Positions 1-64,000 of a stretch of DNA of 64,000 bases are shown here, piece after piece (position 1 is the stretch's first letter; each line of letters opens with the position of its first letter). The DNA comes from a virus (lineage: Duplodnaviria; Caudoviricetes), in the IMG/VR virus record IMGVR_UViG_3300010270_000379, positions 1 to 64,000 of that record; one strand, 5' to 3'. A model generated the notes under the pieces. It did no database searches and had not been told where the DNA came from. It worked only from the letters and a program-made list of their open reading frames with translations. The translations under genes were made by a program, and so were the position numbers.

Positions 1-1755
1 AGAAGGTAATTTAAGTGTCTTATTTGCACTACCATCAACACTTACCGCCGTTCCGGTATTTGTTCCGTCTGAATCCTGAATACTAATATTTCGTGCTGTA
101 GTCCACTTCGCAGCACTTGAAGCCGTAGCAGCGTTTCCACTACATGAAGCTGAATCTCCGGTAATATTTCCTTCAACCTTACCATCAGAATTTCTAATAA
201 CAGCTTTACCTGATTTAGCAGCTACACTTCCAAAATACTCTGCAAAATTAATAGCATCAGTTCCAAAAGCTCCACCGGCTGTAAAGGTTTCATTTGGAAC
301 ATAGAACATTTTACCACCGTTAGTAGTTCCACCTGAAATATTAAAAATCTTACCTTTTAATTTATTTGGAGTGTTATAAGCTGTAACTCTTACCCATGAA
401 GAGTTAGTAGAAACATAATAAATACCATTTTGTTTAGCATCTGTCTGATTTTTTACAAGAACATACTGATTATTCTGTAGTGTTACGCCATCTACAGTTT
501 GTGAACCTGATAAAGTAATATTTTCAGTTGTAGCTACAATAATACTTACATAATCAATTACAAATCTTTCATTTGATAACGTTTTATTGATATATACATA
601 ATTTCCGTCTACAGTTGTTTCAAGATTAGTAACTCTATTAGCAAGAGCATTAAGAGAAGTTGTAATAGCATCAGTTACGGCCTTTGTAACAATATCATTT
701 GCCGAAGATGCTGAATAACCATTTGTTGTAAGTTTTCCGGCACTATTGATAGTTAAGGCTGTTCTTCCATCAATTTTAATATATGCATTTCCAGAGCCAT
801 CAGCCTCGATTGTAATAGGTTTTATCAACCCCTCTGGATAAAGAGCAACATCGGAGATTGAGAGTTTACCATAAAAATTAAAACTTCCATATTTCATATA
901 AGCATTGTAAATAGAAGTTATACATGTAACGACTTTTGTAACTGCATCATAAATTGAATCAGATGCAGATATATCTTCTGTTGGTAATGATGTATTACCA
1001 CCTACCGGCAATACATTGCCATTAATCTGTTTGGCACCTGTTCCAATATCAAGAGAATCAGTGTTAATTACATTATCTTTATGTGTTCCATCAGCATTAT
1101 GCTGAACACGGAAACGTTCATTAATATCAGTAATATAACCAATATTGTAAGTAATTGCTTTCTGAGTAGTCCATCCGGTATTATTTACACCGGCAATATC
1201 AGCCGTAATATTTAAAATATCAGATGCAATAATAGAAGATGCACCGGCACGAATTTGTACTTCGGCTAACTTTACCCATCCTTCATCAACTTCTGGAGCT
1301 GTACTAGAGCCATCTGTACCCTTTTTAACTCTATAGATAGGTTTCATTAATTTTTTTGTATCTACATACTGATATGTTTTTGTATCTGTTTCAGGATCAT
1401 TAAAAGCACGCTGCTGATTGTCATAAGATTCCCAATCACCCTGTACTTCAAGTATATCTCTACGACCGGAAGAAGATCCCTCAAATCCAATCGTTTCATC
1501 TGTAGCTTCTGTTCGGCCAAAAGGAATACCGGTAGACTTACATACACCGTAAATTGGTGACACTCTTACATTCATTCCGGTATCAGGTAAAACTTTTCCA
1601 TTAATAACGAAGTCCTGGTTAGATTCCAAAATCATCTGAGTAGCTTTAGAAACGTTTTCTACAATCTGCTCAAAGGCAAATTCAAAGTCATTTGCCTTTA
1701 CGATTTCATTATCCATTACATGAGTGGTTTTAAAAGTTGAATCCTGAACTGACAT
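1..1755 (-). CDS. Tail fibre protein, truncated by the window edge
   Basis: ATG at 1755 with GGGAGG RBS; frame 0 stays open to base 1 (not in the ORF track because it has no stop). Contains ATTENITLSGSQTVDGVTLQNNQYVLVKNQTDAKQNGIY and SAAKWTTARNI...SVDGSAN fibre-type motifs; lies downstream of the baseplate genes. Confidence 0.85.
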   Translation of the reverse strand, partial: MSVQDSTFKTTHVMDNEIVKANDFEFAFEQIVENVSKATQMILESNQDFVINGKVLPDTGMNVRVSPIYGVCKSTGIPFGRTEATDETIGFEGSSSGRRDILEVQGDWESYDNQQRAFNDPETDTKTYQYVDTKKLMKPIYRVKKGTDGSSTAPEVDEGWVKLAEVQIRAGASSIIASDILNITADIAGVNNTGWTTQKAITYNIGYITDINERFRVQHNADGTHKDNVINTDSLDIGTGAKQINGNVLPVGGNTSLPTEDISASDSIYDAVTKVVTCITSIYNAYMKYGSFNFYGKLSISDVALYPEGLIKPITIEADGSGNAYIKIDGRTALTINSAGKLTTNGYSASSANDIVTKAVTDAITTSLNALANRVTNLETTVDGNYVYINKTLSNERFVIDYVSIIVATTENITLSGSQTVDGVTLQNNQYVLVKNQTDAKQNGIYYVSTNSSWVRVTAYNTPNKLKGKIFNISGGTTNGGKMFYVPNETFTAGGAFGTDAINFAEYFGSVAAKSGKAVIRNSDGKVEGNITGDSASCSGNAATASSAAKWTTARNISIQDSDGTNTGTAVSVDGSANKTLKLPS

Positions 1756-1774
1756 TTTGTTTCCTCCCAAAAGC

Positions 1775-1881
1775 AAAAAAAAGCCGGAATCCCTGTTTAT
1801 AAGGAATTCCGGCTGCTAATCTCTTAACATACCAATAAATTAATTTTCTATATTATAACATATCTTATGAAAAATTGGCAA
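1775..1881 (-). promoter_or_regulatory. Late-type promoter with leader hairpin and terminator, copy 1 (tail fibre)
   Basis: TTGCCA-18-TATAAT, then TGTTA-AGAGAT-TAGCA, stem GCCGGAATTCC/GGGATTCCGGC, then T8. Confidence 0.8.
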
Positions 1882-1884
1882 GAT

Positions 1885-2976
1885 TTAAGCATCTTTAATT
1901 ACAATATCAAGGTATGCTTTTACACCCTGAGCTCTTAGATAATCAAGTAAATCCTCATAAACATCTTTTGCAAAACCTACAGCAACACCTGATAAGAATG
2001 ATTTATCAAAATAACCATAATTATTATATCGAGGTAAAGGTGGAGTAGATTCTTGTGTTTCAATATTCGGATCCGCATCACCGGCAGCTAATCCAAAGGC
2101 ACTTTCAGCAGTATCACCTTCAAAATGTGCAATTACTGTAAAACTACCGTAAGGCTGTTTTGCAAATAACCTGAAATAATCAATATATGTTTTTGTATCT
2201 ACATAACTAAAAGTAATAGTAATACTAGTTGCATTATTAGCTGTTATAAAGAATAAACTTTCGTTATTCCAGGTATCAACTGATGAAAAACTGTTATTAA
2301 CAGCAGAACTATTCCAAGATTTTGTAGCAAAATTCCAATATTTATTGTTATTATCTTTTATTTGAACATTTACTTTTCCTTTAAGGAAGAAATGCAAGAA
2401 ATAAGTTGTTGATGCATTTATATTTATACTCTGACTTGCTGCTGCTCCAGATTGATTCAAGAGTATTCCATAGGCCTTAGAAAATCTTGCCTCAGCAGAT
2501 GCACTACAATTATTTAAGGTCCATGCAATAGGTGTATCAGTTTCAATATCTCCATCAACAATTAAGTTTGCTAAAGAAGGTGATGGATCATCTATTTTAT
2601 TAGTATTTTCAACTACATAAATTACAGCATGTGGAAAATACTGTCTAAATACGTTTTTAACATCATAAACAGTTCCCCATCGTGTATCGTGGTTTCTTAC
2701 AAAAATAGCCTTGAACCTGTTTTTTAATGAATTTTCTGATTCATCAGCATATCTTTCGAGAAAAGAAAAGAATTTGACTGTTTTTTCAAGCATAACACCT
2801 GATTGTTGGTATATATCAGGTGTAGAGAGCCATTCTCGCATATATGTAATTAGATCTAATAACTGTCTTTGTATAGAAGCATCCCCATTATCATTAGCAA
2901 TGATGGAAGAAAAAACAGGTTTACTTTTATCTATCGTCTTAGGAAAGTTGCTTCTAATCTGATTTGTAATATCCAT
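1885..2976 (-). CDS. Baseplate wedge protein (gpI-like position) with a carbohydrate-binding-like insert
   Basis: Immediately downstream of baseplate J; C-terminal LLDYLRAQGVKAY resembles wedge proteins; beta-rich central region. Confidence 0.55.
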   Translation of the reverse strand: MDITNQIRSNFPKTIDKSKPVFSSIIANDNGDASIQRQLLDLITYMREWLSTPDIYQQSGVMLEKTVKFFSFLERYADESENSLKNRFKAIFVRNHDTRWGTVYDVKNVFRQYFPHAVIYVVENTNKIDDPSPSLANLIVDGDIETDTPIAWTLNNCSASAEARFSKAYGILLNQSGAAASQSININASTTYFLHFFLKGKVNVQIKDNNNKYWNFATKSWNSSAVNNSFSSVDTWNNESLFFITANNATSITITFSYVDTKTYIDYFRLFAKQPYGSFTVIAHFEGDTAESAFGLAAGDADPNIETQESTPPLPRYNNYGYFDKSFLSGVAVGFAKDVYEDLLDYLRAQGVKAYLDIVIKDA

Positions 2977-2991
2977 CGTTTCCCCCTCCGT

Positions 2992-4077
2992 TTATTGACT
3001 AATAATATGGATTTCTACACTTCCAAATCTGGCAATCTGATTTACAGCAATAGGAATATTATCAGAATGACCATTAAGAGTAAGACCTGAAATATCTGTT
3101 ACACCGGATATTTGTTTCAGCAATACTATAATAGAAGATAAAACAACATTTTCATGTATTCCAAGGCCATTAATGTATTCCTGTAATTTTACAGTAATAT
3201 CATTTTGTACCCTTGCATCATCAATACGGAAAATTGTAGCAGTAACTTCAATGTCGATTGTATAAATTGTGGCAGCACTTACTTCTACCATAGTTCCGGC
3301 AGCTTTTAATCCAGGATTTTCTTCTGTATCTGTTCCATTAATTAAATCAGTTATTTGGTTAGCCAAATCTGGTGTCAATGAACCGGTTCCATCATCAACA
3401 TAAACAGTGAAGTTATAAATGTCAGATTTTGGTGGGAAATGTTCTTCTATACCAACAGAGCGAACACCTTCAATACCTAAAACACCGGCCATAATTCCAT
3501 AACGGTTAGAGCCTTGCAGCCCATTTATCATATACTTAAATCGTCTAAGCATTTGTGTCTGAGTTTCGGCATCTGTTCCACCTACAGCCTGGGCCGGATT
3601 ATTTACACCAACAATTTCAGCAGAAAGATTACTTTCTATTGTTGTAATAGTATCTTCCGGTACGTTATATTGAAGTCCAATATTTTCAGCAGTAGCACCA
3701 ACAGTATTAGAAACGGTTTCACCAATTGGAATTGTTGCTGCAGATGTAGTTATAAAAACTAAACTTCCGTTACTAACTCTTGTTCCAGAAGGAATAGTTG
3801 AAACAATTCCTAAAGCTGCATTTCTGCTAAACTGTAAATCGACACTAGCTTTCTGGCCGGATTTCTGCTTAAAATCGAAAACAGAATAAGGAATAGCTCT
3901 CAAATTGTTGTTATATCCATTTCTTGTATCAATATAAGCCTGTTCTAAAGGTCTAGCAATTGATTCAAAAATAGTCATCACAATAGAGCCTTCGTTAAAA
4001 TCTGTAAGCCCTGAGTTTCTGGCAATTGCATTTTCTTTCATTTCACTAAGTATTTGATTATAGTTTTTAGTATCCAT
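2992..4077 (-). CDS. Baseplate J-like protein
   Basis: DFNEGSIVMTIFESIA, GGTDAETQTQMLRRF and FTVYVDDGTG motifs typical of Baseplate_J. Confidence 0.9.
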   Translation of the reverse strand: MDTKNYNQILSEMKENAIARNSGLTDFNEGSIVMTIFESIARPLEQAYIDTRNGYNNNLRAIPYSVFDFKQKSGQKASVDLQFSRNAALGIVSTIPSGTRVSNGSLVFITTSAATIPIGETVSNTVGATAENIGLQYNVPEDTITTIESNLSAEIVGVNNPAQAVGGTDAETQTQMLRRFKYMINGLQGSNRYGIMAGVLGIEGVRSVGIEEHFPPKSDIYNFTVYVDDGTGSLTPDLANQITDLINGTDTEENPGLKAAGTMVEVSAATIYTIDIEVTATIFRIDDARVQNDITVKLQEYINGLGIHENVVLSSIIVLLKQISGVTDISGLTLNGHSDNIPIAVNQIARFGSVEIHIISQ

Positions 4078-4541
4078 TATATTGTTCCTCCAAAATTACG
4101 TTTTGCACCGTTTTTATCTATATATGTAACTGATACAGTTAGATTGTCACCCTTCCCTTTGAAATTAATATCTTCAACACTATCAACTCTAGGATCCTCG
4201 ACTGTTGTTTGATGTACACTAGCCTGGATTAAGGCTGATGTAGCATTTAAGGCATCACCGATAGAAGCCTGAATTCCATAAGCCTCTATTCTTATTCTTG
4301 CACCAACTAAGGTTGAATATCTATTTAATAGAGCTTGTCTAAGATTTTCTATACCACCAACAAGAGCTAAATCACCGTTATATATATCTAAATCCTTATT
4401 ATTGATAAGAATATCTTTACCGTAATTGTCCTTTACATCAGGATTGTTATAAACTTCATTTTCGGCCGTTTTACTTTCAGCAAAGTTTAAATTCGGAATT
4501 AAAATACTCTGTCCTGGTTTTAAGATAGTATCTTTATCCAT
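4077..4541 (-). CDS. Baseplate gp25/GpW-like protein
   Basis: DLALVGGIENLRQAL...YG...EDPRVDSVE pattern; upstream of J. Confidence 0.8.
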   Translation of the reverse strand: MDKDTILKPGQSILIPNLNFAESKTAENEVYNNPDVKDNYGKDILINNKDLDIYNGDLALVGGIENLRQALLNRYSTLVGARIRIEAYGIQASIGDALNATSALIQASVHQTTVEDPRVDSVEDINFKGKGDNLTVSVTYIDKNGAKRNFGGTI

Positions 4542-5808
4542 TTATCGTACCTCCATTTGATGTATCATCATTAGGTAAGTTGTTATATGTTGCTATGATA
4601 TATGAAAGTGAAGAATCTCCGTAATAATCCTGAGCTAACTGATCAAATGATGTTTCAGCATCCGTAATAGCTACAATCTTATAACCGTAAGTTACTATCA
4701 ATTGATCATCTTCACCCATCTGGCCTGGAATAACTGCAATACCAATATCATTAAGATTTTTACTTGTAAGAACGGTTGCTTTATTTGCTTCCAAATTTGC
4801 CTGATAAGCTAAAGTAGAATAAACATCTGCAATATCAATATCACTTACAGAATCATCAAAGAGCTCTTTTATACTCTGCCATGCACTTTCACTAAAATAT
4901 GTTTCATCAATATTTGAACAATATTTATAAATATCATTAGCGGCTGATTTTAGATTTAAGCAAGAGTTCCATACATCTGCCGTAATTGTTGGATAATATC
5001 TAAATGCTGAATAAAGCACTTTATCACCTAGCATGACAGTATCTACAGCTAAGTCTCCTGTTTCTTCTACAAATCCAGAGAATAAAGATGAATAGCGGCC
5101 TACAGAGCCATTAAATTGATCTATACAACTTTTGAAAGTTCCTATATATCCGTTTAATTCAGCAAGTAAACTGCCACCATATTCTTCTATTGTATCAGCA
5201 ATAGAATTCATCTCATTAATAACATTATCAACTTTTTCTTTCCAACCATTTATTGTATTTGTAACAGTTTCCAAAACGGAAATACTCTGAGCAAAACCTT
5301 TTTTATTTACTTCTGGAGCTCCACTTGCAGAGAATTTATAATTATAACAAAATGGTTTATCTTTACTTCGAGAAATATCAAGCTGCCCTACAAAAATTCT
5401 CCACCACTTAGGATTGTGTGAGGTTACTTTTTCACCACCATTAAGAGCATAAAGATATACTTCTTTATTCTGCAGCTTATCTCTTGAACCATATTTTTTA
5501 AGAAGGTCTCTAAGGTAGAAAATCTCTTGTTCACCTGTCATTTCGGCAGAGCCTAACCTACTTTTATAAATTAGTTTCAATTCCTGATTAATAGTTGAAC
5601 CAGATAAATTAATTTGTACTAAATCATTGCCATAATCAGCTACAACAGCACCACCAAAAGTTTTAGTTTCATTTTTTCTTTGAGGGAACGAAAAATCTTC
5701 GTTTTCTGGTGGCACTGAGAATGTAAATGCATCAGTTAAAACACCATTTAGTTTAAATTCGAGTAAATATGCTTTTTTCCAATAATTAGCATTAAGTAAT
5801 TTTGCCAT
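4534..5808 (-). CDS. Baseplate/tail-tube initiator-like protein with a C-terminal partial LysM
   Basis: N-terminal FTFSVPPENEDF...ETKTFGG...ISLSG pattern of tube-initiator proteins; C-terminal FDQLAQDYYGDSSLSYIIATYNNL. Confidence 0.6.
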   Translation of the reverse strand: MAKLLNANYWKKAYLLEFKLNGVLTDAFTFSVPPENEDFSFPQRKNETKTFGGAVVADYGNDLVQINLSGSTINQELKLIYKSRLGSAEMTGEQEIFYLRDLLKKYGSRDKLQNKEVYLYALNGGEKVTSHNPKWWRIFVGQLDISRSKDKPFCYNYKFSASGAPEVNKKGFAQSISVLETVTNTINGWKEKVDNVINEMNSIADTIEEYGGSLLAELNGYIGTFKSCIDQFNGSVGRYSSLFSGFVEETGDLAVDTVMLGDKVLYSAFRYYPTITADVWNSCLNLKSAANDIYKYCSNIDETYFSESAWQSIKELFDDSVSDIDIADVYSTLAYQANLEANKATVLTSKNLNDIGIAVIPGQMGEDDQLIVTYGYKIVAITDAETSFDQLAQDYYGDSSLSYIIATYNNLPNDDTSNGGTING

Positions 5809-5813
5809 TTTAA

Positions 5814-6260
5814 CTAATCTCCCTTAACCTTAGATTGTCCGGCATCACTAAACCAAATATCACAAATATCCGTAACTGTTGCACCTGACTGAGTGTTTGT
5901 ACCTACAACAGTTAATTTCCCTTTTGTACATTTACTAGTTGCTAAAGTTAGAATTGTTGCATTTTCATCAGCTAAACAAATTTGTAAATTATCAATTTTG
6001 TTCTTTTCAGAATTACCGGCTAAAGTTCCTGATGCTGAAACAAAAGTTACGGATGTTCCATTTATAAGGCTAGTTTTTATTGTACCTGTTACCGGTGTAA
6101 CATTAATTACTAAGCCTGTAATAACACTTTTATGATCTATTTTCATTTTATCTGACTTTTGTACTGTAAAACAGGCAGCGCTTAAACCAGATAAATCAAC
6201 TTCAACTTTTGTTGAATCGTAGCATTTTAATTTATAACTTTCATTTGCAAGGTATAACAT
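5814..6260 (-). CDS. Hypothetical baseplate-module protein
   Basis: Coupled ORF inside the baseplate operon; no motif recognised. Confidence 0.5.
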   Translation of the reverse strand: MLYLANESYKLKCYDSTKVEVDLSGLSAACFTVQKSDKMKIDHKSVITGLVINVTPVTGTIKTSLINGTSVTFVSASGTLAGNSEKNKIDNLQICLADENATILTLATSKCTKGKLTVVGTNTQSGATVTDICDIWFSDAGQSKVKGD

Positions 6261-7156
6261 TATTTTGACACCTCCAAATGATTATTAATTGTTACAACAG
6301 TTCCATCCATTACAAAAGTTGAATTATTAGGACCGTTAGAAATAGTCACCTTTGAATCTTCCATAATAATTGATGATTTATTAGAACCATTAGCAATAGT
6401 TATGTTATTTTTCTGATTCGGTGATGTTCCTATTACTTTCAATTCAATTTTATTGCCGTGAACATCTGTAATTGTAATTCCTGAATCGGCCATTTGAATT
6501 GTGTTATACTTATTATCAACTTTATCTTGAATAATTATTCCATCACTAGTTGCTTCTACGGTATTGTTATTTTTATCAGTTACAGTAATTCCATCTTCAT
6601 TAATTACAATACTATTTCCCCAGGCATTTAATGATATTCCTTTATTTTGAGATTTATTATCATCCTGGACCGGATTAGCCTGGAATTCTATATTTTCATC
6701 ATTAGATACGGCTTTATAATTTCCGTTTGCATATTCTTCTGTTATATCCCATCCACCCTGAGTTTTAGTTTCACGGCTATTATTTTTATCTTCTAGTTCA
6801 TTATCATTAGCGGCCCATAAAGTTCTTATGTTTTCATCACCACGACTAAAACCTGAGCATAATACAAAGGCACCAACAGCCGTAAATGTAGGTGTAAGAA
6901 CAAAAACACGAGAATTCTTAGGTGGTAAATTCCTTTGAGAAGGAATGTAATTATCTTTTAATGTTACCCATTCATCAGATTTTACAGGTATATTTGAATA
7001 TTCAAATCCTGTATCTGAGACAACAGTAACAGTATTATTCAATGAGTTTACTTCTTTTACTAAAGCCCAAAATCCTATTCTATTTTTAAGATAACTGTCA
7101 TTATTAAGATGTGGAGCTTGTACATTAGTTTTATGAAAATTTTTAATAACTTTCAT
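6260..7156 (-). CDS. Baseplate spike (gpV/gp45-like)
   Basis: N-terminal OB-fold-like region followed by beta-repeats (NSIVINEDGITVTDKNNN..., KSSIIMEDSKVTI). Confidence 0.7.
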   Translation of the reverse strand: MKVIKNFHKTNVQAPHLNNDSYLKNRIGFWALVKEVNSLNNTVTVVSDTGFEYSNIPVKSDEWVTLKDNYIPSQRNLPPKNSRVFVLTPTFTAVGAFVLCSGFSRGDENIRTLWAANDNELEDKNNSRETKTQGGWDITEEYANGNYKAVSNDENIEFQANPVQDDNKSQNKGISLNAWGNSIVINEDGITVTDKNNNTVEATSDGIIIQDKVDNKYNTIQMADSGITITDVHGNKIELKVIGTSPNQKNNITIANGSNKSSIIMEDSKVTISNGPNNSTFVMDGTVVTINNHLEVSK

Positions 7157-8517
7157 TATTCAAACTCCTTATATACGGCAGAAAGCCGTGTTATAGGCTT
7201 AAATCCATAACCAGAGTATTCACCACCTCTAATAACCTGATAATTGAGCATAGGATTATCACCATAATTCCAGGAATGTTTTTCAGAGATTATGTAATAC
7301 ATTCCTTTTGCAAAATTAATCCATTCACCTATTTTTGCGTGTTTTTCTTGTGTGTAATTTACAAGTGTAAAATCACCTGTATACATTTCATCCAAATTAG
7401 AAAACCATTTTTCAAGATTTTCATTCATTTGTTTAATTTTTGTTTCATCCGTTTTTGCATCCAATGTAGCGTTATAGCCTACAAAAGAACATGTAAGTAA
7501 TTGATAACCATATAAAGCAGCTTTATTCAAATTTGCCTTAGCAAAGTCATAACCTTTTACAGTTCCTTCTGTGACAGCCTTATTCATAAAGAAAGTAGGA
7601 TCTTGCTTTGTTCCTTCAATATAAGTCATAAATGCTGTATATACTTCTTCACAACTTCTAGTTAGCGTATAATCAGTTAAATGAGTGGGATTTATTGTGT
7701 ATTTTGCCTTTGGATTATCATAAGGCACTTGTCTAAATGCAATTTTAGGTTTTCCAGAAACGTCAATATAACCAAAAATCTCATATATAGGTGAAGGTAA
7801 TAATTTTTTTATAAAATCAATAACGTTGATTCTTTCTCCTTCAAATAAATTACTAGATATAGGATATGCAAAAGAATCTGTAGGAGCATCAATATAATCA
7901 TTACCATACCATAGATCTATTAAATCACTAATTACATAATTTGATATTGTTTTAAACTCAGAGACCTGTTTTTTAAACATATTTATACTAGCTTCTACAG
8001 TCTTTTTAATCGAAAACCCTGTTGTTCCGTTTTCTTTTTGAAAATCGGCCTTAAATATTCTATCTGCTGCTTCATTATTAAAAACAGTGAGTTTAATATC
8101 AGCATTAATATTTAAATAACTGAATAACCATTCAATACTTTTACCGGAAACAGTTACAACCTTATTCAAATTACTTGCCATTCCACCAACGGAAATAGTT
8201 GTAACTACACCGATAAAATCAATTCTTGAATCAAATCCAGATTCAGAAATTTCTATAATATCCAACGGTTTTACTTTATCCATAAATGGATCTTTTAAAT
8301 TGTCTACATCTTCTTTTACCGTAAATGAAAATGAACCGCCAAAATTATCTATGGACCGCTCAAAGTTGTATGATTGTAAATTTCTTCCTGATGTATATGG
8401 TGAATTAGGTGTAAATTCCAAATATGGTAATTTTGAGGCCTTATTATTAATAACAGAATGATAACACTTTATTGTAGGCTGTGGCGCTTGTGCTAATACT
8501 TCCATTATTTCCCCCAA
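7156..8517 (-). CDS. Baseplate hub protein (gp27/GpD-like)
   Basis: Size and position; SYNFERSIDNFGGSFSFTV, DFIGVVTTISV, YYIISEKHSWNYG patterns. Confidence 0.7.
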   Translation of the reverse strand: MGEIMEVLAQAPQPTIKCYHSVINNKASKLPYLEFTPNSPYTSGRNLQSYNFERSIDNFGGSFSFTVKEDVDNLKDPFMDKVKPLDIIEISESGFDSRIDFIGVVTTISVGGMASNLNKVVTVSGKSIEWLFSYLNINADIKLTVFNNEAADRIFKADFQKENGTTGFSIKKTVEASINMFKKQVSEFKTISNYVISDLIDLWYGNDYIDAPTDSFAYPISSNLFEGERINVIDFIKKLLPSPIYEIFGYIDVSGKPKIAFRQVPYDNPKAKYTINPTHLTDYTLTRSCEEVYTAFMTYIEGTKQDPTFFMNKAVTEGTVKGYDFAKANLNKAALYGYQLLTCSFVGYNATLDAKTDETKIKQMNENLEKWFSNLDEMYTGDFTLVNYTQEKHAKIGEWINFAKGMYYIISEKHSWNYGDNPMLNYQVIRGGEYSGYGFKPITRLSAVYKEFE

Positions 8518-8533
8518 AAATCAAAGTTAAAAT

Positions 8534-8630
8534 AAAAAAGCCGGAATAATGCGAAAACATTACTCCGGCTGCTAATTACTAACATACCTTGTGTTTTATA
8601 TATTTTATTCTATAAGTTTTCTATTGTCAA
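8534..8630 (-). promoter_or_regulatory. Late-type promoter with leader hairpin and terminator, copy 2 (baseplate operon)
   Basis: TTGACA-17-TAAAAT; TGTTA-GTAAT-TAGCA; GCCGGAGTAATG/CATTATTCCGGC; T6. Confidence 0.8.
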
Positions 8631-8658
8631 TTAATATACTATGGCCTAAAATTGATGT

Positions 8659-8829
8659 ATGAATAATAATTATACTTTTGAATGTTCTCCAGAGCTTTTA
8701 CAGAAGATTAAAGAAGGATCTAAAAACTCAGGATTATCAGAAAGTCAATTTATTGCTGCATGTATTGAGTTTTTCTTTTACAAAAATAATACTTGCCAAA
8801 ATACTAAAGAAGTTTTACCTTTTAAGTAA
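8659..8829 (+). CDS. Small ribbon-helix-helix-like DNA-binding protein (56 aa, probably leaderless)
   Basis: Own translation: MNNNYTFECSPELLQKIKEGSKNSGLSESQFIAACIEFFFYKNNTCQNTKEVLPFK. Promoter TTGTCA(8624)-17-TAAAAT(8647) ends 6 nt before the ATG. Confidence 0.6.
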   Translation: MNNNYTFECSPELLQKIKEGSKNSGLSESQFIAACIEFFFYKNNTCQNTKEVLPFK

Positions 8830-8843
8830 GGAGACGTTTTATT

Positions 8844-9290
8844 ATGAAGAAATTAACTACACTTTTTGTATTATTTTTCCTGGCCATTGGTTTATTTGCA
8901 GAACAAGTAGAAATACCTAAAAATTATGATTTTCTGGAAATAGATAATTCCATACGCTATTGTGATGATAATGTTGAAAATTCATATAAATTATATTCTG
9001 TAGTATATAAAACTGATGCAGTAAATTTGACAAGTTTACATTCAGTAAAAACATCTTTAGTGACAAACGTTGAAATCAATATTACATTAAAATTTGATAC
9101 AGAAGAAGAATTAGATGATTTTATAGATTATTTCTATTATACCTATAATTATACAATTAGAAATACCCCTGTATTTTTTGATGCATTAAAAGATTTTGTC
9201 ATTGATTTAGGTGTAGAACCTCTTTATGTCATGGATGAAAAGGATAAACCAAAACAAATATTATATATAGCCAATCTAACTAGAAATTAA
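8844..9290 (+). CDS. Secreted or periplasmic moron protein of unknown function
   Basis: AGGAG RBS; signal peptide MKKLTTLFVLFFLAIGLFA; opposite strand to the tail operon. Confidence 0.7.
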   Translation: MKKLTTLFVLFFLAIGLFAEQVEIPKNYDFLEIDNSIRYCDDNVENSYKLYSVVYKTDAVNLTSLHSVKTSLVTNVEINITLKFDTEEELDDFIDYFYYTYNYTIRNTPVFFDALKDFVIDLGVEPLYVMDEKDKPKQILYIANLTRN

Positions 9291-12200
9291 CTAATATGTT
9301 TGATTTACATTAATTCCGGCTAAAAGTTCTGCATATATCTTATTCATTATATTAGTTAAATTCTTTATTTCATTATCTTCCAAATAACCATTTTTAACAT
9401 CTTTCTTTAATTCATTTTTTATTTCTGGTGATTTTTCAATAGCATCCATTAACGCATTTTGTGAGACCTTTCCGCCATTCGATAATGCAAGATTTGAAAT
9501 AACATTTTGCATTGGTTCTAGTAAAAAATCACTTATTGTTGCATCATCGGAATATGGTTGAGTAATCTTAAAGCCTTTTTTCTGTGCCCATTCTCTCTGT
9601 GCCTGATCTTTAATTTTTGGAGTTAGGAATATATTATTTTTAATAATTCCAGGAGCATCTTCTGGTGATACTTTTTCCACCATAGGAGAATCATACTTTT
9701 CTTTAGTTAAATCGAATTTTTCATAATGATCAACTAATGCAGTATAACCACTACCATCACTTCGAGGATCAATAACAGAACTTTGAGCTCTTATTAATTT
9801 CTGTTTCCATTCTGGGAGATTTTCTGTTCGTTTTTCTGCTTCCGCTTTATTAATTTCATAATCAGTTGTTATTGCACCACGTTTCTTCTTATCCTCTTCG
9901 ATTGGATTATCTTCGGAAAAACCACTACCATTATCTTCTGGTTTAATTAAGAAATTAGCAATCTTAGATACATCTGAGGCTATACCACTCATAGCACCTA
10001 ATTCTACCTTAAATACCGGCTGCCCCATTTTCTGTATTGATTCTGCAATCTGATTTACTGATTTCTGCCATTTTGTTTCCGCGTTTTGATTTTCTGGCGC
10101 TTGCATGACATTCTTTATCTTTGATTCATCGACATTGCCGCCGTTATCCTGATAGAGTTTAAGTAATCTTGATGCACCGGTATAATTAAGGCCAAACATT
10201 TCTCTAAGTCTTTCAATCTGACCTGTTACGTTTTCTTTTCCTTCTACATCAATAAGGCTACTCATAATTGAACCAAAATTCTGAGGATTCAAGCCTTGTT
10301 CAAGCAGCATCATTTTATTAACATAATCGCCTTTATCCTGGTATAAATCATTACCTAGTGCAGCTTGCTCTTTTGAGATTGTTTTACCTGTTTTTTCGTC
10401 TGTTACAGTTCCACTATAAGCCTTAGAAATAGCACTATAAGCGATAATGTCACTAGTTTTATTAAGGCCTGTAGCATTTGCAAGACCTGAATTTGCCTGA
10501 CTAAGCATTTTGGCACCTTTTTCACTCTGCCAAAATGCATTATTACCGGACATTTTTGAAAACATAAGTAATGTATCTGCAACTTCTGTAGCTGAACGGC
10601 TAAAACCATTTGCAATTCCATCTTCCATAACTTTCTGAATATTTGATAGAAATTCTGGAATCTGAGAATCATTTAGCCCACTTGCTTTTCCGGCTGTAAC
10701 AAGATAATTAAAATCATTTGACACATCTTTACTTTTACCATACCGAGACATTAGACCGGCTAAATTAGTGTATTGAGTTACATCTCCACCTGTAGCATAA
10801 GCCCATTTAGCTGTTGTTTCAGCAATACTACTTGTATAAGCGGCCTGAGCCTGATCACTTTTTAGATTATTACCAACACCCTGTTTTCTTAAATCAACAA
10901 TAAGAGAATTAAACTCTTTTAAATCAAGGCCGGTTCCTTCATTACTTTTATTAACCTGACTATAAAGAGCCATTGCTTTATTATCATCTGTTGTTCCAAA
11001 GGCTTTACCGGTTGAGAATATTGTAGGCATTGCATCCTTATAGGCATCTGCAAGAGCTTTACCACCTTTTAATACGGCAGCACCGGCCATTAATACACCA
11101 CCACCAACCATAAGGCCCTTAGCAAGACCTGTCATATCTTCTATATTAGCCATACGAGAGAGATTGTTAGCTGTAGATGCTACACCACTTACCCCCTGAA
11201 TGACAGATCCACCAATATTACCACCGGCAGCCGATTGTATCATGTTTCCACCGGTATTTAACATTCCTAAAATATTCTGCTGAGTATATGCACCTAATTG
11301 CTGTTTTTTTACATCGTCTCTTGTTTTTATTCTACCTACAGCCGGCAAATTCTGATTTGTACGATTAACAATATCATTCATAGCCTGGAAATTCTTAATC
11401 ATATCTGGCATAAGAACACCAAACTGCTTCATATATTCAACATTATCTTTTAATGAATCAGACGATGTATTTAAATCTTCACTCCAGGCCTGTAGTTTTT
11501 CTTGTGTATTTATATTTTCATTCTGAGCTGATATATTTTCACCAGATGGAATAAATGTTTTTTCCTTAATTGTATTATCTGGCTCTATATCTTTTACAGA
11601 GTATTCACTTCGAGGCAATTCAATAATATTAGGAGTAGAATCTATTTCATTTTTAGATGGTTCTACTATACTTATAATCTTTTCTTCTTTTGGTTCAACA
11701 GGATTAAATACATTTGCTTCTGCAGCTTTATTTTCCGGCTGAATAATTGTTTTTTCTATAATCCTATTTTCCGGTGTTTCAACTTTTGGAGTTTCTACAA
11801 TATTTTGTGGAATATTCTTTATTTCTTCTCTTTTCGTTTCATCTGGATTGTTAAATATTCCTTTACCTGTCGATTCTGTAACCGGCTGAACAATTGTTTG
11901 CTCAATAATATTCTTTTCCGGTGTTTCTGTTTTTTGAGCTTCATCTATTTTTATAATTCTTTCTTCTTCTGTTTTAGGAGTTACAGGATTAGAAGTAAAT
12001 AATGATTCTTTAGATGGTTCTGTTACCTGTTGAATAATAGTTTTTTCTATAGTTCTATTCTCAGGTATTTCAGTTTTAGGAGTTTCAATTATATTTGGAG
12101 TAATATTTTTTGTATCATTCTCTTTTGGAGCTTCAACTATTCTAATAATCTTTTCTTCATTATCTGCAGCTTTATTATCTAACTGTTGAAAGTTCTTATT

Positions 12201-12875
12201 TTCCGGTTCTGAAATTGGCTGAACAACAGTTTTTTCAATGATATTATTTTCAGTAATATCATTCTTTGGAGCCTCTATAATATTAGGTGTTATTTTGTTA
12301 GCACTTTCTTCTTTTGGAGATTCAATAATTTTTATTATTTGTTCATCATTCTTTTCTATCGGTTCATTTTGAACTTTCTGAAAATCACTTCTTTGAGGTT
12401 CCTCAATCTGCTGAATAATTGTTTTTTCAATTACTTTATTATCAGCAATATTTTCTTTTGGAGTTTCAACGATATTTGGAATAACATTATCGTTTTTTGG
12501 TGATTCAATAATATTAATGATATTAGATTCATCATCATTATCAAATTTATTTACCGGTACAAAAACAGTTTTTCCATTATTAGGATCTAACCCGGTTGAA
12601 ATCTTTGGTATATTAATATTTTCTCTGATTTTATCATTGAAAAGCTGTAAATTTCTAACAGCATCAGATACTACAGTTCCAAATTCCTGTAAAATAGCGT
12701 TATTATTTTTTAAATATTCTGAGGTATAATCCTGGATATTCTGCTGCTGATTATTGCCATTGGTATTCAAAAGCCCCATATTTTCAGGAGCTTTTTGAAC
12801 TAAAGGGGAATCATCAATTTTTGTTTTAACTTCGGCTGTTACTTTTACATTACCTAAAATATCAAACTGTTGCAT
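9291..12875 (-). CDS. Tape measure protein with N-terminal Pro/Glu-rich repeats
   Basis: 1194 aa directly after the tail chaperones; Ala/Gly-rich helical core with a hydrophobic segment (LMVGGGVLMAGAAVL). Confidence 0.8.
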   Translation of the reverse strand: MQQFDILGNVKVTAEVKTKIDDSPLVQKAPENMGLLNTNGNNQQQNIQDYTSEYLKNNNAILQEFGTVVSDAVRNLQLFNDKIRENINIPKISTGLDPNNGKTVFVPVNKFDNDDESNIINIIESPKNDNVIPNIVETPKENIADNKVIEKTIIQQIEEPQRSDFQKVQNEPIEKNDEQIIKIIESPKEESANKITPNIIEAPKNDITENNIIEKTVVQPISEPENKNFQQLDNKAADNEEKIIRIVEAPKENDTKNITPNIIETPKTEIPENRTIEKTIIQQVTEPSKESLFTSNPVTPKTEEERIIKIDEAQKTETPEKNIIEQTIVQPVTESTGKGIFNNPDETKREEIKNIPQNIVETPKVETPENRIIEKTIIQPENKAAEANVFNPVEPKEEKIISIVEPSKNEIDSTPNIIELPRSEYSVKDIEPDNTIKEKTFIPSGENISAQNENINTQEKLQAWSEDLNTSSDSLKDNVEYMKQFGVLMPDMIKNFQAMNDIVNRTNQNLPAVGRIKTRDDVKKQQLGAYTQQNILGMLNTGGNMIQSAAGGNIGGSVIQGVSGVASTANNLSRMANIEDMTGLAKGLMVGGGVLMAGAAVLKGGKALADAYKDAMPTIFSTGKAFGTTDDNKAMALYSQVNKSNEGTGLDLKEFNSLIVDLRKQGVGNNLKSDQAQAAYTSSIAETTAKWAYATGGDVTQYTNLAGLMSRYGKSKDVSNDFNYLVTAGKASGLNDSQIPEFLSNIQKVMEDGIANGFSRSATEVADTLLMFSKMSGNNAFWQSEKGAKMLSQANSGLANATGLNKTSDIIAYSAISKAYSGTVTDEKTGKTISKEQAALGNDLYQDKGDYVNKMMLLEQGLNPQNFGSIMSSLIDVEGKENVTGQIERLREMFGLNYTGASRLLKLYQDNGGNVDESKIKNVMQAPENQNAETKWQKSVNQIAESIQKMGQPVFKVELGAMSGIASDVSKIANFLIKPEDNGSGFSEDNPIEEDKKKRGAITTDYEINKAEAEKRTENLPEWKQKLIRAQSSVIDPRSDGSGYTALVDHYEKFDLTKEKYDSPMVEKVSPEDAPGIIKNNIFLTPKIKDQAQREWAQKKGFKITQPYSDDATISDFLLEPMQNVISNLALSNGGKVSQNALMDAIEKSPEIKNELKKDVKNGYLEDNEIKNLTNIMNKIYAELLAGINVNQTY

Positions 12876-12892
12876 GATAATTCCCCTTATTA

Positions 12893-13249
12893 TTAAAACT
12901 GAGCATTTGCAATATCTTCTTCTGAATATCCCAAAGCTCTTAATTCATCCGCATCTACAGCAGATTTTTTGTTTTCTTTTTCTTTCTGGTATGCGTTTCT
13001 TATACCTATCTTGTCATAGTTCATAAGATACTCAAACCAAACATGGTAGTACAATTCATCTTGTAATTCTTTATTCTGAACTGACCCCATCAAAAAGGCC
13101 TGGACCGTCATTATCTTTAGTGTCTGGAACGGAATCCAATCCTTTATTTCCTTCGTTGCCATTAGATTCAATGAGTTTCTGCACTTTGAGACGAAAAGTA
13201 TACAATGCAGCATAAACTTCCATAATGAAAGCCTGAGAAGGAATATCAA
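12893..13249 (-). CDS. Tail assembly chaperone downstream (T-like) frame; true start uncertain
   Basis: Overlaps the 3' end of 13071..13574 in the +1 frame; C-terminal ELQDELYYHVWFEYL... is protein-like. Confidence 0.5.
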   Translation of the reverse strand: MIFLLRLSLWKFMLHCILFVSKCRNSLNLMATKEIKDWIPFQTLKIMTVQAFLMGSVQNKELQDELYYHVWFEYLMNYDKIGIRNAYQKEKENKKSAVDADELRALGYSEEDIANAQF

Positions 13250-13574
13250 GCCATGTAAAGTTTACATTTTCCTTCTTTGCATTTTCAAACCAACTAGGGC
13301 CGTTCATTACAAGTACATCAAGTGTAGCAACCTGTTGAATAAAATTAAGTACATTTTTATCAAAACTTTCAGCCGGAACACCGTTCAAGCGATAAGCCTG
13401 TAATCTTCCAATTGCCTGAATATCACGAGCTCTAGGATATTTCACCTCAAATTCTCCACGGCTAGTTTTGATTTTTTCAGTTACATCCTTACCCATTACA
13501 ATAGCTGTAAACATATCAGTTTTCTGAGCTTCATCCAAAAACTCTTTTGTATCTTCACGTTCTTTCAATTCCAT
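13071..13574 (-). CDS. Tail assembly chaperone (G-like)
   Basis: Between the tube and tape measure genes; GEFEVKYPRARD motif. Confidence 0.7.
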   Translation of the reverse strand: MELKEREDTKEFLDEAQKTDMFTAIVMGKDVTEKIKTSRGEFEVKYPRARDIQAIGRLQAYRLNGVPAESFDKNVLNFIQQVATLDVLVMNGPSWFENAKKENVNFTWLDIPSQAFIMEVYAALYTFRLKVQKLIESNGNEGNKGLDSVPDTKDNDGPGLFDGVSSE

Positions 13575-13608
13575 AGTAGTTTTTCCTTTTCCTTTGTAGA
13601 GATTTTAA

Positions 13609-13648
13609 GAAGTTAGGGGAAATTTTCTCTTAATTTCCCCTAACTTCC
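13609..13648 (-). terminator. Strong hairpin after the tail tube gene
   Basis: AAGTTAGGGGAAATT...AATTTCCCCTAACTT inverted repeat; the U-tract is weak, so it may be a stabiliser or partial terminator. Confidence 0.5.
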
Positions 13649-13658
13649 CTATTGCAGC

Positions 13659-14198
13659 TTATACTTCTGCATCTGACTGCTTTTCGTAATCTTCACCAGA
13701 GCTCATGTCAATAGCTTCAAAACTTACGTTAGCTTTAACATAAGTTCCACCATTAACAGTGATTGTGAATCCTGTTGAAATCAGTGTGTCTACAGAACCA
13801 ATAATCAGTTTCTTTTTTTCATCATAGAAATCAAGATATTTGAATTTAGATACAACTGTACCATTCTTGAAATCTGATGATTTTGGATTGAATGAAGAAA
13901 GAGAAATCTTTCCACCACCATTCAAAGCCTGTGTTCCTTTATAAACTTTTGGACTTGCCAAAAAGCCTGTCAAACGGCCGTTTACATTGATAGCCTGAGC
14001 ATCAATTGAAGCCGGGAATACAGAGTCAAGAACCTGAGCTCTCTGTGTCTGAATCTGTTTTGTCATTTCGGCTGAATCAACAAATCCGATTACCTGAGCA
14101 TCAGCAGCACTTGATCCTACACGAACCTGGCATCTGTAACCAATAGTAAAAATTGAACTTGCGACACCGTTTGTATACTGTGCTATTCCGTCTGCCAT
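13659..14198 (-). CDS. Tail tube protein
   Basis: 179 aa directly after the sheath gene; beta-rich. Confidence 0.8.
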   Translation of the reverse strand: MADGIAQYTNGVASSIFTIGYRCQVRVGSSAADAQVIGFVDSAEMTKQIQTQRAQVLDSVFPASIDAQAINVNGRLTGFLASPKVYKGTQALNGGGKISLSSFNPKSSDFKNGTVVSKFKYLDFYDEKKKLIIGSVDTLISTGFTITVNGGTYVKANVSFEAIDMSSGEDYEKQSDAEV

Positions 14199-14210
14199 TT
14201 TTTACCTCCC

Positions 14211-15944
14211 TTACAGTTCAACTGTAGATGTGTAGATGTGATTAATTGCCGTAATAAATACGAAATTAACCGGAGCAGTAAGATAGCGGCTATAAGTAAT
14301 ATAAACTTTATCACCGTCAATTCTTACTTTAATATCCCATACATTTTCATTTGAATCTGATGGAACAATATAACCATTCAAAGCCCATTCTTTAGCACGT
14401 TCTGTCAATGTGCTAATAGCTGCATTTGCTGAGATACCGGCAGTGCCAATTACAGGCTTAAACTGAGCTCTCAAATCACGATTCATAAAGAGATCTTCAC
14501 GAACCATTGAACGCTCATTGTTAATCAAGTCATTACCCTGGTAAGTTGTCAAAGCACGAATACAAATATATTCAGAAAGGTTTTCTGGATTTGCATTACA
14601 TACCATAACACCGGCCTTGATAAGATTTGTCATGTTTGCAACATTACGGATTTTTGTAAATCCAAGTACATTAAGAGCCTTAAATGTAAGTGGAGTATTT
14701 GCAGACATTGCACTTTCCATAGAGGCAAGCATAACACCAAGCATAGCACCTGAAAGAGTTTCAGTTTTTCCACTGATAAGATTTACTTTAAGTGGATTGT
14801 CACAACAGAATGAAACAAGTCTACTGTTCAAGCCCTGGGCTTCTGCAATAGCATCTTCATCTGTCATTCCAATTGGACCACCGAGAATACAAGTTCTTTC
14901 CTTACGGTTGATAACATTGCTCATATTTGAGCAGTGTGTACTGATAAGAGCATGTACACCTGAATCTGTAGAAGGTGTAGCAATAATCTGAACATCTTCA
15001 AGTTCAAGAGCTGCAAGAGCATCAGTCCACTGCTGTACACCGTAAGAACCAATTGATCCGCCTGTAAAGTAAACGTAACCATCAGTATTATCAGGCACCT
15101 GACGAGTGTTAGCATCGAGAATTACAACGTTTCCGATAAATTCCATAGCATTAATAGCATTTACAAAAGCATCGTAATTAGCGTAAAGTGTTGTTCCTGT
15201 TTCTGCTACACTCTGATTTGTTACTGTATCAAGTTTTACAGATTTCAAATCAGCATTGTTACCAACAACAGCAGCTTGCCAAGCATCACTATCATTGATA
15301 TAAGCAACAAGAGCATCAAGTGTGTCAAAATCGTCAAAAGATACAACAAGTTCATCTGCAGTTTCCGAAGGATCTGCGTCTGTCATAGCATAGAAGCTAA
15401 TAGAACTTGTGCTGACTGATACCATAGGAGTGATATTTTCACCGATATAGTTTACTTCAAGTGCAGCATTGACAATATCATCAGTTACTTCTGTATTGTC
15501 TTTGTATGCAAGAGTAACTTTCTTAGAGTTAGCAATTGTACCGTTTGCAATCATAATTTTGAGCTGATTTGTATGAACACCCCAATCCCATGATTTAAGT
15601 GTCATTAAATCGGTTGCACCGGTTTTAAGAGTAACACTTGACTGTGTACCATCGTTTACACGCATTGCAAATACACGCTGTGGAACAAAAGTATTTGAAC
15701 CACTAAAAGCATGAGCTACAGCATCAAGAAGTTCACCACCAACAAGAGCCTGTTGAGCATCGGCTACACTTCCGAATTCAAGCATCTTATAAGGTTCCCC
15801 ACCGTTTGATTTTCCCAAAATACAGAGATTTCCGGCTGAAATTCCTGATGGACTAGAGACATTGAAGCTACGGCCATATACACCAGGTACATAATGCTCT
15901 GAACGCTGACCGGCACTTTCAAAAATAGCTGGACTTACACCCAT
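14211..15944 (-). CDS. Contractile tail sheath protein
   Basis: HYVPGVYG N-terminus, LKSWDWGVHTN, ICIRALTTY and APVNFVFIT sheath motifs. Confidence 0.92.
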   Translation of the reverse strand: MGVSPAIFESAGQRSEHYVPGVYGRSFNVSSPSGISAGNLCILGKSNGGEPYKMLEFGSVADAQQALVGGELLDAVAHAFSGSNTFVPQRVFAMRVNDGTQSSVTLKTGATDLMTLKSWDWGVHTNQLKIMIANGTIANSKKVTLAYKDNTEVTDDIVNAALEVNYIGENITPMVSVSTSSISFYAMTDADPSETADELVVSFDDFDTLDALVAYINDSDAWQAAVVGNNADLKSVKLDTVTNQSVAETGTTLYANYDAFVNAINAMEFIGNVVILDANTRQVPDNTDGYVYFTGGSIGSYGVQQWTDALAALELEDVQIIATPSTDSGVHALISTHCSNMSNVINRKERTCILGGPIGMTDEDAIAEAQGLNSRLVSFCCDNPLKVNLISGKTETLSGAMLGVMLASMESAMSANTPLTFKALNVLGFTKIRNVANMTNLIKAGVMVCNANPENLSEYICIRALTTYQGNDLINNERSMVREDLFMNRDLRAQFKPVIGTAGISANAAISTLTERAKEWALNGYIVPSDSNENVWDIKVRIDGDKVYITYSRYLTAPVNFVFITAINHIYTSTVEL

Positions 15945-15962
15945 TTTCTCTTTCCTCCCTTT

Positions 15963-16337
15963 TTAGTTGTTTATTGGCATATTGAGAATTTCCTCAATAC
16001 GCAAAAACCATTCATCGACTGTGAAGAATGATCTTGGATAATAGTGTTTAAGCAGAGCTTCGATGTAATAATCCTGTGGATAATACGATAAAAACTTTGC
16101 TACACCCATTTTTTTATTTGCCTTCACTGCAGCCGTAGTTACTTTGTTAATCTTTGCAACCTTTACCGGCTTTTCGATTTCCGGTTTACTCGCAACAATT
16201 TCTTCTACCTTTGTTTCAACCGTTTCAGGTTCCTTCTCAGGTGTAGAAATTCCTTCAAGCTCTGACTGCTCAATAAGATTTTCCGTAACTTCTGGCTTTT
16301 CTGTCTCAGACAAATCAACGTTTTTCTGTTTTGACAT
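15963..16337 (-). CDS. Hypothetical virion-module protein
   Basis: Acidic low-complexity N-terminus; coupled ORF in the tail operon. Confidence 0.5.
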   Translation of the reverse strand: MSKQKNVDLSETEKPEVTENLIEQSELEGISTPEKEPETVETKVEEIVASKPEIEKPVKVAKINKVTTAAVKANKKMGVAKFLSYYPQDYYIEALLKHYYPRSFFTVDEWFLRIEEILNMPINN

Positions 16338-17151
16338 GGTTAATTACCTCCCAGAAAATTTCTGTAGTTATGTTTTCTATTTCCGTATCAAGAATTATCT
16401 GTGATACGTTATAATCAACGGAAAAAGTTATGTGAGAGCCGGTAAGAACAATATCAAAATCGAAATTGTAATTACTTGAACGTTCACCACTAACTTGATT
16501 TCCGAAAATCGCACAATCAAAAAACTTAAACTTTTCTTTTAAAATCCGGTCCAATGAACATTGAAAAAATAGATATAAATGTTCATACAATTCATCTTTA
16601 AGCTGATCGTTTTCGCTCCATATTTCTACGGATACATTATCTCTACGTCTTGAATCGACTTTTATACCATATATTCCACCAGGTTCTTCTCCAACGGTCC
16701 TAGAATCTGCTATTTCCTTCAACTTATTTATTCTTTCTTCATCATAAATAAGTACATAACCTGGAACATTTTCACGGACTATTGCTCCGCTTTTCTTTTT
16801 TACAACTTCTGTTTCACCTGTAATCTCATTAATACGAGTTTTAGGCCGTGTATCTGTTTCAAACAATTCATCAAAATCCTTGCTTGTCATTTTTACACCG
16901 GAAGTTACTTCCATTAAATTAGCTAAATCAGGTACATTTCCATCCCTCTGAGAAGTAATAACTACGGCCGGAAACGTATCATTTGCCGTTGCTGAATCTT
17001 CTAGCATCATGTGAGCGAACGGATGTTCATTTACTACAGATATGTGGAAATTGTTATAAACAGCTTCAAGATGCAGCCTATCTATATACGTTTTAGCTAC
17101 ATCTACTAGAGCCTGTTCTACTACAAATCCTAAATTAAGGTAGTAAATCAT
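16315..17151 (-). CDS. Tail terminator/completion-like protein
   Basis: Position before the sheath gene; FPAVVITSQ and VSVEIWSENDQLKDEL pattern. Confidence 0.55.
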   Translation of the reverse strand: MIYYLNLGFVVEQALVDVAKTYIDRLHLEAVYNNFHISVVNEHPFAHMMLEDSATANDTFPAVVITSQRDGNVPDLANLMEVTSGVKMTSKDFDELFETDTRPKTRINEITGETEVVKKKSGAIVRENVPGYVLIYDEERINKLKEIADSRTVGEEPGGIYGIKVDSRRRDNVSVEIWSENDQLKDELYEHLYLFFQCSLDRILKEKFKFFDCAIFGNQVSGERSSNYNFDFDIVLTGSHITFSVDYNVSQIILDTEIENITTEIFWEVINHVKTEKR

Positions 17152-17171
17152 CCTTAAAACCTCACGAAAAC

Positions 17172-17288
17172 AAAAAAAAGGCAGCCTAAAATCTAATCTC
17201 AGTAAGATTAAATTCTAAGCTGCCCTTTTCAGAACATACTAATTATTATGTCTATTTTGATTTTATTCTATTAATGCTCTGTTGTCAA
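17172..17288 (-). promoter_or_regulatory. Late-type promoter with leader hairpin and terminator, copy 3 (sheath/tube operon)
   Basis: TTGACA-17-TAAAAT; TGTTC-TGAAAA-GGGCA; GGCAGC...GCTGCC; T8. Confidence 0.8.
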
Positions 17289-17468
17289 TGTTTTATAAAT
17301 GCTACTCTTAAAATCACATTTACTAAAATCCGGCTTAAAGTTCAAATCAGCATTTTCCGGTATTTCAACCTTGCATTTATACCCCATTTTATTACATACT
17401 TCACAAGAATAATCAGCCCTTGTAAGACTTTCAACAATCAAATCAATTAATTTTTCTTTTTCATTCAT
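17271..17468 (-). CDS. Small hypothetical protein (CxxC)
   Basis: GGAGG RBS; 65 aa. Confidence 0.5.
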   Translation of the reverse strand: MNEKEKLIDLIVESLTRADYSCEVCNKMGYKCKVEIPENADLNFKPDFSKCDFKSSIYKTLTTEH

Positions 17469-17538
17469 AGTTTTATTCCTCCATAATTAAAGAATAATCT
17501 ATGAATAAAATTATTTCATTCAACTTGTAGTTGAAAAA

Positions 17539-18381
17539 TTAATTACCGGAATACATCTTGTTATCAGCCTGAATTCCTTCATTAATAATACTATCAATCT
17601 TAGGTCTAACAGTTCTTTCCAATGCTCCCATCATATCAACCGGTGGTATAGCATCTTTGTGATAAATCCAACTATTAGCCGGTGATTTTGCTGAAATAAT
17701 ACGGAAAGTAAAATAAGAACTTCCGGTAACATCTTTCATTCTTACCATACCAACACTTCTATCATCCCAAGCCTGATCCTCTGTTAATCTACCCTTTTTA
17801 GCCCAATCATAACCTTGTCTTTGAACGCTTTCACCCTTAAAGTTATCTTCAAAATATTTCTTAGCCGCATTTACGGCCGATAATTGCAGTCCCTTTACTG
17901 ATGTTTGATAATTCTTTTGTGGAATAAAATTATTAAAATGAGCTCTTTTCGTTCCCTTTTGATTAGGTGTTCCCCATCTAAAAGGAATAATTAAATAAGG
18001 TATACCTTTTTTACTAACCCTGGATTTATTGCCATAAGGATGTGTTTGTTTCATATCATATTCAACTTCTTTCTGGCCTTTTGTTTTTGCTTCCAATTGT
18101 CTATTATCAGATGATATAGAATAATGAAAATCACCTAGTTTTTCAGATCTAATAGATCTAACCATAGCGCTAGTTACACCATCGAGAAATTCAATACCAT
18201 TTAATTGTTCTGAGCCTGTTAAATATCCGGTCCATGCATTATGAACTAACTGAGCAGCCCTTCTAAATGCATTTGCTGTATTAGGCAAGGCCGCTTCTGG
18301 AGCATTTTCAACAGTCTTTGAAAAGTTATCTACGAGTTTCTTTAATTCTGATAAATCATATTCAATGGTATATGTAGTCAT
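17539..18381 (-). CDS. Neck/tail completion protein
   Basis: Position; YDMK...SRVSKKGIPYLIIPFRWGTP and FRIISAKSPANSWI patterns. Confidence 0.6.
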   Translation of the reverse strand: MTTYTIEYDLSELKKLVDNFSKTVENAPEAALPNTANAFRRAAQLVHNAWTGYLTGSEQLNGIEFLDGVTSAMVRSIRSEKLGDFHYSISSDNRQLEAKTKGQKEVEYDMKQTHPYGNKSRVSKKGIPYLIIPFRWGTPNQKGTKRAHFNNFIPQKNYQTSVKGLQLSAVNAAKKYFEDNFKGESVQRQGYDWAKKGRLTEDQAWDDRSVGMVRMKDVTGSSYFTFRIISAKSPANSWIYHKDAIPPVDMMGALERTVRPKIDSIINEGIQADNKMYSGN

Positions 18382-18383
18382 TT

Positions 18384-19619
18384 TTAATAACTCGAATTAA
18401 TTCCCTTCTTTGTTATTTCATTATTCTTCTGAACATTTACGGCAGCTTTTTCAGCATAAGCAGAGAATAGTTTTACAACTACCTTCTTAGGCAATCGCTG
18501 ATTTTCACTTGTACGCAATTGAGGAATCTGTTTTACAACACGATATGTAGGCATAATATGATATGTAATAGAATATGCTTCGCCAAATTCCGGCATATTT
18601 TCAGCATCTTCAAGCCATTTAATTTTATTAGTTCCGACAAGAATAAAGTCTACACCCTGTTTATATTCTACTTCTTCACCTTCAATAATTCCCTTTACTG
18701 ATACAATATCATAGACAAAATCGGCCCCTATTGTATCTGTAACGAGCTTAGAACGGCAGATAACGTCTTTTTGTGTATAGCTTCCGGCCAAAACAGTAAG
18801 AATATCATCGTTAGATACATCACATTCATAAGGGAAAGAACATACCGCATCACCATTACTTTCTTCTACAGCCTGAGCATCACCTTTATTTAAGTTCTGG
18901 CTAAGTAATACAAAAATAAACGGTGGAATATATTCTACATTTTCAACCGTTACCGGTTCTGTAATAGAAATTTCTTCTTTTGTATCTGGATCCGTTGTAG
19001 GTTCAATTCTAAACTGATTCAGCCTAAATTCTTTTGCTTTATACTCTATTCCGGCAGCATCCGTGATTTTACCAATATTAATAATGTCACTAGGAGCCGT
19101 TTGATATAAACCTTCAACATTCTTTTTTGCATTAATCAACTCTGGAATAGTATAATATCCCATATTATTCTTTTCTGCCTCTGCAGATGCTAATACCTGA
19201 GTTATCTTTTTTCTTAAAATGACTGTAAAATAAGTTCCCTTTTCGGGAACATTTTGAGTATTTAAATAAATATAATTACAATTCTTTTTTGCATTTGGAT
19301 AATTGTTTCCCTTCTGATCATAAATCTCAATCAATTCAGCCTGTTTAATTTGCAGTGTATTATCAAGTTCAAGAATACCGTCATTATTAAACAGCATAAC
19401 AACAGAATATGAGATCATGTTTTTAAGATATGTATATGTATAACCTCTACCGGCACAAAAAGGACAATGTATATCCGGCTGCATAGTTCCAGGTTTTACA
19501 CAAGAACATTTTTCAGCTATGCGCCATCTAAGCCACTGACCGTGACGTTCAATAAGAGCTTCATAATTATCTTTACCTAAACTAAATTGTATAGGTGTGT
19601 TACGGCCTAACCCAACCAT
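18384..19619 (-). CDS. Head-closure/neck protein
   Basis: N-terminal WRIAEKCSC...CPFCAGRGY motif of myophage neck proteins. Confidence 0.65.
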   Translation of the reverse strand: MVGLGRNTPIQFSLGKDNYEALIERHGQWLRWRIAEKCSCVKPGTMQPDIHCPFCAGRGYTYTYLKNMISYSVVMLFNNDGILELDNTLQIKQAELIEIYDQKGNNYPNAKKNCNYIYLNTQNVPEKGTYFTVILRKKITQVLASAEAEKNNMGYYTIPELINAKKNVEGLYQTAPSDIINIGKITDAAGIEYKAKEFRLNQFRIEPTTDPDTKEEISITEPVTVENVEYIPPFIFVLLSQNLNKGDAQAVEESNGDAVCSFPYECDVSNDDILTVLAGSYTQKDVICRSKLVTDTIGADFVYDIVSVKGIIEGEEVEYKQGVDFILVGTNKIKWLEDAENMPEFGEAYSITYHIMPTYRVVKQIPQLRTSENQRLPKKVVVKLFSAYAEKAAVNVQKNNEITKKGINSSY

Positions 19620-19623
19620 AGCG

Positions 19624-20253
19624 CTATTCTCCTATCTCTCTATATAAAGTTTCATCACCATAGCATTGATGGTATATATCTGGCCTAAATAAGTCCTTTA
19701 AGCTGAATTTTCCTATTCTGATTACTTTAAGATTCCAATATCCAGGAAGCGGCGGCATGTATGAAATAATATCGCTTTTATGAGCATATTGTTTTACTTC
19801 ATTAAAAAATAAGCGACTGATTAATTTTGATATAAAAAATACTAAAGGTTTAGGACTCCCAAAAGTAATTAAATCCGGTTTAATTCCTGATTGAAAATAA
19901 ATCTCTATTCCGGTTAATACAGAACCGGCACCGCCATAAGAATGACCGCAACAAACTACCTTATAATCTGGAAAAGTATTCATTGCTAGTAATACTTCAT
20001 TCATTATCATACCTTTACAGGAATTAAAAGCGCTTTGCCATCCTAAAGCTGCAAAATAAACATACCAACGCCTTAACTGTGGAATGATAAAAAATAATAA
20101 ATTGATTATCCAATCTTTTATAGAAGTTGAAAATTGTGTGAAAACATATATTGTCTTTTCTTCATGGATTATTTTAGTACACCAATTATAATCAAATGTG
20201 TTACTTTTATATTCCATATTTTTCTGAAATTTATATAAGTTCCACGGTTTCAT
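19624..20253 (-). CDS. Class 3 lipase (alpha/beta hydrolase)
   Basis: VVCCGHSYGG nucleophile elbow, ITFGSPK, KSDIISYMP (Asp) and YHQCY (His). Confidence 0.85.
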   Translation of the reverse strand: MKPWNLYKFQKNMEYKSNTFDYNWCTKIIHEEKTIYVFTQFSTSIKDWIINLLFFIIPQLRRWYVYFAALGWQSAFNSCKGMIMNEVLLAMNTFPDYKVVCCGHSYGGAGSVLTGIEIYFQSGIKPDLITFGSPKPLVFFISKLISRLFFNEVKQYAHKSDIISYMPPLPGYWNLKVIRIGKFSLKDLFRPDIYHQCYGDETLYREIGE

Positions 20254-20266
20254 CTTTCAAAACTCC

Positions 20267-20335
20267 CTATTTACAACATAAATAAACAAGTCCAACTGCA
20301 ATAATCCAGGCAATAGCTGATACAAGATAATACAT
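20267..20335 (-). CDS. 22-aa single-TM micro-peptide
   Basis: GAGGGG RBS; MYYLVSAIAWIIAVGLVYLCCK. Confidence 0.45.
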   Translation of the reverse strand: MYYLVSAIAWIIAVGLVYLCCK

Positions 20336-20439
20336 TTTAACCCCTCATTTTTTATAAAAAAATCCGGTTTTGAAGTGACCGGAAACACTATCTCCAAAGG
20401 CAGAAAAAAACTACAAAAAAGTGCCTTCATCAATCAGTT

Positions 20440-20649
20440 TTACACTACAGTAACAAGAGCAACTTTACCGGCTGAATCAATCTGCAAAGTTTTTCCGTCA
20501 TCTGTGTCTTTTGCTGCCAATACAGCAGCCAATTTTGTTTCAAGAGCTGTAAGTCTGGTTTCTACATCTGTATTTCCACCATCTTCAATACCCTTTTTAA
20601 TTGCGTTACCATAAGGGCAACCTTTTGTAAGATCATTCAAATCATTCAT
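20440..20649 (-). CDS. Small hypothetical protein
   Basis: AGGAG RBS; followed by a hairpin and T-run at about 20357-20384. Confidence 0.55.
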   Translation of the reverse strand: MNDLNDLTKGCPYGNAIKKGIEDGGNTDVETRLTALETKLAAVLAAKDTDDGKTLQIDSAGKVALVTVV

Positions 20650-20719
20650 TTTCTTATCTCCTTGCTGCTTTACGATACAGCCCGATGATTTATAAAATCC
20701 GGTCTAGGCCGGTATTTTC

Positions 20720-21868
20720 CTATAAAGCTCCAATTCTAAAGAATCCAAATTTAAACTTATTCTGTTGTATATAATCCTGGACTTCTTTCTGATAAACAGC
20801 AATACGGGCCCCAAAGTATGCGCTAGTAGCTGACTGAGTACTTGAAAAACTCTCAGATACACCATCCATAGAAAGTGAAGAACTTGAAAAACCTGACATA
20901 AGGCCATCACCGATAACATTCAAAAGTGATATAGCGGCCATTTTACCGATCATGTGTCTCAAATCTTCTGGCACTTCATCAGAAGTCTCAAAACCGGCTT
21001 CATAATCAATTGCATAGAATAAATGATGGTTCCAGGTTTCAGATCCATAAGGACTAATAGCTGTACTAATACCGTTCCATGTATCAGAAGGCTTCCAAGG
21101 TCGTTTTAAGAACTTAATAACACCATTTTTCTTATCAAGTGTAGTAGATGCTAGTAAATCATCGTATTCTGGTTCACCGTTAGCACCTCTATTAATCAGC
21201 GTACAACGTGTAGCCTTAATAATAGGCCGCTGTTTAGTCTGAATCATTCCATAGCGCTGAATTTTGCTATATCTAAAGTCATACAACGGTTCTTCATCAT
21301 CATAATCAACTTTTCTTGTAAGATGCTGTCTTTCAACACTCTCAATAGACTTAATACGTTTTTTAACAATAGTAATATTAAGCTGTCTAGCCATTTCTGC
21401 CGTAGCAGCATTGATAAACCATTGAATTTGTTCATCTGAAAACATCTGGCCGTTTGTAGCCTTAAAATCTGTTCCCCAAAGGAATGTATAACGACAATCA
21501 TCAGGAGTTACAATTGTTCCCCATTCACCTTCCGGCACCTTATAGTTATTAAAAGAATAACCAACGGCATCAGGAACACCGAATTTAGTCCAACAAGTAA
21601 AAGCAAAATCCTTGAAATCTGGATTTTCAATACTAGCTGGATGGATCCTATATTGATAAAGGCCGTTTTGTAAATCAAAAGAATCTACAAAATCACCAGA
21701 ATTCACTTCTAGCGGCTCTGTAGATGCTTCTGGAATGACAAAACCGCTATTAGTATAAACTTTCCAAGATTCATCTTTATAAAAAAGACGCTCCAAAATA
21801 AATGATGAGTTATTACCATTCAAGTTTAAGAGAATTCTTGTTTGTGTACTTTCAGCAGTTATTGTCAT
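20720..21868 (-). CDS. Head-tail adaptor protein
   Basis: YAIDYEAGFETSDEVPEDLRHMIGK and SSSSLSMDGVSESFS adaptor motifs. Confidence 0.75.
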   Translation of the reverse strand: MTITAESTQTRILLNLNGNNSSFILERLFYKDESWKVYTNSGFVIPEASTEPLEVNSGDFVDSFDLQNGLYQYRIHPASIENPDFKDFAFTCWTKFGVPDAVGYSFNNYKVPEGEWGTIVTPDDCRYTFLWGTDFKATNGQMFSDEQIQWFINAATAEMARQLNITIVKKRIKSIESVERQHLTRKVDYDDEEPLYDFRYSKIQRYGMIQTKQRPIIKATRCTLINRGANGEPEYDDLLASTTLDKKNGVIKFLKRPWKPSDTWNGISTAISPYGSETWNHHLFYAIDYEAGFETSDEVPEDLRHMIGKMAAISLLNVIGDGLMSGFSSSSLSMDGVSESFSSTQSATSAYFGARIAVYQKEVQDYIQQNKFKFGFFRIGAL

Positions 21869-21880
21869 TCTTTAGCTTCC

Positions 21881-22243
21881 TTATTTAGAAAGTTCATAAC
21901 CTGGAATTGTGAGCAATCTCTTAGCTTCAACTCCGGTTACTTCGCAACATCCCTTTTCATCAAGTGTAATAGTTCTTGTAGGGAGCACGATATTCATACC
22001 GGCATAACCTTCACATTTAATGATAACTTTTGCATCATCTTTAATGTTTACAGGCTTTTCTTCGGCCGGTTTTTCGTTTTCTTCCGGTTTTGTTTCTGGT
22101 GTTTCTTCCGGTTTTTCATCTACGGCCGGTGTATTTTCAGCAGCGGCCGGTTTTTCGTTCTGTTCAACTTCTGTAGCTTTTTCGTTCTGTTCAACTACAG
22201 AAGTTGTGTTTGCCTGATCTCTTTTAGGTCTAGCCATACACAA
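21881..22243 (-). CDS. Capsid-associated hypothetical protein
   Basis: Directly after the capsid gene; acidic Pro/Glu linker. Confidence 0.5.
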   Translation of the reverse strand: MCMARPKRDQANTTSVVEQNEKATEVEQNEKPAAAENTPAVDEKPEETPETKPEENEKPAEEKPVNIKDDAKVIIKCEGYAGMNIVLPTRTITLDEKGCCEVTGVEAKRLLTIPGYELSK

Positions 22244-22257
22244 CTCCTTTTGTTTAC

Positions 22258-23706
22258 TTAGTAAAGTCCACCAGAATAACCAACGTTCTTAATAAGAGCA
22301 TTGTATTCAGGAGCACGAACTTCGAGCATACCGTAAAGTGCAACAACACCACGGTGAGCGAGGCTTGAATCTGTTGGAAGGTCGAAGTTTGACATTGCCA
22401 TCAACTGACCAAATGAAGTATTAGGCTTCATTTCATCTGTTGTAGGTGTAAGCAATACAATAGATGCTGTTCCTGGAAGGTCCTCATTCAAGTCTACTAC
22501 TACAGTAGTTGTATCAGGAGACTTAGCAACACGTACCATTTCCATCATTTCTGTACCACCGGCCTTAGAACGTGTGATAATAAATCCTGTAGCTGGTTCA
22601 CCGTTTGTATCAGGTGTAATAGTAAGAGTTACTTTTTCACCACTTGCAACGGCTACAGCAGATCCAAGAGGCTTAGCTGCTGAAATACCATAAGCATTTA
22701 CGGCATGTACGGCATACATATAATTTCCGGCCCATGCTGTTGTGAATTTAGATGCTGATTCACTTGCAGCAACGGCTGTAAAGTTAGAAGGTGTATTAGG
22801 TCTCTTAGCCTGGTTTCCGGCAGCTACTACAGGGCCCTTTACCTTAAACATCTTATCTGCACCGGCATCATCTGTAATACGAATAGTTGAACCTGTAGGA
22901 GTAAGAATATCAGGCAATTTCTGCAATGCAAAAGTATCATCACGTGGTGTAAGACGGAGACGTGAACTGTACATAGACTTAAACTGACGAGCAATAACAG
23001 GTGGGAAGTAAGCCTCTGACAAGTCACCACCTTTATCGAATACCTTCTGAGCAACTTCATCAAAGAGAGCTTCGCCGGCATCAATTGTATCACCATCAAT
23101 ATTTCCTGATTCACCAATTTCCAAACCACGAACATCCATAACTGTAGCGCGGAGTTTTTCAGCTACAGAAGTATTCTTTGCAGAATCTTCAATAATCTTC
23201 AAAAGTCCATCGTACTGTTTAGGAGATACGCTTGAATCACCGTGGAAAATACAACGCTCTGTACCCTTAGATACACGCATTACAGCAGCTACTTTAGATG
23301 CATTGATAGCATTTTCTACATTGTCTGTAAGTGTAAGAGGATGTGAAGTCTGCCACTTACTTGACATGTATTTTGTTTCGTAAATCTTACGAGAGAACTG
23401 TGGATCACCCTCTGGAGCTCTTTCAGATTCACCAACAAACAAGAATTCATCATCACCTACATCTGTTTCACGTTCAATCTGGTGAACAGTAGACTTAACA
23501 GGCAGTTTGTGAAGTTTATGGAACAACTTCAAATCTTTCTGTTTTACGTCAAGAACGGTTACAAGTGTAGCCTCCAAATCTTCACGCTGCAAAGATCTAC
23601 CCTGAGTATAATCTGCAGCATTTGTACCATAACCGGCTTCAAGAGCCTTTTCGAGTTCTGTATTCTGAACTTCATTGTCAAATTCATTAAAAATGCTTTC
23701 TTCCAT
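22258..23706 (-). CDS. Major capsid protein (SPO1/Twort-like style)
   Basis: LEKALEAGYGT...GRSLQREDLEATL N-arm, KYMSSKWQTS, IFHGDSSVSPKQYDGLLK and ALYGMLEVRAP. Confidence 0.9.
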   Translation of the reverse strand: MEESIFNEFDNEVQNTELEKALEAGYGTNAADYTQGRSLQREDLEATLVTVLDVKQKDLKLFHKLHKLPVKSTVHQIERETDVGDDEFLFVGESERAPEGDPQFSRKIYETKYMSSKWQTSHPLTLTDNVENAINASKVAAVMRVSKGTERCIFHGDSSVSPKQYDGLLKIIEDSAKNTSVAEKLRATVMDVRGLEIGESGNIDGDTIDAGEALFDEVAQKVFDKGGDLSEAYFPPVIARQFKSMYSSRLRLTPRDDTFALQKLPDILTPTGSTIRITDDAGADKMFKVKGPVVAAGNQAKRPNTPSNFTAVAASESASKFTTAWAGNYMYAVHAVNAYGISAAKPLGSAVAVASGEKVTLTITPDTNGEPATGFIITRSKAGGTEMMEMVRVAKSPDTTTVVVDLNEDLPGTASIVLLTPTTDEMKPNTSFGQLMAMSNFDLPTDSSLAHRGVVALYGMLEVRAPEYNALIKNVGYSGGLY

Positions 23707-23721
23707 TTTTAAGTCCTCCCT

Positions 23722-25233
23722 TTACTGATTGTCGCGGACAATAGAACAAATCTTGTTCCAAACTGCCGGTTTAACCGACTTTACGCCGCCTTTCATTGCT
23801 TTCTGGAATTCTGAGTTATAGAACTGAACTTCTTCCGGTCCTATCTTGCCACCCTGAGCCGATTTACAAATTGCATCTTTGAAAGTATCAAAGTCTGCAT
23901 TTGTAGGCTTCTTATTAGCTGTAGGAGCAGCCGCACCACTTCCAGGCATTGACTTAGCTACTACACTCTGTCGCGCTACAGGTTCACCAAGAGCCTTTGC
24001 AATATCAATTACACTTCCCTTGATTTCATCTACTGACTTTTTGAGTTCTTCGTTTTCTTCACGGAGAGCATCAATTTCAGCGCCCATAGACTTTACGAGT
24101 TCTGTTGCATCGAGATAATCGTCATCTTCTTCAAGAGACTTCTCTACACCACAACCCTTCTTTACGCTGCCTTTGGCACCGCATTTTTCAACGTCATCTT
24201 CAATGTCTTTTTTTTCATCGCCTTCTGAATCGTCATCGAATTCGAACAGTGTTTCTTTTTCGATTTCTTCATCTTCTGGCTTTTTCTTTTCATCAGCGCT
24301 TTTCTTAACACCGATAGACTTCAAGATTTCGTCTACTGTTTCAGAAAAATTACCTTTGGCCATTTTTCTTCCTCCCTGTTCTATAATTTCAAGCATGGTT
24401 TCCCTTGCCTGACGTTTATCAAATCCCTTACCAATCAAATAAGCTGTTATTTCATTAGCATTGGTTAGATTTCCTTTGTTGATTTCCTGGATGCAATCTT
24501 TAATATCATTGATTTCCATTTCTTCTATGGATTTCTCTAATTCTTCTTTTGATTTTTCCATTGAATCAGCCGGATCCATTTCACCGTCATTAATTTCCAG
24601 GAGTTTCTCTGTTTCATCCTCAATATCTTCTTTCTGTAATCCGCGGCCACCTTCAAAATCAGCAGCATCAGCACCACTTCCGGCCTCTAAAGATTTACAA
24701 AAATCAACCATAGAGACTGACTTAGCAAACCTGGCACTTCCTACGGTCCAATTTACCGGTGATGTAGTAAGCGCTAAGTCATTCCACATAAACCCTGTTA
24801 CAGTCTCACTACCGTCTTTTTCTTTACGAATAGTAGGCATAATTCCACCAATAGAGGCTTTTACGCGGCTAGAATGATTTTTAAGAAGGTTGATGTAGTC
24901 TTTTGCAGCAGCTACACCCTTATAAAGAATTCCTTTTACAAAGGTAGATTTTCCATCTGTCCTAACTGAAATAGGTTCACCAATAATCTTTTCTTTATGG
25001 CTTTCAACTGTTCCATCTGGATTTCTTACTTTATGTTGGTGATCGTCTGAAATAACTCCATTAGTCAAAAAGTATTCTTTCGACTTCATCAATGCTGACT
25101 GCAGAGTTCTCTGATTCTGTAAATCAAGATTTTCGTTAGAGGCTTCTACTTCAAAAATGTAGTTTCCGTTTTCATCTTCCTGGCCTGAGATTGATTTACA
25201 AATATTGCCTTCAATTAAAATTTCATTATCCAT
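23722..25233 (-). CDS. Prohead protease/scaffold
   Basis: Start reassigned to MDNEILIEG (RBS GGAG). FEVEASNENLDLQNQ, DHQH, ASIGG and WNDLALTTSPVN protease motifs; acidic scaffold C-terminal half. Confidence 0.88.
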   Translation of the reverse strand: MDNEILIEGNICKSISGQEDENGNYIFEVEASNENLDLQNQRTLQSALMKSKEYFLTNGVISDDHQHKVRNPDGTVESHKEKIIGEPISVRTDGKSTFVKGILYKGVAAAKDYINLLKNHSSRVKASIGGIMPTIRKEKDGSETVTGFMWNDLALTTSPVNWTVGSARFAKSVSMVDFCKSLEAGSGADAADFEGGRGLQKEDIEDETEKLLEINDGEMDPADSMEKSKEELEKSIEEMEINDIKDCIQEINKGNLTNANEITAYLIGKGFDKRQARETMLEIIEQGGRKMAKGNFSETVDEILKSIGVKKSADEKKKPEDEEIEKETLFEFDDDSEGDEKKDIEDDVEKCGAKGSVKKGCGVEKSLEEDDDYLDATELVKSMGAEIDALREENEELKKSVDEIKGSVIDIAKALGEPVARQSVVAKSMPGSGAAAPTANKKPTNADFDTFKDAICKSAQGGKIGPEEVQFYNSEFQKAMKGGVKSVKPAVWNKICSIVRDNQ

Positions 25234-25253
25234 TTTCAAAAACTCCAAAAGAC

Positions 25254-25367
25254 AAAAAAAATAGGGCAGCCACAACGAATAACGTTATGACTGCCCTTTT
25301 CAGAACAAATCTTAATCTAAATATGGAATATATTATTATTATAAATCTATAATTTTACATTTGTCAA
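25254..25367 (-). promoter_or_regulatory. Late-type promoter with leader hairpin and terminator, copy 4 (protease-capsid operon)
   Basis: TTGACA-18-TATAAT; TGTTC-TGAAAA-GGGCA; GGGCAG...CTGCCC; T-run. Confidence 0.8.
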
Positions 25368-25428
25368 GTTAGTGTATACTTTTAATATACACTTAAAACA
25401 TAAAAAATAGAGAATAAATAATAGTATT

Positions 25429-25608
25429 TTATCTCTGAACCTTTATAGCCTTGCCGTTTTCAAACTTAATCTTAGGCTTTGGTAAACCTAATCTTTTGCA
25501 AAAATCTTCCATATCTTCACCGGCAATTTTATTATCCATTAAATCAGCTTTGGATAACGCTACATCTTTAGTCCATTTTTCTGGCTCTTTTGTTTTTGGT
25601 AAATCCAT
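25429..25608 (-). CDS. 59-aa protein, candidate antitoxin of the upstream zeta-type gene
   Basis: AGGAGG RBS; MDLPKTKEPEKWTKD...; own promoter TTGACA-18-TAAAAT in 25629-25658. Confidence 0.6.
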   Translation of the reverse strand: MDLPKTKEPEKWTKDVALSKADLMDNKIAGEDMEDFCKRLGLPKPKIKFENGKAIKVQR

Positions 25609-25681
25609 AGACTACCTCCTGTGTAAATATTTTATATACATATTATCGGTTTTGTCAAGTAAAAAAGTTACATTTAATTAT

Positions 25682-26881
25682 TTATACTTCTTCACCCTTC
25701 TTAGCTATCTTTTCAGCCGTGTACTTATTTTTACCGGTATTTGGATCCTTTTCAAAAGGAATAAAGTTATCATAGAAGGACCAATCATCGGCAAAATCTT
25801 TTACTTTATCAAAATTAGCTTCATTGCCTGTCATATTAAGTAATACATCTGGCGGCACAAATCTACCGGTAAAATCTTCTACATTCTTTTCGGTAGGGCT
25901 TTCAATATAACGTTTAATAGCACGTTTCAAACTTTCCTGTTTTGGAACATGCATATAATAAGCGCCTGTTTTATATCCGGCATCTTTAGCTAGTTTTAAT
26001 TCTTCAATCTGTTTATCAGCATTTGACATTGTAATATCCATTACAATATTAAGGCCCTGGGCCATAGCTGCCTTCATAAGCATTTTAGACAAATCTGAGC
26101 TTTCTTCATGGTAGGCCTTTGCTTTCCATCCTTCCCATTTTTCGCCGGATTCATTTGCTAATTCTTCTTTCAATGCATCTGGATCCACTACAATAACGTT
26201 ATCCTCATTGTATACACCGGCATCAGATTTCTTTTTATTGAAAGTAGACTTTCCAGAACCACCACGGCCCCCTAAAATCTGGAAAGTAGGCAATTCACCG
26301 TCTTTTGGTGTAGCTGCTGCAACTTTCTCAGGTGATAACAATTTTTTGATAATTGTTTCATGCAATTTCTGTCTTTCTGGAGTATAAATAGCGTTTACAC
26401 CTTCACCAGATTTACGGAATTTTGTAACTGTTTCAGGCTCTTTATTTGCACGTTCTAAGTCATATCTGAATTTCATTTCAAATTCAGGATGCTTTTTTAC
26501 AATAGGCAATTCAAGAATAGCCTTAATTGCGTTTTTCATTCCTTCTGGTGTAGCTGCATTAATTGATTCATCGTCATAAGTTCTTTTATAATCAGCGGCT
26601 TTAAATTTACTTGCTGCAACCTGTTTACGGCCGTATGTTGGAGCAAGCTGTTTAGTAGGTGTAGTTACCTCTTTTTTGCCTGTTCCAACACTTTCAGGCC
26701 CCTTCTTTTCTGAGTTTCCTTTAGGTGTATAAACTTCTCTCCATTTTCCAGGAGCAACCTTTTTATATTTTTTACCTCTCCACTCTCTTATTGTACCAAT
26801 TCCATAACCTCTTGATTTCTGAAAATCAATGTCATCAAGAAAAGTATTATAAACTGATTTCTTTACAAATAACTTTTTCAT
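25682..26881 (-). CDS. Virion cargo protein: shared N-terminal tag plus zeta-toxin-like P-loop kinase
   Basis: KSRGYGIGTIREWRGKKYKKVAPGKW tag; GGRGGSGKST Walker A, VVVDPDALK, YHEESS, NIVMDIT and GRFVP zeta motifs. Confidence 0.85.
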   Translation of the reverse strand: MKKLFVKKSVYNTFLDDIDFQKSRGYGIGTIREWRGKKYKKVAPGKWREVYTPKGNSEKKGPESVGTGKKEVTTPTKQLAPTYGRKQVAASKFKAADYKRTYDDESINAATPEGMKNAIKAILELPIVKKHPEFEMKFRYDLERANKEPETVTKFRKSGEGVNAIYTPERQKLHETIIKKLLSPEKVAAATPKDGELPTFQILGGRGGSGKSTFNKKKSDAGVYNEDNVIVVDPDALKEELANESGEKWEGWKAKAYHEESSDLSKMLMKAAMAQGLNIVMDITMSNADKQIEELKLAKDAGYKTGAYYMHVPKQESLKRAIKRYIESPTEKNVEDFTGRFVPPDVLLNMTGNEANFDKVKDFADDWSFYDNFIPFEKDPNTGKNKYTAEKIAKKGEEV

Positions 26882-26894
26882 TTTACACCTCCCA

Positions 26895-29708
26895 TTAAAG
26901 ACAATTACAGCGATTAAAGGCTTCACTTACCATCATTTCAGTAGAATTGAACAATTCAGGCTGCTCTGCAGAATAATCATTGAACAATGATTCATTTTCT
27001 TCTTCCGGCTCTTCTTCTTCATCTTCTTCAACAAACATATCTACAATGAAGTCATCAAAAAGAGATTTCTTTACAGTAATTCCACGTTTCTCTAGTTCTT
27101 CCTCAAATCTCTCAATTACTTCTGGATGTTCTTTAGCTGTTGTTTGATACAAAATAGCATCTCTTAAACCTAATTTAAGTTTATTATCAACCTTTGTATC
27201 TTCTGTAATGTATTCTTTTTTATCCATTACTTTATCAAGGTTGAATTTCAATCTGTCATAATTGAGTTTCAATGTTTCATCACTCATATCCGCCATTCTT
27301 TCAGTAAGATTTGCTGCTGCAGAATCGGAAAGTCTCTTGAAACGATCACCATAATGCTCTTTTATTGAGGCTACAAATTCCTCGTTTGTCTTTTTATATG
27401 CTTCTTTAAGAGCTGATTTTTTTTCATTAGCATCTTTTTTCGCCTGTCTACCCTTGCCATAATCCATTTTTTTATCTGAGCCGGACATAGGCATAAGGAT
27501 AGATGAACTAGAGCCGGTGTTAATCTCAATTGCCTTATCAGCTCTTTCACCTATCTGTAAAATGGATGTTTTACCAGATAAAGCATTTACCAGGTAATCA
27601 GCATTGATATTCATATAGTTAGTATCTTCTTTTGCCGGGCCCCAATCTTCGCTATATTTCATTTTTATATCTTTTGCTTCACCTACCGGAGTATCATCAA
27701 TGAATACTTTACCATCACGGAATTCAAGCTGAACAAGATTTGTACCTTTTTTATCAATAGCACCATCTTTCTGCATTTCTTTAATCTTATCTTTTACAAG
27801 TTTTGTATCTAAAGTTGCTGTCTGTTTAAGATCTTCTGGAATAACCTTAGAATAATTAGGGAATCTTGCATCTACATCAATTTTTTTGATATTAATTCCT
27901 GATTTATCAGTATTAATATCAACATAAGAACCATTTGGTATACCTTCAAGTTCTCCAACTTCAATAAATTTCATTCTACGAGCATCAGTAGTTATAAGTT
28001 TTCCATTTTCATAATAGACATGCTTCATAAACTCTCTACTATCCCACTTTGGAGCTACACAATTTTTAAGAGATTCAATCTCATTTGCAAGATCTTTAGA
28101 ATATGGCAATTGTACTTCATTTTCACCTACACTCTTATTACTTGCAATCGGCTGTAATTCATCAAAAGAAACAACCTTACCAGAATTATCTACACTGTAG
28201 ATTTTTTCAGTTTTTTCCTCTTTAGGAGTTTCCTTAGTTTCTTCTATAGTTTTTTCGGCTTCGGATTCTTCAAGAAGTTTTTTACATTCAGTATAAAAGG
28301 CAGCACTTAAATGATTAGAACAAAGTTCTACCTGATGATCTATATCACTTAGCAATTCAATATCAGTTTCATCTTTACTTGTAAACAATGCGTTATCTTT
28401 TACATGCTTTTCAAGTTTATTAATCAGCTTATTTTTATATTTAGAAATAACTTCATTAACGGTTGTACCTTCATCAGCATATTCTGAATAGCGTTTAAGC
28501 CTTTCATCAACAAGTTTTTTGTTTTCTTCAAGTTTTCCTTCTTTTATTATCTCCGGTAATTTTTCCTTAATTTTATCAAGTTTTTCCTTTAATTCTGCTT
28601 CTAATTTAGGCTTTGCTGTTTTTTCAAACTCTGTATTGATTTTATCAATACCTTCTTTACATCTAATTGCATTTGCAATTTCAGATCTTACAGCCCATTC
28701 TTTACCTTCTTTATCAACCTTAAATATAGCATCACCTACTTTTAATTCACCCTTACGAGCTACTTCGTTAATTTTATCAGCCATTTCAAGATATTTTACA
28801 CCCTCACCTTCATCATTTTTATCTACTCCACCAAAAGGCACTTCTTTAGTTTCAGTTTTCTTTTCATCTTCTGATTCTTCTTCATATCCAAATTCATTAT
28901 TAATAGCATCCTTCATACGGCCTGAAAGTTTTTCAAGTTCTTCACGGTATTTTTTTTCACCTTCTGAAATGTTTTTTTCTGAATAAATGAGACGTAACTT
29001 ACCTAAAGCCTCTAACTCTGGATCATTAAGTTCATTAGGATTCATCCCCTTTGCCTTTGCTTCTGGTCTTAATTTTTTAGCAACTTTATCATAGGCTTCT
29101 ACAATATTATCAAGAGTTTCAGCATCATTTTTCCCCTTTAATGATTGCTCATACTCTTTTTCATAATCTTCCTGTGTTTTTATTTTCTTTTCAGCCGGCT
29201 TAGAAGTTGTTTTACTTCCCATATCACCGTTATTCTTAGCATCTACAGCGGCACGGAGTTTATCAAGAACCGGCAAGTCAATTCCATTTTCATCAACAAA
29301 GCGCTGTTTATTCTGCATTACAAAGGCCATAAGGTCCTCAACGTTATCAATCTTCTGTACTCTTGCAATCAATTTACCAATTGCAATATTTGTACCACGG
29401 CCTTCTTTATCAAAAACTCTGGCCCATTTACCCGGAGCAATTTTCTTATACTTCTTTCCCTTCCAAATTCTGACTGTTCCTACACCGTAGCCGGCTTTCT
29501 GGATCCATTTTCCACTAATAAGAGACTTTTCAAGATGTGTATAATGTCCTTCCTGAGAATTGAAATAATCAATTGCTTTTTTTACATCTTTTTCATCCTG
29601 TTTTTTCAAGATTTCAATAATCTCTTTTTTAAGTTCTGCTAACTTTCTATCGTTTACAGCCTTACAAACATTCTTGAATTCACTAGCCTTTACCATGAAT
29701 CTTGCCAT
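26895..29708 (-). CDS. Virion cargo protein: shared tag plus DnaN (beta-clamp)-like domains
   Basis: KAGYGVGTVRIWKGKKYKKIAPGKW tag; TTDARRM, RFPNYSKVIP, INADYLVNAL and SILMPM beta-clamp motifs. Confidence 0.7.
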   Translation of the reverse strand: MARFMVKASEFKNVCKAVNDRKLAELKKEIIEILKKQDEKDVKKAIDYFNSQEGHYTHLEKSLISGKWIQKAGYGVGTVRIWKGKKYKKIAPGKWARVFDKEGRGTNIAIGKLIARVQKIDNVEDLMAFVMQNKQRFVDENGIDLPVLDKLRAAVDAKNNGDMGSKTTSKPAEKKIKTQEDYEKEYEQSLKGKNDAETLDNIVEAYDKVAKKLRPEAKAKGMNPNELNDPELEALGKLRLIYSEKNISEGEKKYREELEKLSGRMKDAINNEFGYEEESEDEKKTETKEVPFGGVDKNDEGEGVKYLEMADKINEVARKGELKVGDAIFKVDKEGKEWAVRSEIANAIRCKEGIDKINTEFEKTAKPKLEAELKEKLDKIKEKLPEIIKEGKLEENKKLVDERLKRYSEYADEGTTVNEVISKYKNKLINKLEKHVKDNALFTSKDETDIELLSDIDHQVELCSNHLSAAFYTECKKLLEESEAEKTIEETKETPKEEKTEKIYSVDNSGKVVSFDELQPIASNKSVGENEVQLPYSKDLANEIESLKNCVAPKWDSREFMKHVYYENGKLITTDARRMKFIEVGELEGIPNGSYVDINTDKSGINIKKIDVDARFPNYSKVIPEDLKQTATLDTKLVKDKIKEMQKDGAIDKKGTNLVQLEFRDGKVFIDDTPVGEAKDIKMKYSEDWGPAKEDTNYMNINADYLVNALSGKTSILQIGERADKAIEINTGSSSSILMPMSGSDKKMDYGKGRQAKKDANEKKSALKEAYKKTNEEFVASIKEHYGDRFKRLSDSAAANLTERMADMSDETLKLNYDRLKFNLDKVMDKKEYITEDTKVDNKLKLGLRDAILYQTTAKEHPEVIERFEEELEKRGITVKKSLFDDFIVDMFVEEDEEEEPEEENESLFNDYSAEQPELFNSTEMMVSEAFNRCNCL

Positions 29709-29735
29709 TTTCCAAATCCTCCCAGGAAATAAGTT

Positions 29736-29840
29736 AAAAAAAAATAAGGCAGCCGACTACTAAAAATAAGTAATCGACTGCCCTTTACAGACATATCTAT
29801 GTATTTACTTTATTATGTTACATAATTATTAAATAATCAA
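29736..29840 (-). promoter_or_regulatory. Late-type promoter with leader hairpin and terminator, copy 5
   Basis: TTGATT-17-CATAAT; TGTC-TGTAAA-GGGCA; GGCAGTCGA...TCGGCTGCC; T9. Confidence 0.75.
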
Positions 29841-29876
29841 TATTTTTATTTTTTACGCTAAATATAACGTTTTTAC

Positions 29877-29905
29877 TTGACTAATTTAATTATTCATACG
29901 ATAAT
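29877..29905 (+). promoter_or_regulatory. Antisense sigma70 promoter facing the 3' end of the nuclease gene
   Basis: TTGACT-17-GATAAT. Confidence 0.55.
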
Positions 29906-29937
29906 TTAATTAGTTCGGGATTTCTTAATCCCATCAG

Positions 29938-30732
29938 TTAAAGGGAAGTTCGTTTATGAGCTTCCCTTATTTCTTTTAAATCATAATTATGAAATTTTTG
30001 TTCTGTTTCTACCCACACAGATAATATTCCATTTTTTCCATCTTTTGTCATACTCTCTACAGCCTGGTCTAAAGGTAAATGAGTTTTATTTTTGTTCAAT
30101 CTTACCTGTGTAGGTTTATTTTCAATCACATGTATAAATACACCCTCACAATTATATTTTTTCATACCTTTTTGATAATTATTCATAATTGAATTATCTT
30201 CTTTTTTATCTGTTTGATTTTTTGACTTTTTAAAATCTACAGGAACACCATTTACTATTGCATCAACTTTTTTACTTCCTATAGAAGGTTCCTCAATTAA
30301 ATAAACCTTAAAACCTAAACTCGACAAAATAACAGCCTGTAACCTTTCTTTAAATTCATTATTGCCATGTACTCTGTTAGGATGTTCAAATATATAACCT
30401 TTATAAATATGTCCGGTTTCTGGTTCTGTTATTTTATAATATTTCTTTTTACATCCCTTATATCTATTACTAATCCAATCTTTTACTGATTGTGATAAAT
30501 TAGTTCTATATTTTGTTAATAGGTTTTCAAGTTCTATACCTCCGGCAGCTCTTTTTCGTTTATCTTCTTCTAAAAGTTTTACCCATCTATAGCCTTCATG
30601 TGTACCATGTTTATCTTTTATTTGAACTAACTTCTTTACTAAATTTGCCTTAACTCTTTTATTATGATTTGATTTTTCAATATATTTTTCAGACAATTCA
30701 TTATAAACATCAGATTGAACAAGTAATATCAT
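29938..30732 (-). CDS. Putative PD-(D/E)xK nuclease toxin (CdiA C-terminal tRNase-like)
   Basis: ERLQAVILSSLGFKVYLIEE...KKVDAIVNGVPVDFKK motif; N-terminal IEKS...LVKKLVQIKDKHGTHEGYRWVK. Confidence 0.65.
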   Translation of the reverse strand: MILLVQSDVYNELSEKYIEKSNHNKRVKANLVKKLVQIKDKHGTHEGYRWVKLLEEDKRKRAAGGIELENLLTKYRTNLSQSVKDWISNRYKGCKKKYYKITEPETGHIYKGYIFEHPNRVHGNNEFKERLQAVILSSLGFKVYLIEEPSIGSKKVDAIVNGVPVDFKKSKNQTDKKEDNSIMNNYQKGMKKYNCEGVFIHVIENKPTQVRLNKNKTHLPLDQAVESMTKDGKNGILSVWVETEQKFHNYDLKEIREAHKRTSL

Positions 30733-30743
30733 TTCATTTCTCC

Positions 30744-30780
30744 AAAAACAGGTAACGCATCCTATAAAGGACACGTTACC
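30744..30780 (-). terminator. Terminator-like hairpin between the large cargo gene and the nuclease gene
   Basis: GGTAACGTGTCCT-TTAT-AGGATGCGTTACC followed by TGTTTTT. Confidence 0.55.
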
Positions 30781-30811
30781 AGAAATCTTTTCTACTCTTG
30801 CAGATAGATTA

Positions 30812-33800
30812 CTATTTACGAATTAAGAAGCGGCCATCTTTAATAAGATATTTTGGAAGTGATTTCTCTATTTTACCGGCACCGTCAATGTCAATTTTAA
30901 TATCCTTACCGGTTTCTGCCATAATCTGATTTACAGCATAGCGGCCGTTTCTATTCAATTGTCGCTGCCATGCACCCTGAGAAGGAGACCATCTAAAGCC
31001 GTTATGTTTAAGTTTATCAATAACGTCTCTTTCTGGCTTTCCATCGTAGATAATCTGAATTCTATCAAGCTCTGGATTTTCATAGATATAACCACCATCA
31101 AAATCTACACGGCCGGTATTTGTGTTTGAACCTGATCCGCCTTCATTATTGCTTTCAGATGCTTTTCTTTCATCAATAACGGCCTGTCTTTTCTGTAGTT
31201 CTTCAAGTCTCTGTTTATTTCTACGAATATCGGCTGTCTGATTTGAGCCAAACGGATGTTCTATCCCCTGTTTAATAACTTCATCAGAATATCCTTTTTC
31301 TTTTGCAGCATTTACAGTCTGAGTTAAAACTTCACGTCTTTTAGCTCTATCTTCATCAGATCTATCAGCCCATTGCCAATTGGTAATACCGTTCTTTTTA
31401 CACATTTTGTTGTAAAGAAGTGTAACGTCATGTGAATCTTCCATGAACTTGATTTTTCCCTGGATTTTCTCAATAGCGTATGGATCTGTATTGTCAATCT
31501 TATCGCCATAACTCCATTTTCCCCTAGAGTAATCTTCAAAAACTTTCTTCTTTACATCTTCAACGCTATCATTACCGCCGGTATATTTCAGCTCTTTCAA
31601 ACGTTTTTCAGTGTTCTTAATAAACTTTTCTTTCTTTTCTTCAAAAGTTTCGTAGGCACGTCTTTCTGCTTCCATCTTCTGATTAAAACGTTTTGTATTA
31701 TATCTAGCCGGGCCGGCTACTGCCCATGAAGGGCCGGCAGCAAGTCTTTTACTTGCCATTTCATTATAGCTACTTCCAACTAATCCGGCATAAGCATTAA
31801 TACGCTCCTGGAAATATGCTTTTTGCTGCTCATTCATCTTTGAAACATTGAACTTATCACGGAAATTTGACATTTCAACATTTACATCATGCTGATAAAC
31901 TGAGCCGGCATTACCTGACATTGAAATATCACTAACTCTACGGGCTGTTTCTGAATCAATTCTAGGAATAGGTGTAACTATACCATCCCTAGCGTCTTTT
32001 TCATCCATTTCAGCCCTTGCAACGTTATCTCTTGCAGCATTAAGTTTCTTATCAAGTTCAAATCCGTTGCCCTGGCCTATCTGACTTTCAAGATCTTTTA
32101 ATTCTTTTTTTGCATCTTCAACGGCATCAGAATCGCTCATTTTTCCGTTATAAGCGGCATCGTGTAAAGTCAAAAGCTCTCTACGATCATCACCGGTGTA
32201 ATTCTTTGTTGAATCTGTAAGTCTGGTAACTTCGGCCATAAGCTCTTTTATTTTTGAGCTACCGTTAAGCCATTTCTGATAATCAGAATCAGGCCCCATA
32301 TCCTTTTCACTCAATCCACCACCAAAACCGTTATTCTTTTCATAAAGAGCAACGTTTTCTTTTTTCTGTTTAGTGATTTCTTTACCAAGTTTCTTATATT
32401 CTGCTACAGCTTCATCCTTAGTAAAATTAGAATAATCGACTACAGGCTCATTTTCTTCCGGCTCAACAAGTCTAAATCCGGCCGCATTATCATTGCCTAA
32501 CATAGCATTAGAGCGATTTTCATGCTTCTCTGCTTCTGTTTCTTCCGGCTCTGTATCAGGCTCATTCTTTACTTCTTCAAGTTTCTGTTTAAGCTGCTCA
32601 CGATAGTCTTTTTTACTCTGTATTGTTTCTTCATCATCAAGATTGTTGATTTCAATACCGAGTTTAATAATTCTATCTTCCAAAGTCTGTATTTTTTCTT
32701 CTTTAGAAAGTCCACCAAGATATACAGGAGGTTCTTTTTCAAGGGCCTCAGCAAATTTATCAAGCAATTCACCAAATTTTTTAGCTTCTTCTTTTTCAGC
32801 CTTCTTTTTCTTTTCTTCCATTTCTTTCTGGTATTGTCTGGTTTTTGCTTCCTTCCAGATTTCTTTATTTTTTTCCTGTATATCTCGTCTTTCCCTATAG
32901 GCTTTCAGTTCTTCTTCTGTAGGCTCTGTAAGCTGTTTTTCAAGGTCCTTAATCTGGTTTTCAATTTCTGTCTGCTGCTCTTTTGTCAAACTAGCCCATT
33001 TTGTAGCACGGCCACGATAAAGTTCACGTTTCAAAGCCATAAGTTTAAGATGGTCGTAATATGGATGATCCGGGAATACACTACAACTATCTTTCTCAAA
33101 ATAATCTGTCATCATATCAGTATTATTTTCAGGATAGAAAATAGAAGGAATACTAGCACCGTAACTATCAGCATACAAGCGAATATATTCACTTCCATCA
33201 TCAGCTTCACGAATTGTAGCGTCAATCTTTTCAAGTTTACCGGATTTATCTTTAATACCATCTTTTGTAAATCTGTATCGAGGAATATTTGAAGTATCTG
33301 AGCTTTCATTATAGGCATTACTTACACCCATAACAGTATTAAAGAACTTCTCAGCAATTGTTGAACCTGTTGCACCGTCAAGCTGCTCTTTAAGATCGTT
33401 TACTTTCTTCCAAACTTCTGTAAATGTTTCATCGTCATTAGGCATATATCTAGGTCGATAATTCTCTTTTTCGGCCATTTCTTTCAAGTCTACAACGATA
33501 TAACCAGGTCGCTTAAACTTATCTTCATAGTTGATTCTTACAGATGGATTGTCGATTGTTTCAGTATCACCCAAAGAGAATGAATAGCCATCACCAAAGG
33601 CCAAAGCATCTGAGTAATAACCACCGAATTTCTTATAAAGCCAATCACTAGAAATAGTCTGGCCCTTTACCTTACGTTTAATCCATTCATTGATTGTATC
33701 ATGGTATACAGAAGGAATTTTGAATGAGCCTTTATTTTCTTCTTTAAGTCTATTTCTAAATTCAGCAATCTTCTTTTCAACTTCATCTTTTTCTTTTCTG

Positions 33801-34753
33801 GCAGCACGTCTTTTTATATCTTCTTCCTGTGTTGTATGTCTATTGCTCCATCCGCCATTCTGCTTAAATTCCTTTTCAAGAACATTATAACGGTCTATCA
33901 GGGCCTTAAATTCAGCCTTGTCTTTTTCAATCTTAGCTACTTCTTCGACAGTTTTTTCCTGTTCTTTCTTGAAGTCTTTTTTAGCGTTCTGGTTGCCTTT
34001 CATAGCTTCACTTAAAGATGTAGTATCTTTAATTTCAGTCTGAACGGCCTCGTTAGTTCCGTTAATATCCTGTTTTTTAGCATTTTCTGTAGCTGTTTCA
34101 GTAACTTTTTCTTCTGCAGTAGGTGTAACTTTCTGTACATCTTTTGCTGCAAATCGGCCCATAGAACCATCATCAAAATTAATAAATACCATACCATTAT
34201 TAAAGTCTTTTACAACTTTTCCGGTCTGGCCTTTATAAGTTACTTTATCACCTACGGCAATTTTACCCTGTACAGGTTTTAATATCTCTTTTACTTTTTC
34301 TGTAAATGTTTTTTTGCCACCGTTCAATGCTGTCTTAGCTGTTCTTACGGCTTCTTGTAATTCTGAAACAATATCAAGTGTTTTTCCGTTTGTATCCTGG
34401 AATCTGTTTACATTTTCCATAACAATCTGCAGTAATTCATCTGTAGATTTTGCGTTCATTACGGCCTTTTTAAGATATGCTATAGACTGTTTTGCACCAC
34501 GGCTATTAGATTCATAAATCAATCTCCATTTGCCCGGAGCAATCTTTTTATATTTACGGCCTCGCCATTCTCTTACAGTTCCAATACCATAACCACGGCT
34601 TTTCTCAATCTCACTAAATGTGGATGGATTCATAACATTGTAGATGTATTCAAGCTGATTAAGAGATTTATTAATCTCTGCCGGAGCATCATCTGTCTGC
34701 TTATTCAAAATCGCAATAATCTTCTTCTTAAAGTAATTCAAGTCTTTAGCCAT
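30812..34753 (-). CDS. Large polyvalent-type cargo protein: shared tag, KOW-like motif, C-terminal DUF3560-like region
   Basis: Start reassigned to MAKDL. KSRGYGIGTVREWRGRKYKKIAPGKW tag; PSWAVAGPARYN and KPERDVIDKLKHNGFRWSPSQGAWQRQL. Confidence 0.7.
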   Translation of the reverse strand: MAKDLNYFKKKIIAILNKQTDDAPAEINKSLNQLEYIYNVMNPSTFSEIEKSRGYGIGTVREWRGRKYKKIAPGKWRLIYESNSRGAKQSIAYLKKAVMNAKSTDELLQIVMENVNRFQDTNGKTLDIVSELQEAVRTAKTALNGGKKTFTEKVKEILKPVQGKIAVGDKVTYKGQTGKVVKDFNNGMVFINFDDGSMGRFAAKDVQKVTPTAEEKVTETATENAKKQDINGTNEAVQTEIKDTTSLSEAMKGNQNAKKDFKKEQEKTVEEVAKIEKDKAEFKALIDRYNVLEKEFKQNGGWSNRHTTQEEDIKRRAARKEKDEVEKKIAEFRNRLKEENKGSFKIPSVYHDTINEWIKRKVKGQTISSDWLYKKFGGYYSDALAFGDGYSFSLGDTETIDNPSVRINYEDKFKRPGYIVVDLKEMAEKENYRPRYMPNDDETFTEVWKKVNDLKEQLDGATGSTIAEKFFNTVMGVSNAYNESSDTSNIPRYRFTKDGIKDKSGKLEKIDATIREADDGSEYIRLYADSYGASIPSIFYPENNTDMMTDYFEKDSCSVFPDHPYYDHLKLMALKRELYRGRATKWASLTKEQQTEIENQIKDLEKQLTEPTEEELKAYRERRDIQEKNKEIWKEAKTRQYQKEMEEKKKKAEKEEAKKFGELLDKFAEALEKEPPVYLGGLSKEEKIQTLEDRIIKLGIEINNLDDEETIQSKKDYREQLKQKLEEVKNEPDTEPEETEAEKHENRSNAMLGNDNAAGFRLVEPEENEPVVDYSNFTKDEAVAEYKKLGKEITKQKKENVALYEKNNGFGGGLSEKDMGPDSDYQKWLNGSSKIKELMAEVTRLTDSTKNYTGDDRRELLTLHDAAYNGKMSDSDAVEDAKKELKDLESQIGQGNGFELDKKLNAARDNVARAEMDEKDARDGIVTPIPRIDSETARRVSDISMSGNAGSVYQHDVNVEMSNFRDKFNVSKMNEQQKAYFQERINAYAGLVGSSYNEMASKRLAAGPSWAVAGPARYNTKRFNQKMEAERRAYETFEEKKEKFIKNTEKRLKELKYTGGNDSVEDVKKKVFEDYSRGKWSYGDKIDNTDPYAIEKIQGKIKFMEDSHDVTLLYNKMCKKNGITNWQWADRSDEDRAKRREVLTQTVNAAKEKGYSDEVIKQGIEHPFGSNQTADIRRNKQRLEELQKRQAVIDERKASESNNEGGSGSNTNTGRVDFDGGYIYENPELDRIQIIYDGKPERDVIDKLKHNGFRWSPSQGAWQRQLNRNGRYAVNQIMAETGKDIKIDIDGAGKIEKSLPKYLIKDGRFLIRK

Positions 34754-34784
34754 CTTAATTTTCCTCCCAGGAACGAAAAAAAAT

Positions 34785-34902
34785 AAAAAAAGGCAGCTAC
34801 CAAAAAACAGATCCAAAAATCTGTTAATTGATAACTGCCCTTTTCAGAACATATTATTTGTAATGTTTAAGTTATTTTATAACAGTATTACCCAAAAATC
34901 AA
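34785..34902 (-). promoter_or_regulatory. Late-type promoter with leader hairpin and terminator, copy 6
   Basis: TTGATT-17-TAAAAT; TGTTC-TGAAAA-GGGCA; GGCAG...CTGCC; T7. Confidence 0.78.
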
Positions 34903-34905
34903 TTA

Positions 34906-35112
34906 CTAATTGCCTGATAATAAATCGTCTATTTTTTCTGTAAATGATTTTTTCACCGGTTTTTCAATTATAGATTCCTCACCGTGTAATTGTTTCATAT
35001 ACTGATTAAATTCCTCTACAATTCCGGCCGGAGCGCCTTCTTTAAGATGCCAATTATCTTCTTCCATAACAAAATATGGAGAATCTAAAAATAGTGGTCT
35101 ACTTCCTATCAT
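34906..35112 (-). CDS. Small acidic protein, candidate immunity for the upstream metallopeptidase
   Basis: ATGA overlap with the peptidase gene; FLDSPYFVMEEDNWHLKEGAPAGIVEEFNQYM. Confidence 0.55.
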   Translation of the reverse strand: MIGSRPLFLDSPYFVMEEDNWHLKEGAPAGIVEEFNQYMKQLHGEESIIEKPVKKSFTEKIDDLLSGN

Positions 35113-37199
35113 ACCATACCTCTCATATATTTCTTATATTTTAATGTTTCCTTAAAAACTTCAACTGCAAAAGCAGAAGGATTTTCACTTCCTAAAGCCT
35201 GTTGTAAACACTCAGCACCAAATTCGTCTGCATCTGTTGTAGCATATTCCGATATACCAAATTTTATAATATCATCCTGTTTAGGTCCACCTTTTTTACC
35301 TCGCATTTTCAATCGTTTAGTTACATTTTGTTTTATTCTTTTTGCAAGCCTTCCATGTGTCATAACATGATAATATTCATGGTATGTAATATCTTTTGCC
35401 GATGTTCCTTTAGGATGGAAAGATCCTTCTGTTCCCTCATAAGTATCTTGAAAATTTGAATAATCACTATAATTTTTTGAATTATAGGTAATCTCTCCAC
35501 CCCTGGCAAAAGCCCACCAATTTTTATAACATGGTTCACACTTCATTGAAATATTTCTACCTTTTTGTTCTGGAAATATAGCAAATAACCGTTCCATGCA
35601 CTTAAACACATCTTTAGCAGCATTTACATCCATTCTTTTTAAGTCTAATCGTTTGTTTCCTTCATCAGAATACCAATCTTTAGACTTAATCAGGTTTTCA
35701 ACATCTTCCGAAATTTTACACTCATTTATTTTTTCATCCTTGCCATATTTATAACCTCGTAAATAATAATAAGCTATCGGCCCCATAAAAACATCAAGTT
35801 TCTTTTCAAAACTATCTCTTTCTTCTGCAAGTTCATTAGCTTGTTTTCTGTAGCTTAAAACTTCATCCCATATTTCATGTCTACTTTCATCGTGGTTTAG
35901 TAATAATTCATGGTATTTATTTCTTGCTTCATTTTCTTTTTTAATTACATCTTTTAATTTTTCCTTTAGTGTATCTCTTTCAGCCATAAGAGAATTTACA
36001 CCTTCCAGGGCTTTAGTTACTTCTTCATCGGAATAAGTTTTTAGTCCATTATCCTCATTAATCTTATTTATCTTTTCTTCCCTGGCAACCTTAGCAGCTC
36101 TATTTTTCTCTTTTATTTCTTCATTTACTTTATGCTTTACACGATTTTCAACATCTTTTAATAATTCATCAAAATTAGAAATACCATTAATAACACACCA
36201 TCTTTGAGCAGCTTTCTTATCTGTTATATTTTTCATAAGAGTAATTAAATTTGTATAAACAGCCCATGTAGAATTTTTGTGTTCATTTACAAATTCATTA
36301 ATCTTATTATTAAAATCAACAATAGCACTGTTTTCTGAATCTGGAATATCAGCCCTGTTAACATTTTTTTCGTTTTCAATTCCTACAAAAAAGTCTTTTT
36401 TAATATAATTCTTTTCAACTTCATTAAAGCGCCACTGTATTCTTGATAATAAAGGATGCAATTCACCTTTTAATCTTTCATAAGCTGCTGATTTATTCCA
36501 ATCCCCTTCATTTTCTGCTTCACGTAACTTTTTTGTAATATTACCGTAAAGTTCTGTTGCCTGATCGTGAATAGCTTTCATAGTTTTATAATCGCTATTA
36601 TCATAATCAACATGAACGGTTTTATTATAAGCTGCATCTATTTCCTTTATTTCATCTGAAATTCTTTCATCTTCACTCTTTCCATTTTCCTTCTTAAACT
36701 GTTCTATCTGTTCCTGGGTAGATGGTTTTCCTGTATTCAAGCGGCCTCTACTTTCTTTTACAGCGTTTTGAAGTTCTTCCACAATCGGCAGCAACTTACC
36801 ATCAGCATCCATGAACCTGTTAGTATTTTCCATTACAAGTTGTAATAATTCGTCTATGCTCTGAGCATTTGCAATTTTCTTTTTGATGATATTAATAGAC
36901 TGTCTGGCCCCTCTTGTATTTGAATCGTAAATCCTTCGCCACTTTCCAGGAGCTATTTTTCGAAATTTCTGGCCCTTCCAAACTCTAACCGTACCTATTC
37001 CATAGCCGGCCTTTTCAATTCCTATTTCAGAATATGTCTTTTTAATTGAATTGTCATAATCCTCTATGGCTTTACTTACAATTTCTTCATCATTCTTTTC
37101 CAGGACCTTAATTAATTCCTTCTTAAAATAATTTAATTGCGCTGCATCCTTCTTTTTATTCAAGCTCTTAATTAATTCAGCACTTACTACAACCTTCAT
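35109..37199 (-). CDS. Virion cargo protein: shared tag plus zincin metallopeptidase
   Basis: KAGYGIGTVRVWKGQKFRKIAPGKW tag; FHPKGT...ITYHEYYH and ISEYATTDADEFGAE. Confidence 0.8.
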   Translation of the reverse strand: MKVVVSAELIKSLNKKKDAAQLNYFKKELIKVLEKNDEEIVSKAIEDYDNSIKKTYSEIGIEKAGYGIGTVRVWKGQKFRKIAPGKWRRIYDSNTRGARQSINIIKKKIANAQSIDELLQLVMENTNRFMDADGKLLPIVEELQNAVKESRGRLNTGKPSTQEQIEQFKKENGKSEDERISDEIKEIDAAYNKTVHVDYDNSDYKTMKAIHDQATELYGNITKKLREAENEGDWNKSAAYERLKGELHPLLSRIQWRFNEVEKNYIKKDFFVGIENEKNVNRADIPDSENSAIVDFNNKINEFVNEHKNSTWAVYTNLITLMKNITDKKAAQRWCVINGISNFDELLKDVENRVKHKVNEEIKEKNRAAKVAREEKINKINEDNGLKTYSDEEVTKALEGVNSLMAERDTLKEKLKDVIKKENEARNKYHELLLNHDESRHEIWDEVLSYRKQANELAEERDSFEKKLDVFMGPIAYYYLRGYKYGKDEKINECKISEDVENLIKSKDWYSDEGNKRLDLKRMDVNAAKDVFKCMERLFAIFPEQKGRNISMKCEPCYKNWWAFARGGEITYNSKNYSDYSNFQDTYEGTEGSFHPKGTSAKDITYHEYYHVMTHGRLAKRIKQNVTKRLKMRGKKGGPKQDDIIKFGISEYATTDADEFGAECLQQALGSENPSAFAVEVFKETLKYKKYMRGMV

Positions 37200-37208
37200 T
37201 TATGGCCT

Positions 37209-37376
37209 CCCACGTAAAATATGACTTTTTTGCTATTTACGGATTTACCGTATTTAACACTTGTTTTCTTGTCTAAAACTGTCTAAAATCTTGTCTATTT
37301 ACGTCTAATATGTAATTAATAATGTCTAAAAATGTCTAACTATCCACGTAAAATATTACTTTTAGACTTTTTAGAC
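37209..37376. repeat. GTCTA(A) array bracketed by a 20-bp direct repeat
   Basis: GTCTA at 37271, 37281, 37293, 37303, 37324, 37334; inverted TTAGAC at 37362 and 37371; CCACGTAAAATAT(G/T)ACTTTT at 37210 and 37344. Confidence 0.75.
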
Positions 37377-39779
37377 TTCTGGATAATATCTAATCCAGGA
37401 ACCTCTACACCACGGATGAACTATACCGACCGGACAATCACCCTCATTTTTACCATCCCATATAGCATATTTAGCATAAGGATCTTTAATTCTCTCATTA
37501 GGCAATGGAACATCACTCCATAAAACGATAGTTCCATTAAGTTTTTTACACTGTTTACAAGTGTTATCATCCATCATTTCAAAACGCTTAAAATAAACTT
37601 TAGAATTCGGCTCTGAGTTATATACTTCTTCCTGGATATATGCACTATTAGCGGCCATCTGGACCTCGCTATCAGCAATTCTCTGCATATCTCTATTAAG
37701 ACTTGCACACTTATCAAAAAGATTCTGAGCTACAACGGATTTACTTTGTTTATCTCTAATACCATCAATAATTATTTGCTGTATGTTATTTCGTATGTCA
37801 TCACTTACTCTAGTAACTCTCTGGGCCGCTGAATCTACTGCTATTTGAATTCGGGCCTGTCTCTCTCTGGAAATAACATCCCCGAATTTATCTTTCATGT
37901 TTTTAATAGAATCACCAATCCAATCAACGTCATATCTTTTGGCTTTAATATCAGATAATGACATTTTTCTTACGGCTTCCAGGCTATTTGTTTTTGAAAG
38001 TCTATCAAGAATAATTCCTAAACTTTCTGCAGACAATACAATTTTCTCACCTATTCCGGCATAATTACGGTTAAGATATTTTTCAAGCTCTACAACAAAC
38101 ATTTTCCATTCTGATTCTTTAATAGGAAGTCCTGTAGATGGATTATACAAAATCTTGCCTTTATGCTTTAATTCACCGGCCTTACTTACAATTCTAATAT
38201 CCGGCAAGTCAAAATATGCAATAACAAAATTATAAATAGCTCTGGTCCTATTTGTGAACTCTTTGAAATACTTATCTACAAGTTCTTCCTGAGCTTTATA
38301 TACAAAAGTCTCACCTTTACTAGCACCGGAAATATCAGCATCAAGAGACAACGCAATTTTATGTACGGCCTTTTCAATTTTGCTTCTGTCAAAATCTGTT
38401 ATTCTTACAAGTAAATTACCATAACTTGTAGATGCATCTGCCGGAATATGTTTAATCATAAACGGCTGATTATTTGCAATAGCATTTAAGGCCTTATTTA
38501 CCTGTTCAAGTTTCTGCTGTTTATTATTTTCTGTAATATCAGTAATGTTTATATCAAAAGATTTATGAACCATTTTCCCCTTATGACTGAAAATAAAGCT
38601 CTTAAACTGCTCCATTGTCATTGTTGTCATGCTGCCATAAAAACCTGGCCTATCGTATTGTTTCATATAGGCTTTTTTTGCATCCTCAGCACTTGCAAAA
38701 CATAACATACATTTATCTTCATCGTATTTATGTGTTACCGGATCATTCTGGTGGATTACATAAACCTTTTCAGCCTTTTTATCTGGACCTACATAGCAAT
38801 CTAAGTGATCTTTGTCTACTCCTACAGTTCCACGGATATAACCATAATCATAATTCATATATGTCCGCCATTTATGACCGTCTTTATCTACTCCTGAACG
38901 ATATGAGCCTTTTTTATTTTCGATAGAAATATCCATACCATAAAGTTTAGTTCTACCCTGTAATTTATGGCCGGAATAAGTTAGAGATTTATTCAAATCT
39001 TTATAGGCTTTATATGCAATTACATTCTCTGCATCCTGATGCAATTGTTCTTCTGCAACATACCTTGTTAGTTTATCATCGTATTTTTGAATAATAGAAT
39101 CATAATCTAAACCTTTTTTATTACAAAGATGATGTAATTCTACTTTCCAATCAGTAAAAAGAGATTTATTTATAGTTTCAGGATTAATAATATAAGCAAC
39201 TTTTTTATTTAATACACGTTTATCTTCTTTTTCACAATTTTTTACAACTGATGCAGATAATTTATCATTGTTACCTATTTCAAACTTTACAAGTTTTTCA
39301 TCTTGCCAATCTCCACCACAAGCAATTATGAAATATGTATCAGAAAGTTCCATAAGTTCACAATTCTCTAAATCTTGTCCTTTTGGATAACCTTCAATCT
39401 CATAAACTTTTTTAGGAATTAAATGAAAATAATCTCTTTCATCATCCATCAGTTTTAACATTTCGTTTTGCAATTCTGGTGATAATCTTCTAGTCCACAA
39501 ATTAAACAGTTTATCAGTAATAGTTAGAGATTTCTCATATCTTTTTCTATCAATTTCTCTATCTAATAAAATTATTTTTCGTAAATCTTCATCAACTCTA
39601 TCTAATAAATCCACATTTTTATTTGACTGTAATTTGCTTGTTATTTGCTTATTTTGAGAATTTAAGGCTGATTTTTGTAGTTTTTCTGCAAATTCCGGCT
39701 TAATATCCTCGATTTTTGGAGATTTTAATTTGACTGTCATTTGCTCAACTACATCTTTTTTTACCCTTACATTAGCCAT
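37371..39779 (-). CDS. MuF (gp7-like) head protein with an internal inorganic-pyrophosphatase-like domain
   Basis: C-terminal IADSEVQMA...TCKQCKKLNG...HPWCRG MuF motif; ISIENKKGSYRSG...DYGYIRGTVGVDKDHLDCYVG...DEDKCML InPase motif. Confidence 0.85.
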   Translation of the reverse strand: MANVRVKKDVVEQMTVKLKSPKIEDIKPEFAEKLQKSALNSQNKQITSKLQSNKNVDLLDRVDEDLRKIILLDREIDRKRYEKSLTITDKLFNLWTRRLSPELQNEMLKLMDDERDYFHLIPKKVYEIEGYPKGQDLENCELMELSDTYFIIACGGDWQDEKLVKFEIGNNDKLSASVVKNCEKEDKRVLNKKVAYIINPETINKSLFTDWKVELHHLCNKKGLDYDSIIQKYDDKLTRYVAEEQLHQDAENVIAYKAYKDLNKSLTYSGHKLQGRTKLYGMDISIENKKGSYRSGVDKDGHKWRTYMNYDYGYIRGTVGVDKDHLDCYVGPDKKAEKVYVIHQNDPVTHKYDEDKCMLCFASAEDAKKAYMKQYDRPGFYGSMTTMTMEQFKSFIFSHKGKMVHKSFDINITDITENNKQQKLEQVNKALNAIANNQPFMIKHIPADASTSYGNLLVRITDFDRSKIEKAVHKIALSLDADISGASKGETFVYKAQEELVDKYFKEFTNRTRAIYNFVIAYFDLPDIRIVSKAGELKHKGKILYNPSTGLPIKESEWKMFVVELEKYLNRNYAGIGEKIVLSAESLGIILDRLSKTNSLEAVRKMSLSDIKAKRYDVDWIGDSIKNMKDKFGDVISRERQARIQIAVDSAAQRVTRVSDDIRNNIQQIIIDGIRDKQSKSVVAQNLFDKCASLNRDMQRIADSEVQMAANSAYIQEEVYNSEPNSKVYFKRFEMMDDNTCKQCKKLNGTIVLWSDVPLPNERIKDPYAKYAIWDGKNEGDCPVGIVHPWCRGSWIRYYPEV

Positions 39780-40183
39780 TATTCACCATCCTTAGATAAA
39801 TACATATCAATGTACCCTTCATCTTTTCCCCAGGTAGTAACTCGCATCCAGGAATAACAATCATCATTAATCTTAAAGCGGCATAAATAATATGTTTCGG
39901 TCCTGGCCTTCTTCTTTTTATTCCACTGTCCTACCACCTCAGAATAAAGGAAATAATCTTTTACATTCTCAGCGGCCTTAAAATGTTCTTCCGGTGTAAA
40001 TCCTCTTACCACTGAATTATTAATTGATTTGATACATCCGATTTTATTCATAGATTGACGGTTGAATATAAATCGAATTCCGTTTTCCCTTTTTTCAAAC
40101 AACTTTTTACGTTCATGTCCTACAGCATTACGAAAATTGTTTCTCAATCCATCCAGACTTTTCAAATCAATTGTGTTTACCAT
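39779..40183 (-). CDS. LPD3-like (large polyvalent protein-associated) domain protein
   Basis: Start reassigned to MVNT; SMNKIGCIKSINNS...GFTPEEHFKAAENVKDYF. Confidence 0.55.
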   Translation of the reverse strand: MVNTIDLKSLDGLRNNFRNAVGHERKKLFEKRENGIRFIFNRQSMNKIGCIKSINNSVVRGFTPEEHFKAAENVKDYFLYSEVVGQWNKKKKARTETYYLCRFKINDDCYSWMRVTTWGKDEGYIDMYLSKDGE

Positions 40184-40211
40184 ACTTCCCCCTAACTTTT
40201 TATGGTTAAAC

Positions 40212-40308
40212 AAAAAAGCAGCCGGCAACAATCCTTAAAAGATATTGCCGACTGCTCATTACAAACAAATCGTATTTATATTATAAATCACTTTTTGTAT
40301 AAAATCTA
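40212..40308 (-). promoter_or_regulatory. Late-type promoter with leader hairpin and terminator, copy 7 (LPD3-MuF operon)
   Basis: TAGATT-17-TATAAT; TGTTT-GTAAT-GAGCA; GCAGTCGGCAA/TTGCCGGCTGC; T6. Confidence 0.75.
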
Positions 40309-40316
40309 TTATTAAT

Positions 40317-42032
40317 TTACCAATTTGAACCTGGTTTCTCATATCCAAACATCGCATTTACTTGCCGCAAGCTCTTACCCTTTTTAATAACATTAGTCTC
40401 ACCGTAATTGTTTACGGCATTTTGATTTTTAAGCTCTACCTGGACTACTTCTCTTTCTGCATCCGTTTTATTTACGTTTTCGGCAATCTTTTGGACTTCT
40501 GGATTATTTACAGTTTTCAAAAGTTCCTGTTTTTTCTTTCTTCTCTGAGCATAGAAATTATCATTTTTAGCATCTGTTGATACTACGGCTGAATTTGCCA
40601 AAGCCCAAGCCCAAAAACTATCCGCATGGCCTTTATCATCTCTACTTGCATCATAACTAAAATGTTTTCCACCACCTCTATCAATTCTTTTTATACTATG
40701 AATCTGCATGTGAAATTCTTTATCATTACTCAGTAAGAATTCTTTCTGTTCAAGGCCACGTTTTACATCAATTGCTAAAATCTCTTTTGATTCCTGAGTA
40801 AACTGAACACCTTCTACACGATCACCTACAACTGCATGTACATCCTCATAAATATTATCACCTATTCCGGTTCTATCAATTTTGCCACGGAATACAGGTA
40901 ATTCTTTATAGGCTTTTATTATCATTTCTTTCTGTTTTTTATAAGTTTCATTTTTTAATTCAATTCTGGCAAAATCTCTTTTCTTGCCCTCTGCTGTTCT
41001 TCCCATTAAAAACAAAACACTTAAATCTTTATGGCGGCCAACATCATAACCAAGGAATAAAGTCTTTCCGTGATATTCTGGCCGGTAATTAAGAATAGCT
41101 GTATCTAAATCTTTATAAGCCTGAAAATCTATTCCACGGTTATATTCCCAATATTCTTCATCACTCATTTTTTCGCATAAAGACAAATCAATATCAGATT
41201 CCCTCTTTCCAGGTGTGTTTTCATAAATCAAATCAAGTGAAATATAGCTTTCTGATGAATCAATAAACATACATTCAAACTCTTGTTGAAATGTATCCAT
41301 ATCACTGTTTTGAAAAATCATTTTTAAGATTTTTGTTCCAAAAGTCTCTACACGTTCTTCTGTAGATAACTCTGGAGCAACTTTTACAGCCGTAGGAACA
41401 TCTACACAAAGATCACGGCAAAACCACCAAGGAATATTGTATCTTTCATAATCGTATGTCTCTTTGTCAGTTAAAATATCATAGAATTGGCCGATTTTAC
41501 CTAGAGGCGAACTTCCCATTTCAATAGTTCCACCACGAGAAATTACAGGCAAAGCAGCATCATAGACTAATTTTTGCATCTTAGGATTATAAATAGCAAA
41601 TTCATCAAGAGAAATATCACCACCTTTACCACGAGGCGGCCTACAAGGAATAGATATAAGTCTTGATTGAGTAATACCGTTTTTATCCTGGAAACATAAC
41701 ATAGATTTATTATCAGTTATGAGCTTTTTCTTTGCATCACAATCTGGAATAGATTCATAGAACTGTTTAGCGTAGGATATTTTCTCTAGTGCATCTTCTT
41801 CATTGTAAGAGACAAACTGTTTTGTATATCCTATCCTGGCCGGATCCATAGCCTTTATCAGGCCCTTCAAGCTGCAGATAAACGACCAACCTACACGTCT
41901 TGACTTTACAATAGCGATAAATCTGGCCATAGATTTTATATATTCATCTTGCCAAAAGTCTAAGAGTAAGTCTTTCTGTTGAAATTGTATGTAAGTATAG
42001 GCATAAAGCAGCCGTTCATCTTTTGAAAACAT
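40317..42032 (-). CDS. terL: Terminase large subunit
   Basis: KSRRVGWS ATPase motif, ISLDEFA Walker B, LGYDVGRHKD and GHADSFWAWALA nuclease motifs. Confidence 0.93.
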   Translation of the reverse strand: MFSKDERLLYAYTYIQFQQKDLLLDFWQDEYIKSMARFIAIVKSRRVGWSFICSLKGLIKAMDPARIGYTKQFVSYNEEDALEKISYAKQFYESIPDCDAKKKLITDNKSMLCFQDKNGITQSRLISIPCRPPRGKGGDISLDEFAIYNPKMQKLVYDAALPVISRGGTIEMGSSPLGKIGQFYDILTDKETYDYERYNIPWWFCRDLCVDVPTAVKVAPELSTEERVETFGTKILKMIFQNSDMDTFQQEFECMFIDSSESYISLDLIYENTPGKRESDIDLSLCEKMSDEEYWEYNRGIDFQAYKDLDTAILNYRPEYHGKTLFLGYDVGRHKDLSVLFLMGRTAEGKKRDFARIELKNETYKKQKEMIIKAYKELPVFRGKIDRTGIGDNIYEDVHAVVGDRVEGVQFTQESKEILAIDVKRGLEQKEFLLSNDKEFHMQIHSIKRIDRGGGKHFSYDASRDDKGHADSFWAWALANSAVVSTDAKNDNFYAQRRKKKQELLKTVNNPEVQKIAENVNKTDAEREVVQVELKNQNAVNNYGETNVIKKGKSLRQVNAMFGYEKPGSNW

Positions 42033-42463
42033 TAATTCTGGCCTCCAAAAATTTGAACATTCTTTTTAGAATTAAGACAATTTACATATTTTTCAGTATA
42101 TTCCTTTTGTGTAAGCCATCTTATGTTTTCTACACAATTATCACCTTTATTGCCATTTATATGTTCAATTACTGTTTGATATTCAGGTGTATCTAACCAA
42201 CAAGCTGCAACAAGTCTATGTAATAACCAACTTTCCCCTTTTCTGCCCCCTAAAAATATTTCAAAATAACCTGTATTAGAAAGTGTTGGTATACATTTTT
42301 TTTCTTCATAACATCTTTTTCTTCCGACTTTATCAGTTAATTCAAAATAACAAGATGCAACTTCACCATTTTTAAAAACTTTATATTTTCTACCGTTTTT
42401 ACAAGTATAGATACGATATTCATTTGTGAGATAACGATATTGTAAAAAAGTTTCCTGTTTCAT
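42032..42463 (-). CDS. HNH homing endonuclease
   Basis: LHRLVAACWL...EHINGNKGDNCVENIRW. Confidence 0.85.
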   Translation of the reverse strand: MKQETFLQYRYLTNEYRIYTCKNGRKYKVFKNGEVASCYFELTDKVGRKRCYEEKKCIPTLSNTGYFEIFLGGRKGESWLLHRLVAACWLDTPEYQTVIEHINGNKGDNCVENIRWLTQKEYTEKYVNCLNSKKNVQIFGGQN

Positions 42464-42467
42464 TTTC

Positions 42468-43010
42468 TCAGTCCTTAAATTTCGCTATATCTTCCGGTGT
42501 AACACCCATACTAATCATTAATAATGTGCAATAGCCTATAATATCTGCTACATCATTAATACGCGGCTTTTCATCTGGATTCGACATAACGCGGCCTAAT
42601 TTATCATCTAGCCGGATAAGAATTGAATTAGTTGAATCACCTTTATAAAAAATCTTTTTAGGATTAATAGCTGAATCACCGTATTTTTGATTTTTATACA
42701 GGAGTAAATCTTTCATACTATCGAGTAAGGCGGCAATTTTTTCTTGTGTATCAGTATTTGGAGTATGTTTCTCTGCGGCCATAAAAGAATTGTAATCCTG
42801 TTCAACTTGCGTAATAACATTTTTATATGGCAATTCTAACTCCCAATGATCAAGATAATTTACAAAAAAGATATTAGGTTCCTGACATTCTTTTATAATA
42901 ATCTTACAGCCTACAATGTTTGGAATATAAATAGTCCTATCTTTTTTACAAACTTCATGCTTCATTCCTTTTAATTCTAGCTCTACAGCAACGTCAAAAA
43001 TAGTTTTCAT
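42468..43010 (-). CDS. DUF1599 / nucleotide-modification-associated domain protein
   Basis: LLLYKNQKYGDSA...IRLDDKLGR...DVADIIGY. Confidence 0.7.
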   Translation of the reverse strand: MKTIFDVAVELELKGMKHEVCKKDRTIYIPNIVGCKIIIKECQEPNIFFVNYLDHWELELPYKNVITQVEQDYNSFMAAEKHTPNTDTQEKIAALLDSMKDLLLYKNQKYGDSAINPKKIFYKGDSTNSILIRLDDKLGRVMSNPDEKPRINDVADIIGYCTLLMISMGVTPEDIAKFKD

Positions 43011-43831
43011 TTAATAAAATCCTCCGCTTCAATTACAAAAAATACTTTTCCTTCCGGTGTTTCATAAGGTTTTATTTTACCTACGTCATAAACACCGTCT
43101 AAACGTTTTATATAAACCTCACTTTCTGCATATCCATTATGGCCTATCGTCTGTAGCTCTGTTGTCAAATCTCTTATAGTTTTCTTTCCCATTTTTTTAA
43201 TCCTCTAGGCCGATTTCTTTTTTGATATATTCAAGCAGCTCTTTTTTATCTCTGGCCGCAAAACTTTTTACACTAAACCCTGATTTAATTACAATGTGAT
43301 TAATATGCTTTTCATCTAAATACTCAGATAAAAGACACATTGTTTCACAATCAGTATCAACATCTACTCTGAAAACGTGAAAATCATTTTTGTTTAGAGA
43401 CTTAATCTCTTTAATCAATTTTAATGTTTGTAGTAGTTTTTTCATCTTTCTTTTCCTCTATGAACCATAAGCGGCCGTAATGATCTGTTTCATCACAATC
43501 TCTATCAGGCTCAACTGTTGTATATAAGTCCTTATGTAAACAATAAGGACTTCCATCATCTTTCACACACCATGTACACCGGCCACATTTTTCTTTATTG
43601 CTGCACATTTTTCTTTACTTTCCTGTTCAAAAACATTTCCTTCCAAATTGGATCTTCCGGTAAATAAATTATTCTTTTGCGCTCATTGGTTATAATGTCA
43701 CCAAAAAGAAGGAAATATTTAAGTTTTTCAAGTTCAAACTCTGTTTTACTTTTACACTTAATCATAAATCCACTCCATTTTTCATAACCAAGGCAATAGA
43801 TTCTTCTATATCGATAAAAACCTGTTTCCAT
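43007..43831 (-). CDS. Four small overlapping hypothetical genes (43007-43192, 43197-43445, 43411-43608, 43595-43831)
   Basis: Tightly coupled ORFs; one is Cys-rich; no family recognised. Confidence 0.5.
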
Positions 43832-43867
43832 TCTGCAAGACTTTCTTCTGTCATAGGAATACCGGCA

Positions 43868-44491
43868 TTATTTTTCATTTTTACCCCAATTTCCATTTTT
43901 TTTATCTTTCAAATATTCTGTATATGCTGAATAACGTTCTTGTATATCATCAGTTAAATAAGCATGAAATTCACAATAGGCCTCAAAATCTTGGAATAAA
44001 CCGCATGACTTAAATTCAGGGCATCCAAATCTATAAATACAGTTAGGAACAAGAACATTTGCTATTTCTGGATATAATTTTTCTAACTCAGTCTTAAAAT
44101 CTTCTGCAAGTGTACGAGCTTCTTTTGTTGCACAAAAACATAGTCTTTTCCTCCATGCATCTATAAGATTTTGTACATTTGCAAAACCGTCATAATTAAC
44201 CGGTGAATCTTGCGGCGCTTTATTTCTGTCATAATTATTCTGGCGATCATTTCTTTGTGAAGTAATAAACTTTTCAAATTTATGTCTGCTCCATTCTGTA
44301 GCTACCCAAGATTTTATATTTTTCCAAGTCCAATCAATTTCTATAAGTCTTATAGGAGTATGTTCTGAGATTAAAAGTTTCTTCTTAAAATCTTCTGATG
44401 GTTCGTTTTCCGTAAACTCTTTTCCTACGGTTGTCCTACAGTGATTTTTTACACGTTTCCAATCTGCAGCAATAAAATTAAAAATTGTCAT
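43868..44491 (-). CDS. thyX: FAD-dependent thymidylate synthase family protein
   Basis: SEHTPIR, EWSRH, SQRNDR, NLIDAWRKRLC and VPNCIYRFGCPE. Confidence 0.75.
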   Translation of the reverse strand: MTIFNFIAADWKRVKNHCRTTVGKEFTENEPSEDFKKKLLISEHTPIRLIEIDWTWKNIKSWVATEWSRHKFEKFITSQRNDRQNNYDRNKAPQDSPVNYDGFANVQNLIDAWRKRLCFCATKEARTLAEDFKTELEKLYPEIANVLVPNCIYRFGCPEFKSCGLFQDFEAYCEFHAYLTDDIQERYSAYTEYLKDKKNGNWGKNEK

Positions 44492-44501
44492 ATTTCACAC
44501 C

Positions 44502-44963
44502 TTAATAAACTTTCGTAATAAAAGTTGCAGTATTTTCTAAAATACATTTCAAATCATCAGAATAACCAAACCGTTTTTGATTAATTTCAATTGATCTAAA
44601 AATATCTCCATCTGTATGTCTTTCTGATGCTGCTTTCCAATCACAAATCATTTCAATTAAATCAATAAGATTCATACCACTTATGCCATTCTCAAAATGT
44701 TCTGGATGGTGTCTATTATTTGCATAATGAATATCCAAACCTTCTTTTAGTCCGGCAAGAAATTTTTTATATTCTTCACTTCCATAAGTACATTCTTTTA
44801 ATTTTGGTGTGTATTCATCAAACAATGCTTTTTCCGTTGGATTATCAATTTTATCGTGATCATGTTTCAAAGCTCTTATTGATAATTCATCCATAACCTT
44901 AGCAATGTAATTTTGTACTTTTACAATATGTTCAAATGTATCTTTCTGACTATCGTATTTCAT
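44502..44963 (-). CDS. DUF5662 (HD-like) protein
   Basis: HDHDK...HYANNRHHPEHF...DLIEMICDWKAAS. Confidence 0.75.
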   Translation of the reverse strand: MKYDSQKDTFEHIVKVQNYIAKVMDELSIRALKHDHDKIDNPTEKALFDEYTPKLKECTYGSEEYKKFLAGLKEGLDIHYANNRHHPEHFENGISGMNLIDLIEMICDWKAASERHTDGDIFRSIEINQKRFGYSDDLKCILENTATFITKVY

Positions 44964-44965
44964 AA

Positions 44966-45745
44966 TTATGCTTCCTCGTCTTGATCTTTCATAGTTTCGA
45001 TAAATTCCCCGGCTGCCTCAGCTTCAACCTGGTTATGTTGAATAATTGATATTTTAGCCGTTACTTTATCTTTAATAGCTTCAAGAGTTACAACGGTATC
45101 AGTTTTCTTTTCATCGGCCCCTGTAATTTTTGAAGTCAAAAGTTTATGATAATTCATAAGGGCCTGACGTGCTGATGCTCTTGTTTCGATTGAATAATGA
45201 GCATAGCCATTTTTATCGTAGTCAAATCCGGCTACCATTTTTTTCTGACTAGGTGTTAAATCTCTAAGTTGTTTATCATCAATAATGTCAAAACTACCTT
45301 TTTCCCCCAGATCAATTAATTTATCCTCTTTGAAGGCTGTTCTATCACAATTCAAAACTTCGCGGCAAAATTGAATATCTTCGCGGAAAATATCTTCAAT
45401 TTCCTGTAAAGACGTTGTATTAAATAAATCATCAACACGTTTTCTAATATGAGGCTGCTGCAAGGCCCATGATCCATATGCTTTCCAATAAGCGCCGGCA
45501 AGTTCACCGGATTTATTTACCTTACCGCAAGAAATTGATGTAGGACTTGTATAAAAAAGAATGAATAATTTTTCTTTTGCTGTAAATTCTTCACCAAAAG
45601 AAGCAAGCATTTTATCAAGTCTTTCATCACCATCTGGACCTTCTGGAAGTCTTAAAATATTTTTAATTTCTTCTCTGGAAGGCTCTGTATTTTTCTGCTT
45701 TTTCTTTGTTTTAGTAGGTTGATTTTCAATCTTCTTTCTTGCCAT
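44966..45745 (-). CDS. terS: Terminase small subunit
   Basis: FTAKEKLFILFY...AG...LQQPHIRKRVDDL HTH followed by an oligomerisation-like region; upstream of terL. Confidence 0.65.
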   Translation of the reverse strand: MARKKIENQPTKTKKKQKNTEPSREEIKNILRLPEGPDGDERLDKMLASFGEEFTAKEKLFILFYTSPTSISCGKVNKSGELAGAYWKAYGSWALQQPHIRKRVDDLFNTTSLQEIEDIFREDIQFCREVLNCDRTAFKEDKLIDLGEKGSFDIIDDKQLRDLTPSQKKMVAGFDYDKNGYAHYSIETRASARQALMNYHKLLTSKITGADEKKTDTVVTLEAIKDKVTAKISIIQHNQVEAEAAGEFIETMKDQDEEA

Positions 45746-45908
45746 TTTCAACCTCTGCATTTTTAGCACAATTGTGAATTAAATAGCCAAAAGTCACGCG
45801 GCCATTTTCCGTAACAAATCTTAATTTTTCAGCATCACAAGCTATAGATTCCTGAGAAGTTGTAGCGATGTATTTTATTTCAGCTCCGCAATTTTTACAC
45901 TTCTGCAT
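45726..45908 (-). CDS. Zn-ribbon hypothetical protein
   Basis: CKNCGAEIKYI...GYLIHNC. Confidence 0.55.
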   Translation of the reverse strand: MQKCKNCGAEIKYIATTSQESIACDAEKLRFVTENGRVTFGYLIHNCAKNAEVENGKKED

Positions 45909-46201
45909 TATCTGGCCCCCAATTTTTCCTTTAGATTCTGGCCGTTGAATGACATACAGTAATTAAGACGTTTTATATTTCCCAGGATTAAATCAAATTC
46001 GATGCTGCCGTAAAAATTTGGACTTGTACAAAGCTCCATCAACTTTTTATCAAAATCATCATTGTCATTGTTAGATTCTTCTAACCGTGAATTTACTGTT
46101 ATTGAAACAATATTTGATTTTTCAATTCCGAATTTTAAGTGACCTGTAAAAGCCTTAGCTTTATACTTTTCAACCTCTGCGTTTATTTCAGCAAACAGCA
46201 T
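45908..46201 (-). CDS. Small protein with an internal duplication
   Basis: Halves FTGHLKFGIEKSNIVSI and FYGSIEFDLILGNIKRL; own promoter TTTACA-17-TAAAAT (46223-46251). Confidence 0.55.
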   Translation of the reverse strand: MLFAEINAEVEKYKAKAFTGHLKFGIEKSNIVSITVNSRLEESNNDNDDFDKKLMELCTSPNFYGSIEFDLILGNIKRLNYCMSFNGQNLKEKLGAR

Positions 46202-46387
46202 CTTTTCCCCTCTTAATTTTTTATTTTAACATACAATTTACTTTTTGTAAAACTTGTATATATATTGTTTACACTGTAAATCAAAATAAAACCTAGAATT
46301 CGCTCTAGGATTGATTTTGAGAGGCCTTTTAACGGTTGGTAATGAAATATCATTCCCAGGACTGTTTCAGGCCGTTTTTAACGAATT

Positions 46388-46759
46388 TCATACTTCTCGA
46401 AATTCGTAATCTTTATATAAATACTTAAATAATTTTCGTTTTATTATATATGCTTTATTTTGTTTTGTAGCCGGGCTTTTTACATCCTCACAAATCAACC
46501 GGCCATTTTCTTTATAAGTAAAATCTGCTATGTAGTACACAGCTCTTTCTCCAGGTGTTTTAGGAACAAGTACAAATCTCTTTTGTCTTTCCAGATCTGT
46601 TATAACTCCGGCCTTTAATAACATGTTTAATTCTAAAAAACGCTCTGATTCTTTTTTTGAATCAAATACGATATTTCCAACAACAGTTTTGTTATTACCG
46701 TATTTTGGCCTTTTTGTTAAACTTGCATAAGGATTATTAAAGTTATACATTCCTAACAC
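46388..46759 (-). CDS. DUF1064 family protein
   Basis: KYGNNKT...FDSKKESER...YIADFTY...EDVKS. Confidence 0.85.
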   Translation of the reverse strand: MLGMYNFNNPYASLTKRPKYGNNKTVVGNIVFDSKKESERFLELNMLLKAGVITDLERQKRFVLVPKTPGERAVYYIADFTYKENGRLICEDVKSPATKQNKAYIIKRKLFKYLYKDYEFREV

Positions 46760-46764
46760 TCCAT

Positions 46765-46828
46765 AAAAGCCGGAAAGTATATTTACCGTAAAAAATTTAC
46801 GGCATCCAAATTAATACACTTTCCGGCG
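46765..46828 (-). terminator. Long hairpin terminator between the holin-like gene and DUF1064
   Basis: GCCGGAAAGT...ACTTTCCGGC followed by TTTT. Confidence 0.6.
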
Positions 46829-46842
46829 GCTTAAAGTCATTT

Positions 46843-47190
46843 TCACTCTGTCTTTTTTTTAGACAAAGCATTTGAAATTACAGGTACAAGAATACCGGCA
46901 ATCAATGTAACTACCGCAACAATAGCGGCGATCAATTTTGAATAAGAATCCTGAGCCATTTCAGCAAAAACAGCAGCCAAACCACTGATAACCATAAGAA
47001 TTATAGCGGCAAGCAGAAAACCGTTTTTCTTTTCAGATTTATTCCAGGTTGCAATAATAAGACCACCAAAACCAAAAGCACCAAGACCAATAGCCGGCAA
47101 GTCATTAGCTACATCGGTAAAATAACCAAGTGCCAAACTTGCAATCAAGGCAACAATTGATACGATAGTCAAAATAGTTTTCTTGTTCAT
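46843..47190 (-). CDS. Four-TM membrane protein, holin-like
   Basis: Four hydrophobic segments and a basic C-terminus (SKKKTE). Confidence 0.5.
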   Translation of the reverse strand: MNKKTILTIVSIVALIASLALGYFTDVANDLPAIGLGAFGFGGLIIATWNKSEKKNGFLLAAIILMVISGLAAVFAEMAQDSYSKLIAAIVAVVTLIAGILVPVISNALSKKKTE

Positions 47191-47504
47191 ATTTCCCCTC
47201 CTTCCTATGAAGTTTATATTTCAACCGGTTTTATTATGGGTAAGGTAATTTTAATTACACGCTATATGAAATAGTCATTTCCCCACTAAAAGCCGGTAAA
47301 ATTCTAAAAAGTGTCATTACCTGGCATTTAGTACCTTACTCAGCTTTAACTCTGGTATCTGTTTCAGCTTTTCATATCATCCAGGCCGCCTGACAAGGCT
47401 ACCGGTTTTAATTTTAAGAACTTTCAACGAACCTTTTCAAAAAATCTCGACCGGCCAAGAAGTTTATCTAAATCTATTTTCACTCATACGAGCTACTTAC
47501 TAGG

Positions 47505-47942
47505 TTAAAATGGAATATCTTCCGGGAATCCCTCACCATCTGCAGCCGGTGTAGATGCTGTATTATCAGCCGGCTTAAATGTTGGAGCCGTATTACCTGA
47601 GCCAACATCTTTTTTTGATAATAATTCTACAGAATCAGCAATTAAAGAAAGTTTACTGTAATTTTTATCGTCTTTAGTCCAACGATCCTGTTTGATATAT
47701 CCGGTAACACATACTTTTATTCCTTTTTTCAACAGATTCTTCATGTTATCAGCAAGTTTTCCAAAACAAGTAAAATCCAAGTATGAGACTTCATCTATCC
47801 ATTCATCACCGCTTTTTTTTGAACGGTTCACAGCAATCGAAAAATTCAATCTACCGTTATTGTTTGATAAAACAGCATAATCATTATCAGAAATATCTCT
47901 TACAACATTTCCAATTTCAACAAAAAAGTTAGTATTAGTCAT
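47505..47942 (-). CDS. ssb: Single-stranded DNA-binding protein
   Basis: GNVVRD, FSIAVNR, KKGIKVCVTG and acidic EDIPF tail. Confidence 0.95.
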   Translation of the reverse strand: MTNTNFFVEIGNVVRDISDNDYAVLSNNNGRLNFSIAVNRSKKSGDEWIDEVSYLDFTCFGKLADNMKNLLKKGIKVCVTGYIKQDRWTKDDKNYSKLSLIADSVELLSKKDVGSGNTAPTFKPADNTASTPAADGEGFPEDIPF

Positions 47943-48709
47943 TTTTTTCCTCCTGACATTTTACGGTTCAAAGTTGTAAGCGGAATATTTAAAATCCTAC
48001 TCAACTCTGTAATACATATTTTTTTCCCCTTAAAATATACATAAGTATTGGAACTTCTGTTTTGTGCCTGTTCCTTCGGTGTAGCCCATCTACAATTTTC
48101 TGGATAGTAACCTTTGTTATTATCAATTCTGTCAATACTTAATCTATCATTATATCCACTATTCAAAGCCCATTTTTGAAATTTTTCAAAATCTAGCCAA
48201 TCATTACAAATTTTAATTCCTCTTGCACCATATCTTTTATATCGTGCCGACTTAGGATTTAAGCATCTAGCTTTCATTCCTTCCCAAATAATAAATATAC
48301 GTGTTTTTGTTTTTCCATGTTTAGTGTTTGCTTTTTTACACATTTCTTTTTGATAGCAACCACATGATTTTGTACCATTTTTTCTTGTTAAATTATTTCC
48401 TAAAACAATTGTTGAATTTCCACAATCACATTTACAATTCCAATAAATTCTATTTCCTTCTTTTCTGTTCAATGAAATTACAGTTAACAAACCGTATTTT
48501 TGACCTGATAAATCAGTAAATCGAATTTTGTTTTTCTCACATCCGCAAGATTTTTGAATGTTACTTAAAACATGATCACATCTAATAGTTTTTTCTATAC
48601 CACAATCACAGCGGCATAGAAAATAACTATTTTTTTTGCCTTTCTGAAATCCAATGATTAAGAGTTTATTATATTTTTCTCCTACATGAGATTCATAAGG
48701 TATTCTCAT
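47939..48709 (-). CDS. HNH-type homing endonuclease
   Basis: Two CxCDCG...SCGC repeats, then WEGMKARC...YGARGI...SIDRIDNNKGYYPENCRW. Confidence 0.88.
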   Translation of the reverse strand: MRIPYESHVGEKYNKLLIIGFQKGKKNSYFLCRCDCGIEKTIRCDHVLSNIQKSCGCEKNKIRFTDLSGQKYGLLTVISLNRKEGNRIYWNCKCDCGNSTIVLGNNLTRKNGTKSCGCYQKEMCKKANTKHGKTKTRIFIIWEGMKARCLNPKSARYKRYGARGIKICNDWLDFEKFQKWALNSGYNDRLSIDRIDNNKGYYPENCRWATPKEQAQNRSSNTYVYFKGKKICITELSRILNIPLTTLNRKMSGGKK

Positions 48710-48718
48710 AACTTCCCC

Positions 48719-48844
48719 TTACAAATACAGTCTGTTTTTACGATTCATTTTTGAATCAATTTTTTTGCCGTTCATGTGCGACCCCATTGTACGGTTAGTA
48801 TGCTTTCTAACCTTGCCATTTCTGGTATGTGTTGTTTTTGCCAT
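48719..48844 (-). CDS. 41-aa basic peptide
   Basis: AGGGAGGT RBS; MAKTTHTRNGKVRKHTNRTMGSHMNGKKIDSKMNRKNRLYL. Confidence 0.55.
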   Translation of the reverse strand: MAKTTHTRNGKVRKHTNRTMGSHMNGKKIDSKMNRKNRLYL

Positions 48845-48865
48845 AATTTACGTTACCTCCCTAAA

Positions 48866-49576
48866 TTATTTATTTCGCATATTAATCCTGTATGAATCAA
48901 AATTAAATTCGATGCTCATACAGTTTTCTGTAAATCTATCAAAAATAGGTTTTCCTAAATATTCAACCAATTCTTTTTTTGATTTATTTGAAATCAGAAC
49001 AGTACACTTTTTATTTTCATATCTCTCATTGATAATCATAAAAAGATATTTTACTTCATCCTTGCTTTCAAACTTTCCAATTTCGTCAATAATCAAAACC
49101 GGATAATCTTTATATCTTTTCAAAAGTTCTTTTTTGGATTCATTTGCCTTAAAACTCTTGCAATCGTCTAGTTCAAGTTCTATTTCATAAGATTTTACAA
49201 AATGAGCATGTAAACATTCACGGCAAAGAATTGCAGCAAACATTGTTTTTCCGGTTCCAGAATTTCCAACCATCCATAATGTTTTTTCCTGGTAATCCTG
49301 GATAAACAACTTTAATTTATCCAAAACTTCCTTACGTTCTGGAATATTGCAGTTATAATTTTCAAAACTAGCATTATAATATCTTTCACCTATTCCACTA
49401 GCTTCAAGATTTTTCTGTTTTTCCTTTTCTTCATGTTTACGATTTTCTTTTTCCTGAGCTTCTATTTCTTCCGGTGTAGGCTGATGATTTTCATTCTGCT
49501 CCATTTCCTGACAAAGAGAATCAAGTTTATCAAGTCCAAAATTAAGACCTTTTGTTACTTTAATTTCATCACTCAT
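48866..49576 (-). CDS. DnaC/IstB-like helicase loader ATPase
   Basis: GNSGTGKT Walker A, VLIIDEIG, IINERYEN and IFDRF. Confidence 0.9.
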   Translation of the reverse strand: MSDEIKVTKGLNFGLDKLDSLCQEMEQNENHQPTPEEIEAQEKENRKHEEKEKQKNLEASGIGERYYNASFENYNCNIPERKEVLDKLKLFIQDYQEKTLWMVGNSGTGKTMFAAILCRECLHAHFVKSYEIELELDDCKSFKANESKKELLKRYKDYPVLIIDEIGKFESKDEVKYLFMIINERYENKKCTVLISNKSKKELVEYLGKPIFDRFTENCMSIEFNFDSYRINMRNK

Positions 49577-49589
49577 AACTTTCCCCTGA

Positions 49590-50516
49590 TTAGAATGGTA
49601 TATCTGATTCATTTACATTTTCAGTAAATCTATCACTTTCAGCTTTACCAATATTTTTTGAATCGTACCAATTAGATTTATTTGACTGCTGCTGATTATT
49701 TTGAACTGAGCCATTGATTAAACGGTTGATTACATTACCTGAAAGAATCAAATCAAAAGCATAACCATTATTAATTACAAAATTATCGTATGCAGCTTTT
49801 TTAACAGCATTTTTGATAACTTCAACCGGAATATTATTATCAAATAAACCTTTTTCAAGCCTTCGAATTTTTTTCCAGGTTTCACTTGTTATTAAAGGAT
49901 CTGGTGTATTAACTTTTTTCTGAGAATATAAAGAATCCCATAATTCTATATATGCTTTTTCAACACATTCAAAATTGTTTTCAGGTTCTCTATTTCTTAA
50001 AGATTCTTTTTTATTTTTTGTAGTTTTTTTCTTTTCAGGTTTATTTAAATCTGAATTTAAATCTGAATTTGAATTTAAATTTGAATTTAAATAGTGGGAA
50101 GGGTATGTATAGGGTATACATAGGGTATCAAAAGTTCCCTTAATATCAAATTGATAGCCTATTTCTTCAAGATAACATAATAAATCATCTGGTAACTTGC
50201 ATAAAATAGCTGCAATTCCTTTAATTACGTTATCACTTTTTAATTGCTGATGCTTAGGAAAATTACGGATAATAATAAAATTATTGTATCTGTAAACCTT
50301 TTTAGCATCTTCAAATTTTCTTAAAATATGAGTTACAGTATCAGAATTAAAGCCTGTATCAAAGCATATTCTTTTTACAGTAAGCTCCATAACTCCGGCA
50401 ATATTTGTAAGCGGATTTGTTAGCAAATAGATATATAACAGTTTTTCTGATGGATCCAATTCCTGAACCCATGAATCATCCCAAAATGATGTATCAATAT
50501 AACGTTGTGTACTCAT
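49590..50516 (-). CDS. Phage replication initiator
   Basis: TSFWDDSWV...EKLLYIYLLTNPLTNIAG N-terminus; next to the DnaC-like gene. Confidence 0.8.
   Translation of the reverse strand: MSTQRYIDTSFWDDSWVQELDPSEKLLYIYLLTNPLTNIAGVMELTVKRICFDTGFNSDTVTHILRKFEDAKKVYRYNNFIIIRNFPKHQQLKSDNVIKGIAAILCKLPDDLLCYLEEIGYQFDIKGTFDTLCIPYTYPSHYLNSNLNSNSDLNSDLNKPEKKKTTKNKKESLRNREPENNFECVEKAYIELWDSLYSQKKVNTPDPLITSETWKKIRRLEKGLFDNNIPVEVIKNAVKKAAYDNFVINNGYAFDLILSGNVINRLINGSVQNNQQQSNKSNWYDSKNIGKAESDRFTENVNESDIPF
50044..50130. repeat. Probable replication origin iterons inside the initiator gene
   Basis: AGGGTAT at 50100, 50111 and 50122 (11-bp period) beside AT-rich (T)GAATTTAAAT repeats; lambda O-like arrangement. 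Confidence 0.65.
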
Positions 50517-50519
50517 AAA

Positions 50520-50690
50520 TTATTTTTCCTCTCCGTTTTTGTCTAATTCATTTTTTAACTTGTTTAATTCTGCCGTTACGAGGCTTATCATTTCCGGTGT
50601 AAGTGATATAAAATTGTCTACACCGTTACTTTCCTGATGCATAGCAATTTCATTGCCATTGATAACAATATCAATCTGCTTAAAATGCAT
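50520..50690 (-). CDS. 56-aa hypothetical protein
   Basis: AGGAG RBS; MHFKQIDIVINGNEIAMHQE... Confidence 0.55.
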   Translation of the reverse strand: MHFKQIDIVINGNEIAMHQESNGVDNFISLTPEMISLVTAELNKLKNELDKNGEEK

Positions 50691-50703
50691 AGTTTTTTCT
50701 CCT

Positions 50704-50800
50704 AAAAAAAGAAAGCCCTCTAAGCCTGATAGTTCTTAGAGGGCCACAAAGTTCTTGTTGCCAAAAACCTTTAAGTAATCTATCAGGACCTTACTTAAAG
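50704..50800 (-). promoter_or_regulatory. Attenuator-like leader upstream of the replication genes
   Basis: Hairpin loop CCUGAUAG is complementary to terminator loop CUAUCAGG; terminator GCCCUCUAAG/CUUAGAGGGC-UUUCUUUUUUU. Confidence 0.7.
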
Positions 50801-50882
50801 ATTCTTTTAAACGTTTTAATGCACGTTCGCAATTTCTTTTAAACGTGCTTTTAAACGGTGTTATATAAAAAAAATACACCCA

Positions 50883-51281
50883 TTACGCTTGTTTGTCAAG
50901 AATTTCTTCCCATTTTTGAAAAGTATTATTCCATCTGGCCGGCACTAAGCAGCCTTTTTCTTTACTCCAGACTTTACCAGGCTCTTTAGGTGGTTCTGTA
51001 TATCTTGTTCCATCAGATCTAGCACAATAATACATTCTAAATGTTTCAGCCGTAATATTTGCAGCACCACATTTAATACATTCATAATGTGAATCAAAAT
51101 ATTCAACATAGGATCCATCATTTTGTTTTACAGCCTCAGCAGTTTTTACAAATTTTAAGGGCCTTAATTTCTCTTTCCAATTAATCCCTTCCTGTTCCAT
51201 TTGTTTTACACAATACGGACAAAACTCATATTTTGTTTTACCTTCCAGGTATTTATGTGAAATTTCACGTTTATTTGACAT
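50883..51281 (-). CDS. Zn-finger hypothetical protein
   Basis: CPYC...CIKC. Confidence 0.55.
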   Translation of the reverse strand: MSNKREISHKYLEGKTKYEFCPYCVKQMEQEGINWKEKLRPLKFVKTAEAVKQNDGSYVEYFDSHYECIKCGAANITAETFRMYYCARSDGTRYTEPPKEPGKVWSKEKGCLVPARWNNTFQKWEEILDKQA

Positions 51282-51591
51282 TTGAATCTCTCCTATATAC
51301 TATTTTTGTTATTTTTTTGTTATCATTTTGTTTTTGTTTGTTATTCCACCTATTCCGCATACCCTTTTTACCGGCCTTACTTCTGAGTTCTGAGAGTATT
51401 TCTTCTTCTTTTTCAAGTTCTATAACACGTTGAAATTGCGTAAAGATAGTCATAGCTTTATTTGATAACTTTTCTGGTAATTTACCGGTGTCAGCATAAG
51501 CGGCTAAAGCATTTACTAATTTCTTAAACTGAAAAGGATTTAATTTATTCATCTTTTCCAGATAACCTACATAAAAATTAAACTTATCCAT
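51271..51591 (-). CDS. DUF6291-like protein
   Basis: LVNALAAYADTG...RSKAGKKGMRNRW. Confidence 0.6.
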   Translation of the reverse strand: MDKFNFYVGYLEKMNKLNPFQFKKLVNALAAYADTGKLPEKLSNKAMTIFTQFQRVIELEKEEEILSELRSKAGKKGMRNRWNNKQKQNDNKKITKIVYRRDSNVK

Positions 51592-51859
51592 TTTTCTTTT
51601 TCCTCCTGGTTTCTGCATGGTGTTTAGCATCATATTTTAAATGACACGGCGCACAATAAGCCTGTAAATTATCCTCAGCACAATTCATTGGATCATGGTC
51701 CTTATGTGATACGGTTAAAGTTCTTTTATGTGTATCAAAAGGTTCCCCAGGTTTACGGCATTGTTTACCGCATTTTTCACACTTCCAACCTACACTTTCC
51801 TTTTTATTAAAAGCTATTTGCTTCCAATCTGGCGGATAATTTTTCCAATTTACCGGCAT
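51584..51859 (-). CDS. HNH endonuclease
   Basis: YPPDW...CEKCG...LTVSHKDHDPMNC...NLQAYCAPCHLKYD. Confidence 0.8.
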   Translation of the reverse strand: MPVNWKNYPPDWKQIAFNKKESVGWKCEKCGKQCRKPGEPFDTHKRTLTVSHKDHDPMNCAEDNLQAYCAPCHLKYDAKHHAETRRKKKNG

Positions 51860-51863
51860 ATTT

Positions 51864-52244
51864 TTATACCTCCTTTACATCTGATAAATGTAAAGCAAAT
51901 ACAAGTTTACCCTCGATATGTAAATCAGTATTTTCACCTGAAACAGCTTCAATTCTTTTTATTTTCGCTGTCATTTTTGTATTTGTATATCCAAGTCTTA
52001 AAATACAAGGAATACAGCAATTTATACCTTCACAGGCAGATTCAATAAAACCACTCCAAGCATAAAGAGCATCATCCGAATTATCATTAATCCATTGCGC
52101 TAATTCATCATCAGATGAAACACTATTACAATAAGCATTTACAAGCCTACTTTTCCAATAATCTGTAGTACGTCTGTATTCAATAGTCTTTTCACCAGAC
52201 TTAATTTTTTCATACCATTGTTTCTTTAATGGAAATATCAGCAT
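51864..52244 (-). CDS. ASCH domain protein
   Basis: PLKKQWYEKIKSGEKTIEYR. Confidence 0.8.
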   Translation of the reverse strand: MLIFPLKKQWYEKIKSGEKTIEYRRTTDYWKSRLVNAYCNSVSSDDELAQWINDNSDDALYAWSGFIESACEGINCCIPCILRLGYTNTKMTAKIKRIEAVSGENTDLHIEGKLVFALHLSDVKEV

Positions 52245-52392
52245 TATTTACACTCCTTTTCTATGAATCTTCGTATAATCTGCCCTAAAATACAGATAGC
52301 AAATATAACTAACATTCTTTCAGAACCTTTATCAATTATTGGAGCAATAGCACCGCAAATTAAACCAATTATAAATCCTAAGTTATATATCA

Positions 52393-53234
52393 TCATTCAA
52401 CTCCTATAAATGGACTTTCAATTGTTCCAAGAGGTTTTAATTTAGATTTTGGTGAATCAAATTCTTTTTTCTCTAAAAAATAAATCCGATGCTGTTCTAA
52501 ATTAACAAACCTTTCAAGTTTATCTTGAATCTTTAATATTCTTTCTCTTTCTGCAGCGTTCTGAGCTTGTACTTCTATATCCTGTACGTCAAAATCACAT
52601 AGTAAATAACAATTAATTGCAGATAGTAAATCTCTGGCCTCTTGTTCTGTAATTTTCATTTATTCCACATCCCTTAGAAACTTTTCAGTCATTGCAATAT
52701 TCTCATTAAGTTTTGGAACATCTTCATGTACTAACGCTTTCAATGCTCTACAGTGTTTTAATAATTCTTTTATTATAAATAATGCTTCTTCCTGTTGTTC
52801 TTCTGTAATAAGTTCTTTCCAATTTCTACGTTGAAAAGGTAATCCACAAGTTTTACACATCTTCAAACTTTTTGGATCTGTTTTATTACCGAATTTACAG
52901 TTATAACAACGTTGTTTTTTGAAAATAGCCATTATTCCTCCTGATCTTCATTGTAATACTGTATTTTTACATCTGGATAACATGGCATTTTTTTTCCACA
53001 ACCAATATAAGTACCAAAAATATTTATAAAAACATGTATTTGAAATTCCACATATCCGTTTTCATCATAATTAATTTTTGGCAATGGTAAGCCGTATTTT
53101 GTAAAACTTGCCTGATATATTTTGATTCCATAATCAGTTAATCTGACTTTTATGTAATGATTAAGATTAGTTTTTATCCAACATCTTTTTTTTGAAAAAG
53201 GTAAAGTATATTCTTTATCTGCCTTTTCAGCCAT
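52393..53234 (-). CDS. Three small hypothetical genes (52393-52659, 52660-52932, 52932-53234)
   Basis: Coupled ORFs in the early operon. Confidence 0.5.
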
Positions 53235-53236
53235 AA

Positions 53237-54124
53237 TTATTCCCCCTGAGCTGCTAAAGCCATTGCAGCAAGGCTATCAGTTGAATCTATATCTTCAATG
53301 GCATTATCCATATCAGCCATTGAGATAATTCCAATTTCATTATTCCTTTGTACAAGCTCATTACACTTTCTATAGGCCATTTCTACCCTTCCCCTTAAAT
53401 GCGGATAAACTTCAAAGAATTCTTCCCAGGTTTTACACTGTTGATGAAAAAAGTTATGTTCATCTGGTGTAAGAGCTAAGATATTCCAGGCCTTTTCAAT
53501 TGCAGCCGGACAAGCACCGCGACTAACAATATGATGAAAATGTACAGGTGTACGGCCTGATGCTTCTGAATAAACTAGATATTCTCTTATTTCTGAAATA
53601 GTTCTATCATCGTTTACGTCATGTTCCTGTTTACCGCGCCAAATTTCCCATTCATATAACACACTTCTTACATCGGCCTGTAAGTCATTAGGAAGGTTAC
53701 ACATTGTTGTAACGTGAAAAAGTAAACCATCTATTAAATGCGAACCGGCCATTGTATTAGCTTCTGAAATATGAATTGATCTTAGTTCACCGGTATATCT
53801 GTTAGGAATTTTATCAGCATAAAGGCCTAATAAGTCTAAATAAAGGCTATATTTTTCTTCTTCCGTAGGTTTTCGGTGATTCTCAGAATCAGACTGAAAA
53901 ATCACCGTTACCAACTTAAATACAGCCCTTAATTGCTTAAAGGTTCTTTTTTGAAAAGCTGCATCTATCTCACATTCAAGTAAAATCTCTTTTTCAGTTC
54001 TCTTTTCACGTTCTGATTTTGACTTGAATAACTTTCTTAGAGTTATTAAATCTTGTTCATCCGTAACTTTGAGAACTACTTTATCTTGAATAAGGCATCC
54101 ATGAAAGAAAGAACAGATTTTCAC
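53237..54124 (-). CDS. NinB-like protein with a C-terminal HNH-like nuclease
   Basis: KRTFKQLRAVF N-terminus; HFHHIVSRGA...NILALTPDEHNFFHQ. Confidence 0.6.
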   Translation of the reverse strand: MKICSFFHGCLIQDKVVLKVTDEQDLITLRKLFKSKSEREKRTEKEILLECEIDAAFQKRTFKQLRAVFKLVTVIFQSDSENHRKPTEEEKYSLYLDLLGLYADKIPNRYTGELRSIHISEANTMAGSHLIDGLLFHVTTMCNLPNDLQADVRSVLYEWEIWRGKQEHDVNDDRTISEIREYLVYSEASGRTPVHFHHIVSRGACPAAIEKAWNILALTPDEHNFFHQQCKTWEEFFEVYPHLRGRVEMAYRKCNELVQRNNEIGIISMADMDNAIEDIDSTDSLAAMALAAQGE

Positions 54125-54134
54125 GTTTTACCCC

Positions 54135-55115
54135 TTAGAAAATATCCTGAACACTTCCAGGAGCATTTTCAAAGGCAGCATCAGCGGCAGCCATTTCTTC
54201 ATCTGTCATACCGTTCATTTCATCAAAAGATGGCTGAATAGGTTCTTTTGTTTCAGGTTTTCCAACATTTACTTTTTCAGCCATTTTTTTTGGAGCTTCG
54301 GCCCAATTTGTTTTATCTTCAATAGCCGGAGTTTCTACAGTTTCAGCCGAATCATCTGATACAGTGTATTCAAAATCTTCTGTAACATCTTTCAAATCTG
54401 CTCTTTCGTCTCTAATTACGGCATCCATAGCCTCAATAGAGATAGGACAAAGTTTAAGCGCCTGGATAACAACAGTTTTCAAAGCCATTGCATCAAAATT
54501 CTTGTTCCAGATGTTACTTGAATCTTTTGGATCATAGGCCTTAGAAAATTTATTACGGTGATTTTCAACATCTTTTTTAGACATTACCTTGAACTGTGAA
54601 CCACCGTTACAAAGTTCTACAAGGCAGTAATAGCCGATCACTTCACCACGTTCTTTCATAATGTCAATTTTATGACTAAGTTTACGGCCCATACCAAGTT
54701 CAACTTCAAAAATATCATTTTCGTGTATAGGTTCTGCAGCAATTGTCTTAATTGTATTAGAACGTCTTGCCAATGCTATGAGGCCTTTATATCCAAGCTG
54801 TAAATGCGCTGTCATAACACCTTTTTCGTTGTACGGAATAAGATAGGCCTGGCCTAACATACCGTTTAATTCAAGGCCATAGGCAGCAGCTTCCTTCAAT
54901 GCACGAAAAATAGATTCTTTAGAACATTTCACAAGATTAGGCATCTTAGGATTAGTAATAGCCAAAATTGCAGACTGCATAAAACGATCTACGTTTACGG
55001 TATTAGCCGGTAAAGCCTGTAAGAATGAACCTTTTTTATCATTCAACCATTCTCCCAAAGTTCCCTTCTTTTCGGTTGTAGGAACCTGATTAGCATTTGA
55101 GCCATTTGTTTTCAT
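54135..55115 (-). CDS. recT: RecT recombinase
   Basis: LGQAYLIPY, LQLGYKGLIALARRS and NFDAMALKTV. Confidence 0.93.
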   Translation of the reverse strand: MKTNGSNANQVPTTEKKGTLGEWLNDKKGSFLQALPANTVNVDRFMQSAILAITNPKMPNLVKCSKESIFRALKEAAAYGLELNGMLGQAYLIPYNEKGVMTAHLQLGYKGLIALARRSNTIKTIAAEPIHENDIFEVELGMGRKLSHKIDIMKERGEVIGYYCLVELCNGGSQFKVMSKKDVENHRNKFSKAYDPKDSSNIWNKNFDAMALKTVVIQALKLCPISIEAMDAVIRDERADLKDVTEDFEYTVSDDSAETVETPAIEDKTNWAEAPKKMAEKVNVGKPETKEPIQPSFDEMNGMTDEEMAAADAAFENAPGSVQDIF

Positions 55116-55186
55116 AGTGTTTTTCTCCTTATATTTACTTTTATACCCTAAGTGTATATATTTTGTTTACACCTAGGGCAAAAAAA

Positions 55187-56197
55187 TTAATCTATTTTTT
55201 TTTCAGAAATTCTAAGAATTCTATATGCTGATTCTTTTTTATAATCATCAAACAAGCCTGATTTTTTCAAAGCATCTGTATCTACAGAGTATTTTTTCTG
55301 CAGATTATATGACAATTTGAAACGTTCACCGGCACCGTTTACCTTTTCAGCCGTTGCACTATCGCTATGACTTAAAGCTGAAAGTTTAATCAAGATAGAA
55401 TCATTCAAGGCACTTTCTTTTTGTTTCAAGTCCTTTATCTGCTGCTGAACTTCCATTCTCTGAGCAATTAAATCTTCTGTTTCTGTATCAAGTTCAACAG
55501 TATCAGCAATGTTAAGGTTAGCTGTATATTCACTTTCGGAATCAATTCCTAAAGGCTCCGGTGGATTATTAGTCAAAACAAAGTTTTCCCAAAAATCTTT
55601 TTCAGCCGGCAAGAGTCTGGAATAGATAAAATCGTCATTACGTCTAATAACATAATGTCTCGCCTTTTTTGTATTCATAAAGAAAGCTGTAAGAATAAAC
55701 CAAGGTAAATTAGTTACGGCCATATAGTGTTGAACCTGGCAATAGTAACTATCTGGAATTTCATCCTCACTAAAGCCTTCACCACGGCTAGAAGTCTTAA
55801 TTTCAAAACCTCCAAGACCTTCTACTGTTTCCCCTCCGATTGTTACCTGATTTTCAGCATGGCAGAGACCGTCAATATTTGCGTTCATATATGGAATGTC
55901 ATTAGATGTATACATACCAGGAACACTAATAATCTCTATTCCAAGTTCTTCTGCAGCTTTTTTTCTGATAGGATCTTCAAGAATATGGCCCCATTCTGTA
56001 GCCGCATTTCCCTTAAATCCTTCTACATTCTTTTTAGAAAGATAAATTGTTAAAGGTGATGCATATTTATTAAGGCCCATAATTGCACCGGCATCACTAC
56101 CACCAATTCCGGTAGTTCTCATTTCAAGCCATTTTTCCGGTTCTTTATCCTGTTCAACAGGTGTAAACTTCGCATTAATAGACAAGTAATCTATCAT
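55187..56197 (-). CDS. YqaJ-like exonuclease
   Basis: RTTGIGGSDAGAI, WGHILED, ANIDG, EIKT and YYCQVQHYM. Confidence 0.92.
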   Translation of the reverse strand: MIDYLSINAKFTPVEQDKEPEKWLEMRTTGIGGSDAGAIMGLNKYASPLTIYLSKKNVEGFKGNAATEWGHILEDPIRKKAAEELGIEIISVPGMYTSNDIPYMNANIDGLCHAENQVTIGGETVEGLGGFEIKTSSRGEGFSEDEIPDSYYCQVQHYMAVTNLPWFILTAFFMNTKKARHYVIRRNDDFIYSRLLPAEKDFWENFVLTNNPPEPLGIDSESEYTANLNIADTVELDTETEDLIAQRMEVQQQIKDLKQKESALNDSILIKLSALSHSDSATAEKVNGAGERFKLSYNLQKKYSVDTDALKKSGLFDDYKKESAYRILRISEKKID

Positions 56198-56382
56198 TAT
56201 TCAGCCTCCTTCATTGCTTCTGCAACTGTCATGTTGTCAATTTCATCCTGGATTTTTTCAGCTTTTTTTACCAAGGAAGCAATTTTATTATTGTCTTTTG
56301 TACTGTTTACTTCTTTGATAACATCATCTTTTTCTGCCTTTAATTTTGCATACTTAGTCATTTTTATATCTCCTATTTATTT

Positions 56383-57138
56383 TTATTCAGCCTTTCCAAT
56401 TAAAGAAGGCTTCATATTCTTTTCAGCGGCAGCACATAAAGCATTAATCTTTTTCTGCTGTTCTGGTGTAAAACCTTTATTACAAAATGCTTTTTCAATT
56501 TTCTGCATACCTTTAGGAGTAATGTGAAATTGAACACAAGAAAAATTATCTTTTGTATACAGATAATTTTTTACATATCCTAAATCAATTCCTAAAGCTG
56601 TAGCCTGATATTTTCCTTTTTTATCTGGATTATCATGTCTTTCGCGCATAATATATTTTTTAATTTCAAGGAATTGCAAAATATCATCGCGCTTTATTTT
56701 TAAGAGTTTAGCTACATTAGTTGCACTGAATGTACCATCTGATTCTGCAAAAGCTCTCCACGATTCTGCATCCGGTGTAAGTTCTTCAATCTGTTTATTT
56801 TTATTTTCAAGTTGCTGCTGTAATTCAATGGACCGTCTCTGTAAAATAGCCATTGCATTAGCTATTGTCTGATTTTCTTCTAATTCTGTAGAAACATTAT
56901 CAATCTGACGATTTGCAAGATTATGATGCTTTTGTATTTCTTGTTTAATAAGTGTAGATTGTTTTTCTGTAAAAAGATAACCACCTTGATTATTCTTTTT
57001 AACTGAGCCGAGTACACGACCGAGTTTTTTTACTGTAGTTTTTACAGTAGTTAAACTCACATGTAATACATTTGAAAGTTCCAATGTAGTCATTAACTTT
57101 TCAGGAACTTCAACCGATAAAGATAATGAGTTATCCAT
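56383..57138 (-). CDS. Phage antirepressor (KilAC domain)
   Basis: N-terminal MTTLELSNVL HTH; LTPDAESWRAFAESDGTFSATNVAKLL...FHITPKG. Confidence 0.8.
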   Translation of the reverse strand: MDNSLSLSVEVPEKLMTTLELSNVLHVSLTTVKTTVKKLGRVLGSVKKNNQGGYLFTEKQSTLIKQEIQKHHNLANRQIDNVSTELEENQTIANAMAILQRRSIELQQQLENKNKQIEELTPDAESWRAFAESDGTFSATNVAKLLKIKRDDILQFLEIKKYIMRERHDNPDKKGKYQATALGIDLGYVKNYLYTKDNFSCVQFHITPKGMQKIEKAFCNKGFTPEQQKKINALCAAAEKNMKPSLIGKAE

Positions 57139-57340
57139 ACAGATTACTCCTTGCGATGTAGGTTTAAGTTTCTCAGGCTGTGGCCTACTTCGCTTGTAAA
57201 AAGAAAGCCCTTAGAAGTTTTCCACCTTGTAGGAGAGATACAAGGTTCTGCACGGAAAAACCTCTAAGGGCTGTAAAGTTGGCAAGCAACTTAGAAAAGT
57301 GCAGATTTTTTCTAAATTGCCTAAACAGATTGACAATCTG
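57139..57340 (-). promoter_or_regulatory. Structured antirepressor leader with terminator
   Basis: Hairpin loop UCUGCAC; terminator hairpin carrying a GUGCAGA bulge and ending AGGGC-UUUCUUUUU; third hairpin next to the RBS. Confidence 0.7.
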
Positions 57341-57344
57341 TATT

Positions 57345-57444
57345 AATCACACGTTTTTATGTGATTACTCTTTAATTAATAACACGTTTTCGTGTATTTG
57401 TCAATAAAAAATCTCAACATTTTATGTGATTTTTCCGATATAAT
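57345..57444. promoter_or_regulatory. Lysis-lysogeny switch: three 22-bp operators and divergent promoters
   Basis: AATCACACGTTTTTATGTGATT (57345), AATAACACGTTTTCGTGTATTT (57378) and AATCTCAACATTTTATGTGATT (57410); minus-strand TTGACA at 57399-57404; plus-strand TATAAT at 57439-57444. Confidence 0.75.
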
Positions 57445-57450
57445 AGCGTT

Positions 57451-57729
57451 ATGGATTATACGGAATTCTGGAAACGAACAAATTCTCTTATAAAACTTCT
57501 GAATAAAACACAAAGAGGCCTTGCGCTTGAATGTGGTTTTACTGAAAGAAGGATAGAGACATTATCATCTAATAACAGATCCCCAGATGTAATTGAAGCC
57601 GTAAAAATTGCACAAACATTAAATACTACTGTAGAATATCTGGTTACAGGACAGGATGAAAATGCCGCAGCAAAAGAACTAACAGAATTAAAAGCTAAAT
57701 TAGCCGATTTAATTATGTTCAAGAAATAG
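57451..57729 (+). CDS. XRE-family HTH prophage repressor
   Basis: FWKRTNSLIK...TQRGLALECG...KIAQTLNTTVEYLVTG; divergent from the early operon. Confidence 0.85.
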   Translation: MDYTEFWKRTNSLIKLLNKTQRGLALECGFTERRIETLSSNNRSPDVIEAVKIAQTLNTTVEYLVTGQDENAAAKELTELKAKLADLIMFKK

Positions 57730-57736
57730 CCTCCTA

Positions 57737-57791
57737 TAAGATTTTTGTCGTTCGTCATTTATGTCGCGCGACTTTTCCAGAATCTTATAGG
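57737..57791. terminator. Hairpin between convergent repressor and LuxR genes
   Basis: TCCTATAAGATT...AATCTTATAGGA inverted repeat. Confidence 0.55.
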
Positions 57792-57854
57792 AAATATATT
57801 GTTTTAATGTAGTTGAATTCGCTTGAATCGTCACTTTAATTGCTTAAAGCAAAA

Positions 57855-58508
57855 TTAAAGGCCATTTTCTTGTTTAAATTTCTCTACCAATTCACCGGTA
57901 GAATTGCACATATTTCTTTCCCTGGCTGATTTTATTTTATGTGTTATTGTCTGCTCTGAAAACAGGCCTATTTCTTTTTGTAACTTACCTTTTGCAAGCT
58001 CTTTTAAAATATCTATTTCATCCTTAGTTAGATTTAGTTTCTCTGGTTTATTAATTGCAAATACATAATTCATTTTAATCTGAAACATAAACACATAAAC
58101 TATATGAATCAGAAAGGCAACTATATCTAATCTTTTAATACTAAATGAAATAACAACGTTTATAAGATATATCCAGGGAGCTACCTTTTTTAATTTTGGA
58201 TTAGCACCTATGGCAATCAGCATAAAAAAGATTGTAGCATAGTTATAAAACATGTTTACATAAACTAATGAGCATGAATATATTAAAAGTCTATAAGATA
58301 AACCTTTACGACCAAACAGGAATATAAAAAGTGATATAATACCGCATCCACCGGCACGTAAATACCAATGATATTCTATGCTGCTAGTTTTATATTCATA
58401 AAAATGCAATGCAATTAAAAGTAAGTGTAAAAGAAAAATGTGTAATAAATCTTTGTCATTTATAAGTAATAAATATTTTTGTTTCAGCTTTGTAAATAGT
58501 TTTCTCAT
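57855..58508 (-). CDS. Multi-TM protein with a C-terminal LuxR-type HTH
   Basis: About five hydrophobic segments, then LTKDEIDILKELAKGKLQKEI...SEQTITHKIKSARER. Confidence 0.75.
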   Translation of the reverse strand: MRKLFTKLKQKYLLLINDKDLLHIFLLHLLLIALHFYEYKTSSIEYHWYLRAGGCGIISLFIFLFGRKGLSYRLLIYSCSLVYVNMFYNYATIFFMLIAIGANPKLKKVAPWIYLINVVISFSIKRLDIVAFLIHIVYVFMFQIKMNYVFAINKPEKLNLTKDEIDILKELAKGKLQKEIGLFSEQTITHKIKSARERNMCNSTGELVEKFKQENGL

Positions 58509-58542
58509 TTATGCTTTTATTTTCGGCATAAATGAGATTAAA

Positions 58543-60144
58543 CTAAATTATGAGCATCGACTTTCTGATTGATTTATTCATATCGGCTGTATCCGGTGGA
58601 ATTTCTTCTTCTGTCTCAGTTTCTTCAAATCCGGCTTCTTCACCGCCGCCAAAATCACCCATATCTCCGCCCATACTGTCATCATTCATGGTCTGTTGGC
58701 TCTGGAATAACTGTACAAGTTGTACATTCATAGGCAAGTCTGCAGCATTTTCAACTTTTCCCAAGTCTATAGGATCCAGGCCCTTCTCAGCTCTCTTTTC
58801 GTTTACAGTTTTCCAGGTTCTTACTTCTTTTTCATCCAGATCCGCGATAGTGTTAGGATTATCTTTTTCATATCCTACAAACTCTAATACATAATTTTCA
58901 TCAATTTTTTCAATGATTCTGTTAAGATATGATTCAAAGAATACAAGTAAATCACCAAGTAAAGAACTTTTTGCAGCAGCAATTCTATCAGATCCGGCAC
59001 TATCAATAACAGGCTGTGACTTTTGAATTTGTAATCCAATTTCATCAGCAGAACAACCAAATAAAGCTAATACACCACTTACAAGATAATCTATCCAAGC
59101 CTGGAATTCCATTTCACGGTTAGTATTTATCGGCTTCCACTCGATTTTAGCATCTTTATCGCCACTAGGAATAATTGGAATTCGCCACTGATTTAACGGA
59201 CTTCCTGACATAATCTCACTTATGTATTCTTCCATTTCATCAAGATTATCAGAATTCATATCACCGCTTAAAAGTAACATACCTTTAGGCAATCTGTTTT
59301 CAGTAAAGTTTCCGGCATTGTAAATGAATGTGTTAATAACCGATGTAATAAGATCTACGGCCTGTTCTACAAGAGAATAACCATATTTTGAATGGTAAAT
59401 GTCGGTTCTAGGATTTTCAAAGGCAAAAATCATATTTTCATAGGTGTAACCGGCTGCCGGCATACCGTCTACAATCTGCAAATACTTGAATGTAGTTTCA
59501 TTTTCCTTCTCAGGTATTACACATTCAATAGTTGCAGCATCCACGGCAAAAAACGCTACCGGCTCACCCTTTTTATTATACTGAATTTCTGTTGCTATCT
59601 GGTCCAATGTCAATTCATCACGCAAAAGTTTAGTACAATAAGTAACAAAATTGTCACGGCCTGGATCCTTATAATTTCCGGTTGAAACAATAAAATCCCT
59701 GATTAAATCACATTTTTTATCTTCATTTTTGTTGTTGGATATAATTTCTTCATACTTTTTATGTATAATAAATCCTCGTTCATTACGACTTGTAACCGGC
59801 TTCAAAAATGGTTTAATTCTTCTTGAAACATAGTTGATACAGGTATTAATAATCCAGGCCTTAGATGCTACAGCCCTTAAAGTTCTACAATGAATTCCGC
59901 CATACTGAATTCTTGATAGAGTTCTAATATTCTCAAAACTATTAGATGATACAAAATAAGGATCATAGAAAACAGAATCGGCACCATGTTCACGGCCTTT
60001 TTCCTGGAAGAAGTAAGTATTAAAGATATTTTTACTATCCTTTTTAGCTTCTACAAGTTCATTATAAGCGACTCTCTTAGAATTTGTTTTATCAAAAGCT
60101 GCTCTTTGTTTTAAAAGTTTATCAACATCAATCTTTTCTGCCAT
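58543..60144 (-). CDS. Portal protein
   Basis: RDELTLDQIATE, FFAVDAATI, YGYSLVEQ, NAGNFTENRLPKGML, REMEFQAW and KTVNEKRAEKGLDPI. Confidence 0.9.
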   Translation of the reverse strand: MAEKIDVDKLLKQRAAFDKTNSKRVAYNELVEAKKDSKNIFNTYFFQEKGREHGADSVFYDPYFVSSNSFENIRTLSRIQYGGIHCRTLRAVASKAWIINTCINYVSRRIKPFLKPVTSRNERGFIIHKKYEEIISNNKNEDKKCDLIRDFIVSTGNYKDPGRDNFVTYCTKLLRDELTLDQIATEIQYNKKGEPVAFFAVDAATIECVIPEKENETTFKYLQIVDGMPAAGYTYENMIFAFENPRTDIYHSKYGYSLVEQAVDLITSVINTFIYNAGNFTENRLPKGMLLLSGDMNSDNLDEMEEYISEIMSGSPLNQWRIPIIPSGDKDAKIEWKPINTNREMEFQAWIDYLVSGVLALFGCSADEIGLQIQKSQPVIDSAGSDRIAAAKSSLLGDLLVFFESYLNRIIEKIDENYVLEFVGYEKDNPNTIADLDEKEVRTWKTVNEKRAEKGLDPIDLGKVENAADLPMNVQLVQLFQSQQTMNDDSMGGDMGDFGGGEEAGFEETETEEEIPPDTADMNKSIRKSMLII

Positions 60145-60181
60145 TTTTAAGGTTCCTCCCAAAAATTAGAAAATTTAAAAT

Positions 60182-60289
60182 AAAAAAGCCGGCTATTGTC
60201 TTTTTCAACAATAACCGGCTGCAGATTTCTCAACATACCTGATATATAATTTATAAAGATATTTTACACTATAATGTTTTAATTGTCAT
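60182..60289 (-). promoter_or_regulatory. Late-type promoter with leader hairpin and terminator, copy 8 (portal)
   Basis: ATGACA-17-TAAAAT; TGTTG-AGAAAT-CTGCA; GCCGGTTATTG/CAATAGCCGGC; T6. Confidence 0.78.
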
Positions 60290-62016
60290 TAGTTATATTT
60301 TTTATACAATCAGAATAATCTTGATCTTCTTTATATATCCAATTTTTATGAATTTCCCTCCCTGTTATTATTACAATACCAGGTTCTTTCATCATAAATT
60401 TTTCACCACGTTGTATTGTTAATAAATCTCTATATTGTTTTTCAGAATATGATTCTTTTGCTTCTTCCCATTGTTCCGCTGTTACAACAAATACTTCATT
60501 TTTATCTACATCAAAAAAAAGAGCTTGTGAATATTTCATTATTTTCCTACCCTCCTTTAGTTTTTGTACTCTTTCATTTTCAAGTCATTACCTGTCTTTG
60601 AAATTACATCGGGATCTTTTATATATTTGTTGATATATTTAGTAAGCATTTTTCTTGAACCGTATAACGTGAAGGATTCTAATATTGTTTCACGTTTTGT
60701 TTTACCAAGACTGATACCCCACATAGGCAATTCCATATCAAGATATTTTTTTAATATCCTCTGGCTTTTGGTTTTATACATTCCCATGTTTTACCACCTA
60801 TTAAAAAGATTTAAATATCATTAGTTTTATTAGCGCCTAGAACAAAACCACCCGCAAAACCTGTTGAATATATATCTTTGATAAACCTTAGTTGCCCTGG
60901 ACTAAACATATTTATATCTTCAATTTGCTTCTTAAAATTTTTATCAAACAAAACTTCACCCATACTTTTATATTTTTCATAATCTTTAGATACAATTTCT
61001 TTATCAATAACAATATCAGCCATTAATTTTATACTCCCCAATAATTTCATCAGCAAAAAACTTTAATTTTGAATCTGTATGAGTTTTATTATAAGTCTCT
61101 ACGAACAACTTTTGAATACCTTTATTTGCGGCCCTGATTCTTTGCATCCTGATTTTTTCAAGTCTCATTATGGCCTTTACTGTTTTATCTGGATAATTTT
61201 CTTTGAGTAAATCTGAAAAACTAATAGGCTTAAAATCTGTTAGACTATTCATAATTATCTTTCCTGTTTTAATATATTATAACTGAACTTAATTTCATTA
61301 AATACAGTTCTAAACCTAGTTTTATATACAAACTGATAAATAAACATATCTATATGCTCTACATCTCTTATTATTGCACCATGTTTTTTTCCAGGCTCTT
61401 GCTGAGATATGATTTTTATATCTGAAATAGACTAATTCATCTAATACATAGTTCTCTATTGTATCAGATAAATTTGTATTAAGATGACTGTCTGGTTGTA
61501 TAGACTGAATAACACCGTCATCATCTATATACACTCTTGCATGATCTGATAAATATTCTTTATTCATATTTTTACCACCGTATTTGTAGTTTCATCTATA
61601 ATTTTTTCAATTTCCCTATTAAATGGCATTATAAATAACTGAGCAGCTTTTAATATTGGATCTATTTGTGTCTGTAAAGAGTTATTATATTTTCTTACTA
61701 ACTCAATTTTATCTTCACCAACAATTACGGTAGAACCAGGATTATATAAGGATTTAATATATTGTTCACGTTGCTCCAAAATTTTATTATATTCAATTTT
61801 TAATTTCTGAAAATTATACAATTCCAATGCTGATACATGGCCGTATGTATAACCATTATCAAAACAAACAAGATAAGTTGATTTACTTTGAGATAATTGT
61901 GCTAGAAATAATCTTTCTTCCAGAGCTTCTGCAGACTGTTTACAAACAATTTTCACTTCTTCTGGAAGATTATTCCAATCTATTTTTTCAAGCTGATTTA
62001 TTTCAATCTCACTCAT
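60279..62016 (-). CDS. Six small hypothetical genes (60279, 60557, 60811, 61016, 61322, 61564)
   Basis: Same-strand ORFs with RBSs; no family recognised. Confidence 0.5.
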
Positions 62017-62243
62017 TATTTATTAATCCTTCCGCACTTCGGACATTTTGGCTGCTTGTTTAATGGAGTTCCACAATAACCGCAATAATTGAACTGATTG
62101 GTTAGTTCTACGTTGATATATCCATATCCGTTACATCTTTTGCAAGGTTTACCCAAAATCTTTCCTGTTCCCTCGCAATCTCTACATGTTTCTTGCTCAA
62201 ATTTCATAGTTTTATTATATCCTAATAAGTACACATATAACAA
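62016..62243 (-). CDS. Zn-finger protein (DnaJ-type CxxCxGxG plus zinc ribbon)
   Basis: CRDCEGTG...CKRCNGYG...CGYCG...CPKCG. Confidence 0.65.
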   Translation of the reverse strand: MLYVYLLGYNKTMKFEQETCRDCEGTGKILGKPCKRCNGYGYINVELTNQFNYCGYCGTPLNKQPKCPKCGRINK

Positions 62244-62397
62244 CTAAAATGATTTTCTATATCCTTTTTAGTAGGCTTCTTATTCAATATCTTACAACCA
62301 CATTCGCATGTTGTTTCCCAAGGTAAAGCCTTGTGTATACGATTATCAACACCAATTACAGAAATATAGTATTTCTGATCTACTGTTTCGTTTTCAT

Positions 62398-62625
62398 TCA
62401 TTCTTTTACCTCTACAACATTGTTTGAACTGATTAATTCAAATCCTTTTGTATACGTCATTGTGATAGTAGGACACTGTGGATTTACGTCAAAATCAGTT
62501 ATGTTTATATATTCAATAGGTTCACCCTTGTTATTAAAAATATAAGGTATCTTGTAACGTTTACCCTCTGAAAATCCTTTAAGGATCTCCGCCCATTTTT
62601 TAGCTTCTTCCTGAGTTAATAACAT
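62398..62625 (-). CDS. Small hypothetical protein
   Basis: GGGGAG RBS region; 75 aa. Confidence 0.5.
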   Translation of the reverse strand: MLLTQEEAKKWAEILKGFSEGKRYKIPYIFNNKGEPIEYINITDFDVNPQCPTITMTYTKGFELISSNNVVEVKE

Positions 62626-62629
62626 CTAT

Positions 62630-63064
62630 TCACTCCCCCCAACAATTAAGACAATACCATTTTCCGTCTGAAAAAATCATATCTTTTACGTTGTGGTATT
62701 TTCCACATTCAGAACATTCTAAAATTAGCAGATTACTGTTTATTTTTTCAAAATAAAACTTATTATCCCATTCGTGAAAAGTTATCATTCCATATCGTTC
62801 TGCAACTTTTACGATGTATATTTTCTTGATACGTTTTATTAATTCACCAAGAAAAACAGATCTCCAAGTTTCAAGTCTTGTTGCTCGTTTGTAATGGTTA
62901 CAGATACGGCAAGAAGGATTGTAATTCTCAATACTGTCAGCACCACCTAACCTTTGCGGAATAATATGGTCTACTTGCATTTCTTTTAATGTAATTTCGT
63001 GTCCGCAATAAGCACATCTGCCATTGTATTTCTGATAGACCTGTTCTCTAATTTGTTTAGTCAT
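62630..63064 (-). CDS. HNH endonuclease
   Basis: GRCAYCG...QVDHIIP...GGADSIENYNPSCRICNHYK. Confidence 0.88.
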   Translation of the reverse strand: MTKQIREQVYQKYNGRCAYCGHEITLKEMQVDHIIPQRLGGADSIENYNPSCRICNHYKRATRLETWRSVFLGELIKRIKKIYIVKVAERYGMITFHEWDNKFYFEKINSNLLILECSECGKYHNVKDMIFSDGKWYCLNCWGE

Positions 63065-63066
63065 TT

Positions 63067-63417
63067 CTATTCACTCTCCTTTAGTTCTGGAAGTACAATT
63101 TCTTTCCAAGCGTAAGGTTGCATTACTTCTGAATATTCTTGATTAGTCCAACACCCAAACATTTCTTCATATTTTGCAACGTAGTAATATCCACGATAAG
63201 AAACACACAATTTCCAATCTTCATCTTTCGGTAAATCTCCGTCTTTCACATAATGCCATTCATTCGCCTTGTTATAACCGAACTCCGCACCTTTTTGATA
63301 TGCTTCTTTTACATCGCTATATCGATAATTTATTATTCCATCTTCTCCATAATCTGAAACATTTATTTTATAATGATAAATACCATCTGCGTGTTTTTCT
63401 GCTTCTTTCTCAAACAT
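63067..63417 (-). CDS. DUF551-like protein
   Basis: EWHYVKDGDLPKD...PYAWKEIVLP. Confidence 0.6.
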   Translation of the reverse strand: MFEKEAEKHADGIYHYKINVSDYGEDGIINYRYSDVKEAYQKGAEFGYNKANEWHYVKDGDLPKDEDWKLCVSYRGYYYVAKYEEMFGCWTNQEYSEVMQPYAWKEIVLPELKESE

Positions 63418-63658
63418 TCTCTAACTCCTTTGCCACAAACTCATAACATTCTTTTTCTGTTCCTTCAAACAGAACTTTCTCATAGACAGGCTTTGTATCT
63501 ATAGTGTAATAATGTCCACTCATTTTATATACATAATATTTTTTATCTTCTGTCATAGTTATTCCTCTACCACCGTAACAATGATAACGAATGTTCTTCG
63601 GATTGTAGCATCTATCTTTCATTCTTGAATAGATTGTATTTAATCTGCAATAAGACAT
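63410..63658 (-). CDS. Chimeric small protein with an HNH-homing-endonuclease fragment
   Basis: RLNTIYSRMKDRCYNPKNIRYHCYGGRGI, then unrelated sequence. Confidence 0.55.
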   Translation of the reverse strand: MSYCRLNTIYSRMKDRCYNPKNIRYHCYGGRGITMTEDKKYYVYKMSGHYYTIDTKPVYEKVLFEGTEKECYEFVAKELENV

Positions 63659-63659
63659 A

Positions 63660-63998
63660 TTACCCCTCCTTTATGTCGTTATTTAAGAATTGCTCTGCTT
63701 CTTCCCACATCTTGTCATATAATTCGCTTTTACGTTGATATTCTTCGTCATCTTTATAACTACTATCAAACTCAACAAGATTTTTAATAATTTCTTTTGC
63801 TTTAGTGAGTTGTTCTTCAAGTTCACAATAAGGTCGTTTATTTCTGAAAGCATCGTTTATCTGCTGTCTTACGTGCTCACCTACCTTGTCAATCGCGTCT
63901 AGTTCTGCTTTCAGTTCTGCGTTTTCTTCTTTCCAAGATTTATACTTTTCACAAGGGCAACCAATTTCATTTCTAAAACATCTTTCAGTTGCATTTGC
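63660..63998 (-). CDS. Hypothetical protein, 5' end outside the window
   Basis: Open frame from the edge to TAA at 63660; QLTKAKEIIKNLV...EEAEQFL. Confidence 0.55.
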   Translation of the reverse strand, partial: ANATERCFRNEIGCPCEKYKSWKEENAELKAELDAIDKVGEHVRQQINDAFRNKRPYCELEEQLTKAKEIIKNLVEFDSSYKDDEEYQRKSELYDKMWEEAEQFLNNDIKEG

Positions 63999-64000
63999 AC

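Follow-up and report, generated by a model that had tools for sequence, protein, structure and literature searches.

The window analysed here is a 64,000-nt stretch of the 75.6-kb IMG/VR record IMGVR_UViG_3300010270_000379, which derives from a temperate phage of ruminant-gut Treponema, and the search for the units described below covered the whole record. Eight intergenic leaders (E1-E8) lie on the minus strand, co-directional with transcription, and each runs in the same order from a sigma70-type promoter through a 15-16-nt hairpin and an intrinsic terminator to the RBS. The blocks they head are those of the fibre, baseplate, sheath, capsid, two cargo operons, MuF and portal (Table 1). An earlier, sequence-only reading of this DNA had described eight such promoter-hairpin-terminator sites, and all were found where it placed them, with hairpin strings exactly as given. 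Its statement that every late operon carries one needs only slight correction: TerS and TerL lack a hairpin/terminator leader of their own, and a divergent ninth leader precedes the lysis cassette, outside the window. In the relative G5 a canonical hairpin copy also precedes the endolysin gene, which makes the regulon 'late' as classically understood. The end gene that could pass for a tail fibre is a tyrosine integrase.

Table 1. Parts of the eight late leaders and genes of two candidate factors (bits, covariance model score; energies in kcal/mol, the second value with the hairpin forced)
Feature	Position	Strand	Details
E1 promoter TTGCCA-18-TATAAT, tail-fibre leader	1852..1881	-	scores 11/12
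E1 hairpin UGUUAA-GAGA-UUAGCA	1814..1829	-	36.2 bits
E1 terminator + U-run, abuts hairpin	1775..1813	-	-19; coexists with hairpin
E2 promoter TTGACA-17-TAAAAT, baseplate-block leader	8602..8630	-	
E2 hairpin UGUUA-GUAAU-UAGCA	8570..8584	-	32.9 bits
E2 terminator + U-run, abuts hairpin	8534..8569	-	
E3 promoter TTGACA-17-TAAAAT, sheath/tube-block leader	17260..17288	-	
E3 hairpin UGUUCU-GAAA-AGGGCA	17221..17236	-	34.5 bits
E3 terminator, 5' arm GGCAG overlaps hairpin 3' arm	17172..17224	-	-34.0 vs -22.3
E4 promoter TTGACA-18-TATAAT, prohead protease/capsid leader	25338..25367	-	12/12
E4 hairpin UGUUCU-GAAA-AGGGCA	25292..25307	-	38.3 bits
E4 terminator, overlaps hairpin 3' arm	25254..25296	-	-26.7 vs -16.0
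E5 promoter TTGATT-17-CATAAT, cargo operon A	29812..29840	-	
E5 hairpin UGUCU-GUAAA-GGGCA	29779..29793	-	34.4 bits
E5 terminator, overlaps hairpin 3' arm	29738..29784	-	-25.4 vs -16.0
E6 promoter TTGATT-17-TAAAAT, cargo operon B	34874..34902	-	
E6 hairpin UGUUCU-GAAA-AGGGCA	34836..34851	-	37.1 bits
E6 terminator, overlaps hairpin 3' arm	34785..34839	-	-33.8 vs -22.1
E7 promoter TAGATT-17-TATAAT, 150-aa/MuF operon	40280..40308	-	
E7 hairpin UGUUU-GUAAU-GAGCA	40253..40267	-	32.0 bits
E7 terminator, 3-nt overlap with hairpin	40212..40255	-	-26.0 vs -17.6
E8 promoter ATGACA-17-TAAAAT, portal operon	60261..60289	-	
E8 hairpin UGUUGA-GAAA-UCUGCA, one U-U mismatch (U-A in relatives)	60220..60235	-	39.2 bits
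E8 terminator + U-run, abuts hairpin	60182..60219	-	
Candidate A, 78-aa orphan basic-helix protein	66450-66686 (genome)		beside immunity repressor
Candidate B, 60-aa CxxC...HxC zinc-ribbon protein	45726..45908	-	directly upstream of putative terS, and of terL

A covariance model of the hairpin core, a check that the earlier reading had suggested, recovered exactly 8 copies in the 75.6-kb record (32-39 bits), with the next match at 17 bits, and a loose hairpin pattern gave 5 matches against 1.16 expected. Upstream of each of the eight copies stands a sigma70-type promoter with a score of 9-12 out of 12, and when the lysis leader is counted, five of the eight best promoter-like sites in the genome (at least 11/12) are at leaders. 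Between the -10 and the hairpin lie 12-30 nt in the window (9-45 nt in relatives), an AU-rich stretch that shows no conservation beyond RRUW. No spacer separates any hairpin from its strong terminator (-19 to -34 kcal/mol), which is reached ~60-110 nt downstream of the promoter.

The hairpin strings first reported are correct, but are better drawn as a stem of mostly 6 (5-6) bp closing a GNRA tetraloop (GAGA, GAAA or GUAA, and GCAA in relatives), such loops being present in nearly all copies. Six related genomes supplied 27 distinct copies, in which 96.9% of cells are paired and 4 of the 6 pairs are altered on both sides, with a covariation of 0.595 versus 0.246 +/- 0.033 in shuffles (0/500) and at most 0.255 in slid controls. 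The inner-pair covariation originally read as a sign of RNA rather than DNA was thus upheld and extended in these relatives. Differences between orthologous leaders are compensatory; the portal leader, for example, reads UGUUGA-GAAA-UCUGCA, UGUUAA-GCAA-UUAGCA and UAUUAA-GAAA-UUAAUA in three genomes. Conserved beyond pairing are a U at -2, the stem base (U-A/G-C/U.G, with the U.G wobble invariant) and the G after the stem. The compensatory changes, the invariant wobble, the GNRA loops and an orientation fixed with respect to transcription all point to an element that acts as RNA and not as a DNA operator.

The available genomes support a phage-specific hairpin that is conserved in related Treponema prophages. 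In a 2.6-Mb Treponema host genome all 6 hairpin matches are within the prophage, and 35 kb of host flank contained 15 terminators, none with such a hairpin. Neither at gathering score nor with E values up to 1 did Rfam return a match, and we found no described RNA family or matching paper, as the sequence-only reading had anticipated in recognising no known system of this design. One relative, G001, possesses a single variant hairpin copy and neither of the candidate proteins considered below, a point against the proposal that follows.

As first described, the hairpin overlaps the terminator in E3-E7 and abuts it in E1, E2 and E8. In the overlapping copies a forced hairpin carries a cost of 8-12 kcal/mol and separates the terminator stem from the U-run by a gap of 3-7 nt (measured in E3, E4 and E7). 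The mutual exclusion of hairpin and terminator claimed earlier holds for these five copies, but in the other three the two structures can coexist (difference 0.3-0.6 kcal/mol), and pairing competition alone therefore cannot be the common mechanism. By itself the hairpin is weak (-0.6 to -4.1 kcal/mol), which also counts against the proposal. No further strong terminators were found inside the late operons, so the layout does not require processivity.

Taken together the leaders have the look of a late-gene switch not described before, which a putative phage factor would open, and we put at a little under 60% the probability that such a factor, acting at the hairpin, relieves leader termination of the late units. 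We infer that termination at the leaders is efficient and that its relief is in trans. By default, the terminator ~60-110 nt beyond each host-type promoter would halt both the unit's own transcripts and read-in from the upstream operon. The GNRA hairpin with its conserved single-stranded flanks would fold in the nascent RNA against the 5' arm of the terminator, and would serve as the recognition site of a phage-encoded factor produced earlier in the lytic programme. Once bound, this factor might clamp the hairpin and the adjoining base(s) such that the bottom pairs of the terminator stem beside the U-run cannot close, or, alternatively, it might act on the nearby polymerase while tethered to the hairpin; either way the outcome would be read-through into the virion genes. 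Since its action would be short-range, every late unit would need its own copy at its own terminator. The distributed antitermination switch that had been proposed for this phage thus stands as to its RNA element, which is fused to leader terminators between strong promoters and virion genes, but not as to a recognisable factor, given that no known antiterminator or RNA-binding family is encoded among the ~90 ORFs scanned (Pfam, PHROG). Short RNAs in the lysogen, which that reading also expected, and a need for a phage protein in read-through would be further predictions of the model.

That same result would suit factor-independent attenuators or insulators, whereby the terminators mainly block read-in from upstream operons, each unit has a fixed, partial read-through that is set by kinetic competition from a fast-folding GNRA hairpin, and late timing comes from promoter control or genome copy number. 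The leaders do sit between co-oriented operons, so that an upstream transcript is necessarily ended there, and 5 of the 8 share the 3' arm of the hairpin with the terminator. We nevertheless regard this explanation as unlikely: the sequence-specific invariants (U at -2, stem base, G after the stem) exceed what pairing needs, 3 copies have no terminator overlap, the alternative fold exceeds the hairpin in stability by 8-12 kcal/mol, and near-consensus promoters placed right before strong terminators would be wasteful without relief.

An RNA stability or processing element, shielding the late mRNAs from 5'-dependent RNases or marking a processing site independently of termination, is an improbable reading. 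With the -10 only 9-13 nt upstream in several copies the hairpin would lie 3-6 nt from the RNA 5' end, and the conserved flanks could serve as a nuclease or protector site, but the distance is 30-45 nt in other copies, and the invariable zero spacing, the shared arm and the terminator between promoter and gene would go unexplained.

Least probable of all is a DNA site, in which the near-palindrome TGT-N10-GCA, with half-sites 10 bp apart that would fit a dimer, is the operator or loading site of a Q/AlpA- or Ogr-type late regulator that loads on promoter-proximal paused polymerase and carries it through the terminator. The promoter-then-terminator layout does resemble that of lambdoid PR'-tR' and AlpA targets (PMC9371919, PMC7969949), but the inner three pairs stay complementary while their sequence varies within one genome, departures from symmetry are mostly of the G.U type, including the invariant U.G, the GNRA spacer is strand-specific, all copies have one and the same orientation relative to transcription, spacing to the -10 varies between 9 and 45 nt, and many copies lack the A at position 2 of the -10-like TATGTT. 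In Q/AlpA cassettes, likewise built from a constitutive-looking promoter and a short-range terminator, bypass of that terminator is needed for late/lysis genes and short RNAs are an expected by-product, but the regulator loads via a DNA element together with sigma-dependent pausing at a set position near the promoter, and acts processively from a single late promoter (10.1101/651190; PMC9388147; PMC9371919; PMC7969949). Here, by contrast, an RNA-like element at variable promoter distance always touches the terminator and is repeated 8-9 times; a DNA element and pause of the Q/AlpA type were not seen at the leaders, and no Q-family protein was found in the phage. Candidate regulators for such a site would be the zinc ribbon or a conserved 108-aa protein beside the immunity region, which by eye resembles an excisionase-type (Xis/AlpA-like) HTH protein and matches PHROG 668 ('HTH DNA binding'), with no Pfam AlpA match and no PDB sequence match; this Xis-like protein is also found in genomes with different hairpins.

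For the preferred reading, relief of termination by a factor at the RNA hairpin, a close parallel is lambda N, whose arginine-rich N-terminal helix reads the GNRA fold of boxB. Both systems would use a small GNRA-type hairpin in nascent RNA as the handle for a small phage protein, and candidate A, whose gene lies next to that of the immunity repressor, is likewise small and carries a conserved basic helix at its N-terminus. The closeness to boxB (agcccugaaaaagggc; PMC2724277) noted by the sequence-only reading is, however, an analogy of shape and not sequence homology: the GNRA-type hairpin is shared, but no boxA was found upstream of the hairpins, several of which leave no room for one with hardly any 5' leader, and the ORFs scanned gave no Pfam or PHROG match to the N family. 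In lambda, action on early genes is processive over kilobases from two nut sites; the Treponema phage has 8-9 sites on late genes, each fused to its own promoter and terminator with zero hairpin-terminator spacing, and its stem base and flanks, not the loop alone, are the most conserved. Although this is speculative, one can tentatively envisage that spirochaete phages possess a minimal N-like system of short range, in which an orphan protein of ~60-78 aa, without relatives outside this phage clade, reads the GNRA hairpin and keeps the terminator base from closing, with no need of boxA or of a processive complex. Such a system would account for the copying of the site to every late/lysis unit and for its joint drift with the factor among subclades.

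The shared-arm layout of E3-E7 (5/8 copies) also recalls BglG/SacY/LicT control, in which a protein-stabilised RAT hairpin supplies with its 3' arm the 5' arm of a leader intrinsic terminator, one short-range site per terminator. RAT, however, is a roughly 29-nt hairpin with internal loops found at sugar operons, unlike the 16-nt GNRA hairpin of this phage late regulon, where E1, E2 and E8 lack the overlap, and no Pfam match to a CAT RNA-binding or PRD domain was found among the ORFs scanned. In Bacillus velezensis the NusG paralogue LoaP requires a leader hairpin upstream of an intrinsic terminator for antitermination, with a pause site about halfway between the two (PMC12691694); the leaders described here have no such spacing, and no NusG/KOW match (LoaP/RfaH/UpxY type) was obtained in the ORFs scanned. 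The 16-nt hairpin is probably too large for an ops-type non-template DNA element, and a single tetra-/pentaloop hairpin differs from the two tandem hexaloops of ANTAR regulation, for which the ORFs scanned also gave no match.

Phage late-gene control is textbook knowledge in a handful of cases (Q, Ogr/C activators, T4 or SPO1 sigma factors), and to the best of our knowledge nothing has been known of it in spirochaete phages. The uncatalogued, well-supported RNA motif that marks this regulon of 8-9 leader terminators offers a handle on the timing of virion and lysis genes in uncultivated Treponema phages, and a useful marker of late-operon starts in annotating this clade. If a small orphan protein reads the hairpin, it would represent a new family of RNA-binding antiterminators and, for synthetic biology, a compact and portable hairpin/terminator switch. 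Should the N-like reading be true, the whole lytic programme would be a cascade of RNA-directed antitermination, in which the separate early leader terminators of 'kissing-loop' type in this genome would also take part.

As to the putative trans-acting factor, candidate A is a possible but doubtful choice, candidate B a somewhat weaker one, and the remaining odds go to another protein or a host factor. Candidate A has an invariant basic N-terminus (MSGKxEKKIRQLVRRNQ) within an N-terminal helix, and is confined to those genomes in which the canonical hairpin is present in multiple copies; four other conserved early proteins, by contrast, are present in 8-16 of the 19 genomes. Its phylogenetic profile could merely mark a subclade, and its position is immediate-early, an odd timing for an activator of late genes. 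Candidate B has no Pfam or named PHROG match. The neighbouring 267-aa gene, for which no Terminase_2 match was found in the window, is assigned as putative terS by synteny with Terminase_2 genes of L057 and L059. Candidate B itself is present in 16 of the 19 related genomes.

A real, conserved and uncatalogued RNA element stands before the late operons of this phage and defines a late phage regulon built on leader terminators. Every long ORF in the window is on the minus strand, and in eight of eight intergenic regions (leader units E1-E8) the same order recurs on that strand: a sigma70-type promoter, then a short AU-rich stretch and a box of the form RRUW-UGUY...GCA-G, followed by a long GC-based stem and a U-run, with the RBS and the start codon last. 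The eight hairpin strings listed in the sequence-only reading proved exact when these regions were re-read. A loose pattern gave 5 matches against 1.16 expected, and a wider regular expression recovered the eight copies plus two matches within ORFs, neither with a terminator. The covariance model that the same reading had suggested, built on the 31-nt core, returned exactly eight copies from the whole 75,648-bp record (32-39 bits, the next match having 17 bits) and further copies in related Treponema prophages. Rfam yielded no match to the element, whether the gathering score or a limit of E up to 1 was applied, and a pattern scan of viral contigs for the motif plus U-run was set aside as giving mostly chance or unrelated matches. 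Six genomes supplied 22 copies for promoter scoring, and each has a promoter of 9-12 of 12 that lies 9-45 nt upstream of the hairpin; when promoter-like sites are ranked over both strands of the window genome, late leaders account for five of the top eight. A 'TTATAG' motif of the promoter spacers was discarded as a shared signal, being unconserved in the relatives G5, G3b and G4. An additional near-consensus promoter lies ahead of a 59-aa ORF, shortly before E4.

The hairpin is best read as a GNRA tetraloop (GAGA, GAAA or GUAA; GCAA in relatives) on a stem of 5-6 bp. In copies pooled from IMG/VR relatives, the syntenic Treponema prophage G002, the third full genome G5 and the fragments G3b, G4 and G001, the 27 distinct sequences have standard pairs in 96.9% of cells and both sides changed in four of six pairs, with a covariation score of 0.595 versus 0.246 +/- 0.033 for shuffles (0/500); sliding the pairing partner by 1-3 columns as a control gave at most 0.255. 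These figures bear out the earlier proposal of a covarying stem that belongs to RNA rather than DNA. Compensatory changes can be followed in the portal leader orthologues, which read UGUUGA-GAAA-UCUGCA in the window, UGUUAA-GCAA-UUAGCA in G002 and UAUUAA-GAAA-UUAAUA in G001. The third pair is an invariant U.G wobble (U-A or C-G in some relatives), departures from symmetry are mostly of the G.U type, the GNRA loop is strand-specific and every copy is oriented like the genes behind it, all of which argues that the hairpin works at the RNA level and not as a duplex-DNA operator. At 16 nt it would also be too large for an ops-type element of the non-template strand.

The leader terminators are strong (-19 to -34 kcal/mol), and strong minus-strand terminators are confined to the late leaders and two early leaders, with none found inside the late operons. 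A spacer between hairpin and terminator is never present, and the contact is of two classes. In E1, E2 and E8 the terminator (GCCGG...) begins at the base after the hairpin and both folds coexist, with a difference of 0.3-0.6 kcal/mol. In E3-E7 the terminator stem has the 3' arm of the hairpin (GGGCA or GAGCA) as its base; a forced hairpin comes at a cost of 8-12 kcal/mol and, in the copies measured (E3, E4 and E7), separates stem and U-run by 3-7 unpaired bases, a gap that should abolish intrinsic termination. This division into five overlapping and three abutting copies agrees with the sequence-only reading, and simple mutual exclusion of the two structures does not account for all eight. 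The two early leaders have strong terminators and no TGTT hairpin, and could represent a separate, earlier antitermination step.

We favour, with a probability of roughly 0.58, a trans-acting, hairpin-directed and short-range antitermination at each late leader. Taken together, the zero spacing, the conserved single-stranded flanks and the class without competition between hairpin and terminator suggest a factor that would grip the base of the hairpin plus the adjoining base or bases; once bound, it might keep the bottom pairs of the terminator from closing, or else influence polymerase nearby. We consider pure RNA refolding a less likely mechanism. Read in this way, the element would be a new form of hairpin-directed antitermination. 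That the leaders are attenuators or insulators needing no factor is improbable, and a role in RNA stability or processing is more doubtful still. Least probable is a DNA-level site of the Q, AlpA or Ogr type. PR'-tR' with Q and the AlpA targets have a similar promoter-terminator cassette, but these systems use DNA sites at one promoter. A phage-sigma (SPO1-late-like) promoter and a P2 Ogr-type TGT-N12-ACA site upstream of a downstream promoter were both rejected because of the variable spacing to the gene start, the variable terminator stem downstream and the hairpin covariation. A leader peptide starting at the hairpin (AUG, UUG or GUG) fails on the lack of a properly spaced RBS, inconsistent ORF lengths and AUA in G001, and a sigma-dependent pause at TATGTT on the unconserved position 2.

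Among other known systems, the shape of the hairpin resembles lambda boxB, whose sequence as given in the sequence-only reading agrees with the printed one. Unlike lambda N/nut, however, the phage leaders lack a boxA and any distance between site and terminator, and no N-family protein was found. The overlapping copies work in the manner of RAT sites; three copies, however, have no overlap, and the ORFs scanned include no CAT/PRD protein. In LoaP leaders a pause falls between the hairpin and the terminator, for which the phage leaders leave no spacer. Antitermination of the conAn and Tn916 types was set aside as a parallel, these being single-site systems with long leaders. Our literature searches retrieved no description of such a design, nor of antitermination in Treponema phages.

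The genes behind each leader are listed in the table below.

Leaders, genes and hairpin variants of the phage and its relatives (genome coordinates unless a contig is named)
Feature	Position	Strand	Description
E1		minus	gates tail-fibre-like protein
E2		minus	gates baseplate and tube-initiator block
E3		minus	gates sheath and tube block
E4		minus	gates prohead protease and SU10-type capsid protein
E5, E6		minus	gate two blocks of large 'cargo' proteins, one zeta-toxin-like
E7		minus	gates 150-aa protein and MuF
E8		minus	gates portal
Ninth leader, lysis cassette	72526-72620 (L006:12526-12620), outside window	+	TAGACA-17-TATAAT, GGUG, hairpin UUAGA-GCCAA-UCUAA
Early leader	57139-57340	minus	U-run 57206
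Early leader	50704-50900	minus	U-run 50714
Extra promoter	25629-25658	minus	TTGACA-18-TAAAAT (11 of 12)
59-aa ORF	25429-25608		
Zeta-toxin-like cargo protein	25682-26926	minus	zeta-toxin/AAA_33 kinase domain
MuF protein	37371-39779	minus	InPase (inorganic pyrophosphatase) domain
TerL	40317-42032		ungated
Candidate B	45726-45908		60-aa zinc ribbon
217-aa protein	57855-58508	minus	just after portal
Portal and 217-aa protein	57855-60162		
Arginine-rich 78-aa ORF	61016-61252		
Candidate A	66450-66686		78-aa basic-helix protein
Tyrosine integrase	74470-75648 (L006:14470-15648), outside window	minus	end of record
G002 portal, 135-aa gene, MuF	G002:C7:99400-102100		adjoin under one leader
G001 portal leader	L099:10334-10364		all-A/U hairpin stem
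Drifted hairpin	L057		UAUGUC-AAAA-GACAG
Drifted hairpin	L058, G3b, G4		UGCUUG-UAAC-AAGGCA
Drifted hairpins	G006, L059		UAUUCCUU-AGAA or AUGA-AAGGCAG; also YGC-ARAA-GCR type

The claim that every late operon has the unit stands for the eight virion blocks, but not for TerL and the terS-position gene upstream of it, which corresponds to Terminase_2 of relatives; both are ungated and close the replication/recombination block. The lysis leader has the layout of E1-E8, with a terminator (GCCGGC...U8) abutting its hairpin; the latter differs from the canonical UGUY...GCA type and is unscored by the covariance model. G002 has an orthologue of this leader with the loop ACAAA, and the endolysin leader of G5 carries a canonical copy. 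The regulon thus amounts to the classical late set of virion and lysis genes. The portal and MuF genes that adjoin in G002 are split in the window, the portal and the 217-aa protein lying about 16 kb upstream of the MuF part with the replication block between, and each fragment has its own leader (E8 and E7, respectively). The 217-aa protein (54% identity in G002) has several predicted membrane helices and, by eye, a C-terminal LuxR/GerE-like helix-turn-helix.

A scan of about 90 ORFs for the factor found no N, Q, AlpA, NusG/LoaP, CAT/PRD, ANTAR, Com or other RNA-binding family. The short list was drawn from early genes conserved across four element-bearing genomes, among which candidates A and B stand out; neither was given a function or a named relative by Pfam, PHROGs, a PDB sequence search or the ESM Atlas. 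Candidate A is encoded in an operon divergent from a CI-like repressor, and 170 orphan homologues show almost no variation in its N-terminus (MSGKxEKKIRQLVRRNQ) and core; in the AlphaFold model, at a pLDDT of 73 that is not diagnostic, the first of three helices is long and basic. Among 19 genomes with related portals it occurs only in G002, G003 and G005, apart from one weak divergent match in G015, and by covariance model or structure scan the contigs searched hold six canonical-type copies in G002, one in G003 and five to seven in G005. Other conserved early proteins occur in 8 (Xis-like 108-aa), 14 (DUF1351), 15 (295-aa) and 16 (candidate B) of the 19. This distribution fits candidate A as the cognate factor of the canonical hairpin, and could also just mark a subclade. 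Candidate B has a CxxC...HxC motif, is clade-wide like the leader layout and invariably comes immediately before the terS-position gene and terL, where late regulators are classically encoded. The arginine-rich 78-aa ORF was dropped as unconserved in G002, and a 98-aa double-HTH protein as absent from G5.

The phage is temperate, with a Treponema host. It encodes CI-like repressors, an antirepressor and RecT/YqaJ, its portal relatives are mostly in Treponema MAGs from ruminant and other guts, and the syntenic G002 prophage is flanked by host DNA. MAGs assigned to Acutalibacteraceae, Lachnospiraceae, Clostridia, Muribaculaceae or Methanobrevibacter contain some of the relatives, probably as mis-binned phage contigs. 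The record is a prophage excerpt from which the attachment site and the final portion of the fibre gene are missing; a contig circular through the fibre gene was ruled out, the end gene being the integrase. Among public runs, parts of the phage were found in ruminant gut DNA runs only and in no RNA run, and no close relative was found among deposited phages. All six model matches in G002, a genome of 2.6 Mb, fall inside the prophage, and a GNRA mini-hairpin is absent from each of the 15 terminators found across 35 kb of host flank. The G001 prophage has only portal, MuF and dUTPase in common with the window phage, and neither candidate factor. In distant relatives the promoter-hairpin-terminator layout is kept while the hairpin sequence drifts: the more distant Treponema prophage G006 (L114-L117; G006:C8, about 45.5-105.5 kb) has the UAUUCCUU type before its capsid and sheath blocks and the YGC-ARAA-GCR type before its cargo block. 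Across relatives, the base of the stem varies least, together with the U lying two bases upstream and the CAG on the 3' side.

Follow-up and report, generated by a model that had tools for sequence, protein, structure and literature searches.

The window, by which we mean the whole 64,000-nt stretch analysed here (positions 1 to 64,000 of IMG/VR virus record IMGVR_UViG_3300010270_000379), carries the head region of a Treponema-type prophage on its minus strand. Four large genes in it lie between a gene encoding a Phage_Mu_F (MuF) domain and the prohead protease gene, and each encodes a leader, a shared tag and a payload. They are given below with their neighbours, where "candidate cargo" refers to the role that we propose for them and an arrow within a motif marks a putative cut.

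22258..23706, minus strand: major capsid protein (phrog_752, related to Herelleviridae capsids)
23563-23655, minus strand: capsid N-arm junction, LEK↓ALEAGYGT
23722..25275, minus strand: prohead protease with acidic scaffold-like C-terminal half (probable start 25233)
24604-24702, minus strand: copy of the capsid N-arm inside the protease protein
25682..26926, minus strand: tagged candidate cargo gene 4, 414-aa frame (probable start M16, 26881)
25799-26311, minus strand: zeta-toxin kinase domain of gene 4 (PF06414)
26702-26815, minus strand: tag of gene 4, core only
26816-26881, minus strand: short leader of gene 4, ending FQK↓S
26895..29708, minus strand: tagged candidate cargo gene 3, 937 aa (tag profile)
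26898-27065, minus strand: acidic C-terminal tail of gene 3, after VKK↓S
29205-29495, minus strand: tag of gene 3
29496-29708, minus strand: leader of gene 3, with five hydrophobic-x-K-(S/A) sites
29938..30774, minus strand: untagged 278-aa gene (probable start 30732; short-leader HMM, E = 3e-8)
30673-30732, minus strand: short leader of the 278-aa gene, residues 1-20, ending IEK↓S
30812..34816, minus strand: tagged candidate cargo gene 2, 1334-aa frame (probable start M22 at 34753)
34307-34600, minus strand: tag of gene 2
34601-34753, minus strand: leader of gene 2, putative cut site IEK↓S
35109..37199, minus strand: tagged candidate cargo gene 1, 696 aa (tag profile, AF2 models)
36720-37010, minus strand: tag of gene 1, from A64 after IEK
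37011-37199, minus strand: leader of gene 1, residues 1-63
37371..39779, minus strand: 802-aa head protein, InPase and Phage_Mu_F (Pfam/PHROG)
37506-37790, minus strand: Phage_Mu_F domain of the 802-aa protein
38595-38960, minus strand: InPase domain of the 802-aa protein
39779..40231, minus strand: 150-aa ORF between terminase and MuF, with a weak match to LPD3, a polyvalent-protein domain
40317..42032, minus strand: large terminase (Terminase_6C, 2.4e-7)
58543..60162, minus strand: portal protein (PF04860, 7e-10)

The portal gene is 16.5 kb away from the terminase gene in the provirus, and the 150-aa ORF is conserved beside MuF in relatives. The Pfam repertoire domains of the window are confined to the zeta toxin of the 414-aa protein and the InPase and MuF domains of the 802-aa protein; PF04233 (Phage_Mu_F) matches none of the four tagged proteins.

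A shared N-terminal module with unrelated payloads

As the first-pass annotation had claimed, a GYGxGTxRxW...APGKW core is present in all four minus-strand ORFs between the MuF and prohead protease genes. A tag profile recovers each of them (E = 4e-18 to 3e-52) and finds no further copy in the 75.6-kb provirus. Aligning the four tags gives 15 invariant columns (G-Y-G-x-G-T-x-R-x-W-x-G-x-K-x-x-K-x-A-P-G-K-W), with GYG at residue 40 of the 25682-26926 ORF (in its GTG-start frame) and at residues 73, 75 and 65 of the 26895-29708, 30812-34816 and 35109-37199 ORFs, respectively. Conservation is strongest in this tag part, where W74, W87, G69, G76 and K81 are invariant, and the net charge of its 32-residue core is +7 to +8. 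Two further features described earlier hold as well: a K-S or K-A site directly precedes the core in 4/4 genes, its K being conserved in 147 of 148 relatives, and a helical continuation of about 60 residues is common to three of the genes, the zeta-kinase gene being without it. The four DNA copies are only 67-82% identical over 72 nt and the protein motif is nevertheless kept, so selection acts on the protein; given this divergence, we set aside an explanation of the tag as a recombination handle. Chance or compositional origins of the tag and of the motif described below were rejected on E-values and shuffle controls.

The payloads are as unrelated as had been supposed, since BLASTP found no similarity between any two of them (best E = 0.3). 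That of the 414-aa protein is indeed a zeta-type kinase (PF06414 over residues 206-376, 86.5 bits against a gathering cut-off of 22.3, E = 2.2e-24). The beta-clamp likeness attributed to the 937-aa payload is present but weak: the protein has no Pfam match, phmmer aligns about 95 residues with the PDB DnaN 4trt (E = 4.4e-4), and PF02768 matches three homologues (best 6.5e-5). Likewise, the zincin proposed for the 696-aa protein is visible as an HExxH near the C-terminus, but no family match was obtained for it. A DUF3560-like region in the C-terminus of the 1334-aa protein was not recovered, Pfam giving no match to it even at E ≤ 1; the C-terminal 200 residues instead match phrog_19458 ('primase', 1.5e-23), and phrog_6744 also matches.

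Among 1.84 billion representatives, the tag module was found in 447 protein clusters at E ≤ 1e-3 and in 363 at E ≤ 1e-10. Its N-terminal position largely held, the first copy starting within residues 20-80 in 141 of the 150 best clusters, but 15 of these 150 carry a second, internal copy. The internal copies are each preceded by a complete leader of their own, including a Met, and are therefore fused units. A tblastn search with the module gave 0 matches in 50,697 records of cultured phages; blastn of the capsid-protease region also gave no match. We fetched 45 loci, and those with enough flanking DNA are all phage late/head modules, with terminase, portal, MuF, protease, capsid or sheath genes near the tag, the last four kinds being homologous between loci (locus L038 is very short, and only the tag is visible in it). 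Tagged genes occupy varying places within these gene clusters, and L030, L033 and L034 carry tag and MuF domain in one fusion.

Catalogued by Pfam, the payloads of these relatives comprise ddrB-ParB, LPD1, LPD3, PBECR1-3, InPase and ART-PolyVal, and further ADPrib_exo_Tox, Zeta_toxin, Eco57I MTase, SNF2 and DNA_pol3_beta_3. They are mosaic, with segments recombining among relatives. Among tagged relatives there are polypeptides that combine two or more repertoire domains (LPD1, ddrB-ParB, PBECR, ART, MTase and SNF2), and at loci with enough flanking DNA the tagged genes lie adjacent to packaging or head genes; both features characterize polyvalent proteins. The same payload set was assigned to packaged or injected polyvalent proteins by Iyer et al. 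2017 (PMC5512222).

The N-terminal module, that is, leader plus basic domain, is previously undescribed, with no match in Pfam (E ≤ 1), in PHROGs or among solved structures (Foldseek against the PDB with the whole module and with the tag alone, nothing at E ≤ 1e-3). AF2 models the tag domain as a small three-stranded sheet with three helices (pLDDT 83.5) and places the site before the tag in a linker (residues 56-63, pLDDT under 50). The best VIA-align hit (Z 8.5) covers the three helices only, a BFVD search returned only the unnamed family member A0A8S5RV08, and the ESM Atlas gave no usable match. With no recognisable fold, it is the charge of the tag domain that suggests DNA binding. Homology of the tag hairpin with that of a second N-terminal module type is not claimed, as the profile-profile alignment spanned the first 13 residues only (E = 0.049).

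The leader and its putative protease sites

The leader is 20 to 70 residues long and begins M-x-K-hydrophobic(3)-K-K-S, and the roughly 60 residues before the tag are rich in hydrophobic-x-K-(S/A), of which the K-S or K-A preceding the tag forms part. Across 134 tagged proteins, the density of this motif per 100 residues is 5.5 in the leader, 0.10 in the tag and 0.37 in the payload, the leaders holding 472 motifs where shuffles give 63 ± 8; in the 937-aa protein, five sites fall within residues 1-71 and 0 within the following 809. The window's protease-scaffold protein holds 15 motifs against 2.2 expected (z = 9.3), although the sequences behind these statistics are mutually related and z-scores hence overstate their independence. 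In 14 homologues of that protein there are 184 motifs against 29 expected, while five control motifs occur there at 0.7-1.7 times expectation, and in a scaffold-like protein of Staphylococcus Herelleviridae the count is 8, with 0.9 expected.

The capsid junction reads (L/V)-(E/Q/N)-K↓A-L-x-A-G-Y-G-T in most of 13 relatives, with G-S-G-V in the most distant, and L-S-K↓S-F-Q-T-G-Y-G in a phage K relative. The echo of the capsid N-arm previously noticed in the tag is accordingly limited to hydrophobic-(E/Q)-K↓A...GYG.T, whereas the true copy of the N-arm lies in the protease protein, whose candidate catalytic Ser is S127 in the 503-aa numbering. Literature searches returned no published cleavage site for Herelleviridae-type capsids or for this protease family, and a phage K peptide that starts at the capsid junction is uninformative about the N-terminus because it is tryptic. 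Capsids of the A511/K type lose about 23 N-terminal residues, which we did not use as evidence. Judging from the enrichment, we take hydrophobic-x-K↓(S/A) to be the sequence at which the phage's own prohead protease would cut, but the conserved K-(S/A) positions of the leader could instead be structural, one of them falling in a predicted helix. Since the tag is downstream of the putative cut, it would remain on the mature protein. Similar sites occur elsewhere: about 45 tagged proteins carry an extreme C-terminal tail with a charge of about -18 after a K-K↓S site, and in the 802-aa protein such putative motifs lie on either side of the InPase domain, at K264 and K406.

Tagged and untagged neighbours have in common a leader of some 20 residues that ends in hydrophobic-E-K↓S. 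One of them is the 278-aa gene, not included in the first-pass annotation, whose product has this short leader only, followed by a different small basic hairpin. The short-leader HMM, which is partly circular in that it was trained on matches of our own regular expression, matches only first-Met N-termini of coding-strand head-module ORFs. Because untagged neighbours have the leader too, the smallest address common to these genes is probably not the tag. What is supported of the modular head-loading address put forward in the first-pass annotation is one conserved N-terminal module with interchangeable payloads in late/head clusters.

Proposed cargo loading and competing readings

On balance we favour, by a narrow preference over its being wrong, a cleavable targeting leader and a retained basic domain on head-internal cargo proteins, the module probably marking unrelated enzymes for loading into the phage head. 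The four tagged genes, and probably the 278-aa gene, would then encode head-internal cargo of a temperate myovirus of gut Treponema, with leader, basic tag domain and payload in this order. The leader would carry its protein into the procapsid during assembly, to the site of the protease-scaffold protein, and the prohead protease would cut the leader into small peptides that are lost, as is the T4 capsid targeting sequence (CTS), leaving a mature protein that starts at (A/S)-G-Y-G-x-G-T. The basic tag domain may hold the cargo on packaged DNA or the inner head, and possibly aids its exit. The payloads would be exchangeable enzymes from the polyvalent-protein repertoire, directed against the host or its defences, and the giant relatives in-frame strings of units, which this protease might also cut apart. 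That the proteins are cleaved, packaged, bound to DNA and injected is what we infer here from sequence.

Alternatively, the tag and its helical extension might themselves be the head-loading address, binding capsid, portal or MuF, with everything upstream a spacer or pro-peptide that could be dispensed with. No other part of the module is as strongly conserved as the tag, which is modelled with confidence as a compact domain and accompanies only a single lineage of capsid, protease and MuF; being depleted of the putative protease motif, it would also survive maturation. Yet neighbouring cargo-like genes have the leader without the tag, the tag-MuF fusions are hard to square with MuF as receptor, and an address that stays on the mature protein departs from the T4 precedent, so that we regard this reading as rather unlikely. 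If packaging were decided by something else, the module could be a pro-domain or functional domain of paralogous effectors, for instance binding nucleic acid in the newly infected cell or keeping a toxic payload inert until the protease removes the leader (and acidic tail). The basic charge of the tag core fits such a role, the acidic tail of the roughly 45 proteins could mask it, and a preference for the N-terminus together with DNA binding is likewise described for the ArdC-N domain of polyvalent proteins (PMC5512222). What this would leave unexplained is the common 20-residue leader at the N-terminus of otherwise unrelated cargo genes and the concentration within it of putative sites for a protease acting in the procapsid, and we consider it unlikely.

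Finally, the proteins might be late-expressed cytoplasmic factors rather than virion components, their shared N-terminus reflecting common descent with exchange of 3' cassettes, as the recombining, mosaic payloads would allow. This seems highly improbable, given that the tag protein motif has been kept by selection while its DNA diverged, that head and neck genes flank these genes in every locus, and that the leader is rich in the motif marking the scaffold and the capsid junction. Returning to the cleavable-leader reading, we would only tentatively extend it to a transplantable code, in which the roughly 20-residue leader loads any protein and the protease, cutting at hydrophobic-x-K↓(S/A), both removes the leader and dices giants into effectors that each start with a DNA-tethering basic domain. 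Polyvalent proteins would then be true polyproteins that mature in the head, with the InPase released from the MuF protein likewise.

Relation to known systems

How head loading and injection are chosen is known in detail for very few systems, namely T4, P1 and, by inference, MuF. For polyvalent proteins, a large class, the module offers a sequence-defined and widespread candidate loading signal, which comes with a candidate protease code and with natural payload exchange and unit fusion. New here is a leader packed with hydrophobic-x-K-(S/A), a motif also enriched 6-fold in the protease-scaffold protein and present at the capsid N-arm junction. If the reading is true, injected effectors in gut phage metagenomes could be annotated by means of the module, which might also serve to load cargo into engineered capsids.

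The internal proteins of T4 are diverse and share only a CTS, which ends at a prohead-protease site, directs proteins into the scaffold core and is then removed (PMC3012670). As in those proteins (IPI-III, Alt), a short conserved N-terminal leader here ends in a scaffold-enriched motif, and a short N-terminal sequence common to unrelated head-module proteins, as a CTS would be, was found with both HMM and regular expression. We saw no sequence relation to the T4 proteins, and the motif that we propose, hydrophobic-x-K↓(S/A), is not the (L/I)-x-E↓ of the T4 prohead protease. The leader here also differs in that it is often lengthened to 60-70 residues, with as many as five sites, in that a conserved basic domain of 100 residues follows it, at residues 64-165 of the 696-aa protein, which the T4 proteins do not have, and in that the payloads are large multi-domain proteins. 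In phiKZ and SPN3US, a morphogenetic protease removes propeptides of ejection proteins, trimming numerous proteins inside the head at a short consensus motif (PMC10052503, PMC7411985); these are jumbo phages with another protease motif and are not known to have a common folded tag domain or modular payload exchange.

The N-terminal 30 residues of P1 DarB suffice to package a reporter (PMC9024508), and DarB, a giant antirestriction protein of the polyvalent type, thus parallels the head targeting through the N-terminus that is proposed here. Unlike the stepwise Dar assembly of P1, however, one module here recurs across several paralogous genes and hundreds of clusters. MuF polymorphic toxins (Jamet et al. 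2017, PMC5576092) similarly combine a conserved head-associated N-terminus with variable C-terminal toxins in temperate phages, but in the window MuF has a gene of its own next to the tagged ones, and only some relatives join it to the tag. With the polyvalent proteins (Iyer, Burroughs, Anand, de Souza, Aravind 2017) the tagged proteins share payload domains and head-cluster location, although their N-terminal module matches no Pfam LPD or other model. Whereas Iyer et al. 2017 propose that packaging and processing rely on fusion to MuF or on autoproteolysis by an MPTase (PMC5512222), a dedicated leader and the prohead protease are what the present pattern suggests.

Tagged genes in the head region

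The head part of the late operon lies wholly on the minus strand of the window, whose source provirus (IMG/VR) has 75,648 bases and an estimated completeness of 94%. Its genes are listed below.

40317-42032, minus: large terminase (Terminase_6C)
39779-40231, minus: 150-aa ORF between terminase and MuF genes
37371-39779, minus: 802-aa MuF protein with InPase and Phage_Mu_F domains (Pfam)
35109-37199, minus: tagged gene, 696 aa
30812-34816, minus: tagged gene, 1334 aa
26895-29708, minus: tagged gene, 937 aa
25682-26926, minus: tagged zeta-kinase gene, 414 aa
among these four large tagged genes, minus: 278-aa gene
23722-25275, minus: prohead protease fused to an acidic scaffold-like half (phrog_1028)
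22258-23706, minus: major capsid protein (phrog_752)
further on past the capsid gene, minus: tail sheath

In tblastn, the relatives of this capsid were for the most part Herelleviridae capsids, with 26-28% identity. The first-pass annotation had described a GYG motif in four adjacent genes, a helical continuation common to three of them and mutually unrelated C-terminal payloads, and all of this was borne out: the motif is present in 4/4 genes, a profile of the tag (the GYGxGTxRxW...APGKW core and its basic domain) run against the whole provirus returned exactly these four copies (E = 7.7e-20 to 2.4e-54), three share the helical segment, and the best match between payloads had E = 0.3. The payload labels held in part: the zeta toxin is clear and the beta-clamp likeness weak, and Pfam and PDB sequence searches returned no match for either the HExxH region or the C-terminus of the 1334-aa protein. 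Because the four tag cores are merely 67-82% identical at the DNA level, their conservation acts at the protein level and does not reflect recent duplication.

Two other features of the region were recorded. The 150-aa ORF matches LPD3 weakly (E = 0.003) and adjoins MuF in relatives too; in locus L003, the homologous stretch shares one long open frame with the MuF protein. Early or replication genes separate the portal gene (PF04860, 58543-60162) from the terminase, which is 16.5 kb downstream. In L001, L004, L008 and L035 the portal gene falls between terminase and MuF; its distant position here is a rearrangement or assembly quirk of this provirus.

Leader architecture and a candidate protease code

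Alignment of 148 N-termini revealed conservation over the first ~165 residues, more than the tag itself. The leader starts M-(A/K)-(R/K)-F-(M/V)-(V/I)-K-(K/A)-S and continues with an amphipathic helix (K-L-x-x-F-K-K-E-I-I-E-I-L-K-K), then V-K-K-A and often L-E-K-S, and I-E-K-(A/S/G) directly precedes G-Y-G-V-G-T-V-R. AlphaFold2 predicts two long helices for the leader and a junction linker of low confidence (pLDDT below 50 for residues 39-47 and 56-63). Modelled alone, the tag becomes a confident small domain in which three strands are followed by three helices, with a mean pLDDT of 83.5. Over the 32 residues of the tag core the net charge is +7 to +8.

The protease-scaffold protein holds 15 copies of the motif [LIVMFC]-x-K-[SA] where 2.2 are expected (z = 9.3), an enrichment that no other window ORF comes near. 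Across 14 protease-scaffold homologues there are 184 motifs versus 29 expected, five control motifs in the same homologues reaching 0.7-1.7 times expectation, and their alignment shows a number of invariant sites at domain borders. At the capsid junction, most of 13 relatives have (L/V)-(E/Q/N)-K↓A-L-x-A-G-Y-G-T (the arrow marks the putative cut point), the most distant differing in the last positions. In 134 tagged proteins the leader holds 5.5 motifs per 100 residues (472 observed versus 63 +/- 8 shuffled), the tag 0.10 and the payload 0.37; those of the 937-aa protein fall at residues 7, 16, 44, 61 and 71, and the next at 881. The scaffold-like protein of a Staphylococcus Herelleviridae phage has 8 motifs versus 0.9 expected, and the capsid of the same phage reads L-S-K↓S-F-Q-T-G-Y-G. 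T4 has its protease motif mainly in core and scaffold proteins, and the capsid targeting sequence (CTS) ends with it. By analogy, we infer that [LIVMFC]-x-K-[SA] is a putative prohead protease cleavage site and that the leader would be a propeptide, removed by cleavage; a literature search for cleavage data on this protease family came back empty.

In the cultured Herelleviridae phage vB_SauH_SPJ2 of Staphylococcus (L046:4941-5876), the unannotated 312-aa acidic protein encoded between prohead protease and capsid has V-(S/T/E/A)-K-S repeats in a row (8 strict matches to the motif versus 0.9 expected), which looks like the same code. Within the 802-aa MuF protein, L-N-K↓S (K264) and V-H-K↓S (K406) flank the InPase (residues 274-395; 38595-38960), which could be freed as a ~140-residue domain. 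Directly past its catalytic domain, the protease protein also carries a ~30-residue copy (24604-24702) of the capsid N-arm (23563-23655), F-C-K↓S-L-E-A-G-S-G...G-R-G-L-Q-K-E-D versus L-E-K↓A-L-E-A-G-Y-G...G-R-S-L-Q-R-E-D. Each relative's two copies change in step (A-L-Q-R-E-D versus A-L-I-P-E-D types), suggesting mimicry of the N-arm or a common docking or cleavage element.

Spread, payloads and fusions of the module

The proposed profile search covered 1.84 billion cluster representatives and found the module (leader plus tag) in 447 clusters with E <= 1e-3; 363 reach E <= 1e-10, and 85 reach E <= 1e-30. In 141/150 best clusters the first tag copy starts at residue 20-80, and protein lengths in these 150 range from 99 to 2321 residues. 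Tagged loci came from IMG/VR (40) and the genome collection (5), and the search of cultured phages gave none. The closest genome matches to the tag are Treponema MAGs (rumen, horse gut) and one Bacilli MAG, and related proteins at NCBI are named "hypothetical protein [Treponema sp.]". Pfam, PHROGs, PDB (sequence and fold) and the ESM Atlas do not recognise the module; BFVD holds one unnamed member.

Pfam domains in tagged proteins include ddrB-ParB, LPD1, LPD3, PBECR1/2/3, InPase, ART-PolyVal, ADPrib_exo_Tox, Zeta_toxin, an Eco57I-type methylase with SNF2 helicase, PolyA_pol, DNA_pol3_beta_3, DUF5661 and DUF3990. Most belong to the repertoire of polyvalent proteins, which are argued to be packaged and injected (Iyer et al. 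2017, PMC5512222). Payload segments are mosaic across relatives; L001, a close relative, also has the 696-aa gene, but followed by a 772-aa tagged gene in place of the 1334-aa one.

A second, internal tag occurs in 15/150 best clusters and several IMG/VR proteins, nearly always behind a recognisable leader, several of which open with Met and hydrophobic(3)-K-K-S. Such proteins are in-frame fusions of tag-payload units, and because putative protease sites sit at the joints, the prohead protease could split them there. About 45 tagged proteins, the 937-aa one included, and only tagged proteins, also have a conserved C-terminal tail of 60-70 residues, always <=5 residues from the C-terminus. It comes after a (V/I)-K-K↓S site and comprises S-L-F-D-D-F, an acidic run, N-D-Y-S-A-E-Q-P-E-L-F-N-S and an end with Cys; the window copy (26898-27065) has a charge of -18. 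The tail could act as a further signal or could mask the basic tag.

The leader as common element, and precedents

The first-pass annotation had taken the tag for a modular head-loading address common to the cargo-like genes. The element that these genes have in common is instead the leader, because untagged neighbours begin with a short form of it, M-x-K-hydrophobic(3)-(R/K)-K-(S/D)-hydrophobic-(Y/F)...hydrophobic-E-K↓(S/A/G), and then have a small basic hairpin of another kind, for example H-K-Y-I-R-R...G-K-G-Y-x-Y or I-T-D-K-N-G-H-x-K-T-V-Y. In the window, the 278-aa and zeta-kinase genes have this form. Against 2,225 ORFs, a short-leader HMM matched only first-Met N-termini of coding-strand head-module ORFs, and a regular expression gave 26 N-terminal versus 5 internal matches on the coding strand, with another 4 on the opposite strand. 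The H-K-Y-I-R-R module type, which Pfam does not match, numbers 63 clusters of proteins of 900-2250 aa whose payloads include LPD1 and ADP-ribosyltransferase domains; profile-profile alignment of the two module types is confined to the first 13 residues. Examples of this second type (L031:5445-9578, L041:4368-9572, L003:11554-14682, L029:1473-7964) read, after the short leader, H-K-Y-I-R-R-x-P-K...G-K-G-Y-N-Y-F-Y-P and a helical region.

We somewhat favour the leader as the address of a protease-trimmed cargo. That the tag itself is the address seems unlikely given the tagless neighbours, and a little less likely still is a pro-domain or functional-domain role with no address function. That the tagged proteins are not virion components is improbable: almost every locus has homologues of the window MuF, protease, capsid, neck or sheath genes, the exceptions being L032, where a portal takes their place, and L038, a very short locus with the tag alone. 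Tagged genes usually lie between MuF and protease; in L023, L028, L037 and L041-L043 they are found among neck genes, between capsid and sheath, and in L030, L033 and L034 tag and MuF C-terminal domain form a single protein. These varying positions link the module to a single capsid lineage's virion gene cluster and not to a fixed slot inside it.

The concept of a shared loading signal is not new: T4 internal proteins, a diverse set of defence proteins, have the CTS as their sole common part (PMC3012670), the first 30 residues of P1 DarB are enough for packaging (PMC9024508), and MuF fusions are another packaging route (PMC5576092). What is new is the family itself, in which a leader densely set with putative protease sites precedes a putatively retained basic domain, along with its several paralogues per phage, hundreds of clusters and natural unit fusions.
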